Below, one piece after another: positions 1 to 64,000 of a stretch of DNA of 64,000 nucleotides. The notes under the pieces were generated by a model, which did not search any database, was not told the DNA's origin, and saw nothing but the letters and a program-made list of their open reading frames with translations. Numbering within the stretch: the first letter of the stretch is position 1; each line of letters starts with the position of its first letter. A program made the translations under genes and the position numbers. The stretch is from positions 25,296,001 through 25,360,000 of the forward strand of contig NC_043022.1 of NCBI RefSeq assembly GCF_006345805.1. The letters run 5' to 3'. The DNA comes from Octopus sinensis (lineage: Eukaryota).

Positions 1-219
1 TATATTTTGATTAAGATATTTAAAAAAATTTATCCTAACAGTTTTTTTTTGTATATTATATTTTAAGTAATTGACAGTTAATAATTAACATACTTCCTCT
101 TCTTTTGTCAATTATATATTCTTTAGACTGTGTTTATTGAAGATGAAATATGTGTGTTTGTGTGTGTGTGTGTGTTGTGAATAAGTTCACATTTGTATGT
201 TTAATAAATATACACCCGT

Positions 220-420
220 GAGGCAGTGAGCTGGCACAACTGTTAGCATGCTTGGCCAAATGCTTAGCAGCATGTTGTCTGCTCAGAATGTTCTGAGTTC
301 AAATTCTGCTGAGGTTGACTTTGTCTTTCATCCTTTTGGGGTTGACAAAATAAGTACCAGTTGCATACTGGTGTCAATGTAATTGACCTGCCCCCCTCCC
401 CAACATTGCAGGCCCTGTGC
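220..420 (+). mobile_element. tRNA-derived SINE family A (Meta-domain-like core), diverged copy
   Basis: ggcagtgagctggca...gagttcaaattc...ctttcatccttttggggttgacaaaataagtaccag matches many other copies in the window. Confidence 0.8.
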
Positions 421-1037
421 TAAAAGTATGAAGCCGATAGATATCCACTCACACTCAGCCTCACATTCACGCTGCCTGCATGTGTAGAATATTCTTGAAG
501 TTGATGTAAGTTTATGTGATGTAAAAGACGTAGTTTTGATGTTTTGTGTAGGGTACTCTTTGTCGGATTAAGGAAATGTGATGGAAGGCTGTGAATAAAG
601 TTGACAAGGTTTGGGGCTTTAGTTGTTGAATTTGTTTTAGCAATTTGGTTAAGGCAATACTGGAACACTCAATTGCAAACCTGTTCAACCCACTTCATCA
701 TAGTTTGTGAGGGGACAGTGGGTAAGAAGAAAGAAAGAAAGAAAAAGGAAAGTAACTTAACCTACATAAAACCTGTTGTTGATGATGGTGATGATGACTA
801 TAGTGATGATTGTAGTTTTGCTTATAAGACAGTACTGATGGTTAGTTATAATGATGATGGTGATGGTGATAGAAATAGTGGTTGTATTGATGATGTGGAT
901 GACTATCGTGGTTGATTGATGAGAGAATGATATTGATTGTGATTGGGGTTATGGTGGCAATAACAACAGCAATGTTGATGGTGATGGTTATGGTGATGAT
1001 GGTGATGATAATGACAGTTTAACAATTTCTTTGTCAG

Positions 1038-1099
1038 ATGAGGAGATGAAACAAATTCACAATGAGAAAAACGCAGAGAAATCTAACGTAACCAACTAA
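1038..1099 (+). CDS. Possible terminal coding exon of a host gene (DEEMKQIHNEKNAEKSNVTN*)
   Basis: Acceptor-like tttctttgtcag followed by a short non-repetitive frame ending in TAA; no homology recognised. Confidence 0.2.
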
Positions 1100-1280
1100 G
1101 CAAGATACATCTGTTGTTTCACCGCCTCTGGTGATGACAACAGCGGCAACAACAACAAGAAGAGGGTAATGAGGCTTTGGACAATGTGATCCTACCTAGA
1201 TGCACTGTATCTGAAAAAAGAGTAAAAGAGTCATAACTGGCTTATCTTTTGATTGTAGATCTATTTTGAGTAAAACTGAC

Positions 1281-1370
1281 CTTATATTTTTGAGCAAGGG
1301 AATCTAGTACTCCGACTCAGCTCAAAACACTAGTGGGAATGCTAGATTCCCTTGTTTGAAAATATAAGGA
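1281..1370. repeat. Small fold-back element / MITE relic
   Basis: cttatatttttgagcaagggaatctag ... ctagattcccttgtttgaaaatataagg inverted arms. Confidence 0.6.
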
Positions 1371-1671
1371 CACAGATTGTGTCGTATAGCCAGCTTGAGA
1401 TGATGTCTCCTGGGGCTAAATTACAGCAACATTAGTCCTAAACCAGGACTGCCATGCTGTGTTGGCAAACAGTCTTTACTACAAAGTACTGCTGCTGAAT
1501 ATCTCACGTTATGAGATTTGTGCATGCATTAAAATAACCATATATAATCTACACTTCTTACCCCTAGACATGGTTCTATGTTTGTAGTGGTAATTTGTAT
1601 ATAAAATTATATAATATATATATATGTATGTGTGTGTGTGTGTAAAAGAAAGAGATGTGACAGAGGAATAA

Positions 1672-1958
1672 ATTATTATATTATGAACTTCATTGGCTCA
1701 CAGCTGTTTCTGCTACAGATGCAGTGAGCTCATAGTTGAGTGCCTGAATAACACCTTATTGATTCATTGGAGCTGAATCCACGACATCTTATAGCAGAAA
1801 TAGCTGTAAGGTAATGAAGTCCATAAGATAATCATATATTTCTTTTTCTCCTCTCTTTTTTTATTACTGCTCTATATTCATCTAGCACTCTGTTTTGAAA
1901 TATGCGTATATTGAGTTCTACACCAGGTTATTAACCTTGGAATGCCGAAATGAATAAT
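1672..1958 (+). mobile_element. Non-autonomous PLE-type terminal element with inverted 5' copy and degenerate HHR
   Basis: Arms ttatgaacttcattggctcacagctgtttctgcta / tagcagaaatagctgtaaggtaatgaagtccataa; GAAA-(c/t)agctg-TA stem III relic; microsatellite flanks. Confidence 0.45.
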
Positions 1959-2006
1959 GTGTGTGTGGTGTGTGTATGTGTATATATAATATATATATAT
2001 ATCTAT

Positions 2007-2060
<54 letters not shown>

Positions 2061-2099
2061 TTCATCAATATATATATATATATATGTACATATATATAA

Positions 2100-2131
<32 letters not shown>

Positions 2132-2835
2132 GTACATTATAATACATACCTCACCTTTTATCAGCAGCTGATAGAATGAATAATAAGAGAGCATTGCTGG
2201 CTTTTATGAATGATGGTGTTGCCTCACTTTTTATAAACCTCCAGAACCTTCCGTGACCAGCCGAAAATTTGAGAAAGCAAAATACTGTCCGTTTATGTGT
2301 AAAAGCTATACACTTTAAAGTGATAAGAAAACGATATTTATTCCTATCACTAATACGATGTGTGTGTGTGTGTGTGTGTGTGTGAATTGGTTTCTTTCTC
2401 TTTTATGTAACTGAAGAAGGAATAGGTGACTTCTGATCAGTTGTGCATGCTCCATTCGGGCATCTCTGGATTCATTTGTGTTCTTGTAATAAACATTGTG
2501 ATGCTGTTCATGAGTTACCTTGGCTCAGTCCTCTCTTCATCACATCCCATTTCATGCCATCTCACATCATCTTATGCTTGAAGTAGATTATTACTTACGT
2601 GAAGTTAAACATGTGAAATACCAGTCAATTTAAACTACCCTTTTCAGGACGTTCGTTTCCCCTCCATTGCTTTCACTGGTGAATTGTATGTATTTAATCA
2701 TGATACCTTTTTACAGGTTGGTGTGGACTGAGTCAGTGAATTTTTTTTGCCACGAACATAATGTAGATGACTAGGCAGCGTTTGATGAGTATTTGAATGA
2801 CAGATCACTGGAATTCTTGGTTAGGACATTGTTGA

Positions 2836-3054
2836 CCCTTTAGCATTCAGATTTTTCTTGTCAAATCTAATGCTTATTTATTCACATTGATTTGAATTAA
2901 TCATGCATTACCCCATAGCTTCAAGATTTTGATGAGGAAACTTAATTTTTAGAACGATATTGTAGGGTTGGCGTGAGAGGCCTGATCTGTCCAGTTTGAA
3001 CATAAAACAGGTAGAATATTTTGGCTGGATATGGCCAGTTCAAATGTTAAAGGG
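2836..3054. mobile_element. piggyBac-type MITE
   Basis: TIRs ccctttagcatt / aatgttaaaggg flanked by ttga / ttaa (TTAA target, one side mutated). Confidence 0.65.
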
Positions 3055-3209
3055 TTAACACACTGCTAAGTTGACATAGTGGTGAATATAAACCTCTAAA
3101 TTGACAGACTACTAATTTGACATAGTGGAAAATTGACCTTAGAGGTAGCTTGACATACTCATAAATTAACACAGTGACGGGTTAGTGTGCTGGTAAGTCA
3201 CTATAACAA

Positions 3210-3310
3210 TAGATTGACAGAATTGTATGTCAACACTGATAGATTGACAGGATGGCATGTCAGCACTGATAGATTGACAGATGGTATGTCAACACTAATA
3301 GATTGGCACA
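3210..3310. repeat. ~30-bp tandem repeat with internal hairpin (ttgaca..tgtcaa), about 3 copies in a larger degenerate region
   Basis: tagattgacag-N-tgtca(a/g)cact(g/a)a repeated. Confidence 0.6.
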
Positions 3311-3971
3311 GTAGTAGATAGACAAATTGGTAGATTGCCAGACTGGTTAATCGATGCACTATAAGTTTTATATCTCAGTAGATTGACATTCTTGTAATTT
3401 GTCAACGCTACATGTTAGCTCATAATTGGTCACCGTAATGTTAATTTGGCCTGATTGGTACGAGATTAACAAGAATGAGATTTTGCCCCAAAGTTATGTC
3501 GATTTAATGGTAGGTCAAAAACATTTGTAGGTGACACAGCTATAATTTGACACAGGGATAGGACTGTGTAGTGATAGTTTGGTATAAAAGGCAACAAAGC
3601 TGGTAGAGTGACATCACCATCTGGTCAAATAAACTGATTCATCGGTGGGGAGAGAGACATTATTAGAAATTATATGGGCCACCTTGTATAATAATGACTT
3701 TAAAAACAAAATATTTATTATAGAGTGCGTTGGGTGTGAGAGAGTCAGTGAGAGAAATGTCTGTACATATGTGTGGATGGGGGTCTGTGTTGTTGTTGTT
3801 GTTGTTGTTCCTGTATACTGGTGCTGTTGTTATTGTAGTAGTTGTTTTAATTCTAATATATCTTTCCTCTCCAAGTCTCTCGCTCTCTCACTCACTCTCT
3901 CTCTCCCTCTCTCTAAATGCTAATTGTTACAACGAACAGTTATATTTGTTTTTATCCTTTTTTTTGTTTTC

Positions 3972-4005
<34 letters not shown>

Positions 4006-5084
4006 CATTATTATTATTATTATTTATCTTTGAAGCTTGTCAGTATTTCTTAGAATAGGAAAACCCCCCCTCGCAAAAAATTTTTTTTTTAAGATTGTTG
4101 GCGATGAAGAAAAAAGAAATGATTATCATTGCTATGATGATGACGAAGATGATGATGATGATGACGACGACGATAACAATAACGATGATGATAAATATTT
4201 AAAATGATGATGTTGGTGTTGTTGTTGAATTATGCTGCTAATAATAATAATAATAACAGTGGACAATTGGGTGTTGTTTTTTCTCTTCTTTATTACCTAT
4301 TTTTTTTTATAATTTTCTTTCTTTATTTTTATTGTTGTTTTTATTTTTTTTGTAACTTTATCCCAAAATAGACATAAAAATATAAAAACAAAGCAACAAA
4401 AAATTTTTATATATACATATATATATAAATATATATATGTATATATACACGTATACATATATATATGTGTACATATATATAGAAATAATATATAAAATAA
4501 ATTCTAATAATATATATAATATAATATATATATATGAAATCAGAGAACTGCTTGCCAGCTTGCTAAAAGTACCCCTCCCCCTCACCAAAAAACCACAAAC
4601 AAAACAAGATATATATAATAATATTAATAATCTATTCAGAATTTTTCTTTTTTTTTTCTTTTTTGTTTTTTTACAAAATGCCAGTCTTGTTTTTTTTTTT
4701 GTTGTTGGTTTTATTTTCATTTCTTAAACTTTTAATCTTTTGTTTCATTTTGTTTATATTTTTCTTGTCTCTGTCCCCTTCCCCCCACTCTCTCTTCTCT
4801 CTCTCTCTCTCTCTTTTCTCTCCACTTGTCTTCGATTCCTCTTCCTCCTCTATTTCTCCATCCAGCATCCAGGAATATAAATATAAATCTATCCATATAT
4901 ATATACATATATATATATATGTATGTATGTATGTATATGTATGCATACGTTTCTGAGATGAGGTAAAATATTTCTAGATTTAGTAAAGATTCATTTGAAC
5001 CAACAAACTTCAGCTTTTGTGTTATTTTCTTTTGTTGTTATTTTATTGTTATTTTCTTATAGCACTGTGTTTACATCAATAAAA

Positions 5085-5124
<40 letters not shown>

Positions 5125-5244
5125 AAAAAAATACAAACTGGGACAAGAACGCAAAACATTTAGAAGACAATACAAAAAACACGGATGGGACATTCGAAGC
5201 CTTCAATCTTCAATCAAGAACCGGATCATCCTTGCGTGTGTGTA

Positions 5245-5530
5245 TTTTAGGAAGTTGAAAGTTATGGCTGGTCATAGAGAGACTATTGGTTTCACACCTA
5301 TACATAAAGTGCTTCGCTGTATAGGCGATTCGTCAGACTCAAATGGCTGAAGGTTATGCACCTTTGAGCATTTTAGTCCGATAAGTCACTTATACATCTA
5401 AGCGCTTTGTAAATGTGAAACTGATGGTTGCTCTATGACTGGCCATAACAATTAACTTCCTAAAAAATATATTACTGCTCTAATGCTTTAGAATGTACTT
5501 TTTTTTCAGGTACATGAATTACTGATGACG
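5245..5530. mobile_element. Inverted-dimer non-coding element carrying hammerhead motifs
   Basis: Arms ttttaggaagttgaaagttatggctggtcatagag...tttcaca / tgtgaaac...ctctatgactggccataacaattaacttcctaaaa. Confidence 0.6.
5277..5340 (-). ncRNA. Type-I hammerhead ribozyme motif
   Basis: Minus strand: gagt CUGACGA a tc gcctataca-loop-tgtataggt gt GAAA ccaata GUC tctc; 9-bp stem II, GUC cleavage triplet. Confidence 0.65.
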
Positions 5531-5544
5531 TGTGTGTGTGTATA

Positions 5545-5577
<33 letters not shown>

Positions 5578-5674
5578 CGGGAAGCTTTATGAAAATAAAC
5601 AAAAGACGAAGGCAGGTGGAAAACAGACGAACAATTGTATTAGTATGGCGCTCAGGAAATATAAATAAAACAAG

Positions 5675-5712
5675 TCTTTAACGTTTCGAGCCTACGCTCT
5701 TCAACAGAAAGA
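5675..5712 (-). ncRNA. Minimal hammerhead ribozyme in Penelope pLTR
   Basis: tcttt CUGUUGA a gagc-gtag-gctc GAAA cGUU aaaga; stem I tcttt/aaaga; palindromic AACGUU stem III typical of dimeric PLE HHRs. Confidence 0.75.
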
Positions 5713-6451
5713 TACACAGAGAGAGAAAACACAGAAAGAAGGAGAGAAAAAAATGCGTGCAGTAGCTAACGAATCAACATGGCGATCTGATTTCGGCCAG
5801 AGGTCAAAGATTCAAACATGAGACGGAGAGCGAAATAAGGGGAGATAATAGCGTTGATAAATGGGTTGAGGGACCAGCTAATAGTACGTAGGAGGGGTCT
5901 GGATGTGTGTATGTATAGGGTTGGTGTATGTATTAGTATGTATAAGGGTGTGTGTGTGTGTGTATGAGAGTATTAGTGCGTAGGATTGGTCTGGACGTGC
6001 GTATGTATGGGGTTGGTGTATGTATTAGTATGTATTAGTATGTATTAGTACGTATTGGTATGTATAATGTGTGTGTGTGTGTATGAGAGAGTATAAGTGC
6101 GTATGCGGGGTCTGGACGTGTGTATGTATAGGGTTGGTGTATGTATTAGTATGTACTAGTATATTAGTACGTATTAGTATGTATTAGTTTGTGTGTGGTA
6201 TTAGTATGGCACATCATATGTGATGTGATGTGTAAGTCATGTGGTGTAGTGAGGAGAAGAGGGGGAGGGAGATAAGGGGAGAGGGGGAAGATGAGAGGAT
6301 GGGGGAGGAGGGGGATGAAGGAGGAAAGAAGGGGAGAGGGAGTGAGGGAGCAGAGGGAAGGGGAAGAGGGAAGGGGAGTAGGGGTGAAAGGATGAAGGAC
6401 TGAAGAAGTAGGGGTCGGGGGAAAGGATAGGTGAGGAGGGGGGAGAGGGGG

Positions 6452-9250
6452 TTAGATGAGGAGAGTTGAGACCAAATGGCATATAAGAGCGAAGAGAGAA
6501 GATTAATTCCTGTTCACGGCGCAAACGGGAATCCGGATGGCCTCTGTGTAAGGACAAACCGAACACAGATAGGTGTTGCAAGGAGTGACCGGTGGAGCGG
6601 AAATGGCAGAACCGTTGTGTCGTTCGCAAGGTAGATGTCACGAAGGTGTTCCGCAAACTGGTCAGCCAAGCGGCGTCCCTTTTGTCCGATGTACAAGGAA
6701 TTGCAGAGAGAGCAAGAGATGCAATAGATAATATTGCTGGAGGTGCAGGTGAAGGAGTGGATGATGGGATAGGTCGATGGTGGGTGCTAGTGAGGCGGGT
6801 GGTGTTGGAGAGGTAAGGGCAAGTGCGGCAACGTGGGCGGGAGGCAGGGGAACGAGCCGGGTTGGGAGGTAGGGTCAGGGAAGGAGCTATGGACCAAAAG
6901 GTCTCGAAGGTTGTGGGCTCGTTTGAAAGAGGGGAGGGGTCGGTTAGGAAGAGGTGTGAAGTGGACGGGTCGGACTGGAGATGACGGAAAGCTCGAAGAA
7001 TGGTGCGTTGGAGACGTAGGGTCGTGGGGTGGTAATGAGGGGAAAAGGGAGGCGGGGAGACTACAGGGCGGGTTCGGGAGAGAGAGCAGATACACGGTCC
7101 ACGGACCGTGCTCTGGCAAGGGCGGTGTGTATAGTGGGTGAGGGGGTATCCACGTAGGGTGAAGTGGTGAGCATACGTTGAGACTGAGTCTCAAAGTCAT
7201 GGTCGTCACTACAGAGCCTACGTAGACGGAGGAATTGGAATAGGGGATGGAAAGCTTGGTGTGTTCTGGGTGGGAGGAAGAGAAGTTGAGGTATGAGTGT
7301 GAGTCTGTGTGTTTGTAGTGAATGGAGGTGGTAAGAGTGGAGTGAAGAATGCTAACCGAAATGTCGAGGAAGGAGACAGAGGTGTTTGAGATAGTGGAAG
7401 TGAAGTGGAGGGCTGGATGGAAAGATTGGACGAAAGAGAGGAAGGAATCTAGATGTTCGCGGGAGAGTGAGGTGGCACCGATAATGTCGTCAATGTAACG
7501 ACCATATAGTTCAGGAGTGGGACCAGTGAAATTAGAGAATATTGGGGCCTCAACATAGCCAATGAACAAGTTCGCATAGTTGGGGCCCATTCGCGTTCCC
7601 ATGGCCACTCCCGAGACCTGATGGTAGAACTCGCCCGCGAACGAGAAGCAGTTCAGAGTAAGGACAAGTTCGGCCAGACGAATGAGTGTGGAGGTGTCGG
7701 TACAGGTCAGGGTTAGAGCGGAGGTCAAGAAAGTGTCGAAGGGCCTGCAGTCCTTCGTGTGAGGGATAACAGTATAGAGGCTTTGGATGTCCATAGTAAA
7801 AAGGATTTTGGAGGAGCCGGGAGGAAAGGAGAAAGAGTTGAAAAGCCGGAGAGCATGGTTGGTATCGTGGATGTGGGAGGGAAGAGATGCCACCAGGGGG
7901 CAAGGACACGGTCGAGGTATTTAGAGATGAGCTCCGTGGGGCAGTTACAGGCGGAGACGATGGGGCGGCCAGGGTTGTTGGTTTGTGGATTTTGGGGAGG
8001 AAGTAAATGGTGGGGGTACGTGGGGTTCGCACAATTAGGTTGGATGCGGTGTGGGGGAGACGGGAGGACGAGATGAGGTCTTGGACAGTAGAGGATACCG
8101 TCTGTTGGTAGCTACATGTGGGGTTAGAGGGCAGAGGGGAATAGAAGGAGGTGTCATTGAGTTGGTGGAAAGCCTCGGCCCTATAGAGTCCCGCGCCACA
8201 CCACTACAGCTCCACCCTTGTCAGCCGGTTTGATGATAATGTCAGCGCGCCGTTGGAGGGAACGAAGAGCCAAGAGCTCAGCCGGGGAGATGTTGAGGCG
8301 GCGTTGGCGCCTGGAGAAGTTGAACCGCTCCAATGCACGCTGACAAGCGCCCGCGAAAAGATCCACTGCTACGATCTGGCCAAGGGCAGGCGTCCACGGG
8401 GATGGTCGGCGGCCCAGGCCAGTGAAGCAGTCCTCTTCGTTGGGTGTGGGTGGCGAGTCGTGGTAATGCGCACCCAACCGGACACGGCGCACAAAGCTGT
8501 GGACATCAACTCGCGTCTGGAATTCCTTACAGGATGGAGTGAGGGGATGAAACGCAGACCCCTACCAAGAACGGAGCGTTCACCGGCAGAGAGGGGAAGA
8601 TCGGGGGGAATGGTAACAACAGACGGAAGTGGAGAAGGGGTGGGTGAATAGAAGTAGGAGGGGTGGTATGTCTCGTGGAGGTCTGAGGGGGAGGGATTGG
8701 GGAAGTGTGGTGGGGGGTGGTTGGGCGGGGCAGTAGGGTTAGGTGTAGGTGGATGGAGCCTAACGGGAGGGGAGAAGGGGTTGTAGGGAGGGGCAGTGGG
8801 GTTAGGTGTGGGTGGATGGAGCCTATCGGGAGGGGAGAAGGGTGGTGGAGGAGTTGGGGTAGTGGCGTCGGGTAGGGTGGAATGGAAGAGTGATTGGAGT
8901 TTACGAAGTTTGGTATCAGAAAGAAATTGATGGAAGAGTTGATTCAAATGGATAATGAAGCGTAGCGTGTTTGGAGCATAGAGAGAGCGGCAGAGAGGAG
9001 AAGAAGGTGGAGAAAGCAGGAGGAAGAAGGCGGTTGATTGGCATGTAGTTTGGAGAGATTGGAGCGAATGGTGGCCCGCATAAGGCGGTAAGATGTGGTG
9101 CGGAGTATGGGTAAGATGGAAGAATCCGAGTGGAGAGCAGGGTGGAAGTGGAGGCGGAAACCTTTAGGGATGAGTCGGTGATGTAGGCAGCGGCTTAGGA
9201 AAGAGACATGGCTAGAGAAGCGGGTTTTTTTAAAAAGAAGTAGAGAGAGA
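6452..9250 (-). pseudogene. Frameshifted PLE polyprotein: reverse transcriptase + GIY-YIG endonuclease
   Basis: LFTMDIQSLYTVIPH, GVAMGTRMGPNYANLF, RYIDDI, SFLDI, C..PRCRTC linker, NIIYCISCSL..LYIGQKGRRLADQFAEH, REQELIFSLRSYMPFGLN spread over several frames. Confidence 0.92.
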
Positions 9251-9271
9251 TATATATATATACGATCAACA

Positions 9272-9600
9272 TCAATGGAAATTGCAGCTGTGATACCAGT
9301 GCCGGTGGCACGTAAGCAAACCATCCGAACGTGGCTGTTGCCAGCGCTGCTCTGACGGGCCTCCATGCCAGTGGCACGTAAAATGCATCATCCGACCAAG
9401 GCCGTTTGCCAGCCCCGTCTGGCACGTAAAAAGCACCCACTGCACTCATGGAGTGGTTGGTGTTAGGAAGGTCATCCAGCCGTAGAAACATTGCCAGATC
9501 AGACTGGGCCTGGTGCAGCCTTCTGGTCTCCCAGACCCCAGTTGAACCGTCCAACCCATGCTAGCATGGAAAGCGAATGCTAAATGATGATGATGATGAT
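9272..9600 (+). mobile_element. SINE/non-autonomous retroposon family D with (tga)n tail
   Basis: gccggtggcacgtaa repeats, gttaggaaggtcatccagccgtagaaa, ccatgctagcatgg, tgatgatga; copies at 20635-20820(-) and 26027-26440(-). Confidence 0.75.
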
Positions 9601-9611
9601 ATATATATATA

Positions 9612-9727
9612 AACGGTTTTTGTGTGTTTCTTAAATGGCTTATAAACACCTTCTACGTTGCAATTGTTTTTGTTCCAGCACACAATCTCAGATCAGGACA
9701 CTTGCTATGCAAGTGCATTTCTGTAAG
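9612..9727 (+). repeat. 3' fragment of the element at 41226-41457
   Basis: aacggtttttgtgtgtttcttaaatggc...cacttgctatgcaagt is similar to 41343-41457. Confidence 0.75.
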
Positions 9728-9755
9728 ATGTATATATATATACATACATACTTTG

Positions 9756-9925
9756 TTTAAAAGCAGCAGAAATATAATAACAAAACTGTCCGACGAATGG
9801 GACGTGAAACTCTGAGTAACACCTTTTGTTATTTTTCTGCTGCTTTTAAATAAAGAATATTACTCCACCTCTGGTATTTGGGTACTCATTTTTTACACCT
9901 TGTTTCACATTTATGTGTTTACTAC
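9756..9925 (+). mobile_element. Inverted-arm element with hammerhead-like core
   Basis: Arms tttaaaagcagcagaaatataataacaaaa / ttttgttatttttctgctgcttttaaa enclose tgt CCGACGA atg-gga-cgt GAAA ctc-t-gag UA aca. Confidence 0.55.
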
Positions 9926-10261
9926 GGTATGTATATATATATATAAAAAAACAAACAGAGAAACAAGACATACAACATAAAGAATATTCCCCTTCAGTTG
10001 TCTCTGTTTTGACTACTCCAAGGTAAGGACAAGACGCGACTTCGTTGAAGCAGTCCTTCCCGCAAAGCAAATTAAATAAAAATTTGGGATTTTTTGCGGA
10101 GGGTGAAAGTGGTGACAAGAACAGGACAGTGAGGACAAAACAGAAAAAACAATAAAAAAGTAAAAACAGTAAAAAACAATTAGAACAAAACAGTAAGGGT
10201 TGTTAAGCCAAGACGATGGAAAAATTATTCTGAACGTTTCTTCCAAAGGATGTTGTTTTCA

Positions 10262-10630
10262 CAGCGATAATGCTCTTCTCAGTACATGAGTCGTTCCAGT
10301 TAACACGATTTCTTGCACTTCCTGTAGGGATGGTAAGCCTGGTATCATTTTCAAATAGGTTTCAGTACCTTATTTTATCATTCCTAGAGATCCTACTATC
10401 ACTGGTACTGTAGTCGCCTTGAGATGCCACATTTTTTTCAATTTCTATTAGCAAGTCTTTATATTTACTGATCTTGTCAAATTCTGTTGCCGCTATATTG
10501 TGATCGCAAGGAATACTCATGTCAATTAATAAACACACCTTTTTTGTCTGATCTTTTATAATAAGATCCGGTTTATTAGCTTTTATAGTTTTGTCGGTAT
10601 GTACGGGGAAGTCCCAGAGAATTGGCACAT
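10262..10630 (-). pseudogene. R4/Dong-type non-LTR retrotransposon 3' fragment (restriction-like endonuclease)
   Basis: ILWDFPVHTDKTIKANKPDLIIKD...LLIDMSIP...KISKYKDL, PD..D..K motif; abuts (taa)n. Confidence 0.85.
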
Positions 10631-10689
10631 TATTATTATTATTATTATTATTATTACTACAGTGTCAACTGTTCACTACCAGTGAACTA

Positions 10690-11160
10690 AGGTAACACCT
10701 CTTATTTTTCAAGCACCTCCCAAAGTATTCGAGTGGTTCCAAGCAGTGCTGTTTTCTGCAAGTGCTCCAACCCTTATTGCAGCCCCTATTTGTTCCACGA
10801 ACTTCTCGAGATTTTTGCTCGCTGTTCCCTGGGCTCCGACAGTTTTTGGTACTACTGCTACCTTTTTCATCGACCACAACTGCTTAACTTCCCAAGCTAA
10901 CCTATCATATCTCTCGACTTTTCTTTCTCCCTTATGGCATACCTTGTCAGCTGGGCATGCTATATCTTTGATCCAATATAGTTTGTTTTCTTTCTTAATT
11001 AACACTATGTCTGGCTTCCTATCTCATGTCTGGCTTCCTAACCACATCCCATGGTTGTACTGAATCATAAAATCCCATAGGATCTTTGCATTTCCACTTT
11101 CGACGATGCCTTGTCACTCCAATTTTTTGCTCTGTCAAGTCCATACTTGGTGCAAAATTC
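10690..11160 (-). pseudogene. Second R4/Dong-type RLE fragment
   Basis: KPDIVLIKKENKLYWIKDIACPAD...KVERYDRLAWEVKQLWSMKKVAVVP; flanked by (taa)n. Confidence 0.8.
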
Positions 11161-11595
11161 ATTATTATTATTATTATTATTATTATCAATATTATTATCT
11201 TCTAATTAGAAATTATATAATTATAGACCATCATTAAATAACAGACTCATTTAAAATAAATAAGCAATCATAAACAAATATATCTTCGAATTAACGAACT
11301 AACCAATTAACTCATAGAAATTATTGATGATGGCAACCAGTCAACCAGATCAAACCAATCAACTTAGTCAGTTTAGTCAACCGACCGTGATATATTTAGT
11401 CTGCTACATCTATTGGTCAGTCCTAAGTAAACAAGTATTTGGGTAGTCATTTCTGTGCATGTGAGAAAAAGACCAAAACTAACATCAATGAACTTATCTT
11501 CTCTGAGTTATAGAAGCAGTGTGGGAGCACTCATGTAGTTAATCGCTGTGCTAAAATTAGCAGCCAAATCTCCTTCAATTCACGCACCGACTTGG

Positions 11596-12852
11596 GAAAT
11601 GAGCTGGCAGAAACGTTAGTGCGCCGGGAGAAATGCTTAGCAGTATTTCGTCTGCCGTTACGTTCTGGGTTCAAATTCCGCCGAGGTCGACTTTGCCTTT
11701 CATCTTTCCGGGGTCGATTAAATAAGTACCAGTTACGTACTGGGGTCGGTGTAATCGACTTAATCCCTTTGTTTGCCCCCTCTATGTTTAGCTCCTTGTG
11801 GGCAATAAAGAAATAAGAAATGTTAGCACGCCAGGCGAAATGCTTAGCAGTATTTCATCTGCCGTTACGTTCTGAGTTCAAATTCCGCCGAGGTCGACTT
11901 TGCCTTCCATCTTTCCGGGGTCAATTAAATAAGTACCAGTTACGTACTGGGGTTTGGTGTAATCGACTTAATCCCTTTGTCTGTCCCCTCTATGTTTAGC
12001 CCCTTGTGGGCAATAAAGAAATATGAAACAGTGCGGCGGGCGATATGCTTAGCAGTATTTCGTCTGCCGTTACGTTCTGAGTTCAAATTCCGCTGAGGTC
12101 GACTTTGCCTTTCATTCTTTCGGGGTCGATTAAATAAGTACCAGTTACGTACTGGGGTCGGTGTAATCGACTTAATCCCTTTGTCTGTCCCCTCTATGTT
12201 TAGCCCCCTGTGGGCAATAAAGAAATAAGAAATGTTAGCGCGCCGGGCAAAATGCTTAGCAGTATTTCGTCTGCCGTTACGTTCTGAGTTCAAATTCCGG
12301 CAAGGTCGACTTTGCCTTTCATCCTTTCGAGGTCGATAAATTAAGTACCAGTTACGCACTGGAATCGATATAATCAACTTAATCCGTTTATCAGTCCTTG
12401 TTTGTCCTCTCTTGTACTCTCTTGATTTGCTAGAAATAATAGTGGTCTCTTTTGAAACAGGCATCCCCCATGGAGTAAAGAAATAGGTATTTCGTCTGCC
12501 GTTACGTTCTGAGTTCAAATTCTGCCGAGGTCGACTTTGCCTTTCATCCTTTCGAGGTCGATAAATTAAGTACCAGTTACGCATTGGGGTCGATATAATC
12601 AACTTAATCCGTTTATCAGTCCTTGTTTGTCCTCTCTGTGTTTAGCCTCTTGTGGGTAGTAAAGAAATAGGTATTTCGTCTGCCGTTACGTTCTGAGTTC
12701 AAATTCTGCCGAGGTCGACTTTGCCTTTCATCCTTTCGAGGTCGATAAATTAAGTACCAGTTACGCATTGGGGTCGATATAATCAACTTAATCCGTTTAT
12801 CAGTCCTTGTTTGTCCCCTCTGTGTGTAGCCCTTTGTTGGTAGTAAAGAAAT
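11596..12852 (+). mobile_element. Tandem array of about 6 SINE-A units
   Basis: Head-to-tail units tatttcgtctgccgttacgttctgagttcaaattcc...taaagaaata, ~180-220 bp each. Confidence 0.9.
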
Positions 12853-13156
12853 AGAAAAAAAATGGAGGAAACTTTGGAGGCGATAAAAGTGTAAACATGT
12901 AAAACTAAATGAATAAAATAATATTGCAAAATTCCGGGTTTTTTTTTTTGGTGGGGGGTACCCTCTCGTACACACATATTTATAGAGATGCATATAGTCA
13001 TAGGAGTTACTTGACCACGACAGCAATAACAATGAGACAATGACGGAGTCTCTGCGTCTGTTATCCAGCCTACTAGAAATAGTAACCGAATCTCCTCGAA
13101 ACATATCCCTAAAAAGGAAGGATTCAGTTAAAATAACTTTAGAACAAATGTTATAG

Positions 13157-13582
13157 GGATCTTTTCGGTTTGAACGGCAGTTTTTAAAAATAATTTCCAC
13201 GTAACTAAACACTTTTAAACTTCGTATACTGGTAGAATGTGTTTATAAAACATCTTTTTCTCTTGGCTTTATTGAGAAAATTCTATAGTTTGTAAGCTAT
13301 TTGTTGTTGTTTTTTCCTTCAATTTCTGCAATTTCAACCAATCACTGACGTCTATTGAGGTAAAAAAACATTCTGTGCCGTATGAATATGCCCCTCGTTT
13401 AAGAAACAGATTGGGTTTATATACATTTGTGAAGAAAAAAAGATACCCTTCCCCCACATCTAACCCTAACCCTAACCCTAAAACAGAGTGAAATGCAATA
13501 GATCGATACTAGGGTCATAATTATGGGTGACAATTTCATATGACACCGCTAGAAAAAACTGCCGTTCAAACCGAAAAGATCC
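13157..13582 (+). mobile_element. Merlin-like MITE with internal (TAACCC)n
   Basis: TIR ggatcttttcggtttgaacggcagttttt; 8-bp TSD tgttatag. Confidence 0.9.
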
Positions 13583-14082
13583 TGTTATAGTTTCGGCTGG
13601 AATAACTTCCGATAATTAATTATCTCGGTTAATATTGACCCGGGACTAAAAAGCAAGTGCAAGACTAGCCTAACGAGGACGCCTCTCTTGATTTGCTAGA
13701 AATAATAGTGAAGTCTCTTTTGAAACAGGCATCCCCATACAGAAGGATAATGCAGACCTAAATTAACTTGGAATATTTTTGAGCATAGGACTGCTTAATC
13801 AATGCTAACCTAGGGTTAAACGTCAGCAGAAGGAACCTACTTTGAAAATAGGATTATATGGACGACTGTTCTGGCACTGTCAGTCTATATATCGATAGCA
13901 AGGAGATTAATGGCTGCTGTTTCTAGCGGCCGAGTGTCCATTATTAAACAAGACGAAACGAGGGTAATTTTAAGTGGTCTCGGCGCTGGTGGTAACAGGG
14001 ATTTATCTCCCCTCGACTCTAATTTGTACCAAAAAGCCAATATGAGTTTCCTTCATGGTAACTACCACAGAATAGTTTACAC

Positions 14083-14118
<36 letters not shown>

Positions 14119-14917
14119 CCTCTCTTTCTCCCTCATTCTCTCACTCCCTCCGCTTCTCTCTCCCTTCCTATCTCCCCCCTCTCTCTCCTCTCTCTCTCTC
14201 TGATCGGTCGTGTTATTGTTGTTCTTTGCTCCGCAGTGAAAGATTGTTTTCGTGCTGAAAATTGTGAAAATTTGCTGTTTTGATCGTCGAGAGCACTTCT
14301 TTTCTGCTGTTGCAGCAGAGTTTTGCTGTTGTTTCTCCCTTGTTTCAAGGGAGAAGCGCCGAAAAAAATGAATTTGCCACCGAATTCTTCCGAGTCCGAG
14401 GAAAACTTCGACATTTTGTGTGAAGGCATAGAGACGAAAATATGGGAGGAGGAAGGTAAAAGTATAGAGGCGTCGAGCGCGAGCTTTACAAAAGCAGACG
14501 ACAGAATGTCTAGCGAGGCTAAACAAGAGGAAAAGTCAAAAATTAATTTTGGGAGTGAAAACATCGTAATAAACAAGGAAGATTTGAAGAAATTTCAAGG
14601 ACTACGCAAAAAAGAAGGTGATAATGTGATGTTGCTCCCTCCCAGTGAATTAACGCGACGGAGAGAAAAACTTTGACGTACAAGACGTACCATTTGAAAA
14701 ATAGGAAAATTGACTTCTTGCCGAGGGAAGCAATAGAAAAATGCTTGAAGCCGATATGGTAACAAACAAGCTATATAACGAGAGGTAGTCGCTTCGGCAC
14801 TGTAGAGGTGTGTTTCCCTAGCGAAGAAAAAGCCAGGGAACATTCAACAATGACATTGATTGAAGTCGAAAGAAGTAGTTCTCCTGCCGTCTTCAAAAAT
14901 CACGGTCACTGATATAC

Positions 14918-15146
14918 CTATTTCTTTATTACCCACAAGGGGCTACACACAGAGGAGACAAACAAGGACAGACAAACGGATTAAGTCGATTACATCGACC
15001 CCAGTGCGTAACTGGTACTTTATTTATCGACCCCGAAAGGATGAAAGGCAAAGTCGACCTCGGCGGAATTTGAACTCAGAACGTAACGGCAGACGGAATA
15101 CCGCAAAGCATTTCGCCCGATGTGTTAACGATTCTCCCAGCTCACC
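14918..15146 (-). mobile_element. SINE family A
   Basis: Full reverse copy inserted in the ORF1 remnant. Confidence 0.9.
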
Positions 15147-15340
15147 CGACCACCCGAAATAGATGTGACCTGGGTGCTAGCCGCTATTCTCATAGGTAAA
15201 GAAGAAGAAGAAGTTACAATTCTTCAATCTAAGAGATACCACCACATGAACTGGGTTGGACAAGATTTAGAGCTTGTCATCCAAGCAAAGCCCTCAGATT
15301 TAGAAAAAATGCCCAGTTCCCTTACAATTGGAGAAAATAC

Positions 15341-15490
15341 CTATTTCTTTATTACCCACAAGGGGCTAAACATAGAGGAGACAAACAAAGACAGACATAG
15401 GTATTAAGTCGATTACATCGACCCCAGTGCGTAACTGGTACTTAATTTATCGACCCCGAAAGGATGAAAGGTAAAGTCGACCTCGGCGGA
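15341..15490 (-). mobile_element. SINE family A, 5'-truncated
   Basis: TSD aattggagaaaatacc / aattggacaaaatacc. Confidence 0.85.
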
Positions 15491-15801
15491 ATTGGACAAA
15501 ATACCAGCCTGATGGTGGTAGTCGAGGGGAGAAAGCCCAGATGTTACAAATGTGGCGAGAAAGGCCACATAAGGTCGAGCTGTAAGAAGATGACAGCCAA
15601 AGAAAACGCAGCAGAAGAGGCAAGCACGACGCCGAAGACAACGACCACACCGCTAGAAATAGCAGCCACGTCGCGCACACAAATTGCCGAAGTACAGCCG
15701 ACAGTGGAGAAAACAACAACAACAACAACCAGGTGTGGGTCACCGTGGACCCTTCAAAAAGAAGACGGAAACGAAAAAACCCACCCTCTTCGGATACACA
15801 G

Positions 15802-15987
15802 TATTTACATTATTTACATTTGACAGATATTTGTTCTCATCCTGTTTGTTGTTAACACAACGTTTCGGCTGATATACCCTCCAGCCTAAATCAGGTGTCT
15901 CGGAGAAATTTCGAACCTGGGTTTTCATTCTTTAAGTCGTCGTCGTCATCGTCGTTCAGGTCACTGCCTGGAATCGAACTCGGAATC
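15802..15987 (-). mobile_element. tRNA-headed HHR-tailed SINE, truncated copy with mutated core
   Basis: Homologous to 42361-42676; B box gagttcgattcc; gacac CUGAUUU a ggctg..cagcc GAAA cGUU gtgtt. Confidence 0.8.
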
Positions 15988-16150
15988 GCATCAACGCCAG
16001 CTAGTCGTGACTAGTCGACCCTACAACGACCACCTAGCAAAGTAAATAAAACACAAAAAACACGAAGTAAATAATTTTTTAAACAAAGTAAACAACACAC
16101 AAAAACACTGAGTAAGGATCGACTAGTCACGACTAGCTAGCGTGGATGCG
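15988..16150. repeat. Inverted-repeat element
   Basis: gcatcaacgccagctagtcgtgactagtcga / tcgactagtcacgactagctagcgtggatgc. Confidence 0.7.
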
Positions 16151-16206
16151 CGTGTGCGCGCACCGGGACCACTGTTCGCTAGTAGTACCCTTCAAACCTC
16201 TGTAAA

Positions 16207-16431
16207 TATTTCTTTACAAGGGGCTAAACATAGAGTTGACAAACAAGGACAGACAAATGAATTAAGTCGATTACATCGACCCCAGTGCGTATTTGGTACT
16301 TTATTTATCGACCCCGAAAGGATGAAAGGCAAAGTCGACCTTGGCGGAATTTGAACTCAGAACGTAACGACAGGCGAAATACGGATAAGCATTTCGCCCG
16401 GCGTGCTAACGATTCAGCCAGCTCGCCGCCT
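16207..16431 (-). mobile_element. SINE family A
   Basis: Reverse copy ending cagctcgccgcc; flanked by cttcaaacctctgt duplication. Confidence 0.9.
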
Positions 16432-17846
16432 TCTTCAAACCTCTGTATAAGTACACAGTGCACTTTGTCGTTCGTTACTATTTGCTGATGTCACCTTGGG
16501 ATTGACTAATTGGATTTTAGTTTTTGGTCAAAAAAGAAACGTCTTTAAACATTCGCCGACTGTGAACATCAGAAAAATCTTGTGATGTTTTCAAGGTATC
16601 AGTCAAGCGAAGTGCTAAACGACTGTCAGGTAAAAACAAGCGACCAAAGAATTTAATAAACAAATTACCTCCACAGAAAAACCAACCAACTAGCCAACTA
16701 ATCAACCAGACCACTGGATAACTATTAGACAAAAACAAGTGATCAAAAACAAGCGACATCCCCCCAAAGCATTCCATAAGCAAATGGTGTGCTCAGGTAG
16801 TCCCAAGTTTCCACCGGTGAAGCAAACGGCAAACATTTCTTCATACAACGCAACAGAACTTGTGAAATATTTTTGTTGTTAGTTTTGAAAATCTCCATCT
16901 TATTATAACTTATTGCTCTTGAAACCTATTGAATCCTCTCTGATTTTTTTTATTATCCATTAAGGACTATACAAAGAAATGAACAACACAGTCACGGATG
17001 ATACAGAGCAATTTGGAGTCGATTAAATTATTGAATCTTCTCAATCATGTATTGCCGTTTATGACATTTATCAAACATTTGAATACTTTAGGGCTTATTC
17101 GAAATTTGAATTTTCACGAACATTAAGCAATATTTATCTGCGTATTTTAACAATATTTATCTCTCACCGGACAGAGCTTTTTTTTTTTTTTTGCTGATTT
17201 TACCTTAACGAAAAAGTGAACCTTATACTTCAAACATGTTTTGCTACTGAAAATTCATGATCTACACGTGTTTAGCATGAAATGTTTGGCGTAAAATACG
17301 ATAAGTCATTACTCAAAAAATTCAAAAAAAATTCATATATACACACGCTGACATAGAACCAACGTTGAACCTTTATTCGCAATATTACTGAATCTGGAAC
17401 TTAACTATGGTCTGTCTGTAGCACTTATTCAGCATTACCTTTGGGTCTCAATGACACCGTTATCTCTGATAAGTATTTTACTAATTCATACACTATATTA
17501 CGGTTTTATACCACATGGATTACTCTGCTTAGAATATACCTACATCAACGAATAACCTATGTCTCAGGATGCTTCTGGAGGAAATTGAAGACCTATATTT
17601 ATATATAGGGATGGTATTATTAAAATAGCATCACGAGTGGCAAGCGAAGTTGACCAACATCTACTTGTTCTGACCCAGAAGAGGTAAGGTGTTATTATTG
17701 TTCCCTGATATTTTTTCCTAACATGTCTGTAGTAGATTTGTGACTATTCGGTGATACAGAAGTATTTTTGACTTCCATATTTTAGCGATGTAGTTGCTCA
17801 GGTAGTGCCCTTGTGTATATATGTACATATCTAATATTGTATATAA

Positions 17847-18103
17847 GGATCTTTTCCTTTTGAACGGCAGACAATTTCTAGTTAATTAAACACTTTAAAA
17901 CTTCGTATACCGGTAGAATGTGTCAAAATAAAACATTTTTTTCTCTTGGCCTTCTTGAGAAAATTGTAATTTGTTTAACGTAGTTTAATTTTTCGAATTA
18001 TAACCAATCCTATGCTCTCTTTTGAGCTAAAATCATTTGCTGCGTCTAAAACTGAGACAACATCCTGTAACTAACCCTAAACCTCCCCCCTAACCCTAAC
18101 CCT
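17847..18103 (+). mobile_element. Truncated Merlin-like MITE, related subfamily
   Basis: ggatcttttccttttgaacggcag ... taaccctaacccta; right TIR absent. Confidence 0.75.
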
Positions 18104-18261
18104 ATTGTTGTATTTCGGAATGGTCATTTTGCCAGTTTAGCCAATAAAAACACACGCACTATATATTTGGTGTTCCTTTGCTTCAGTGTTATTTATTTTT
18201 TACATTAATCTTTATCTTATTGACAAAACTGGCAAAATGACCATTCCTAAATACAACAATA
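18103..18261. repeat. Inverted-repeat element
   Basis: ttgttgtatttcggaatggtcattttgccagttt / aaactggcaaaatgaccattcctaaatacaacaa. Confidence 0.7.
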
Positions 18262-18300
18262 TCTGTTTCAACACACGATTTCACATAAAAAATCTTGCAA

Positions 18301-18341
<41 letters not shown>

Positions 18342-18934
18342 AAATCCGTTTTGTCTGTCTGTCTTCTAGGATCTCGGGCATCCTCCATCCGATTGTGCTC
18401 AAATTTGATATGTAGATACCGACGGTATCAGGGTGTGTATATAAGTCTTGATAAAATTACAAAAATTCGATTCCAGGTGAGAATGCGATCGATAAAGCCG
18501 TTTTTGTCCTGCTTTTCTTCTGTCAACCTGTACATAACTGCACCTTCCGTTTTTTGTTGTTTTTGTACTGCTTAAAGGCACATTTCTTTCCTGCCTGTTT
18601 AAACCATGTTTGTGTTCTCCCAGTAAACAGCCTTATCATTACTGGTACTTTAAGCTCTTCGGTTGAATATTTGTGTGAATAAAATCGTTTTTCTTTGGAA
18701 TAGAAAAAAGTCTATCTTTATTTCTTCTTTTGCTGGTGTCTCAAATTTAGGTTAAATCAGTGTTTCTCAAAGGGGAGGCCTATGGGACGGTCGGACAAGT
18801 TGTTTTGTGAAAATTTGGTTTAAATGTTTGACAACTCAGCACTGTCCATTGGACGGAGGACATTTTGCTCGTGTATATATATGTGTACATATATATGTAT
18901 AGAGAGAGAGAGAGGAAGGAAGGAAAGACATTTA

Positions 18935-19150
18935 TCTCTCTTTTACTTGTTTCAATCATCTGACTGCGGCCATGTTGGAGCACCGCCTGTAATCGAGCAA
19001 ATCGACCCCCAGGACTTATTCTTTGTGAGCCTAGTACTTATTCTATCGGTGTCTTTTGCCGAATCGCTAAGTTACGGAGACGTAAACACACCAGCATCGG
19101 TTGTCAAGCGATGTTGGGGGAACAAACGCAAACACACACAAACACATATA
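18935..19150 (-). mobile_element. SINE family B (CORE-like), 3' part
   Basis: ttttacttgtttc...gactgcggccatgttggagcaccgcc matches the 3' half of 32098-32500. Confidence 0.85.
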
Positions 19151-19165
19151 GGTTAAACTAAAGCG

Positions 19166-19580
19166 TTAAACCCTGTCAAAATAAAAAAAAATGTGTAATA
19201 GGTGTAAAACAACTTCCTCTAAACGAATATGAAAAAAATGCGCGCACGCGAAAGGGGAGTGGGGGAGAGGCCTCGGAAAATTCACATCGGGAATTTCCGA
19301 AAGCGTCTGAGGGGCTGACCCGGGCACCAAAACAAAATAGAAGTAATGTAATATGTGTAAAACAACTTGCACTAAACGAATATGACAAAAAAAAAAAAAT
19401 GCGCTCTCGTGATAAGGGGTGGGGGAGAGCACTCGGAAAATTCACATCGGGAATTTCCGAAAGCGTCTGACCCGGGCACAAAAACAAAAAAAATTAGTGT
19501 AATAGGTGTAAAACAACTTGCTCTAAACGAATATGACGAAAAAAAAATGCGTGCTCGAGAAAGGGGGTGGAGGAGAGGAC
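19166..19580. repeat. ~152-bp tandem repeat, about 2.7 units
   Basis: tgtaata(g/t)gtgtaaaacaactt recurs at 19194, 19347 and 19498. Confidence 0.85.
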
Positions 19581-19584
19581 TCTA

Positions 19585-20165
19585 GTGGACATGATCTGGG
19601 TATTATTGTAAACAGCAATCTGCATTGGACAAACCACATAGCTAAGATTGTCAAAAAGGCTGAGGGGGTGCTAGCATCACTCAGTAAGACCTTTGTCAGC
19701 CACTCTCCAGCTATCTATTTAAAATTGTATACGACAATGGTATGTCCACACTTGGAATTTGCATCACTAGTCTGGGACCCCTCTCTTGCTCAGCATATAA
19801 ATCTCCTGGAAACTGTTCAGAAATGTTCAACAAAGCGAATACCAGCCGTCAGACATCTACCATACTCTGAACGTCTTGCATTCCTGGGCATTGATACATT
19901 GAAGCCCAGACGTCTGGCAACTGACTTGATTGACACCCACAAGATTATCCACCATATTTCCAACAACAACCTTGGGTACCTTTTTGAATTCCATATGACA
20001 AATACTCACGGACATGCTTATAAAATTAAAAAACAACACAGCACCCATGACTTTCAGTAACAATTTTTCATACTCAGAATTTCAGAAGCATGGAATAAAC
20101 CATCTACATCAGTTGTTAGCTGTCAAGACACTACATCCTTCAAAACTTCCATGTGTCCTGAAATC
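19585..20165 (+). pseudogene. CR1-clade LINE RT C-terminal fragment
   Basis: DLGIIVNSNLHWTNHI...LYTTMVCPHLEFASLVWDP...LETVQ...LPYSERLAFLGIDTLKPRRLATDLI. Confidence 0.85.
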
Positions 20166-20634
20166 CGCCAACAGTACACTTGTTGGCCATTTTTTTTTCT
20201 GAGCACTGTATACAACAATTTCCTTCATCATTATATATGTGTGTGTGTTGACTTTCTTTGCAACATTTTATGGCTGTTAGTCAATGTAATGTCACACACT
20301 CACTTCTGTTCCCACTCAGTGGTACCCTACACAGTGTTCAATATTTGGTGCAAGACTGTCTCTCTTTTCTATCTATTTCTCTGTCCTTCTCCTCTCCCCT
20401 CTATCTACCTATCTGCTGCTTTTCTCTCTTTACTGCCTTCCGTTTCTTCCTCTATCCATCTCTGTCAACTACCTGCTGTCTACCTTTATTCCCTTATTAC
20501 TCTGCACTCTCTCTTTCTTCCTACTTGCTCTTCCCTAACCTTCTCTACTCTCTTTCTTCACTTTTTGGTACCAAACGACAATCCAATTTTTTATCACTCA
20601 TCGTTTTTCTACTTGACCAGTGCATAGGTAAGAC

Positions 20635-20820
20635 ATCATTGTTTAATGTCCATTTTCCATACTGTAATAGGTTGGATGGTTTGACTGGGGCCTGGGAAGC
20701 CAGGAGGCTGCACCATGCTCCAGTCTGATCTGGCAGTATTTTTACAGCTGGATGCCCTTCCTAACGCCAACAACTCTGAGAGTGTAGTGGGTGCTGTTTT
20801 TTACGTGCCACCGGCACAGG
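20635..20820 (-). mobile_element. Family D retroposon fragment
   Basis: Reverse match to 9420-9600. Confidence 0.75.
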
Positions 20821-21164
20821 GGCTACTTTCCTGCCTAGTACTCATTTCAGATCCCCAGTTTATCTTTTCACTTTTCATTCTTTTCTTTCCTTCTAACTTC
20901 CTTCCCTCTACCCCATCTCTCTATCCTTCTCCTGAGCCTTCTCATTGTACCTTTGGAACACAAGCACCACTATTTTCTTCCTTTTTTTTTTTTTAGTTTT
21001 TGTCATGTAGTATCCCACATTTTGAAATACTTGCAATTTGTAATTTTACTGCTTATTTTAGCTCCGCTTGATACATTTCCAAAATTAAACATTTTAATAT
21101 GCAAAATATACTTCACATTATTATATATACTATGCATTAATGCAAAAAATATTGTGTTTATTGG

Positions 21165-21643
21165 CTATCTTCAAAATGATCTCACCATCAATGGAAAATT
21201 TCAATACCAACTTCCTAAGGCAGTTATGAAAGGCTGTCAAGATCAAACACCCAGAAAAACTGATGAATGGGGGTTTTGTTTCATTAGGACAATGCTTCAG
21301 CACACAAGTCCTTGGTTTTAATGGCTGCTGTGTGTGACTGGCTTTGAACTGGTTGATCATCCTCCCTATATTAGTGATTTGCTTCCTTCTGGTTATCATC
21401 TGTTTCCCAACAGAAAAACACTCAGCTGAGAACCAGTATCACTATGATGAGAACATCTTATCTGTTGTTGATGACCATTTTGATCAACAGAAAAGCTTCT
21501 TCACCAGTGCGACCCAAGCACTGCAACTACTAATGGAAGTGTGTGGACAGTAAGAGGAACTATGTTAGAAAATGAACTTCATTTGGTTACATTCCATTGA
21601 GAGTGTCTTGCTCAGATTATGAACATTTCAGCCGACCCTCATA
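21165..21643 (+). pseudogene. Degenerate mariner transposase C-terminal part
   Basis: DNASAH ... ELVDHPPYISDLLPSGYHLFP (YSPDLAPSD relic). Confidence 0.7.
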
Positions 21644-21957
21644 ATAATAAAAATTATTATTATACCTGTATTTGTTTTAATTTTAACATTGGAAAAAATC
21701 CACATTTTTCATAAAAAAATTAGGACCTGAGTTTGCACCCCCTTAACAAATTTTGTTGCTGGGCCACTGTATATATATATATATATATATATACATGTGT
21801 ATATTTACACATGTATTAAATATACGCATGTATTAGAATTTTCTCTGATTTTTCAGATTTTTGTATGCTAGGCTACTGGTTTTAAATTGATATTAATTAA
21901 ATTAATATTCAATTTATCTCCCTCATTATTTATATACATATATGTATGTATGTATAT

Positions 21958-22267
21958 AGGCGCAGGAGTGGCTGCATGGTAAGTAGCTTGTTTACCAACC
22001 ACATGGTTCCGGGTTCAGTCCCACTGCGTGGCACCTTGGGCAAGTGTCTTCTACTATAGCCTCGGGCCGACCAAAGCCTTGTGAGTGGATTTGGTAGACG
22101 GAAACTGAAAGAAGCCCGTCGTATATATGTATATATATGTATGTGCGTGTATGTTTGTGTGTCTGTGTTTGTCCCCCTAGCATTGCTTGACAACCGATGC
22201 TGGTGTGTTTATGTCCCCGTCACTTAGCGGTTCGGCAAAAGAGACCGATAGAATAAGTACTGGGCTT
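21958..22267 (+). mobile_element. SINE family B (tRNA head + CORE-like accttgggcaagtgtctt)
   Basis: A/B-box-like tggctgcatggt...gggttcagtccc, internal (TA/TG)n. Confidence 0.9.
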
Positions 22268-22844
22268 GTTGCGTGTGCGCGTGTTTGCCTTATATATTTA
22301 AAGGCAAACCCTTTCGAATGCTTTTTGGTTTTGTATTCTCATAGTGAAACGAATGATTTTTTTTCTTCCACTCATGTATAGCGACAGAAGACGGGGAAGA
22401 AGGAAGAGGAGAAGGAACAACCATATCGATCTGATTTCTAAAAGATCTCTACATAAATTCCAATATATTTTTTTGTCTTTCTCCAATGTTCAAATGTCTG
22501 CTTCTTTCGTTTATCAATTAATCGATCGCTGAAACAATCAATCGATATTTATTCATTTAGTTATGTTTATCTCTAAGTTGGTGCAGGGGTGTCAGAAATT
22601 GAAAGGTAACCGGATGCAAGGATGTTATTGTTTGTTCTCTCCCCCCACCACCACCAATCAGTCCTGACAGAACAAAAAGAAACAATGGTGAAACCAAATA
22701 CATTCCAACCGTGACAATACTGCCTTATTCCCAGATATATCTAGCATTTTGTTATCCGTTGTCCTTTTGTTTTTAAATAAAAAAATAAGAGTGTTGGGTA
22801 TGAATTGAAGGAGATCTGAGGCTGCCAGTTTCTTACTCAGCGAG

Positions 22845-23287
22845 ACTGCATCAGAACACTAAACTGCATCAGTGCACTAAACTGCATCAGGACAATAAAG
22901 TGCATCAGGGCAGTATATTGCATCAGAACACTATACTGCATCAGTGTACTAAACTGCATCAGGACACTAAAGTGCATCAGGACACTATACTGCATCAGAA
23001 CAATATAATGTATCAGTGCACTAAACTGCATCAGGACAATAAAGTGCATCAGGGTAGTATACTGCATCAGAAAGACTATACCGTATCAGGACACTAAATT
23101 GCATCAGTGCACTAAACTGCATCAGGACAATAAAGTGCATCAGGGCAGTATACTACATCAGAAACACTATATTGCATCAGGGCAGTATACTGCATCAGAA
23201 ACACTATACCGTATTAGGACACTAAACTGCATCATGGTACTAAACTGCATCAGAACAGTGAACTGCATGAAGACACTAAACTGCATT
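22845..23287. repeat. 18-bp minisatellite (~24 units) with 72-bp higher-order pattern
   Basis: actgcatcagNNcactaa units. Confidence 0.95.
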
Positions 23288-23738
23288 GTTTTCGTCATCT
23301 GGTGTTTCACATTTTGAAATACTTGCAGTTTGTATTTTTATTGCCTATGTTTGCCTTGGTTGATATATTTCTGAAATTATGCATTTTAATATACAAAATA
23401 TATTACATATACTACACGTTCCTCATTTATGAAAAATATGCAAATATATATCATAATGTTTTTTGTTGTTTTTCGAAGTGTGATGAATTTTAAAGTTGTT
23501 AAATGAAAAAAATATTCGATTTTCCTATCTGATAATGATTAATAAATTAATCAAAAATAATTAAGAGAAATCCTACTTTCCTAATATGAAGTTGTTGATC
23601 TTCTTGCACTTTTCGACTTTTTTCCTTTATTATCAGCAGAAGCAAAAGTGAGGAAAATTTCAGATTTCTTCAGTGCTTCATCATGTCTAGAGAATGCAAG
23701 ACCTTTGGAGATTGCAGAGATGTAATTCAGTGAAAAAA

Positions 23739-24133
23739 TCTTTATATATAAAAGTAAGGTTGTGTGTCTGTCTCCTACGATTTAGATTCCTAACTACTCC
23801 CACATTTTGCGGTGCAGTTTAACCAAAACCGGGTATCTTATAGTCGTGATTCATATCGAGCCCTTCTGGGTATTAGCGTGCGTCTACGATGAGTCTATGA
23901 TTTAAAAAAAATTACCATCAATTTTTCTCTTTTTTTAATGCATTTTTGGCATATATAAGGGAAGTAACTTTCTAAAAATTTATTATTAAATCTCAGAACC
24001 TAAAAAGCTACAGTAACACCCCCCCCCCTTTGTGGTTAGCCATATTGAGATGGCTATTATACTTTACATCTCTAAAAATGCTTATATAGTTATTTCCCTT
24101 ACAAACCCGAGCAACGCTCGGCGATACTGCTAG
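23739..24133 (+). mobile_element. Non-autonomous Helitron
   Basis: A|TC 5' end, subterminal hairpin cccgagcaacgctcgg, CTAG|T 3' end; near-copy at 51749-52143. Confidence 0.85.
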
Positions 24134-24394
24134 TTAATGATAAAGCACTTCCATCATGTCAAGAAGTGCCACTGGAATTCTGCACATTACAAAAACAATT
24201 TGTGTCTGGAAAGACATTCAACTTTCTTAAGGATGTAAAGAAACACTCATAATGCCAGTCTGGTTCAAGGAAGCCCAGTGACCTCATTATGATATTCAGC
24301 CTGATGCTGTTATTTGTTGTTATGCTGAAGGAGTTTGGTATAACAGAATTACGATGTCTAAGGAAACTGCCTTCTTGACTTGCGCTTTGCTCTT

Positions 24395-24592
24395 TTGCTT
24401 GTTTCAGTCATTTGACTGCAGCCATGCTGGAGCACCGCCTTTAGTCAAGCCAATCGACCCCAGGACTTATTCTTTGTAAGCCCAGTACTTATTCTATCGG
24501 TCTCTTTTTTGCCGAACCGCTAAGTGACGGGGACATAACCACACCAGCATTGGTTGTCAAGCAATGCTAAGGGGACGAACACAGACACACAA

Positions 24593-24635
<43 letters not shown>

Positions 24636-24810
24636 CATATATACGATGGGCTTCTTTCAGTTTCCATCTACCAAATCCACTCACAAGGCTTTGGTCGGCC
24701 TGAGGCTATAGTAAAAGGCACTTGCCCAAGATGCCATGCAGTGGGACTGAACCCGGAACCATGTGGTTGGTAAGCAAGTTACTTACCACACAGCCACTCT
24801 TGTGCCTATA
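24395..24810 (-). mobile_element. SINE family B
   Basis: Full reverse copy. Confidence 0.9.
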
Positions 24811-25078
24811 CTTGTGTACGAAACTGGGGCAACATTATACAAAACAATCACTGCACGTAGCCATTCCAGTCACCACATGAAAGCAGTTAGCACTTTTGGC
24901 CAGAGACAGACTCTGGATTCAGTCGATTCAGTAACAAGAATCAGCCTAGCAAGCATTAAAAATTATTTTCAAAGCAGTCAGATTCTGTGGTAGGCAAGGC
25001 CTATCATTACAAGGGCATGAACATGACACAGGAAACTTCATATATCACGTAAAAGAACTTGCTGAAGAAAGCAGTGCA

Positions 25079-25506
25079 GGATCTTTTCGGTTTGAACGGC
25101 AGTTTTTAACATAATTTCTAGGTAACTAAAAAATTTTAAACTTCGTATACTGGTAGAATGTGTTTATAAAACATCTTTTTCTCTTGGCTTTATTGAGAAA
25201 ATTCTATAGTTTGTAAGATATTTGGTCTTTAATTTCTTGCATTTTGGCAATTTCAACCAATCAACGACCGTCTATTGAGGTGAAAACATTCTGTGCCGTA
25301 TGAATATGTCCCTCGTTTAAGAAACAGATTGGGTTTATTTACATTTGTGAAGAAAAAAATGATACCCTTCCCTCCACCCCTAACCCTAACCAACCCTAAC
25401 CCTAAAACAGATTGAAATGCAATAGATCGATACTAGGGTCATAATTATGGGTGACAATTTCATATGACACCGCTAGAAAAAACTGCCGTTCAAACCGAAA
25501 AGATCC
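25079..25506 (+). mobile_element. Merlin-like MITE with (TAACCC)n
   Basis: Same TIRs; 8-bp TSD gcagtgca. Confidence 0.9.
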
Positions 25507-26026
25507 GCAGTGCAGAAGTAAGTCAGTGGCTTAAACGTCAAGATAATTTCTCATCTGATACCATACAAAATGAAATCCTACAGCTATATATAGTAAAAGG
25601 CACTTGCCCAAGATGTCACGCATAACATCCTGTATAAGATAAGAAAAAACAAGTTGAAGACTCCATGTTTATTGGTATTAAATGTGATGGCACCAGTGAT
25701 TGCTCTGGCATGGAACAAGAATCAGTCATTGTCTGTTATATTTTTGAAGACCTGGATGCCTACAAACATTTTCTCAATTTTGATAATCCCCCTGACTGTT
25801 CTTCGGGGCCACTAAGGTTATTTTGGACATTTTTTGCTGCTTAAACATTTTGCTTGGTTCAAAGTTATGTTGCTTTTCATTTGATGGTGCTTGTACCTTG
25901 AGTAGAAACATTTCAAGCATACAGAGATTAAAAGACGTTTCCTCAAAACATATTTTGCACATTGCAAAAACCACTCTCTGGACCTTGTCCTCCAAGAAGA
26001 TGGCTCTACAGTTGCCATTGTAGTGT

Positions 26027-26440
26027 TCATCATCATCATCATCGTTTAACGTCCGCTTTCCATGCTAACATGGGTTGGACGATTTTGACTGAGGGCTGGC
26101 GAACCAGACGGCCACACCAGGCTCCAATCTTGATTTGGCAGAGTTTCTACAGCTGGATGCCCTTTCTAACGCCAACCACTCCGAGAGTGTAGTGGATGCG
26201 TTTTATGTGCCACCGGCACGGGGCCAGTCAGGTGGTACTGGCAATGACCTCGCTCGAATCTTTTTACACATGCCACCGGCACAGGTGCCAGTAAGGCGAC
26301 GTTGGTAACGGTCACACTCGAATGGTGCCCTTTTACGTGCCACCGGCACGGAGCCAGTTGGCTGCTCTGGCAGCGACCACGCTCGGATGGTGCTCTTGGC
26401 ATCCTACTAGCACGGGCACAAGTGCCAGTAAGGCGACGCT
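26027..26440 (-). mobile_element. Family D retroposon
   Basis: (cat)n tail, ttctacagctggatgccc, repeated tgccaccggcac. Confidence 0.8.
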
Positions 26441-26801
26441 TTTGTTCCCCAATGCACCATTCTTCTGAAAAAGTCAACAAAAAGAAAAGTGCAATTGACA
26501 ATCCTTTGTCACGAGAAGGTCATGTTGCAAGCTGTGTACCCAACTCATTGGTGCATTAGAGCACCAGCACTGAAATGGGTGGAAAGCAACTATAAAAAGA
26601 TACAGGATTTCTTGCTGGAGCTTTTGAGTGATACATCACTATGAGCAAAAGGCTACTGTCAAATGGCTGCTGAAACAATCCGGCAAAGTTTCTATTTTGT
26701 TCATACACACACACGTACACGCACGCTAAAATACACATGCATCTACACATAGGTATATACATATTAATCTCTGTACGCTCATACGATTATATTTAACTAC
26801 A

Positions 26802-26972
26802 TAGGTGGCGAGCTGGCAGACACGTTAGCGCGCCGGGCAAAACGCCGAGGTCGACTTTGCCTTTCATCCTTTCGGGGTCGATAAATAAAGTACCAGTTAC
26901 GCACTGGGGTCGATGAAATCGACTTAATCCCTTTGCCTGTCCTTGTTTAGCCCCTTGTGGGCAATAAAGAAA
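26802..26972 (+). mobile_element. SINE family A, internally deleted
   Basis: Flanked by tatatttaactacata duplication. Confidence 0.85.
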
Positions 26973-27424
26973 TATATATTTAACTACATATATGTATTTC
27001 AGTATCATGCATCTCAACATGTATGTATGGATTTCTACATGTAAGGGATGATTATAGATGGGTACTTCCGAGTGGAATCTGGGTGTTACCCCATTCGGAT
27101 TTGCGGTTGAGGGTGGGTTTGTATTCCACTATACAGACAGCTTCGGTGACGTGTCTTAGCATTGCCCCAGTGGCATGTGTAGATAGGATGTCTCTCTAAG
27201 GAGCCATTGTGGAAATCTACACCATGCTAATAGAAGATGGAGTTTGGTTTTTTCTCAGTGTAGTTCTCCAGGTGTTCTTTGAACCTATCATTGATGTTCC
27301 TAGAAGTCTCACCAACTCAGGGCACCGGTATAATCGCGCAAGTCCCTTCTTGGCACTTAATCTGGGGTACAGTGTTTTTGTTTTTGCAGTTCACATGTGT
27401 GTTTGTAGAACAGATTACACAATT

Positions 27425-27672
27425 TCTGTCTTCCAAATCCACTCACAAGGCTTTGGTAGGCCCGAGGCTGACTGTGGACATGCTGGAGCACCGCCTTTTA
27501 GTGGAGCGAATCAACCCCAGGACTTATTCTTTGTAAGCCTAGTACTTATTCTATCGGTCTCTTAAGCCGAACCGCTAAGTTATGGGGACGTAAACACACC
27601 AGCATCGGTTGTCAAGCGATGTTGGGAGAAGAAACACAGACCACGGAGATGCACAAACACATACATACATAC

Positions 27673-27710
<38 letters not shown>

Positions 27711-27980
27711 ACGGGCCTCTTTCAGTTTCTGTCTACCAAATCCATTTACAAGTCTGGTCGGCCCGAGGCTATAATAGAAGACACTTGCCCAAGGTGCCAC
27801 GCAGTGGGACTGAACCCGGAACAATGTGGTTCGTAAGCAAGCTACTTACCACACAGCCACTCCTACGCCTGGTTGTAGCTATAGTAGAAGACACTTGCCC
27901 AAAGTATCACCGCAGTAGGAATGAAACCCGGAACCATGTGGTTGGGAAGCAAGCTCTTTACCACACAGCCACACCTGCGC
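27425..27980 (-). mobile_element. SINE family B mosaic with duplicated head
   Basis: tagaagacacttgccc...accacacagccac occurs twice. Confidence 0.8.
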
Positions 27981-28800
27981 CTGGTTGTGGTAGTTGCTTA
28001 CGTTGTTTAACCTTTGGGTAGTTCTGACGGTGTAGACCTGACCTATGATCCAAGGCATTTCAGCCAAGATCATCTTAGTAATCCTCTAACGTCCCCTTCC
28101 TCGTATTAAGATAATTAGTGTGATTTTTTTGGGGGAAGGAGGGGGGATTTGGCTGCTATTTCTAGACTGTTGGACAACTACGTTAAACTCACCTCACCTC
28201 ACCTCACTATAATGTTTTCAGACTGGTTTCAGACGGATTTAGAAATCAATGTATAGCTAAAAGTTTGGTCAGTTGATTGATCTCCCAATCGATCTCTGAA
28301 ATTGATCAGTTGGTTAATCAATCAATGAATCAATCGGATAGCAGTTAATTTTGTTTGGCTGTAGGAATTGCCAGCATTTTTAATGCTAACCAATAGTGGT
28401 AAAATTTCGTTAGATAATTGACTCTGTGTGTGTGTGTGTGTGTACTTGTCTGGCTGGTTGTCTTGCTGGCTGACTCGATGGTTGGTTTGGTTACCGACTT
28501 TACTTTATGTGTAGTTTGCGGTGAACGGTAGTAAAATCTGATGATTGGTTTTTCAGCTCCGTTCCGAAGCAATTGGATTTCAATATTGCGTTATATTATT
28601 TCCTCTTATAGGTCGGTGAGTTGAAAGAATTGTTGAAGCGTCGGACAAAACGTCTCGCGGTATTTAGTCGCGGTTTCGTTATGTTCTTGAGTTCAAATAC
28701 GGTCGAGGTCGATTTTTGCCGTTCTTTATTATTGAGGTCGATTTTTTGCTATCCAATAATCCTCGTAGGATCGATAAGTACCAGTCAAGTACTGGAGTCG

Positions 28801-29282
28801 ATATCATCGACTGGTCACCAGCCATTAAAGTTGCGGTCTTGTCCTTATACTCTTTTACTTGTTTCGGTCATTTGACTGCGGCCATGCTGGAGCACCGCCT
28901 TTAATCGAGCAAATTCATCCCAGGACGTATTCTTTGTAAGCCTAGTACTTATTCTATCGGTCTCTTAAGCCGAACCGCTAAATTACGGGGATATATATAT
29001 ATATATATGTCTATGTACACACATATGTGTGTTTGTGTGTCTGTGTTTGTCCCACCAACATTGCTTGACAACCGATGCAGGAGTGTTTACATCCCCGTAA
29101 TTTAGCGGTTCGGCTTAAGAGACCGATAGAATAAGTACTAGGCTTACAAAGAATACGTCCTGGGATGAATTTGCTCGATTAAAGGCGGTGCTTTAGCATG
29201 GCCGCAGTCAAATGACCGAAACAAGTAAAAGAGTATAAGGACAAGACCGCAACTTTAATGGCTGGTGACCAGTCGATGATAT
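28801..29282. repeat. 192-bp near-perfect inverted duplication (fold-back)
   Basis: 28801-28992 vs 29091-29282, about 2 mismatches. Confidence 0.95.
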
Positions 29283-29283
29283 A

Positions 29284-29654
29284 TCTCTCTCTATATAAAC
29301 GGCAGTTTGTCTGTGCGTGTTTCTGTGTGTCTGTCAGGTTGTACCCTCACCCTGACCACGGCTTTCAACCGATTCTGATGAAACTTGACACACACATAGC
29401 CCAATGTCATAATTCAAAACTAACGCAGCCAAAAGTTTGAAAAGTTCCCCCAGTTCTGAAAAAAATCGATAAATTCGACATGGGGTCGAGAATCAGAAAA
29501 CGAACCACAAACTGTCTAGGGACGCAACTCAACCTTTTTTAACTCTCCCAAAAAATTTACCATATTTTTTTTGCTATTTTTTGGCTATAACTCTCTAAAA
29601 ATGCTTTATAGTTATTTCCCTTACAAACCTGAGCAACGCCGGGCGATACTGCTA

Positions 29655-29655
<1 letters not shown>
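29284..29655 (+). mobile_element. Non-autonomous Helitron
   Basis: TC start, cctgagcaacgccgggcgatactgCTAG end. Confidence 0.8.
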
Positions 29656-29711
<56 letters not shown>

Positions 29712-30206
29712 ACACGACGGGTTTCTTTCAGTTCCGTCTACCAAATCCACTCACAAGGCTTTGGTCGGCCCGAGGCTTTAGTAGAAGACACTTGCCCAAG
29801 GTGCCATGCAGTGGGACTGAACCCAGAACTATGTGGTTGGTAAGCAAGCTACTTACCATACAGCCACTCCTGCGCCTAATATTTGAAATCATTTTGGACC
29901 TTAGAGGTTCCGGCTCTTTAGGTTCTTTATTCGAATTCCGCCGAGTTCAACTTTGCCTTTCATCCTTTCGGAGTCGATAAAATAAGTACCAGTTGAATAC
30001 TGGGGTCGACGTAATCGACTTACCCCCTCCCCTAAAATACAATACTGTGGGTACCGCTGGATGACAGACTCTGGTGACGATGTTATTCCACGCCTTCCGA
30101 TCCATGGTGCTGGCATTAGCATGGTTGAGGTTGACGTGTTGCGACTTCAGGTCTTCCTCAGTTTGTCTTGCCCGAGGTTGATGGATCGACAGAATCGTTA
30201 AATCTA

Positions 30207-30490
30207 AGGCGGCGAGCTGGCAGAAACTTTAGCACGCCGGGCGAAATGCTTAGCGGTATTTCGTCTGCCGTTACGTTCTGAGTTCAAATTCCGCCGTGGT
30301 ATACTTTGCCTTTCATCCTTTCGGGTCCAATAAATTAAGTACCAGTTACGCACTGGGGTCGATATAATCGACTTAATCCGTTTGTCTGTTCTTGTTTGTC
30401 CTCTTTGTGTTTAGCCCCTTGTGGGTAGTAAACAAATAGATATTTCGTCTGCCGCTATGTTCTGAGTTTAAATTCCGCCGAGGTCGACTA
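30207..30490 (+). mobile_element. SINE family A with partial tandem second unit
   Basis: ggcggcgagctggcagaaac...; restart tatttcgtctgcc. Confidence 0.85.
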
Positions 30491-31000
30491 AAGCTCTCAA
30501 AGAGAATAGAGGCCCGAAGTCTGTCGAAAGAAAACAATGTTTAGGGAAAGATTATATCAGCCCCCTTTCAGAAGACGGTACAATCATTAGTGACCTAAAT
30601 AGGCTTATCAAACGATGTAAGGAATTCTATAGCAATCTGTATTGTACCAGATGACCCCAAGACCATCCATTCTCAAATAACACAGCTCCAATCCTAAGCC
30701 TTCCTGCCGTCATACCATCCTATACAAGAGCGAGCATCAAATAACTCAAGGGAGACAAGGTGCCTGGTGTAGGTAACATCTCTGTTGGCATACTTTAGGA
30801 TGGTGAAGATCCCACTGTAATGATGTTCACCAAACTGTTCAATAGGTGCTTCGAAGAAGGCAAAGTCCCCAACAATTGGAAGAATGCAATAGTAGTCTTG
30901 CTTTACAAGAAAGGTGACATAACGGATTTGAAGAACCACCGACCCATTAGTCTTCTGCTCATCATCTACAAGATGTTCTTAGACGTCAATCACAGCATGT
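30490..31000 (+). pseudogene. RTE-type LINE fragment (pre-RT region)
   Basis: LFNRCFEEGKVPNNWKNAIVVLLYKKGDITDLKNHRPISLL. Confidence 0.8.
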
Positions 31001-31027
31001 GAAAATATGGAATATAGGTGTCAACCT

Positions 31028-31370
31028 ATGAAGGCGCATGGCTCAGTGGTTAGAGCACTGAGCTTACGATTGTGAGATTGTGAGCTCGAATCTCGGACCG
31101 GGCTGCGTGTTGTGTTCTTGAGCAAGACACCTTATTTCACGTTGCTCCAGTTCACTCAGCTGTAGAAATGAGTTGCGACGTCACGGATGTCAAGCTGTAT
31201 CGGCCCCTTTGCCTTTCCCTTGGATAACACTGGTGGCGTAGAGAGGGGAGGCCGGTATGCATGGGCAACTGCTGGTCTTCCATAAACAACCTTGCCTGGA
31301 CTTGTGCCTGGGAGGGTAACTTTCCAGGTGCAATCCCATGGTCAGTGTCGTGACCAAAGGGGGTCTCAGT
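31028..31370 (+). mobile_element. tRNA-derived SINE (family C-related head)
   Basis: ggcgcatggctcagtggttagagc...gagctcgaatc; TSD tgtcaacct. Confidence 0.85.
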
Positions 31371-31920
31371 TGTCAACCTGATACAGAGAAACAAAAGATA
31401 AACACTTTGTACTTCGCACCTATACTAGATGTTCGGTCGACTACATTTCAATGATGTTCAGATCTATTTGAACAGAGCTAATCTGAGGTTATACAACAGC
31501 AGCAACAAAATCAACAACAACAGACATAGGGAAAAGTAGGACAGTGGCGAAAGATATTACAAGAAGTCTAGACTATCCCACTGCATCTCACGCGAGTATG
31601 ACCTATCACGGGATCACAGTTTGTCGTTCGTAACTACGTCCACGGGTATGTTGCAACAGCAATGACCCGAGGTTACATAGCAAGAAAGACAAGAAAAACA
31701 ACGCCATTGCTATAAACCCCCTCCATCACTACTACGAAATTTCACTGAGTTCTTGTTGACCAAATTCCTTCACTTTGCATTAGTTGGTCCATGGTTATAG
31801 TACAAGACACTAGCCCAAAGTGCCGCGCACTGGGATTGAATGCAAAACTACGTTTTTTTGAAGTGAACTTAATTACACAACCATTTCTACGCCCCGTGTG
31901 TGTATGTGTGTGTGTATGTA

Positions 31921-31952
<32 letters not shown>

Positions 31953-32097
31953 TCTATCCTGTATATACATATATACAAAGTATATATACATATGTATGTG
32001 TGTGTGTTTGTGTGCGAGTGTGTGTGTATTTATACACGAAAGAGGTGACCTTTCGTGTATAAATACCCTTATACACATGTATATATACTTCATATAT

Positions 32098-32500
32098 AGG
32101 CGCAGGAGTGGCTGTGTGGTAAGTAGCTTGCTAACCAACCACATGGTTCCGGGTTCAGTCCCACTGCGTGGCATCTTGGGCAAGTGTCTTCTGCTATAGC
32201 CCCGGGCCGACCAATGCCTTGTGAGTGGATTTGGTAGACAGAAACTGAAAGAAGCCTGTCGTATATATGTATATATATGTATGCGTGTGTGTTTGTGTGT
32301 CTGTGTTTGTCCCCCCTAGCATTGCTTGACAACCAATGCTGGTGTGTTTACGTCCCCGTCACTTAGCGGTTCGGCAAAAAGAGAACGATAGAATAAATAC
32401 TGGGCTTACAAAGAATAAGTCCCGGGGTCGATTTGCTCGACTAAAGGCGGTGCTCCAGCATGGCCGCAGTTAAATGACTGAAACAAGTAAAAGATAAAAG
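32098..32500 (+). mobile_element. SINE family B, full length
   Basis: aggcgcaggagtggctgtgtggt ... actgaaacaagtaaaaga. Confidence 0.9.
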
Positions 32501-32982
32501 ATATATATATATACAACACACTTTCTATATATATATCTGTGTTTGCGTTTATGTGTGTACATGTGTGTGTTTGTGTGTGTACGTGTGTGTGTTTGTGTGT
32601 GTACGTGTGTGTAATGTATGTACGTAAGTATTGGTCAAGAGCTGATTAACTATTAAGAATGGAAGAATTCATAATTAGTCAGGAATGTTTTGGAATAATT
32701 ACGAGTTGCTAAAATGTGGAGGAGGAGGTGGAAGTGTTGTTGGGATGGTGTGGGTAAGGGTGTGATTGTAGGTGTGGTAGGGTGTGATTTCCCAAGACAT
32801 TTAACGATTCTGATAAATCAAATGTCCTTCCATACTGATCAGAACTCGCGGGTGAATGGTTCCAATTTAGATATAGCGGCTTCGCCCTGTCACAGTAAAC
32901 CATACGTACGTATGTACTTATGTACGCGCGTGAGTATGTGTGTGCGTGTATGTGAATACATAAGTGTGTGTGTGTGCGTGTA

Positions 32983-33018
<36 letters not shown>

Positions 33019-33064
33019 AGTACATATGCTTGTATGTTTCTATATTTATATGTGTATATATATG

Positions 33065-33098
<34 letters not shown>

Positions 33099-33329
33099 TC
33101 TATCTACCTATCTATCTATCTGTCTATCTAATGTGTGTATATATACATGTGCCTATGTACATATGTATGCATATAAATATTTGTATATACATATATATTA
33201 TCCATACATACATATATATGTACACATACATTTATATATGCATTGGATTAACTATATATATATATAAACACACACACATGTGTGTATACACACACATACA
33301 CACACACACACACAGACAGACAGACACAC

Positions 33330-33386
<57 letters not shown>

Positions 33387-34144
33387 ATTCTACCTTTTGG
33401 TGGTGTTAATTTATCACAGTTTTCCTCGCTTCCGCAAAAATAATAACAAGAACAAAACAAGAAAACATCAACAAATACACGCAACAAAAATATAAGATAT
33501 AATAAAAAAATTCAGCACCGTTTTCGTAAACCTTTACTATTTCTTCTTCTTCTTCTTCTTCTTCTTCTTCTTCTTCTCCTTTTTCTACATCTTCCTCTTT
33601 CTTCTTCTCCTCTCCTCCTCTTGTTTCACCTCCTCCTTCTTCTTCTTCTTCTTCTTCTACATCTTCACTTTCTTCTTCTCCTCTCCTCCACCTCCTCTTC
33701 TTGTTTCACCTCCTCCTCTTCTTCTTCTCCTTTTTCTACATCTTCCTCTTTCTTCTTCTCCTCTCCTTCACCTCCTCCTCCTCCTCTTCTTCTTTTCCTT
33801 TTTCTACATCTTCCTCTTTCTTCTCCTCCTCCACCTCCTCTTCTTCTTCTTCTTCTTCTTCTTCTCCCCCAGGTAGGTGTTCCAAGGTGGGATGTCCGGA
33901 TTAATTATTTCCATAGATGAGTTCACTGATGCAAGATGGAGCATTTCATAAAATGACAGACGAACGATATCGAACACTGTCTTTTGACTCTACCCCAATT
34001 AAGATGGCTTGTTTACGGTCGGTTGCATCATTAAGATTCTTTCTCAACACACTCACACATACAATATGTACTTACGCGCATACATATACACATACATAAA
34101 CACGTACATACACAATATACATCCATTTAACCATCCATCAATCC

Positions 34145-34186
<42 letters not shown>

Positions 34187-34825
34187 GGGATGATCGTGAC
34201 ACTATAACCTTAACGATGTTGCTGCAAGCTTGTGGGGTCACTGCCGTTCCAAATCAATTAGCGCTGGAAACATTAACGAGAAGGAAAACCTTCACCTAGA
34301 TATCTCTTCGAATTGGTTATGAAAAAACCCCATAAAAAACAAAAAAAAAAAAAAACCCCAAAAATCAGAACCAAACAAAAACAACAAAAAATAGTTCGAC
34401 AACAAAAAGGAATAAAAACACAGCGAAAAACAAACATAAAAAAAAGGAGATGAGAGAAAGACCTCTTTATTTCACCCACCTCTCATACCGTTGCCCCACA
34501 CAAAAAAGAAGAAATATGAAATATTATTTGACAAATGCTATCTTTATAGATGTGTGTTGTCACCTAAGGTTAATGCATTCCTGTCGCTTAGCACAAAGAG
34601 GACACATTTTGATCGCGTAGTAACTCTATTTAAATCACTATGGTGGTGGTGGTGGTGGTGGTGGTGGTCATCATCATCATCATGTTCGTGCTATTCATGG
34701 CTTGTCAATCGTGGGCTGTGTCCCTGTGGTCAATATAGAAATCGTAATCATCACTACTACTACTACTACTTGCACCACGACGACGACGACCACCGCCACC
34801 ACCACTACTACTACTTCTACTACTT

Positions 34826-34867
<42 letters not shown>

Positions 34868-34971
34868 GCACGACCACCACCGCCGCTGCTACTACTACTA
34901 CTTGCACCACCACCACCACCATCACTGCCGCTGCTGCTGCTACTACTACTACTACTACAAAAACAACAACA

Positions 34972-35002
<31 letters not shown>

Positions 35003-35497
35003 GAGTGGTAGAAGAAATGCTTTGTAGGGTGGGTGAGTATTTGTTCCGGCTCTCTACGCTTTGAGTTCAAATCCTGCTGAGATTAACTTTGCCTTTCAAT
35101 CTTTCGGGATCCATAAAATTAAGGAACAGTATTGAGGCCAATGGTATCGGCTAACCCCTTCCCTTACTTTCCAAATCGTTTGCCTTATGCTTAAGTAAGA
35201 AACCGTTATTATAATTATGCCAAAAGATTGGCAGAACCGTTAGAGCGTTGAATAACATGCTCCAACGTTCTGAGTTCAAATTCTACCGAGGACATCTTTG
35301 CATTTCATTCTTCTCAGTTCGATATAATATAGTACAAAGCAAGTACTGGAGCCGATATAATTGACGAACTCTATTTAAAAACACTCCGAACTTATGAGAA
35401 GTATACTTTATCTGGTGCAGTGGTCCATAAGCACTTTTTAAAAAATCTACGCCTTTGATTACTCATTTACTCCGGTGAACCCCCAAAGCCATTCGAT

Positions 35498-35936
35498 GAA
35501 TGCAATAGTGGTCTTGCTTTACAAGAAAGGTGACAAAACGGATCTGAAGAACTACTGACCCATTAGTTTTCTGCCCATCACCTACAAGGTGTCCTTAGAC
35601 GGCAATCGCAGCATGTGAATATATGGAATTTAGTCGTCAACCTGATGCAGAGAAACAAAAGATAAACAGCTTGCACTTCGCACCTATACTAGATGTTCGG
35701 TCGACCTCGTTCCTATTTGAATTGAGCTGATCTGAGGTTATACAACAGCAGCAAATTCAATAACAGACAGACATAGGGAAAAGAAGGACAGTGGAGAAAG
35801 ATATTACAAGAAGTCTAGACTATTACACTGCATCTCACGCGAGTATGACCCATCACAGGATTACAACTTGTTCGTTACTACGTCCACGGGTATGCTTCGA
35901 CACCAATGACCCGAGGTTACACAGCAACAAAGACAA
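35498..35936 (+). repeat. Local duplicate of 30882-31692 lacking the SINE
   Basis: gaatgcaatagt...gtcaacctgat...gacccgaggttac is shared. Confidence 0.9.
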
Positions 35937-35938
35937 TG

Positions 35939-36526
35939 GAGTGGTTCTCAACCACTTTTGCCTCCGGGCCCCTTTGATTACTCCGGTGGACCCCTAAAGC
36001 CATTTGATATTTAAGAACTAGTTTTATTGAATTTTCTTTCAAAATTCCTATTTTGCTGTTCAGACATTAACTTGTGTTGGTTAAACTATGTAAAATGTCA
36101 GGGAGCGAAATCTTGCTTTGTCTTACAATACATACAGTTAAAGAGTCAATTTTTTCATGGATCCTTAAAATATTACTGTCGGTACCCAATTTATTATTCT
36201 GCTTGCGTGGAACCCCCCCCCCCCATTATTTATTTCTTTATTGCCCACACAGAGGCTAAACACGGAGGGGACAAACAAGGACAGACAAGGAAATGAAGTC
36301 GATTACATCGACCCCAGTGATTAACTGGTACTTATTTAATCGACCCCGAAAGGATGAAAGGCAAAGTCGACCTCGGCGGAATTTGAACTCAGAACGTAAC
36401 GGCAGACGAAATACTGCTAAGCATTTCGCCCGGCGTGCTAACGTTTCTACCAGCTCGTCGCCGGACCCCCCAAATATTTTGTATGAATTCTTCAGGGGTC
36501 ATACGGACCCCGGTTGAGAACCACCG
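35939..36526. mobile_element. hAT (Charlie-like) MITE with nested SINE-A (36229-36461, -)
   Basis: TIRs agtggttctcaacc / ggttgagaaccaccg. Confidence 0.7.
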
Positions 36527-36970
36527 ATCTGGAGACTCAATCAAAAGCTTACCTCAACGTTCAAGTGACCGGGAGATAATCCATTTGTACATCTTTTCGA
36601 AGGGGGTTCTTTCGTAGGGCTCAAACTCACTGAAACAGACGGTCAACCATCGTGTAGAAGAGTGGTTCCCAAACTTTTTCAGGCTGCTGCCCCATTGGCA
36701 CTCATGCCACATTCCTAGCACCACATTCCCACTTACCACCACCACCACAAATAGACCACTTTCTGCAGCAAATTCCATTATTTCGTTGTTTTTACATCCA
36801 TTGGCACCTTTTGGCCACCCCATTATCACCCCATTTTTCTTCAGCACCTTCCTCCCCTGGACCTTTCCACCGCCCTCAGAGGGACGGTACCGCCCACTTT
36901 GTCCCCGCTCCTCTTTTTCCCTATCACCTGGCACAAGATTGAATTTTATAACTGTTATAAAATTATATGG

Positions 36971-37355
36971 GATGGAAGCACTCCGTCGGTTACGACGATG
37001 AGGGTTCCGGTTGATCCGAATCAACGGAACAGCCTGCTCGTGAAATTAACGTGTAAGTGGCTGAGCACTCCACAGACACGTGCACCCTTAACGTAGTTCT
37101 CGGGGATATTCAGCGTGATGCAGAGTGACAAGGCCGGCCCCTTGAAATTCAGGTACAACAGAAACAGAAAGTAAGAGTGAGAGAAAGTTGTGGTGAAAGA
37201 GTACAGCAGGGATCACCACCATCCCCTGCCGGAGCACGTGGAGCTTTTAGGTGTTTTCGCTCAATAAACACTCACAACGCCCGGTCTGGGAATCGAAACC
37301 GTAATCCTATGACCGCGAGTCCGCTGCCCTAACCACTGGGCCATTGCGCCTGCAC
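36971..37355 (-). mobile_element. SINE family C, tail type 1
   Basis: tRNA head ggcgcaatggcccagtggttagggc...ggtttcgattccc; TSD aaaattatat. Confidence 0.85.
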
Positions 37356-37489
37356 AGAAAATTATATACAAGTATAATCTCATTGAATTTTTGAACCAAA
37401 TAAGTTATGTGGTACATAATTCAAAATACCAATTACATGATGTTTCTACATAATTTTCTAATATTGATTTTCCAATTTTGGCACAAGGC

Positions 37490-37682
37490 CAGCAACTTTG
37501 AGGGGGGGGGAAGTCGATTACATCGGCCCCTGTACTCAACTGGTACCTTATTTTATCGACTCCGAAAGAGATGAAAAGCAGAGTCGACCACGGCGGAATT
37601 TGGATTCAGAACGTAAAGACAGACGAAACGCCGCTAAGAATTTTGTCCGGCGTGCTGACGATTCTGCCAGCTCACTGCCTTA
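37490..37682 (-). mobile_element. SINE family A
   Basis: Reverse copy ending cagctcactgcc. Confidence 0.8.
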
Positions 37683-37696
37683 AATAATTCTCTAAT

Positions 37697-38011
37697 CACT
37701 GTGATCATCGTGACGAACTAGGCTATCTGATGTTGCTACACATCGCTGGTCATAATGCGCTTCGCATTGTTTTAGCCTTCAAATGACGTCACCCCGCCGG
37801 CTACGCGAGCAGGCCAACAGAAGAAAGATTGAGAGAAAGTTGTGGCGAAAGAGTACACCAGGGATCGCCACCACCCCCTGCCGGAGCCTCGTGGAGCTTT
37901 GGTTTTTTTTTTTCGCTCAATAAGCACTCACAACGCCCGGTCTGGGAATCGAAACTGCGATCCTACAACCGCGAGTCCGCTGCCCTAACCACTGGGCCAT
38001 TGCGCCTCCAC
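37697..38011 (-). mobile_element. SINE family C, tail type 2
   Basis: Same head, different 3' half; TSD aattctct(a/g)at. Confidence 0.85.
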
Positions 38012-39118
38012 CAATTCTCTGATATTGATAAAAAAAAATTAAATTCATTCTATGCCAAACGAAAGAAAAAAGGAGAGGAATAATACTGCAACGCTGCAAA
38101 CAAACAGCACACTGGACAGGGAAGATTTTAAGGTGACCAGAGGGTTCGAATGGCCTTAACTCTACTCTACATAATAGTTGGCTGCTTATTTAAGGGAATT
38201 TGGGTCCCATAAAAGCGAACAATCAAAGGAGGGTAGAACAAGGGCATTATCACTGAAATATCATTTTGTGGATTTGAGGATTATATACAATAAAGTGACC
38301 TTTAGTTCTTGTACTATTGCGGTGGGTGATTCATTATCTCCACCGGTTGTGACGGGAACTGGATATACTTGAGTCCCTTGGTTAGCTCTTGGCAATGAAG
38401 AACGGTGATATTTCACGAGTTGAGAATTGTCTATTGCTACTTTATATTGCGTTGCCGCCTTGGGACCAGCAATCTACATAATTTATTGCTATTGTCCCTT
38501 TAAACTCTCGAGACTGAAAACCCCTAATAGGCTTTTACCGGCGCATGTGTAGCAGTTTGTATTTCTCTGAGTTTTAAGATGGTGTTCCATAAATGACTTT
38601 CACTGATACATGTGTCTAGAGACAGTTTTAAAACCTCTTTTAAGTCCTCTGGAAAATATGTTTCTGGTATTGTTTTGGTGTTATGAGAACTCGTATGTCT
38701 ATGATAGCCATCCGACCACCTACCACGAATGTTATGTCAGCACGGACAGCCTGCCCATTTTGTTCCACTAAAAGGCCAAGGACCACTGTCAGCAACATTG
38801 CCGTTAACAGTGATTTTCGTATTTCTCCTTTCGAAATATAGTGGAACCAGCTAATGGTCAGGTGTTTCTCGAACACCGTGTTCTCTGTTTTGTAGATGAC
38901 GTAGGTGATGTCACACACCCTAACCCTCTCCCAATAAAAGTTTTATTCAACATCGTGTCAGGGATGTCTCAAATTTTCCTTTGATGGAACAATGAGCATT
39001 ACCGTGAATCTTGGGCGATAACTCTACATTACTTACTTCCGTGCAATTCTGTGATACGATGTGGCAATACTGCACCCGTCTCCTAAATAAATGACTGTGA
39101 AACGTTAGTAGCAATCTC

Positions 39119-39523
39119 GGATCTTTTCGGTTTGAACGGCAGTTTGTTTTAGCGGTGTCATATGAAATTGTCACCCATAATTATGACCCTAGTATCGATC
39201 TATTGCATTTCAATCTGTTTTAGGTTTAGAGTTAGGATTAGGGGTGGGGGGAAGGGTGTCTTTTTTCTTCACAAATGTAAATAAACGAGGAACATATTCA
39301 TACGGCACAGAATGTTTTTTTACCTCAATGGATGTCATTGATTGGTTGAAATTGCAGAAATTGAAGAAAAAAACCCAAATATCTTACAAACCATAGAATT
39401 TTCTCAATAAAGCCAAGAGAAAAAAATGTTTTATAAACACATTCTACCAGTATACGAAGTTTAAAAGTGTTTAGTTACGTGGAAATTGTTTTAAAAAAAT
39501 TTCCGGTCAAACCGAAAAGATCC
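39119..39523 (-). mobile_element. Merlin-like MITE
   Basis: Same TIRs; 8-bp TSD gcaatctc. Confidence 0.9.
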
Positions 39524-39611
39524 GCAATCTCTCCAGTGTCCACCTTGATTCTGAATATCAACCATTGTTCTGCATACATCGGCCAACTGTAGGCATATGC
39601 TACATATATTT

Positions 39612-39922
39612 TTTTTATGCGCCTTTTTCAAGCCTAGCCAGGCTCATGGGCCCGGTTTCCCGGTTTCTGTGGCGTATGTGTTCCCCCCAACTGCACGGGA
39701 CACCAATCCATCGCAGCGTTACCCAAGAAACAGGAAAAAAGAGTGAGGGAAAGTTGGGGTGAAAGAGTACAACAAGGAGTCGCCACCACACCCTGCCGGA
39801 GCCTCGAGGAGCTTTAGGTGTTTTCGCTCAATAAACACACACAACGCCCGTGATGGGAATCGAAACCGCGATCCTCCGATCGCGAGTCTGCTGCCCTAAC
39901 CACTTGGCCATTGCGCCTCCAC
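39612..39922 (-). mobile_element. SINE family C, tail type 3
   Basis: Same head; tail gctgcgatggattggtgtcccgtg...; TSD catatgcta. Confidence 0.85.
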
Positions 39923-40911
39923 ATATGCTATATAATGTCGACTTATAGATCTGTTTACTGTTGAAGGCATATTATACCTTCACCTGTCTCACGAACATAT
40001 TGCACACTTTGACACGCAGTATTAAATGGTAGATAGAGCAGTGCGATAGTTTGTTTGCACCTTTCATTTGACCGAATGTGTGAACGCGTACTAATGTTGT
40101 TCTTGTTATTGCTGTCAAAAGATGTTATTTGTTATGCGTTTTTTTATTGACTCGTGATTATTTTTTTCATATTCTACAATTTTACCATTTCTTTTTAGTG
40201 TACTTTGATGTTTTATTTTATTCTTTAGCTTGGTAAATGTTTCGCTTTGTAATTTCTTTTGAGGCTTTCTTTGAAGTGATTTTTTGACTTGTAGCCAGAC
40301 GATAAAATAGCAGTGGAAATACAGGGTGGGCCAAAAGTAACGCACAAAATAAGTTCAATATACTCCGGAATTGTCAGACATGCTTCAGCTTTTCTAAAAT
40401 TGAATGAAATAAATAAAATAACGATGAATACATACGTATATGTACATGCTCAACACCACAGGTTTGCTTGTCAGTTGTTTGACCATAACCAGTTGAGCAT
40501 ATCCTTTAGTGACTGACGATATGTGCATCTCTGATCACGAGCAGAAGTATTGGGGGTGCATCATAGCCATGTGTTGAGAGGAATTCTTTGGGGTTTGAAT
40601 AATTCACTCTTGGAAACATGGGTGTTTCATTCAACATCCTTAAACAACCCTCATTCAGGGACCTTTTGAGCGGGATGGGCTTCTCGACCTGAAGAAAATT
40701 CTAACTGGGTTCCACCTGCAAGGTCATGCACTGTTTATCTTGATACGAGATCACCATATCGCGCACATATGGTTGTGGTGCATGTACCTGGTGTACCTTT
40801 ATCAGACGGGTAGTCATGATGGGTATGTTGGGCTTCGTATATTTGTACTCCAGTATCACTTTGATGGCATGCACTGCTCTCTCACTCAATAATAATAATA
40901 ATAATAATGAT

Positions 40912-41195
40912 AATGTCATAAGAAGGGGATGTCAGGAACATCTAGATAAGATCCCAGGAGAATCATGTCTCAGAGAAATTCAAAAGATTGTGCTGACAAG
41001 TACTACCCACATCCTTAGAAAAACCCTATCCATTTAAATGTTTGTGTTGTATTACATGAAGATATTTCGCTACTGCCCTTGCCACTCCTCCTCCCAAGCT
41101 TTCAGTCATACTGTAACATCTCTTATCCTTCACTCGCCCCAAGACGCTGGGTGTGTCTCGGCAAGTGTTTGTAGCAAACATGCAGATTAAAAGTA
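40912..41195 (+). pseudogene. R4/Dong-type LINE extreme 3' end in (TAA)n
   Basis: EHLDKIPGESCLREIQKIVLTSTTHILRKTLSI*, 3'UTR, (taa)n on both sides. Confidence 0.75.
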
Positions 41196-41225
41196 AATAA
41201 TAATAATAATAATAATAATAATAAT

Positions 41226-41457
41226 CGATTCACTTCAACATTTAAGTTTAATTTGTCAAAATATTTTTGTCAGTGAACAGGTCGCGGTCTTAAAGCGACG
41301 AAAATATTTTGACAAATTAAACTTAAATGTTGAAGAGAATCGAACGGCTTTTGTGTGTTTCTTAAATGGCTTACAAACACTTTCCACGCTGCAATTGTTT
41401 TCGTTTCAGCACACGATCTCAGATCAAATCACTTGCTATGCAAGTACGTCTCCGTAA
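41226..41457 (+). mobile_element. Inverted-arm element with degenerate HHR
   Basis: ~46-bp arms 41226-41271 / 41297-41342; gtcgc-loop-gcgac GAAA aTATt ttgac; in (taa)n. Confidence 0.55.
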
Positions 41458-41782
41458 TAATAATAATGATAATAATAATAATAATAATTAACAATCGTGT
41501 GTGTTTATTTTAATTGCCTACTAATGTATACTGTACGTTTCTCTGCCCTAGGTGTCAGGAAGACACTCGGCAAATAATGGAAACAATGAAATGTTGATAA
41601 TGATAATAATAATAATAATAATAATGTAAAGGTATATCTGTCTGCCTGTCTATTAATCTGTTTGTCCACCTGTATATCTGTCTATCCATGTATGACTATG
41701 CATGGCTATTTGCAAAATTATTGCATACATATACTTGCATACATTTGTGTGTGTTTGTGTGTACGCGTGCGTACGTGTTTGT

Positions 41783-41818
<36 letters not shown>

Positions 41819-41936
41819 ACAGATATATCTATGTACATATATATTTACACACGATGGTGATTCGATAGTAATGTTGAACAGAAATCCAAGAGATTTTGGT
41901 GGTGATACTTGCCATAAAACGTAGTTTAATTGATTC

Positions 41937-41996
41937 AAAGTCCGAATATATCAAAGTTGAGCAATATATTGCTCAACTTTTATATATTCGAACTTT
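41937..41996. repeat. 60-bp palindrome
   Basis: aaagttgagcaata|tattgctcaacttt perfect 28-bp core. Confidence 0.85.
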
Positions 41997-42170
41997 ATAG
42001 AATATGCCGATGAACTTCTAAACACGTCATGCCATTACACCAATAAGCGCTTGTAAACAGCCGAAGAGCCACGTGGTTTTTTAATCAGAAACAAGGCTGC
42101 TCAATGAGAATATGGATATTATTACATTATTTACATTCGACGGTTATTTGTCTTCATCTTGTTTGTTGTT

Positions 42171-42216
42171 AACACAACGTTTCGGCTGATATACCCTCCG
42201 GCCTTCATCAGGTGTC
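42171..42216 (-). ncRNA. Minimal hammerhead ribozyme
   Basis: gacac CUGAUGA a ggccg..cagcc GAAA cGUU gtgtt. Confidence 0.8.
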
Positions 42217-42548
42217 TTGGAGAAATTTCGAACCTGGGTTCTCATTATTAAAGTATTTTTCGATGTTGTTGTTGTTGTTGTTATTATTATTCAGGTCACT
42301 GCTTGGAATCGAATTCAGAATCTTGGGTTTAGTAGCCCGCGCTCTTAACCCCTACGGCATATGCCGTAGTGGTTAAGAGCGCGGTTCCGAGTTCGATTCC
42401 AGGCAGTGACCTGAATAATAATGATGATAATGATAATAACAATAATGATGATAATGATAACAATAATGAGGAGGATGATGATGATGATGATAATAATAAC
42501 ATCGAAAAATACCTTAGGAATGAAAACCCAGATTCGAAATTTCTCCAA

Positions 42549-42594
42549 GACACCTGATGAAGGCTTGAGGGTATATCAGCCGAAACGTTGTGTT
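42549..42594 (+). ncRNA. Minimal hammerhead ribozyme
   Basis: gacac CUGAUGA a ggct..agcc GAAA cGUU gtgtt. Confidence 0.8.
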
Positions 42595-42744
42595 CACAAC
42601 AAACAAGATGAAGACAAATATCCGTCGAATGTAAATAATGTAAATAATTCCTCATCTCTTAAATATCGAACTGGATAATATGGATGTTCAATAAGCAACA
42701 ATTACTCGTTTCCTTGGAAGAATGGATGCACTTCTATACAAGTT

Positions 42745-42897
42745 TGGCTGTGTTGTAAGAAGCTTACTACTCAACCACATAGTTCCGGGTTCGCTCCCAC
42801 TGCGTGACACCTCGAGTAAGTGTCCTCTACTATAGCTTCCGGTCGACCAAAAGCCTTGTGAGTGGATTTGTCAGATGGAAACTGAAAGAAGTCCGTC

Positions 42898-42940
<43 letters not shown>

Positions 42941-43165
42941 TGTGTGTGTGATGTGTCTGTTTGTTCCCCACCACCGTTTGACCACTGGTGATGGTTTGTT
43001 TGTTTACGTAACCGTAACTTAGCGGTTCATCAAAAAGAGACCGATAGAATAAGTACCAAGTTTTTCAAAAAAGTACTGGGGTCGATACATTCGACTATAA
43101 ATTCTTCAGGGCGGTGCCCCAGCATGGCCGCAGTCTATGCCTGAATGAAGTAATAGATAAAAATA
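42745..43165 (+). mobile_element. SINE family B
   Basis: Diverged full copy. Confidence 0.8.
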
Positions 43166-43360
43166 TATCAACTTCCCTCTATTGTTCGTTTTGCACCAGA
43201 AGTGTTCATCTCTTCCGGTCTAAGTAGCTCTAGAATTCGAATTCGCTAAACAGCACGTACTTATTAGTGAAATATATGTTTAAAAATGGGAATTTGTTCC
43301 TTCATAGAAAAATAATACGTTTCAAATTCCAGCATCAATTAAAATGCGGTTTGTATAAAA

Positions 43361-43540
43361 CTAGTCGTATCCGTTGCTACGCTACCGGGTAACGATCTAA
43401 TCAAAGTGAAATAGATCCTTTAGCAGGATAACTACATATATAGTTATTTATTTGAAGTCTCTGTTGCGTTGTGTTGATAGACTTGCACTTAGAATTCCCG
43501 CGTTTTTAATGAAAACTTCTGTGTTACTATGGTGACAACA

Positions 43541-43573
<33 letters not shown>

Positions 43574-43823
43574 ATCCCCCCCTCTCTCTCTGTTTCTGTC
43601 TGACTGTCCCCTCTCGCCCTATCTCTTTCTCTCTCGCTCTTTCTCACTATATTTCTCTCTCAACAACTTTTCTCCTCCCTTCTTGCCTCCAAAATATACG
43701 TTGAAACTATAACGTGCCTCGTATGGTATGGCCAGTTGGGGTTATCTACCACTTTTGATTCCTCCCCTTCTCTATCTCTATCTACACACGCAGACAGAAA
43801 TCACCCTTTTTTATAAAATAAGA
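43361..43823 (-). mobile_element. Non-autonomous Helitron
   Basis: Minus strand TCttattttataaaa start; cccggtagcgtagcaacggatacgaCTAG end. Confidence 0.65.
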
Positions 43824-43837
43824 TTTAAAAAATTTTT

Positions 43838-43990
43838 GTTAGTTTCTGCGCGTGACCGTTTCTTCAGACGACCATGGCTGTCTGAAGAAGCAACTACACG
43901 TGGAAACTAGTGAGTAACGACAAATAACACTACCAAATGGACTGCCTCTGTAACCTGTATTGAGTCCTTCAGACTTCATCAATTTATTAC
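43838..43990. mobile_element. Head-to-head dimer with hammerhead cores
   Basis: Centre cca|tgg (43874/75); CUGAAGA...GAAA ct on both strands; plus copy GAAA cu-agug-ag UA acgac. Confidence 0.6.
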
Positions 43991-44317
43991 TACTAACATG
44001 TGCATATGTATATGCGCGTGTGTGTATATGTGTGAGTATGTATGCGTGTATATAAATATACATGTATGTACTTACGCTCGTGTTTGTGTGTGTGTGTGTA
44101 TGTGTTTACATCTAGGCAATGTAATAGCCTTCTTTGTTTCGCTACTGAATAGCAAATGAAAAAAAAAGGCCACCTCAATATACTCAGATAATATTATTTT
44201 CTTTGTAGTTTGCGGTGTTTTTGTTGTTGCTATTTTTAAAAAAATCATTTCTTCCGATACATCTCTTGATCCGCTGTAGCAGTTCCTGGAAAATCACAAT
44301 AATTATAGAGGTAGATC

Positions 44318-44361
<44 letters not shown>

Positions 44362-44739
44362 TCGTGTACATATATCGACATGTCATTTTCAATATATGTT
44401 GCATTCTGTTCATTTTTACTGCTAATCTATACCTAGCATTCGGTTTGTCACATATCAGTCTAGATATATAATTACAGTGTCATTTATACGCATACCTATC
44501 TCCATGTACACACACACACAAATATATATGGCTGTGTGTATGTGTGTGTTGGAGTTTGAGTGTTTGTATGTTATAACTACGTCTTTTTCTTTTTTTTTTT
44601 TTTACACTTTTCAGATCACGTGCTCTCTTGTGCAGAGAACGCGACACACGATTCTGCTTACCTCCCCTGCTAATGCGACAGTGAGTGTACGTTTAAAAAA
44701 ATCGATAATAATGACAATAATAATGTAACGTACGTGTGT

Positions 44740-45215
44740 GTGCGCGCGCGTGTATACACATAATTTCAGACAAGCTCAAACACACACGTATATGTATGTA
44801 TATATATATGTATATGTATGTGTGTGTTTGTGTGTATATATATATGTGTGTGTGTTGTGTTTTTGTGTGTATATATATATATGTATATATATGTGTGTTG
44901 TGTTTTTGTGTGTATATATATATATATATATTATATATATATATGTGCGTGTTTGTTGTGTATATATATGTATATATATATATGCGTGTGTGTCTGTGTG
45001 TATATATATATATATACATGTATGTGTGTGTGTTTGTGCGTATATATATATGTATATGCTTGTGTGTGTGTATATATATATGTATGTATATATATATATA
45101 TATGTATAAATATATGTATGTGTGTTTGTGTATATATATGTGTGTGTGTTTGTGTATATATATGTATATGTGTGTGTTTGTGGGTATGTATATGTATATG
45201 TATGTATGTACGTAT
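44740..45215. repeat. (TA/TG)n compound microsatellite
   Basis: Direct inspection. Confidence 0.95.
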
Positions 45216-45632
45216 CGATGCACACATGCAGTCACGCACGCACACAGACCCTCACACACATATAAGGAAGAACGATCTCTACCGTTTGAAGAAACTGGCG
45301 ATGATTTGCGTTGTCAAGTGCTAATTTTAACGTCGAGATTTCCTTTTGGAAACAAGTAGAAGGTGAAGTTATTTTTTTTTGTTGTCTCCTCTAGGCCTTA
45401 ATTTCTTCAGTTTCTCTATGTGAAATATTGATGGTATATATTCGTTATCTAGATAAAAAATAAATAAATAATAAATAAAAAAATGTCGAAATATTTTGTT
45501 CATGATTCTTAAGTGTTCTTTATACGAATAAAGAATAAAAATAAAATATTAAAAAAATTGTGTTAACTTGTAAAAATAAAAAAAAAATAAACAATATATA
45601 AATATATTTAGAAACGGATCCTGATTCAAATC

Positions 45633-45681
45633 TTACTACTACTAGTACTAGTACTACTACTACTACTACCACCACCACCAG

Positions 45682-45718
<37 letters not shown>

Positions 45719-46073
45719 GCTGCTGCTACTGCTGCTATTACTACTACTACTGCTGCTGCCGCCGCCGCCACCACCACCACTACTACTACCACTACTACCA
45801 CTACTACTACTACCACTACTACCACCACTACTACTACCACTACTACTACGACTACTGCTGCTGCCGCCGCCACCACCACGACTACTACCACTACTACCAC
45901 CACTACTACCACTACTACCACCACTACTACTACCACTATTACTACTACTGCTGCTGCCACCACCACCACTACTACCACTACTACCACCACTACTACTACC
46001 ACTACTACCACCACTACTACTACCACTACTACTACTACTACTGCTGCTGCCGCCACCACCACCACCACCACTA

Positions 46074-46120
<47 letters not shown>

Positions 46121-46125
46121 GCTGC
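45633..46125. repeat. (TAC/CAC/TGC)n trinucleotide block
   Basis: Direct inspection; similar block at 34750-35001. Confidence 0.95.
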
Positions 46126-46437
46126 TTTGTAAAAAAATTGTCTGGGAATCCAACTAGGTTACATAAATGAGTATTGGACTAGGCAAATCTACTCAAATCG
46201 AAGGAATGAAAACTAAAACCTTGGAACTGTAGATTTGATATAATCATCGAAATCAGAATGACAAAACCAAATCGGGATTCCAAAATGTCTTGAAGAATAA
46301 AAGGTAGGGGGAAAAACCCCACTTCATGATCGATATCCAGCAAAACTCGACATAGAGGAAGAAAGCTTAAGTGAATGATGCCAAAATTGGCTCAAATGCT
46401 AATGGCGAAATCAGAAAACGCATAGGAAAAATAAATA

Positions 46438-46578
46438 TTAGGTTGTCCCAAAAGTTCGTAAACACTTGCGAAAATTGAATTTTTATTCGCCAAGTACTAA
46501 CAAAAACAACAAAAATTATTCCTCAAAATAAAGACCTTTATTTTCCAAGACTTTCTACGAACTTTTGGGACAACCTTA
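46438..46578. mobile_element. Tc1/mariner-type MITE
   Basis: TA-flanked TIRs ttaggttgtcccaaaagttcgta / tacgaacttttgggacaacctta. Confidence 0.8.
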
Positions 46579-47401
46579 TAGATAAATAAATAAATAAAGG
46601 CCTGAAAAAGAGGTAAAAGTGGTATAGAGCAAGGAGCCCCCAGTTTCCTTGTCGTCGACCTATGATATTGAGGGGGGGGGTAGCGATTACTTTCGTCATT
46701 CTTTGAATTGCAACTGTAGTATTTTGGAAAAAAGTAGCTTTTGGGACGTCTTGCTGTTATTGTTGATGTCTCAGTTGCCCCTCCCCTCTACTTTTCTTCA
46801 CAGTTTCTTCTCTTAAGGGCAGAAAACCCTTATGTGGAAATTTATTGCCACTATCCTGTACAACCAAAGTAATGTCATTCATTTTAGATTTAGGGTGGAA
46901 TGTGGTCTTTGAGGACGGAAGTATCATCGGAAACTGTAATCTACATACAAAACCCACTCGACCGCTCGACCGAATATCGTTTTAGGTCATTCGGCAATTA
47001 TAATCATATCTTTACAGTATGTGAGACGAATAATTGCGAAGATCAAGGTAAAATATATCGGAGTCTACTTTTGACCCAGAATCTTCGCTACTTTTATGAC
47101 ATTGATGATCAACACAAACCTATAATGGCGACAATTTACCCCTCACACTGTGTGTGTGTGTGTATATATATGTATGTGTGTGTGCCCCACCACCTCTTGA
47201 CAACCGGTGTTGGTTTGTTTACGTCCTCGTAACCTAGCGCTTCAGCAACAAGAATTGATAGAATATGTACCAGGCTTAAAGAAAATCGGTACTGGGAACG
47301 ATGCATTCTGATTAAAAATTCTTCAAAGCGGTGCCCCAGCATGGCCGCAGCCTAATGACTGAAGCAAATAAAAGATTAAAAAGTACATATTATTGCTGTT
47401 T

Positions 47402-48182
47402 AAGGCGGCAAGCTGGCAGAAACGTTAGCACGCCGGGCGAAATGCTTAGCGGTATTTCGTCTGCCGCTACGTTCTGAGTTCAAATTCCGCCCAGGTCGAC
47501 TTTACCTTTCATCCTTTTGGGGTCGATTAAATAAGTACCAGTTACGCACTGGGGTCGATATAATCGACTTAATCCATTGATCTGTCCTTTCTGTGTTTAG
47601 CCGCTTGTAGGTGGTAAAGAAATAGAAATAGGTATTTCGTCTGCCGCGACGTTCTGAGTTCAAATTCCGCCGAGGTCGACTTTACCTTTCATCCTTTCGG
47701 GGTCGATTAAATAAGTACCAGTTACGCACTGGGTTCGATATAATCGACTTAACCCATTTGTCTGTCCTTGTTTGTCCCCTCTGTGTTTAGCCCCTTGTGG
47801 GCAATAAAGAAACAGGTATTTTGTCTGCCGCTACGTTCTGAGTTCAAATTCCGCCGAGGTCGACTTTACCTTTCTTCCTTTTGGGGTCGATTAAATAAAT
47901 ACCAGTTACGCACTGGGGTCGATGTAATCGACTTAATACCTATGTCTGTCCTTGTTTGTCCCCTCTGTGTTTCGCCCCTTGTGGGTAATTAAGAAATAGG
48001 TATTTTGTCTGCCGCTACGTTCTGAGTTCAAATTCCGACGAGGTCGACTTTGCCTTTCATCCTTTTACGGTCGATCAAATAAGTACCAGTTACGCACTGG
48101 GGTCGATGTAATCGACTTAACCCATTTGTCTGTCCTTGTTTGTCCCCTCTGTGTTTAGCCCCTTGTGGGCAATTAAGAAATA
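47402..48182 (+). mobile_element. Tandem array of 4 SINE-A units
   Basis: One full head, then three units restarting at ggtattt(c/t)gtctgccgc. Confidence 0.9.
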
Positions 48183-49631
48183 GCTATTATTATTACTACC
48201 GTTAAAAGCTTCCTCTCAAATCGTCTTTTGAACCAAATTCTACAGAAGCAACAGTTTTCTTTCAAAATATGTGTGCTCTGTTGTACAGTGCATTAATTAA
48301 TTTGCCGTCGTTTTTGTTTCTGGTTTGTTGTCATCTTTTTCATCCTAACCGCGTGTTGGCTCTAACGTTGATATTTTGTGTTGGTTGTAAGCAAGTTAAA
48401 TCATTAAAAACAAAAGAATGAAGAAAAAAAACCCCTTTGTTTTTGCGCCGAAAGTGGGCGAAGTAATTATAAGCATCTCAATTTTCTTTTCTAAGGGTTC
48501 TCTACGCGCAACCACACACACGTACGCACGCAAGCACGCACAACAAAAGAAACATTTCATTTTGAATAAAATCGCCCAAACAAATTCCCATTACAGGGGT
48601 TGGTGTATAATACATCGTGTTAAAAGAAGAACAATATCGACAACAAGAACAACAACAATCGTTTAATATAGACATAAAGACCCCCCCCCCGCAAAGAAAA
48701 GAAAAGAAATGAAAAGAAAATGGGGTTAGAGCTAGTCGATTAATTCAATCCCAATATGAATGGCCTCGAAGGACAAAAGTCAAATTTAACATCGTCGTGA
48801 TTTGAACTAATGTAAAGAAGGGATGTGACCAAATACCACGCGGTATTTTTAATCTGTTACTTCAAAATATTTAGTCCAAAATCAAATTTTATGGCTGGAT
48901 ATGCATTTGAGATTGACAAAAACGGAATTGTATAATGTCCCTATTGGATTAGTGAACTCAGTGTCTGAGCTGGAATTTATGGAAGTAATATAGCAAATGC
49001 ATAAATGCATGGCAAATAACGCAACAAACCAGAGATCAGAAGAATTAATTGGAATAAATTATGCATTTCTAGCCTCTATCGAAAATTCATTTTGGAGCTC
49101 TAACCTCTACAGATAACATTTTACATAATTTTCTTTGTTACACTAATTGCAAAATTTTTACAAGTAAATTATTCTGTATATTGTATGATATAATTAAGAA
49201 TAAATAAATGAATATAACGTGTCAAGTGAACTAACTAACGGGGGTTAATGGCATGAGCTTAGATTTATAAATTAAGGGATGGCGTATTGAATGAAGTACG
49301 TAAACATATTCTTAATTAATAATTGAAGTTTGCCTTTTAGCTGGGGGATGAAAGACAGAAACCTAGAGGTAGTTGTTAGCGAGCCTCAAAGAAAATAAAG
49401 AGCGGGTAACTTTGAGAAATTGAAGAAATATTTTCGCAAAAAATTAACTTATGGCGTAGGCGTGGCTGTGTGGCGAGAAGCTTGCTTCCAAACCATTTTA
49501 TCCTATATACAATCCCATTGCGCGGTACTTTGGGCAAGTGTCTTCCACTGTAGCTATCGGTCAACCAAACCTTTGTCAGTTGATTTGGTAGACGGAAACT
49601 GAAAGAAGCTCGACGTGTGTGTGTATATATA

Positions 49632-49765
49632 GGGAGAGTTTACTAAAAAAACAAAAGACGAAGGCAGGTGGTGTACAAAACAAACAGATGTATTAGTATA
49701 ACGCTCAGGAATAGAAAAAGTCTTTTACGTTTCGAGCCTACGCTCTTCTACAGAAAGGGACACAG
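49632..49765 (-). mobile_element. Solo Penelope pLTR with HHR (49721-49758)
   Basis: Homologous to 5577-5720; cttt CUGUAGA a gagc-gtag-gctc GAAA cGUA aaag. Confidence 0.85.
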
Positions 49766-50579
49766 CGGAATTATTAGCACGACGGAGTAAGGCTTAGCGG
49801 TATGTCATCCGTCTTTATGTTCTGAGTTCAAATTCCGTTGAGGTCGACTTTGCCTTTCATTCTTTCGAGGTCGATAGAATAAGTACCAGTTGAAGGACAG
49901 TTACCTATTGTAGAAAAAATTACTTGATGTAAAAGTTTGTTGTTATCGTTGCTTCTTTGGTGTTGTAGCTTAGCCCCAGGTGAATCCTGATCGCATTCTA
50001 GCCGTGACCATCCCTTCTCTTTCCATGTGTATCCAACGTATTTTTTTATAGAACGGCAGATCTGAGAAGGACTAACTGTTATTTTTAACAAGTTAAGTGA
50101 ATCTTATTTGGAATGCACATTATTCTAAGCCTACAATGTCTCAAGGATCCTTTGATAACCATTAAGGGCGCTATAGTTGACCACCTTCTTAATGTTACAT
50201 TAAACTATATCACATTAGACAAGCATAGAAAACCTGTTAGAAACTGAAGAAGATCTGGAACTTCAAACAGTCCAGGGGAATCAGCGTCAAGCTGTTCGTT
50301 GCAACTGTCGAATCAGCGCTGTCATATGGCAATGAAACGTGGATACTGACAAAGAGATTATCAAACGGGCTAAATGGATGCTACACAAGGATGCTACGAA
50401 TAACCCTAAGTGTAAAATGACAGCAACATATGCCAAACAAATGCTTTTACGAGACATACCGAAAGTTAGCGAGAAGGCAGCTGCTATTATCTTGTCACTA
50501 CGGGCGCCATCCTGAATTGGAAGCGTCCAAATCAGTCTTGTAGAACTCATTTCATGGTGATTGTAAGCAGAAAAAAAAA

Positions 50580-50957
50580 GGAGTGGCTGTGTGGTAAGTA
50601 GATTGCTTACCAGCCACATGGTTCCGGGTTCAGTCCCACTGCGTGGCACCTTGGGCAAGTGTCTTCCACTATAGCCTCGGGCTGACTAAAGCCTTGTGAG
50701 TGGATTTGGTAGACGGAAACTGAAAGAGGCCCGTCGTATATATGTATATGTATGTGTGTTTGTGTGTCCATGTTTGTCCCCCCCAACATCGCTTGACAAC
50801 CGATGCTGGTGTGTTTACGTCCCCGTAACTTAGCGGTTCGGTAAAAGAGACCGATAAAATAAGTACTAGCCTTAAAATAAGTCCTGGGGTCGATTTGTTC
50901 GACTAAAGGCGGTGCTCCTGCATGGCCGCAGTCAAGTGACTGAAACAAGTAAAAGAG
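50580..50957 (+). mobile_element. SINE family B
   Basis: Full copy. Confidence 0.9.
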
Positions 50958-51035
50958 TGTTCGTACTACTTCCTCCACCTTGTTTTGCACTTATATGCTC
51001 ACCTCTGTGTGTGTATATACATACATACACACACA

Positions 51036-51085
<50 letters not shown>

Positions 51086-51343
51086 ATATATATAATATAT
51101 ATATATATATATGTGTGTGTGTGTTTTGTGTCCTTGAGTAAAACACTTCCTCTCGCTTGCAAATCACTTCAACACCTGACCCGTGGTACATTTGTGCACC
51201 CGTTCAGACAACGTTGATTTTGCCGCGGGGAGTGAACTAATCGTATGCGCAGGTCATTCAGCAGAAACTGAACACTCATATGTCATCCTCAGCAGCAGAA
51301 TACATCATGTGTGTGTATGTGTGTATGTATGTATGTATATATA

Positions 51344-51720
51344 TAGGCGCAGGAGTGGCTGTGTGGTGAGTAGCTTGCTAACCGGCCGCGTGGTTCCGGG
51401 TTCGGTCCCACTGCGTGGCATCTTGGGCAGGTGTCTTCTGCTGTGGCCCCGGGCCGACCAATGCCTTGTGAGTGGATTTGGTGGACGGAAACTGAAAGAA
51501 GCCTGTCGTGTATGTGTATGTATGTGGGTGTTTGTGTGTCTGTGTTTGTCAACCGATGCTGGTGTGTTTACTTCCCCGTCACTTAGCGGTTCGGCAAAAG
51601 ATACCGATAGAATAAGTACTGGGCTTACAAAGAATAAGTCCTGGGGTCGATTTGCTCGACTAAAGGCGGTGCTCCAGCATGGCCGCAGTCAAATGACTGA
51701 AACAAGTAAAAGAGTAAAAA
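51344..51720 (+). mobile_element. SINE family B
   Basis: Full copy. Confidence 0.9.
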
Positions 51721-51748
51721 GAAAGAGTATATATATAATATATATATA

Positions 51749-52143
51749 TCTTTATATATAAAAGTAAGGTTGTGTGTCTGTCTCCTACGATTTAGATTCC
51801 TAACTACTCCCACATTTTGCGGTGCAGTTTAACCAAAACCGGGTATCTTATAGTCGTGATTCATATCGAGCTATTCTGGGTATTAGCGCGCGTCTACGTT
51901 GAGTCTACGATTTAAAAAAAAAATTACCATAATTTTTTCCATTTTAATGCATTTTTTCGCTATATATAAGGGAAGTAACTCTCTAAAAATGTCTACGATG
52001 AGTCAACGATTTAAAAAAAATTTACCATAATTTTTTTTTCCATTTTTAATGCATTTTTTGCTATTTTTTGGCTATAACTCTCTAATAATGCTTATATATT
52101 TATTTCCCTTACAAACCCGAGCAACGCCGGGCGATACTGCTAG
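51749..52143 (+). mobile_element. Non-autonomous Helitron
   Basis: TC...cccgagcaacgccgggcgatactgCTAG in (TA)n; copy of 23739. Confidence 0.85.
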
Positions 52144-52164
52144 TATATATATATATATATTATA

Positions 52165-52195
<31 letters not shown>

Positions 52196-52526
52196 CAGGC
52201 ACGTACTATCAGTAATTACTGAGTGTAGGCAGTTGGTGACGTTTATGTAGAAAAAAAAAAAGGAAAAGCGAAACACAGGGGTGCGAATGGGTTTGAGGCA
52301 GATTTACTTCTGCCTTTAGAGCGCGTAAAGAAAATGTCGTTGTAGGAATGTACGCAGCACGTGTACTATGCGTTGTTTTAATACTGAGATTGATTGGCAG
52401 GGGCGAATCATGCCTACCTAATCTACAAAAAAGTAAAATATTTTGCTTTTATGCATAATAATCAGAGTAATGTGTGTGTGTATGATTGACCGCTAGATCC
52501 AAGTTTTTAAATTTTCTCTGTTAGTA

Positions 52527-52662
52527 TCCTCGTGTTCCTTTCTGTTGAAGAGCGTAGGCTCAAAACGTAAAAGACTTTCTCACCTTCCCGAGCACTAACT
52601 AATACACCCGTTTCTTGTTTATACACCTGTCTTCGTCTTTTGTTTTTCTGTAAATTTCAACT
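52527..52662 (+). mobile_element. Solo Penelope pLTR, HHR with GAAA->AAAA
   Basis: cttt CUGUUGA agagcgtaggctc aaaacgtaaaag; abuts (TA)n. Confidence 0.85.
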
Positions 52663-52809
52663 ATATATATATATACATATATATATATGTATGTATATGT
52701 GTATATATGTATGTATGTATATGTGTATATATGTATGTATGTATATGTGTATATATGTATGTATGTATATGTGTATATATGTATGTATGCATATATGTAT
52801 GTGTATGTA

Positions 52810-52854
<45 letters not shown>

Positions 52855-53209
52855 GTGTATATATATATGTATGTATATATGTATGTGTGTATATATATAT
52901 GTATGTATGTGTATATGTATGTGTGTGTGTATATATATATATATATGTATGTGTATATATATGTGTGTGTATATATATATGTGTGTGTATATATATGTAT
53001 GTATATATGTATGTGTATATATATATGTATGTGTGTATATATATATGTATGTATATATGTATGTGTATATATATATGTATGTGTGTGTATATATATATAT
53101 ATGTATGTATATATGTATGTGTATATATATGTATGTGTGTATATATATATATGTATGTATATATGTATGTGTATATATATGTATGTATATATGTGTATGT
53201 ACATATGTG

Positions 53210-53259
<50 letters not shown>

Positions 53260-53503
53260 ATGTATATATGTGTATATATATATGTGTATATTATATATGT
53301 GTATATATATATTGTATATGTATATATGTGTATATATATATGTGATATATATGTGTATATGTATATATGTGTATATGTATATATGTGTATATATTATGTG
53401 TGTATATATATATGTGTGTATATATATATGTGTGTATATATATATGTGTGTATATATATTGTGTATATGTATATATATATATATTAATATATATATATGT
53501 GTT

Positions 53504-53545
<42 letters not shown>

Positions 53546-53546
53546 A
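52663..53546. repeat. (TA/TG)n compound microsatellite
   Basis: Direct inspection. Confidence 0.95.
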
Positions 53547-53960
53547 TCTATATATATAAAACTCAACTTGTGTATCTGTGTGTTTAACTTCCCGGCACAT
53601 CTCCTCCTAGCCAACAAATCGTAGAACCACCAAAAATGGGTCACTTAAAGTTTAGGCGAATGAAAATTGAACTGCGCTATTTCTGTTCCGAAATTCATCT
53701 CGCAAGTGCAAAAATCGATAATGTGTTTGTTTAGGCCTTATTCCATGCATTGAATGGTGAACTTTACTCAGTCAGCTGTTTGACGTGAACTGTGTTCACC
53801 ACGCGTGCAAGCATGCGTAAATTGCATGAAAAATCAAGATATAAAAACGAATCGCCGTAAACGTAGAAATTCGGCAAAGAAATGAATTTTCGGGATGTAG
53901 CCTGGAGGGTTTTTTCGTATTAATATATATATAAATATATCATCATATATATATGTATAA

Positions 53961-53989
<29 letters not shown>

Positions 53990-53991
<2 letters not shown>

Positions 53992-56900
53992 TCCCTTGCT
54001 CTAGATCCCGCTGCAACACTTGCCCCTTCATCACCAACACCACCGCTGTCACCGGCTCCAACCTGCATACTGTACGCATTAGGCACTCTTTTACGTGCAC
54101 CTCGTCTGGCCTTATTTACTGCATTAAATGCAACCTATGCGGGATGCTGTATGTAGGACAGACGGGACGGCCGGTTGTCCGACCGTTTCACTGAACACTT
54201 GAGGACGTTCGCCTACACTCTTTTTCTCCCGTCGCACGCCACTTCCGCTCGTCCGGCCATTCCTAGATGACATCTGTGTCTCGCCTCCCCACAATGGTCG
54301 CCCACTTTCCAGGCTCCACTTGGAGCAACGCTACATCTTCCCCTACAAACTACCACTCCACACGGACTTAACACAGCCCCCTCCTCTTGAGATCCGTTTT
54401 TTTTTTTTGTTTGTTTTTTTTTCCCGGACACACCACCCACACACAGCCACCCACCTACCTCCCACACGCCTGTTCACACACACACATACGTAGACCCATC
54501 TACGTACATACATTCACACTTTAATCACACACACTTACAGACATACTTGCACCACTAACATACAAACCAACATGCACATACACACAACACATACATACAC
54601 ACCACATACATACTTACACACACACACACACACACACAGACATACATACACACATACACACACATACATACGCACATACATACACACACACTCACACACA
54701 CACACCGCACGTACATACTTCACACCACACACATGCACACATACATGTAGGCACATACATACATACATATGCACACCCTTACACTGAATGCACACACACA
54801 CATACACCTTTTTGCATCCAGGCAGCCCCCCTCTTTCTGCTTTCCGGTTTTGGCTGATGGAACCTCGGTTCCCGCGGCGGGGCGTTCGAGGGCCTTTGCG
54901 CTCGCGCGCCTTGGCGCGCGCTGGGGGCTTGGTCGGGCCCCTGGGCTTGCGTTGTACTGCTTGTGCGTTGTGTGCGTGAGCGCGCTTCGTGTGTGTGGGG
55001 CTTGCTTCGGATGTGCGCATGCGTATGTATGCATACATACCACACACTCGCATGCATCCCTACCCACATACATACACACCACACCTACTCACACACACAC
55101 ATACACACACACACACACATACCTGCACACACACCACATACATACATACACACACATACCTACTTCAGACATACACACACACAGACTACACCCATACACA
55201 CATCACACATACACAGCCATACACCCTCACTCACACACCACATCTACACCTACACACACACACCAAACACACCAGACACACACCATACATACATACATCT
55301 ACACACACACGCCTACACACATACATCACACATACATAACACACACACATACACATCACACACATACGCACACACAACATTACTTATACCACATGCACAC
55401 ACACACACACATACATACATACAACCCATATACATACACAACCACATACACCTACAATACTCCTATAACGCACATACATACACACAGACATACACACATA
55501 CACACATACACACTCACACAAACACACACACACACATACTTACACACACACTCACCTGCACGCGCACACACATGCATGACAAACACCCATACACTCACAC
55601 TCACATACGCACCACACCAACATAAACACGCACACGCACACACACACCTACACTCCCACACACATACACACGCACCCTACATACACACACACACGCATAC
55701 ACACGCATACACACATACATTACACACGTACACACACACCTACATACACATGCATACAACACACACACAAACATGCACGGACACACCCAGACATAACACA
55801 TACACCTATATACACACGCCCCACACACTACATACACACACATATACACACGCCCACACACCTACATACACACACATACATACACACACATACACGGACA
55901 CACCCATACATACTTACATACATACACCTATACACACACGCCTACACACCTACATACACACACATGCATACACACACACACATGTACGCACATACACACA
56001 CATATACGCACATACATATATACCCACACACATGCACACACACACACATACGCACATGCATGCATGCATGCACACGCGCACACCTACACGCATACACACA
56101 CACACGCACGTACACATACATACATACACACCGCATACATACACCCATACACATACATGCATCCTACCACCATACATACACACTCACACATACATACACA
56201 CACACACACTCACTCACACACCTGTATGTACGCGCACACACATGCACATACACACACTTCCCCACACCCACACGTACATACATACACACTCATACACATA
56301 CACACACACACACGGACATACATCTATGCACACACATATACACACATACTCACATACATTCATCGGACACACTGACCCCAGACATACACACAGACACACT
56401 CACACATCCACACACATACATACTTACGCGCATACTCGCAGGCGCGCGCACACACGCGCTTGCGCCGGTTCGCGCACGCATACGCGCCGCATGCACCTCG
56501 CTCTTGGACCCGACGAGACCTCCCCGCCCGTTCCTGGGACCGTCGCTTGTCGTTGGGTTTTCCCACGCCCGTCTCCGCGGGACCACTCTTCCATCTTCCC
56601 TCAGCTGGAGTCCTTTTTCCTTAACCCCCCCCTTTTTCGTTACACACACGCGCACACATATACACACATTGCTTAAAATATACATTACTCTTACACACAT
56701 TCATCTACTCGCCATTAATACTACCACGACACTGGACACACACACACACTACTACTCAACACACACGCTGGCACGCTACATACGCCCCCACCCCTTCCCC
56801 TCCCTCCCTTCCCCTCCTTCCTTCTTTTTCTTACTACTGACCTTTGTCTGCTATGCTGACCACTGTCTCGCCCTACCTCACACGCCTACACACAGACGCA

Positions 56901-57261
56901 CACACTAACACATACATATATTTTTTGTTTTTTTTATCTCGCCTCACACACACACATCACACACACACACACATACACACCCGCACACACTCACACATAC
57001 ACACACATCTGTTGCGTTACCAACCTTGTCTCCACTCTTTTGCCTTTTAAAAACCTACTTTGCTCTTGTTATCGTAAACATCCGCCTTTCACCATGTGCA
57101 AACTCGTAAACACCAGTCGTTTTTTTTCTCTATCCCTGTTGCCCGCTCTGGGATCTTTCTTTCCTCTCTCTTCCTTCTTTATGTTTCCGACGAAGAGCTC
57201 GCTCGAACGTCATCATAACCTCCCTGCTTCCATTTCCTGAGCGCCTATAATAATAATACTT
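53990..57261 (+). mobile_element. Second PLE remnant: GIY-YIG end, expanded (CA/TA) 3' region, pLTR
   Basis: HSFTCTSSGLIYCIKCNLCGMLYVGQTGR..DRFTEHL..EQRYIF..PHGLN at 54084-54372; ccgacgaagagc-tc-gctcgaacgtc and tttcctgagcgcc at 57187-57245. Confidence 0.75.
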
Positions 57262-57361
57262 NNNNNNNNNNNNNNNNNNNNNNNNNNNNNNNNNNNNNNN
57301 NNNNNNNNNNNNNNNNNNNNNNNNNNNNNNNNNNNNNNNNNNNNNNNNNNNNNNNNNNNNN
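57262..57361. other. Assembly gap (100 N)
   Basis: Run of n. Confidence 1.
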
Positions 57362-57764
57362 CACACAAACACACACACGGAGCAAATCCTAAAGCAGTGA
57401 TCCATGACTATCACGCGCGCACGTGCACCGCACACACACACACATACACACACACACGTACACGCACCTCATCGACTGCCACATAACAGGCATGCGCAGA
57501 ATCCCCCCACCTCGCCCACCCGACAAACCCCCCCACCCCCCATACATACCTTTCACGTGACACGCTCTCACCTACAATCAAATCGATTGTCGCGATGCAG
57601 ATCGATTAAAAGACTCTCATAATACCTGTGTGCATGTATGCATGTATATATATGCTCGTAAGCGTGTATATGTATGTGTATGCATCTGTATATATGCATG
57701 CATGTTTTTATATACATATATGCGTGTATGTATGTATGTATGTATGTATGTATGTATCTGTGTA

Positions 57765-58465
57765 TGTATACGGATGTATATATGCCTATGTGTCTCTATA
57801 TGCATAGTATATATATAAATATATGTATGTATGTATGTGTGTATGTATGTATGTATGTATGTGTGTATGTATACGGATGTATATATGCATATGTGTATCT
57901 ATATGCATAGTATATATATATATATATATAAGTATATGTGTGTATGTATGTATACGGATGTATATATGCCTATGTGTATCTATATGCATAGTATATATAT
58001 AAGTATATGCGTGTATGTATACGGATGTATATATGCATTTGTGTATCTATATGCATAGTATATATATATATAAGTATATGTGTGTATGTATGTATACGGA
58101 TGTATATATGCATATGTGTATCTATATGCATAGTTATATATATATATATATATAAGTATATGTGTGTATGTATGTATACGGATGTATATATGCCTATGTG
58201 TATCTATATGCATAGTATATATATAAGTATATGCGTGTATGTATACGGATGTATATATGCATTTGGGTAATCTCATGTCATAGTATATATATATATAAGT
58301 ATATGTGTGTATGTATGTATACGGATGTATATATGCATATGTGTATCTATATGCATAGTATATATATATATATATAAGTATATGTGTGTATGTATGTATA
58401 CGGATGTATATATGCCTATGTGTATCTATATGCATAGTATATATATAAGTATATGCGTGTATGTA
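57765..58465. repeat. ~60-70-bp minisatellite built from TA/TG motifs
   Basis: tatacggatgtatatatgc(c/a)tatgtgtatctatatgcatagt repeated about 10 times. Confidence 0.9.
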
Positions 58466-59068
58466 GATGTGTATGTGCATGCCAGATTCTGTCTGTATAA
58501 ACGTATATGTATATATTTATGCATATATGTCTCTCCAAATTCAATCTGGTCACTAACAAAGCGACAACGTTTCTTTGAGACAAAACTTTCCAGGGATATG
58601 CGATTATTCGAGGATAAGTTGAGTGTATATAAGGGGTCTATATATAAATGTCCTTTCACTCACACAATAGATGTAACTATTTCTTTAATCTACGACTGTA
58701 TGCGTGCATATGTGACGTATGCTCTCACGTGACTGAGTGTCCATCTGCATTTCTGGATGCTCAAATGCTTTATAAATGTTCATTGTGCCACTAATCATAT
58801 GGAAATATGCATGTTTTTCTTTTCTATAAGATTTATGTATGCATACATTACGTCTGATTGCATGAAAATGTATGTATTTATTTGTGATGGTCGACAATAG
58901 ATTTGTGGGAGACAGGCAAACTTAAAACCTTAATGATGAAAGCGCGATTCTTTTCACTGTCAATTATGGTCTTTCTCGAACACTAGTGGATAGCGATCAA
59001 GGAGATATGTGTGTGTGTGTGTGTGTATATATAATATGTATATATATATGTGTGTATATATTATGTGC

Positions 59069-59099
<31 letters not shown>

Positions 59100-59457
59100 T
59101 AATATATATATATACATGTATATATATATACATGTATATATATATGTTGTATATATAATATATATGTATATATATGTATATTACATGTATATATATGTAT
59201 ATATATATGTATAATTATGTATATATATATATGTATATATACGTATATACCATATATGTATATATATATGTATATTATGTATATATACATGTATATATAT
59301 ATATAGTATATTATATATGTATACATATGTATATATATCTATATGTAATATATGTATACATATGTATATAATATATGTATGTATGTATATATATATATAT
59401 GCAAATGTATATATATGTATATATGTTATATAATATATATATATATAATATCATATA

Positions 59458-59502
<45 letters not shown>

Positions 59503-59560
59503 AATGTATATATATGGTATATATATGTATATATATGTATATATATCTTATATAAATATT

Positions 59561-59591
<31 letters not shown>

Positions 59592-59592
<1 letters not shown>

Positions 59593-59840
59593 GTGAAGGC
59601 GCGTATCTTAGTGGTTAGGGCATTCGGCTCACGATCGTAAGACTGTGAGTTCAATTCCCGACGACGCGTCGTCCTTCAGCAAGACACTTTATTTCACGTT
59701 GCTCCAGTCCACTCAGCTGACAGAAAATGAGTAGCACCTGTATTTCAAAGGGCCAGCGTTGTCACACTCTGTGTCACGCTGAATCTCCCTGAGAACTACG
59801 TTAAGGGAACACTTGTCTGAGGAATACTTAGCCACTCGAC
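59592..59840 (+). mobile_element. tRNA-derived SINE: head like 31028, tail like family C type 1
   Basis: agcaagacactttatttcacgttgctccag + tcacgctgaatctccctgagaactacgttaaggg. Confidence 0.8.
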
Positions 59841-60329
59841 GAAATCGGCTTCAGGACTTCCTATTTAAATCTGGTACTTGGTCTATCGTTTTCATTTTAC
59901 TAAGTTACGGAACGTAAACAAACCAACACTTCTGCTGCAAGAGTTTTATCACACGCTCTCGTTCTCTCTCTCTCTCCCTCTCGCTTTCTCTGTACTTCTA
60001 CAATTTTCATTATTCTTTCCTGCTCACACACACACACTCCTAAACTCAATCTGCACTTCACTCTTACTCATTCCCATACACAGGAATAAAGAAAGTGATC
60101 CGCTCCACATTCTTTTCATTTATCTGACACGACCTCATTAAGAAAAAAATAATGCTGATGCAAGTGTCAAGGGATCGCCTTGGAAACGAGGCCGTCTTCT
60201 GAACGACCTCAGTCACTTCATATAAATGCAGTGGTCACTAGAGAAAGCAGAATTTCCAAAGTATGAGCATTTATGCCCATCTTCAGTGGTCACACCGTGT
60301 ATGCTACACTATGCTAAAAGCTATTGGTA

Positions 60330-60885
60330 TTGTGTTATTCGGAAAGTTCGTGCCGATTTTTAAAGGAAACAAAAAGGTCAATAAATACTTGCCATTACAA
60401 TCTAAATCAACCAAATATGAACCATTTTGTTGCACAATGCGTCTCCATCTTTCTTTTAACTTGAAAATACCCCCTTCCCAGAATTGAGGTGGTTTCATGG
60501 CAAAGAATTCATCAAGGTATCTTTTTACGTCATCCAAGGAATTGAAATTTTTACCATTAAGACTATTCTGCAGAGACCTGAATAAGTGGAAATCTGAAGG
60601 AGCAATATCTGGTAAATATGGAGGGTGGATAACACATCTCAGCCGCGCTGCAGCAATTTTTGTCTGGTTCCCAAAGCATCAAATGCTGAAAATGAACTTT
60701 CTTATCTTCCATTTTAAAGGGTTACAAAATTAACACAGTTTATAACCTTCTTCCATGGAAAGATAGCTTAAACTGTGCTCTAAATGGAGGTGTAGTCAAA
60801 TCCTATTTTATGGACTCAACCATGTTCTAAAATAAGACGAAAGGTAAGCTACTATAAATCGGCATGAACTTTCCGGACAACTCAA
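60330..60885 (-). mobile_element. Internally deleted mariner element
   Basis: TA-flanked TIRs; HPPYLPDIAPSDFHLFRSLQNSLNG...FWEGGIFKLKERWRRIVQQNGSY. Confidence 0.9.
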
Positions 60886-61009
60886 TACAATATCTTATTC
60901 ATCCAAGGTCTCCATGTCTCATTGAACTTTAGATCTCCACTTGAAGAGTTTCTAAAATGTGGCCTTGGAACTTTTTTAAGACTCACAGTTGCTTTGCATG
61001 AAAAATTTC

Positions 61010-61427
61010 GGCTCTTTTCGGTTTGAACGGCAGTTTTTTTCTAGCGGTGTCATATGAAATTGTCACCCATAATTATGACCCTAGTATCGATCTATTGCAT
61101 TTCAATCTATTTTAGGGTTAGAGTTAGGGGTGGGGGGAAGGGCATCTTTTTTCTTCACAAATGTAAATAATCCCAATCTGTTTCTTAAACGAGGGACATA
61201 TTCATACGGCACAGAATGTTGTTTACCTCAATGGACGTCAGTGATTGGTTGAAATTGCAGAAATCGAAGAAAAACAACAACAAATATCTTACAAACTATA
61301 GAATATTCTCAATAAAGCCAGGAGAAAAAGATGTTTTATAAACACATTCTACCAGTATACGAAGTTTAAAAGTGTTTAGTTACGTGGAAATTATTTTAAA
61401 AAACTGCCGTTCAAACCGAAAAGATCC
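61010..61427 (-). mobile_element. Merlin-like MITE
   Basis: Same TIRs; 8-bp TSD aaaatttc. Confidence 0.9.
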
Positions 61428-61699
61428 AAAATTTCCCCTTCTCCACCCCGTATATGATATCTCTTTCGACCAGTTAACTTTTCGTCCCATATCCCGTGAT
61501 ATCGATAGAATAAATACGAGAAAAAGTAACAGGATCTGCATAATCGACCAAAACTTTTGAAAAAGATACCTCTGTACAGCAGTGTTTAATGGATAAAACC
61601 AGTAAAGGATACAGGGGCGGTTCACTTTGATTTCCTCTTCACATTAAACAAGTATGTCCCAGAGTTCTGTAGCCATGTCATTGTTATATTCCTGACATG

Positions 61700-62330
61700 G
61701 GACTAGCTTATAACTTGTATTTTTCAGTCTCTTTGATGAAATGTCGGTCTACTGATCAAGCAAGGGCTACAGACACTCTTGTCATATTTGTAGATACATG
61801 ATATCTTTGTTGGAACTGGGCAGCCGGAAATGAGATGGCCGTATGTTACTTTATGTTGATTGGATAGTCTACAGTTAACATTAGTATCGCGTTTTATTTT
61901 TATTTTGGTGAGGTTTCCCCCCATCCCTCCACTTGGCTCTTCATTGATCCCGTACAGATACAATCGAGTTTTTCCGTTTCTACCTTTTTTAATACAAAAT
62001 GTTTGCGCCGTTGTTCGCTTCCGTATTGGATTACTCCCTCCTGTATAGTCTTGCGTGATCATTCTAACAACGGGGAGATCATTCAATGGTGATTTTATGT
62101 TTTTTCTACCTATTAATTACGTTAACCTGAACAAAGTCTGTTTCGTTTGCATAAATCAGCTTCTAGCTGCTACTTTGTCGCTTCCATATATAGATATAAG
62201 GTTTCATTTTTATATTGCCTTGTTAAAATAAGTCTGTCTAAATGTACTTGCTTGTAAAATACCTTTATAGTCACTTAATATTTCTTTCATTGCATCAATT
62301 CCTCCCCCTCTTTCTCTTTTTATTTAGCTA
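61700..62330 (-). pseudogene. Highly degraded R4-like LINE remnant
   Basis: NCRLSNQHKVTYGHLISGCP resembles the CCHC finger of RLE LINEs. Confidence 0.45.
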
Positions 62331-62599
62331 TCCATACTGCATTATATGTATATATATGTGTATATATATAATTTTAAAATAGGATAAAATCTTTATAAGA
62401 ATTTATCAAGTAGTTAGTGTGAAAAACCTCATAAGGGAAAAAATTATTAATTATTCCCTTTAAATATATTTATTTATATTAAGAGCATTACTATACGTAA
62501 ATGTAAAGTCAAAACTACCATAATAAACACATTTTGTACAGAACGCGAGGGAATGGAACTCTCGAAGATTCAGCTGCAAATCATATGATTTCGTAATTA

Positions 62600-62975
62600 G
62601 TGGAAGAAGGTTTATCTTCCTATAACCTGTGTTAATTCTGTAACCCTTTAAAATGGAAGATAAGAAAGTTCATTTTCGGCACTTGATGCTTTGGGAACCA
62701 GACAAAAATTGCTGCAGCTTGGCTGGATGCGTTACCCCACCCACCATATTCACCAGATATTGCTCCTTCGGATTTCCACTTATTCAGGTCTCTATTAATG
62801 GTAAAGATTTCAATTCCTTGGATGACGTAAAAAGATACCTTGATGAATTCTTTGCCATGAAATCACCTCAATTCTGGGAAGAGGGTATTTCAAGTTGAAT
62901 GATGGAGACGCATTGTGTAACAAAATGGTTCATATTTGGTTGATTAAAAATCTAATGGCAAGTATTTATTGACCT
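62600..62975 (+). mobile_element. Second copy of the deleted mariner
   Basis: PPYSPDIAPSDFHLFRS; same internal deletion junction as 60330-60885. Confidence 0.85.
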
Positions 62976-63082
62976 TTTTCTTTTCTTTATTATTACTAAT
63001 ACTACTACTATTATTATTATTACTACTTCTACTACTACTACTATTATTATTATTATTTTTACTATTATTATTATTATTACTA

Positions 63083-63113
<31 letters not shown>

Positions 63114-64000
63114 TACTACTATTATTATTACTATTATTGTTATTATTACTATTATTGTTATTATTACTATTATTATTATTATTACTATCATTATTATTAT
63201 TACTATATTATTATTATTATTATTATTATCATTATTATTATTATTATTATCATCATCATTATTATTGGTTTTGTTGTAGCTTTTGATATTCAATAAATGT
63301 CTATGACAGGAGAACCCATATGGACAGGGAGTTAGTTAAAGGGATTGAGGAAAATGGGAAAGGTAAGCGGCGTGGAAAAGAAGATTTATTTCTACAACAA
63401 CCAAACGCGCGCGCGCGCACGCATGCACAACTGCAGAGTTCACTTTTTTTCTGTCCCCGCCAAATACCATTCATCTGCAACACAATACGCACGTACACAG
63501 CAGCACGACGAACAGACAGACGAACATTATTACCACAAGCATCACCATCTCTCACTTGCCATGCATTGCCACCCATATAAAAACCTTCCCTTCATGTTTG
63601 TCACTCTGAAGCTACTAAACAACACTGCCCCCACACACAAACACTTCAAACCCCGTTGCCCCCAAATCGCTACCATTATCATCATCATCATGATCATCAT
63701 CATCATCACGAAAATGGTGTCAAATATCAACTTATAACGAGGACAATTATTACCTGAACAATCCAACCAACACTACCATTAAAATTACTACTACGACTAC
63801 CCCTCCTCCACCTCCACTATCGCCTTTATAAAAACAAAACAACCATTCGCATCGCCACCATCTCCACCATTCTCAAAATCACCGTTAATATCTTCACCAA
63901 CACCAAATCCATCATCATTAAAAACAATCTCTACTACCAACACCATCTCCACCGCAACCACTACCGCTGCCATCATCATCATCAAAAGAACCTTTTGCAC

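Follow-up and report, generated by a model that had tools for sequence, protein, structure and literature searches.

The window analysed here, a stretch of 64,000 nucleotides of the Octopus sinensis genome, contains six short inverted structures together with two PLE bodies, solo pLTRs and smaller PLE pieces (Table 1; elements are named by window position). The first-pass annotation had described these structures as non-coding elements, each joining a longer forward copy to a shorter inverted one, and this observation is partly confirmed. Self-BLAST and sequence inspection recover all six where they had been placed, although their true extents are larger, and comparison of the units with one another finds them mutually unrelated in sequence, as had been claimed; every pair is head-to-head, with the 5' ends joined and the 3' ends outward. 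A microsatellite setting holds, for example, for 41226, but not for 42121, whose (AAT)n is internal. The two PLE bodies and the solo pLTRs at 49632 and 52527 are likewise present, but the Penelope that had been called autonomous is not, since body A is broken across several frames. The window PLE bodies share no sequence with any short-element family. A general repeat search of the window was dominated by microsatellites.

Table 1. Elements and related features of the window
Feature	Positions	Strand	Remarks
Family 1672 pair	1642..1954		minus arm 1778-1642 to inner end; plus arm 1774-1954 with ~95-nt tail
Family 5245 pair	5245..5527		head-to-head pLTRs of old PLE
PLE body A	5576..9240	-	RT, GIY-YIG, pLTR 5576-5760; frameshifted
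41226-family piece, 5'-truncated	9611..9730	+	87% identical
Family 9756 pair	9748..9930		forward pLTR, hammerhead core CCGACGA at 9790, tail to 9930; inverted 38-nt arm 9748-9785
Second 42121-family copy	15802..15989	-	head + body, inner end
GIY-YIG fragment	27055..27424	-	71-76% aa to 41226 parent ORF
Family 41226 pair	41225..41458		forward pLTR, G3-C8 hammerhead core GUGAACA at 41273, ORF start, tail to 41458; inverted arm 41225-41271; in (TAA)n
Family 42121 pair	42118..42676		single insertion, two head-to-head Poseidon-type pLTRs; tRNA-like head, (AAT)n; hammerheads 42211 minus, 42554 plus; ~28-nt tail, right arm only
9-bp TSD of 42121 insertion, AATATGGAT	left 42109..42117, right 42677-42685	+	sequence
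tRNA-like head in 42121	42355..42416	+	A-box and B-box-like motifs
Decayed inverted pair 43838	43837..43912		single locus; hammerhead-like core CUGAAGA...GAAA
Solo pLTR, body-A family	49632..49768	-	core variant CUGUAGA
Solo pLTR, body-A family	52527..52665	+	sequence match
PLE body B	53985..57261	+	GIY-YIG end, long CA-rich 3' UTR, pLTR with hammerhead-like core near 57187; interrupted by assembly gap

Five of the six elements belong to families with many copies across the genome, whose inverted pairs are head-to-head and asymmetric and carry a minimal hammerhead, and for which a first look returned 3691, 1413, 531, 828 and 470 candidates, these being candidate numbers and not copy numbers. 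For the sixth, 43838, a family sought genome-wide in three ways was not found (one candidate per arm), a degenerate pattern matches only its own two arms, and no contiguous parent ORF was found. The arms of 43838 differ at 11 of 33 positions, all by transitions with 0 transversions, which marks the structure as a genuine inverted repeat of some age; its hairpin has a z of -4.75.

Core boxes, stems I and II and a palindromic stem III are present in 41226, 9756 and 42121, which makes these candidate minimal type I hammerheads. A structured descriptor of the minimal hammerhead, into which the G3-C8 variant was put after it had been seen in the window, is passed by only four window cores (9790, 41273, 42211 and 42554), the shuffle control giving a mean of 1.0 (sd 1.08) and at least four cores in 2 of 100 shuffles. 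The core C[U/C]GANGA that had been ascribed to the elements, in some as degenerate, holds in part: that of 41226 reads GUGAACA, and the copies that 1672, 5245 and 43838 have in the window fail the descriptor. Copies of the 1672 and 5245 families elsewhere carry the core, the window core of 1672 having decayed to CCAAUGA. Natural variants are found as G3-C8 in family 41226, as U4C in family 9756 and, in the body-A family of 49632, as A6U (CUGUAGA in 25/25 family copies). No hammerhead stood among the Rfam matches of the window (150 of 235 listed). The monomer folds of the window hammerheads are mostly unremarkable against shuffles, as expected because they are minimal, and the head-to-head transcript is predicted to fold into one long hairpin. 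Head-to-head arms set two hammerheads on opposite strands and so yield this hairpin instead of the cleaving dimer that had been envisaged; on the predicted fold, retrozyme-type dimer cleavage is impossible from such arms, in which the hammerhead is sequestered.

In four of the five multi-copy families the repeat passes without a break into RT/GIY-YIG coding sequence of its own, and by this contiguity 42121, 41226, 9756 and 5245 are the pLTRs of four different coding PLE families elsewhere in the genome. The young family 41226 terminates an open frame of 1042 codons with RT and GIY-YIG, assigned to Atlas RT, HTH_animal and GIY-YIG clusters at 0.96-0.98, and continues into the ORF start at loci L248-250, L254, L255 and L257-259. 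Family 42121 lies directly after RT and EN in 18 of 25 RT-anchored loci, its parent has an RVT_1 match (E 6.5e-9), and its tail continues into the ORF start at loci L402 and L404-406 (three near-identical contigs). Family 9756 is found on the same strand downstream of EN in 7 of 20 EN-anchored loci (1.5-kb flank), with RT also present at L425, L428, L430 and L431, its parent being an RT+GIY-YIG PLE with a 3' UTR of ~1.3 kb. The link is weaker for 5245 than for the other three, its upstream sequence matching the EN (E 9e-5) and linker (E 8e-7) of the 9756 family. A Pfam search gave no match in the 41226 and 9756 ORFs, and the clade names, Nematis-type for the 5245 and 9756 PLEs and Poseidon-type for 42121, are presumptive, being assigned from motifs. 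For 1672 no coding parent was found upstream, nor on the downstream side of its tail, where 8 of 54 matches were retrieved; the tail reads as an open frame, HIEFY...CLSE, which may resemble a PLE N-terminus.

Each unit starts at a clustered 5' position immediately before the hammerhead and stops at either of two fixed ends in the ORF start. In 41226 the ORF ATG stands at +115 and the ends fall at about +147 and +207, so that both lie in coding sequence; two fixed ends occur also in families 5245 and 1672. Among 28 distinct, position-sampled 41226 insertions 19 are inverted and 9 are not, and in 18 of the 19 pairs the end of one arm is at +205-209 while that of the other is at +150 or earlier. 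For 9756, 18 of 25 insertions are inverted (7/25 non-inverted), 16 of these 18 pairs combining one outer and one inner end and none having two outer ends. The asymmetric arrangement and the variability of inversion points that the first-pass annotation had proposed to measure are found, inversion junctions being variable and ends asymmetric in 41226, 9756, 5245 and 1672. TSDs are of 9-10 bp or lost within (TA)n, palindromic junctions occur, and most 41226 partner arms end 3-50 nt short of +1. A reading of 9756 as merely a long hammerhead stem I was ruled out, its left arm being a variable inverted copy. In the 49632 family starts are spread out and copies mostly non-inverted. Direct tandem units were seen only at L263-266, L283/284, L393 and a few other loci; at L263-266 these are ~400-nt units of pLTR plus ORF start in family 41226, and at L393 the 49632 family forms tandem arrays of solo copies.

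Exact matches to the start of family 41226 number 486 with a G before +1 and 386 with the native upstream sequence. Of the first 100 of 980 matches to its 5' motif, the native sequence goes on in 31 and breaks off within a few bases in 69; in the 33 copies, read by eye, in which the +1 AG is intact and the base before it is G, A or T, that base is G in 25, an excess with a binomial p of 1e-9 at 25% G, or 1e-7 without four junction-ambiguous copies. In an independent set the base was G in 10 copies, A in 1 and C in 1, and 10 were native. Since G and native forms occur together in all four main sequence variants, the G is added per event; in 19 pairs it is carried by the inner-ended arm in 13, by the outer-ended arm in 5 and by both in 1. 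Native-upstream copies show staggered truncation. This non-native G at one fixed base is likely to be a reverse-transcribed cap, a reading modelled on L1-type insertions; a literature search found no prior report of a cap-derived G. The signal is clear in one family only, the 5' ends of 9756 clustering near the hammerhead without an extra G and 5245 showing no cap-like G (20 of 22 exact matches with native upstream). The +1 site of 41226 has the look of a 3' splice acceptor, with a branch-point-like CTAAC followed by pyrimidines and AG, and the end may be related to splicing; a spliced first exon giving GAG|ATG is disfavoured by the heterogeneity of the bases upstream of the G. Contigs of four sequencing runs, guessed to be RNA, cover the pLTR; such contigs cannot reveal starts, strand or circles and are not taken as evidence.

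The earlier interpretation is partly supported. Its view that PLE-type minimal hammerheads were placed by PLE machinery, and are not MITEs, agrees with the variable inversion points, the asymmetric ends and the TSDs of 9-10 bp or lost; its proposal that the elements are unrelated, non-autonomous families of retrozyme type that make use of a PLE nearby does not stand, four of the five being contiguous with their own ORFs and none being like the window PLEs. We consider it probable that the short elements are solo pLTRs of separate coding PLE families (four of five), each likely laid down by its own RT/GIY-YIG protein copying the front end of the RNA, and non-autonomous status may apply only to 1672, to short 42121 copies and to a few ~400-nt tandem 41226 derivatives. 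Ends so sharply defined suggest that the elements are likely copies of no more than the leading part of the PLE's own capped RNA, with priming on either side of the DNA cut. The PLE protein would nick both target strands, one cDNA would be primed on the sense RNA at each of two internal RT start sites, known in vitro for a PLE and presumably equivalent to the two unit ends, and the two cDNAs would extend up to the 5' end of the RNA, or halt close to it, before being joined head-to-head. The extra G of 41226 would be the copied cap, marking the transcription start, RNAs reading through a tandem would give longer, 5'-staggered copies, and the hammerheads would be passengers carried by the pLTR rather than engines of a retrozyme cycle. 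That solo and head-to-head pLTRs are primary PLE transposition products of this kind, with both strands primed at two internal sites on a capped sense RNA, we regard as evenly poised.

Plain 5' truncation, with the inverted arm made by antisense self-priming (Arkhipova et al. 2013), solo pLTRs arising partly by deletion and the G untemplated and unrelated to a cap, agrees on the main conclusion that the elements are ends of coding PLEs. Staggered truncations and palindromic junctions do exist, and RT might be stalled by the microsatellite-like UTR that immediately precedes +1, but 69 of the 100 sampled 41226 copies stop within a few bases of a single site, which itself lies downstream of that repeat tract, and on either arm type it is a G that has been added at +1. 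Antisense fold-back predicts the same outer end on both arms, whereas the pairs show one inner and one outer, and intact 9-10-bp TSDs round solo and paired copies argue against deletion. We hold this account to be unlikely, if by no means negligible; as read from the genomic copies, the fixed ends and the G on either arm type favour two-sided sense priming over the published antisense self-priming.

Independent non-autonomous families of retrozyme type, whose short RNAs would cleave themselves, form circles and be moved in trans by a PLE, would fit the great excess of short 41226 copies over ORF-start copies (980 exact 5' motifs against 38 ORF-start candidates), the tandem units at L263-266 and L393, the parentless family 1672 and the derivation of retrozymes from pLTRs by Li et al. 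2026 (bioRxiv 10.64898/2026.07.22.740005). The contiguity of four families with their own ORFs, the sequestering of the hammerhead by head-to-head arms and the sharing of sequence variants by short and long 41226 copies make this improbable, and retrozymes are by definition tandem direct repeats, whereas the window elements are head-to-head. MITE-type DNA transposons with terminal inverted repeats have a short, non-coding, inverted structure of this sort, and 43838 alone is unclassifiable; yet variable inversion points and asymmetric ends take the place of fixed symmetric repeats with a short fixed TSD, non-inverted copies are many in 41226 and 9756 (9/28 and 7/25), and RT/EN ORFs are contiguous, so that the probability of this origin is close to nil and for the five multi-copy families it is refuted.

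Within the pLTR of 42121 lies a tRNA-like head, at which most short copies start, and 20 of 30 position-sampled copies are without an upstream UTR match. Its motifs, picked by eye, resemble A- and B-boxes; ARAGORN recognised none of 30 family loci, an Rfam search of one locus gave no match, and TTTT is absent from 9/9 full units matched. The hairpin at 42283-42422 was ruled out as a nested SINE, being part of both pLTR arms. It is conceivable, but doubtful, that 42121 captured a tRNA-like internal promoter in its pLTR, whereby thousands of short copies would be self-transcribing and re-mobilised as a Penelope-dependent SINE with a hammerhead. The joint reading, in which two-sided priming yields primary products, 42121 is such a SINE and 41226 carries a natural G3-C8 hammerhead, is tentative and rather less than probable.

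As an annotation point it is modest that MITE- or retrozyme-looking hairpin repeats are PLE ends, which implies that scoring ORFs alone would understate the diversity of PLEs in this 2.7-Gb genome. What emerges on mechanism is weightier: the head-to-head origin becomes directly testable on hundreds of young copies that have a fixed start, a cap-like G and ends of which one is inner and one outer, and 41226 offers for this an ORF that looks intact and a predicted start of transcription.

The inverted pLTR, the tail and the ~9-bp TSD are textbook PLE anatomy, and the arrangement is already known. As in EN+ PLEs (PMC3846280; PMC8557442), a 5'-truncated inverted copy stands head-to-head with an optional tail on one arm, the pLTR takes in the first ORF codons, and 8-10-bp TSDs, (TA)n targets and solo pLTRs occur; unlike in these, the tails here are of 28-95 nt and most insertions consist entirely of pLTR. 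Dual minimal hammerheads on opposite strands, 100-700 bp apart, were already noted by Cervera and de la Pena 2014 (PMC4209133), who ascribed single motifs to truncated PLEs; the short stem I, the extra nucleotide before stem II, the palindromic stem III and the many unrelated families per genome are shared, whereas U4C in 9756 and A6U in the 49632 family are not, and G3-C8 in 41226 contrasts with U3-A8 as reported in that paper and in Perreault 2011 (PMC3088659). Like metazoan non-LTR retrozymes (PMC7229834; bioRxiv 10.64898/2026.07.22.740005), the elements are short, non-coding, pLTR-related and of type I, but retrozymes are direct tandem repeats giving circular RNA, and here units are head-to-head or single and the families coding. 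In pairing a putative Pol III-type promoter with a hammerhead 42121 is like the Schistosoma SINE-like hammerhead repeats, as reviewed in PMC6765202, and in bearing a tRNA-like piece in a terminal repeat it is like the LTRs of Helenus and Ajax (Kojima 2024, PMC10886601); it appears to differ from both in that the head is upstream of the hammerhead, in the pLTR of a coding Poseidon-type PLE.

The formation of PLE head-to-head repeats has been called an open question (PMC3846280; PMC8557442), and, unlike the 2013 proposal of antisense self-priming (PMC3846280), the ends and extra G seen here favour two-sided sense priming. In vitro, the PLE PAc (Frangieh et al. 2024, PMC11167929) has two RT start sites in the ORF start that define the tail, cuts and extends both strands, inserts without need of hammerhead cleavage, and has its cleavage partly rescued by C3G/G8C. 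PAc is a lizard element studied in vitro, to which the octopus genomic record adds the one-inner/one-outer pairing and the cap-like G.

At all six places where the first-pass annotation had put inverted structures (1672, 5245, 9756, 41226, 42121 and 43838, named by position in the window), self-BLAST, a core scan and the sequence itself confirmed them, all head-to-head, and the claim that they are unrelated was borne out: the six units lack mutual resemblance, and comparison revealed none to the pLTRs (pseudo-LTRs) of the window's Penelope-like elements (PLEs). In one-arm searches the first five proved to be large genome families, with first-look candidate counts (in rising order) of 470, 531, 828, 1413 and 3691, from which 40 per family were scored and 30 fetched. 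Genome searches with 43838 found no family; the arms of this single locus are identical at 22 of 33 positions and differ by 11 transitions and no transversions, making it an old decayed inverted pair.

The arrangement recurs across copies. In best-hit sets an inverted upstream partner accompanies 42121 at 23 of 30 loci, 5245 at 19 of 30 (duplicates included) and 1672 at 11 of 30; position-sampled sets, in which bias is smaller, have inverted pairs in 19 of 28 distinct 41226 insertions (30 loci chosen for a G start, 2 dropped as the same insertion) and in 18 of 25 of 9756 (30 loci, less 5 repeats or duplicates of an insertion). A unit has two fixed 3' ends, the outer one including a tail; in 41226 they lie at +147 and +207 from the fixed 5' base (+1), with the ORF ATG at +115. 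One arm carries the outer end and the other the inner end or a shorter one in 18/19 pairs of 41226 and 16/18 of 9756, and none of these pairs has two outer ends. Where insertion was not into a microsatellite, target site duplications can be made out, 9-10 bp in length (L269, L285, L295 and the window's 42121).

The hammerhead cores ascribed to each element stood in part: four window cores satisfy a structured minimal-hammerhead descriptor, to which the G3-C8 variant was added only after being seen in the data, as compared with an average of 1.0 in shuffled sequence, 2 of 100 shuffles attaining four. Family cores, found through flanking context, are CUGAUGA or CUGAAGA in 50/64 arms of 42121, CCGACGA in 66/86 of 9756, GUGAACA in 94/114 of 41226 (G3 in 113/114) and CUGUAGA in 25/25 of the family of 49632, a solo pLTR; those of 5245 (15 arms) and 1672 (20 arms) are mostly CUGANGA or CpG-decayed forms of it. 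GUGAAGA (G3-G8), present in 7/114 arms of 41226 (in L254, L255, L257, L259, L265 and L266), is a possible intermediate towards G3-C8, a natural core that may already be in print.

Outward walking ties four families (42121, 41226, 9756 and 5245) to coding PLEs. In 42121, RT and GIY-YIG (EN) lie immediately upstream in L026, the parent has an RVT_1 match, EN, tRNA-like head and hammerhead body follow in this order in 18 of the 25 loci retrieved by searching with this RT piece, and the tail runs on into the ORF start in L402 and the near-identical L404, L405 and L406. Upstream parts of 41226 copies, 95-97% alike across 1.5 kb, contain an open EN (Atlas 0.97; Pfam GIY-YIG E 0.0012, below cut-off); the unit continues into the ORF start at at least eight loci, and the parent in L238 has an open frame of 1042 codons that falls into Atlas RT clusters (0.96-0.98) and has no Pfam match. 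For 9756, EN was reached across a UTR of ~1.3 kb, the unit lying downstream of EN in 7 of 20 EN-anchored loci, with RT in four; sequence upstream of 5245 (L089, L068) matches the 9756-family EN (E 9e-5) and linker (E 8e-7). Judged by motifs, 42121 would be Poseidon-type, and 9756 and 5245 Nematis-type. Walks upstream and downstream of 1672, which has two fixed ends like the other families, found no coding parent. In several PLE families the 3' UTR is long and contains much (CATA)n, (TA)n or (CA)n; some microsatellite 5' of copies is therefore internal to the element.

Between stop codon and hammerhead, 42121 carries a stretch with A-box-like and B-box-like motifs, followed by (AAT)n. This head has 2131 exact 19-mer matches; 20/30 sampled copies begin at it without upstream UTR, and 22/30 have the body within 900 nt on the same strand. 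ARAGORN called no tRNA at any of 30 loci, nor did Rfam at one. Judged from sequence, the head may be a captured putative Pol III promoter, in which case short copies could propagate.

That these elements form a guild of retrozyme-like families is not supported, four of them being linked to coding PLEs of their own. A transcript across a head-to-head pair is predicted to fold into a single extended hairpin with the hammerhead hidden inside it, so such pairs are not retrozyme dimers. The best candidates for true retrozyme-like derivatives are direct tandem units of ~400 nt in L263-L266, comprising 41226 pLTR and ORF start with a hammerhead in each; L264 additionally has ~170-nt tandem inner-ended units. 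Solo pLTRs of the 49632 family also form tandem arrays with microsatellite between, spaced about 230 and 190 nt (L393; G000:C28 near 9117134-9117832). Nor did insertion beside an autonomous Penelope hold up: body A, a window PLE, is frameshifted and unrelated to the short elements, and its nearness therefore reflects PLE density only.

Positions of further repeats and associated features (window unless a locus is named)
Feature	Position	Remarks
PLE long 3' UTR	L186 845-1960
PLE long 3' UTR	L162 450-1500
PLE long 3' UTR	54400-57100
41226 pLTR plus ORF start, example of tandem units	L266 1225-2219
LTR-retrotransposon-like gag-pol stretch	L237 2657-6705	breaks 41226 parent copy
Assembly gap	57262-57361	directly after pLTR of body B, a window PLE
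190-nt inverted repeat	28801-29282	99% identity; head-to-head round (TA)/(TG) spacer; takes in parts of common short repeats; no hammerhead seen
MITE-like element	25071-25513	37-nt terminal inverted repeats; internal CCCTAA repeats
Short inverted-repeat/hairpin element	15987-16150	no hammerhead core; adjoins a 42121-family copy
Short inverted-repeat/hairpin element	18103-18261	no hammerhead core
Short inverted-repeat/hairpin element	46436-46580	no hammerhead core
Short inverted-repeat/hairpin element	41937-41996	no hammerhead core
Mariner-like transposase remnant (presumed from motifs)	60304-60896	45-nt inverted repeats

The 5' end of 41226 is fixed, with G enriched before the +1 AG: exact matches have G there in 486 cases and native upstream sequence in 386. 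Among the first 100 of 980 matches, classed by eye, starts were native or near-native in 31, G+AG in 25, A+AG in 7, T+AG in 1, C+AG in 5 (one further native base), one base later in 16 and two bases later in 15; in an independent set G made up 10/12 non-native starts. Because G and native forms occur together in all four main sequence variants, G is added per insertion. The G arm is inner-ended in 13/19 pairs and outer-ended in 5/19, and in 1/19 both arms have it. This G is a putative reverse-transcribed cap, as on full-length retrocopies; among the papers accessible to our literature search we found none on cap-derived G of retrocopies, and no description of it for PLEs in work on their junction mechanisms. 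Ends of 9756 cluster near the hammerhead with no extra G, no fixed G-type 5' end was found in 5245, and the 49632 family is seldom inverted, all of which count against generality.

Beside the observed ends, pairing rule and coding links, we consider it probable that the short elements are the ends of PLEs with coding capacity and arose in cis, and give roughly even chances to a step of capped RNA and two-sided priming. RNA begun in the pLTR would present the tail close to its own 5' end, so that priming at the tail would copy the pLTR only; priming on both strands, one at each of two sites, would yield an asymmetric head-to-head pair, and read-through RNA would give longer copies with staggered 5' ends, such as exist in 41226. 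According to Frangieh 2024 (PMC11167929), the PLE protein cleaves the two strands and extends each of them, RT begins at two sites within the ORF start, which delimit the tail, and insertion is independent of hammerhead cleavage.

The literature search found no dedicated study joining hammerhead, octopus and Penelope. Earlier publications already describe the architecture, the pairing of hammerheads on opposite strands and the derivation of short hammerhead repeats from pLTRs, as judged from the works compared (Li 2026, Frangieh 2024, Cervera 2014, Cervera 2020, Arkhipova 2013, Craig 2021, Schostak 2008, Kojima 2024, Perreault 2011 and the review PMC6765202); the arm ends and extra G would be a mechanistic by-product open to testing. 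The two-sided sense priming proposed here differs from the antisense self-priming of Arkhipova 2013 (PMC3846280), which leaves a sense template open as an option.
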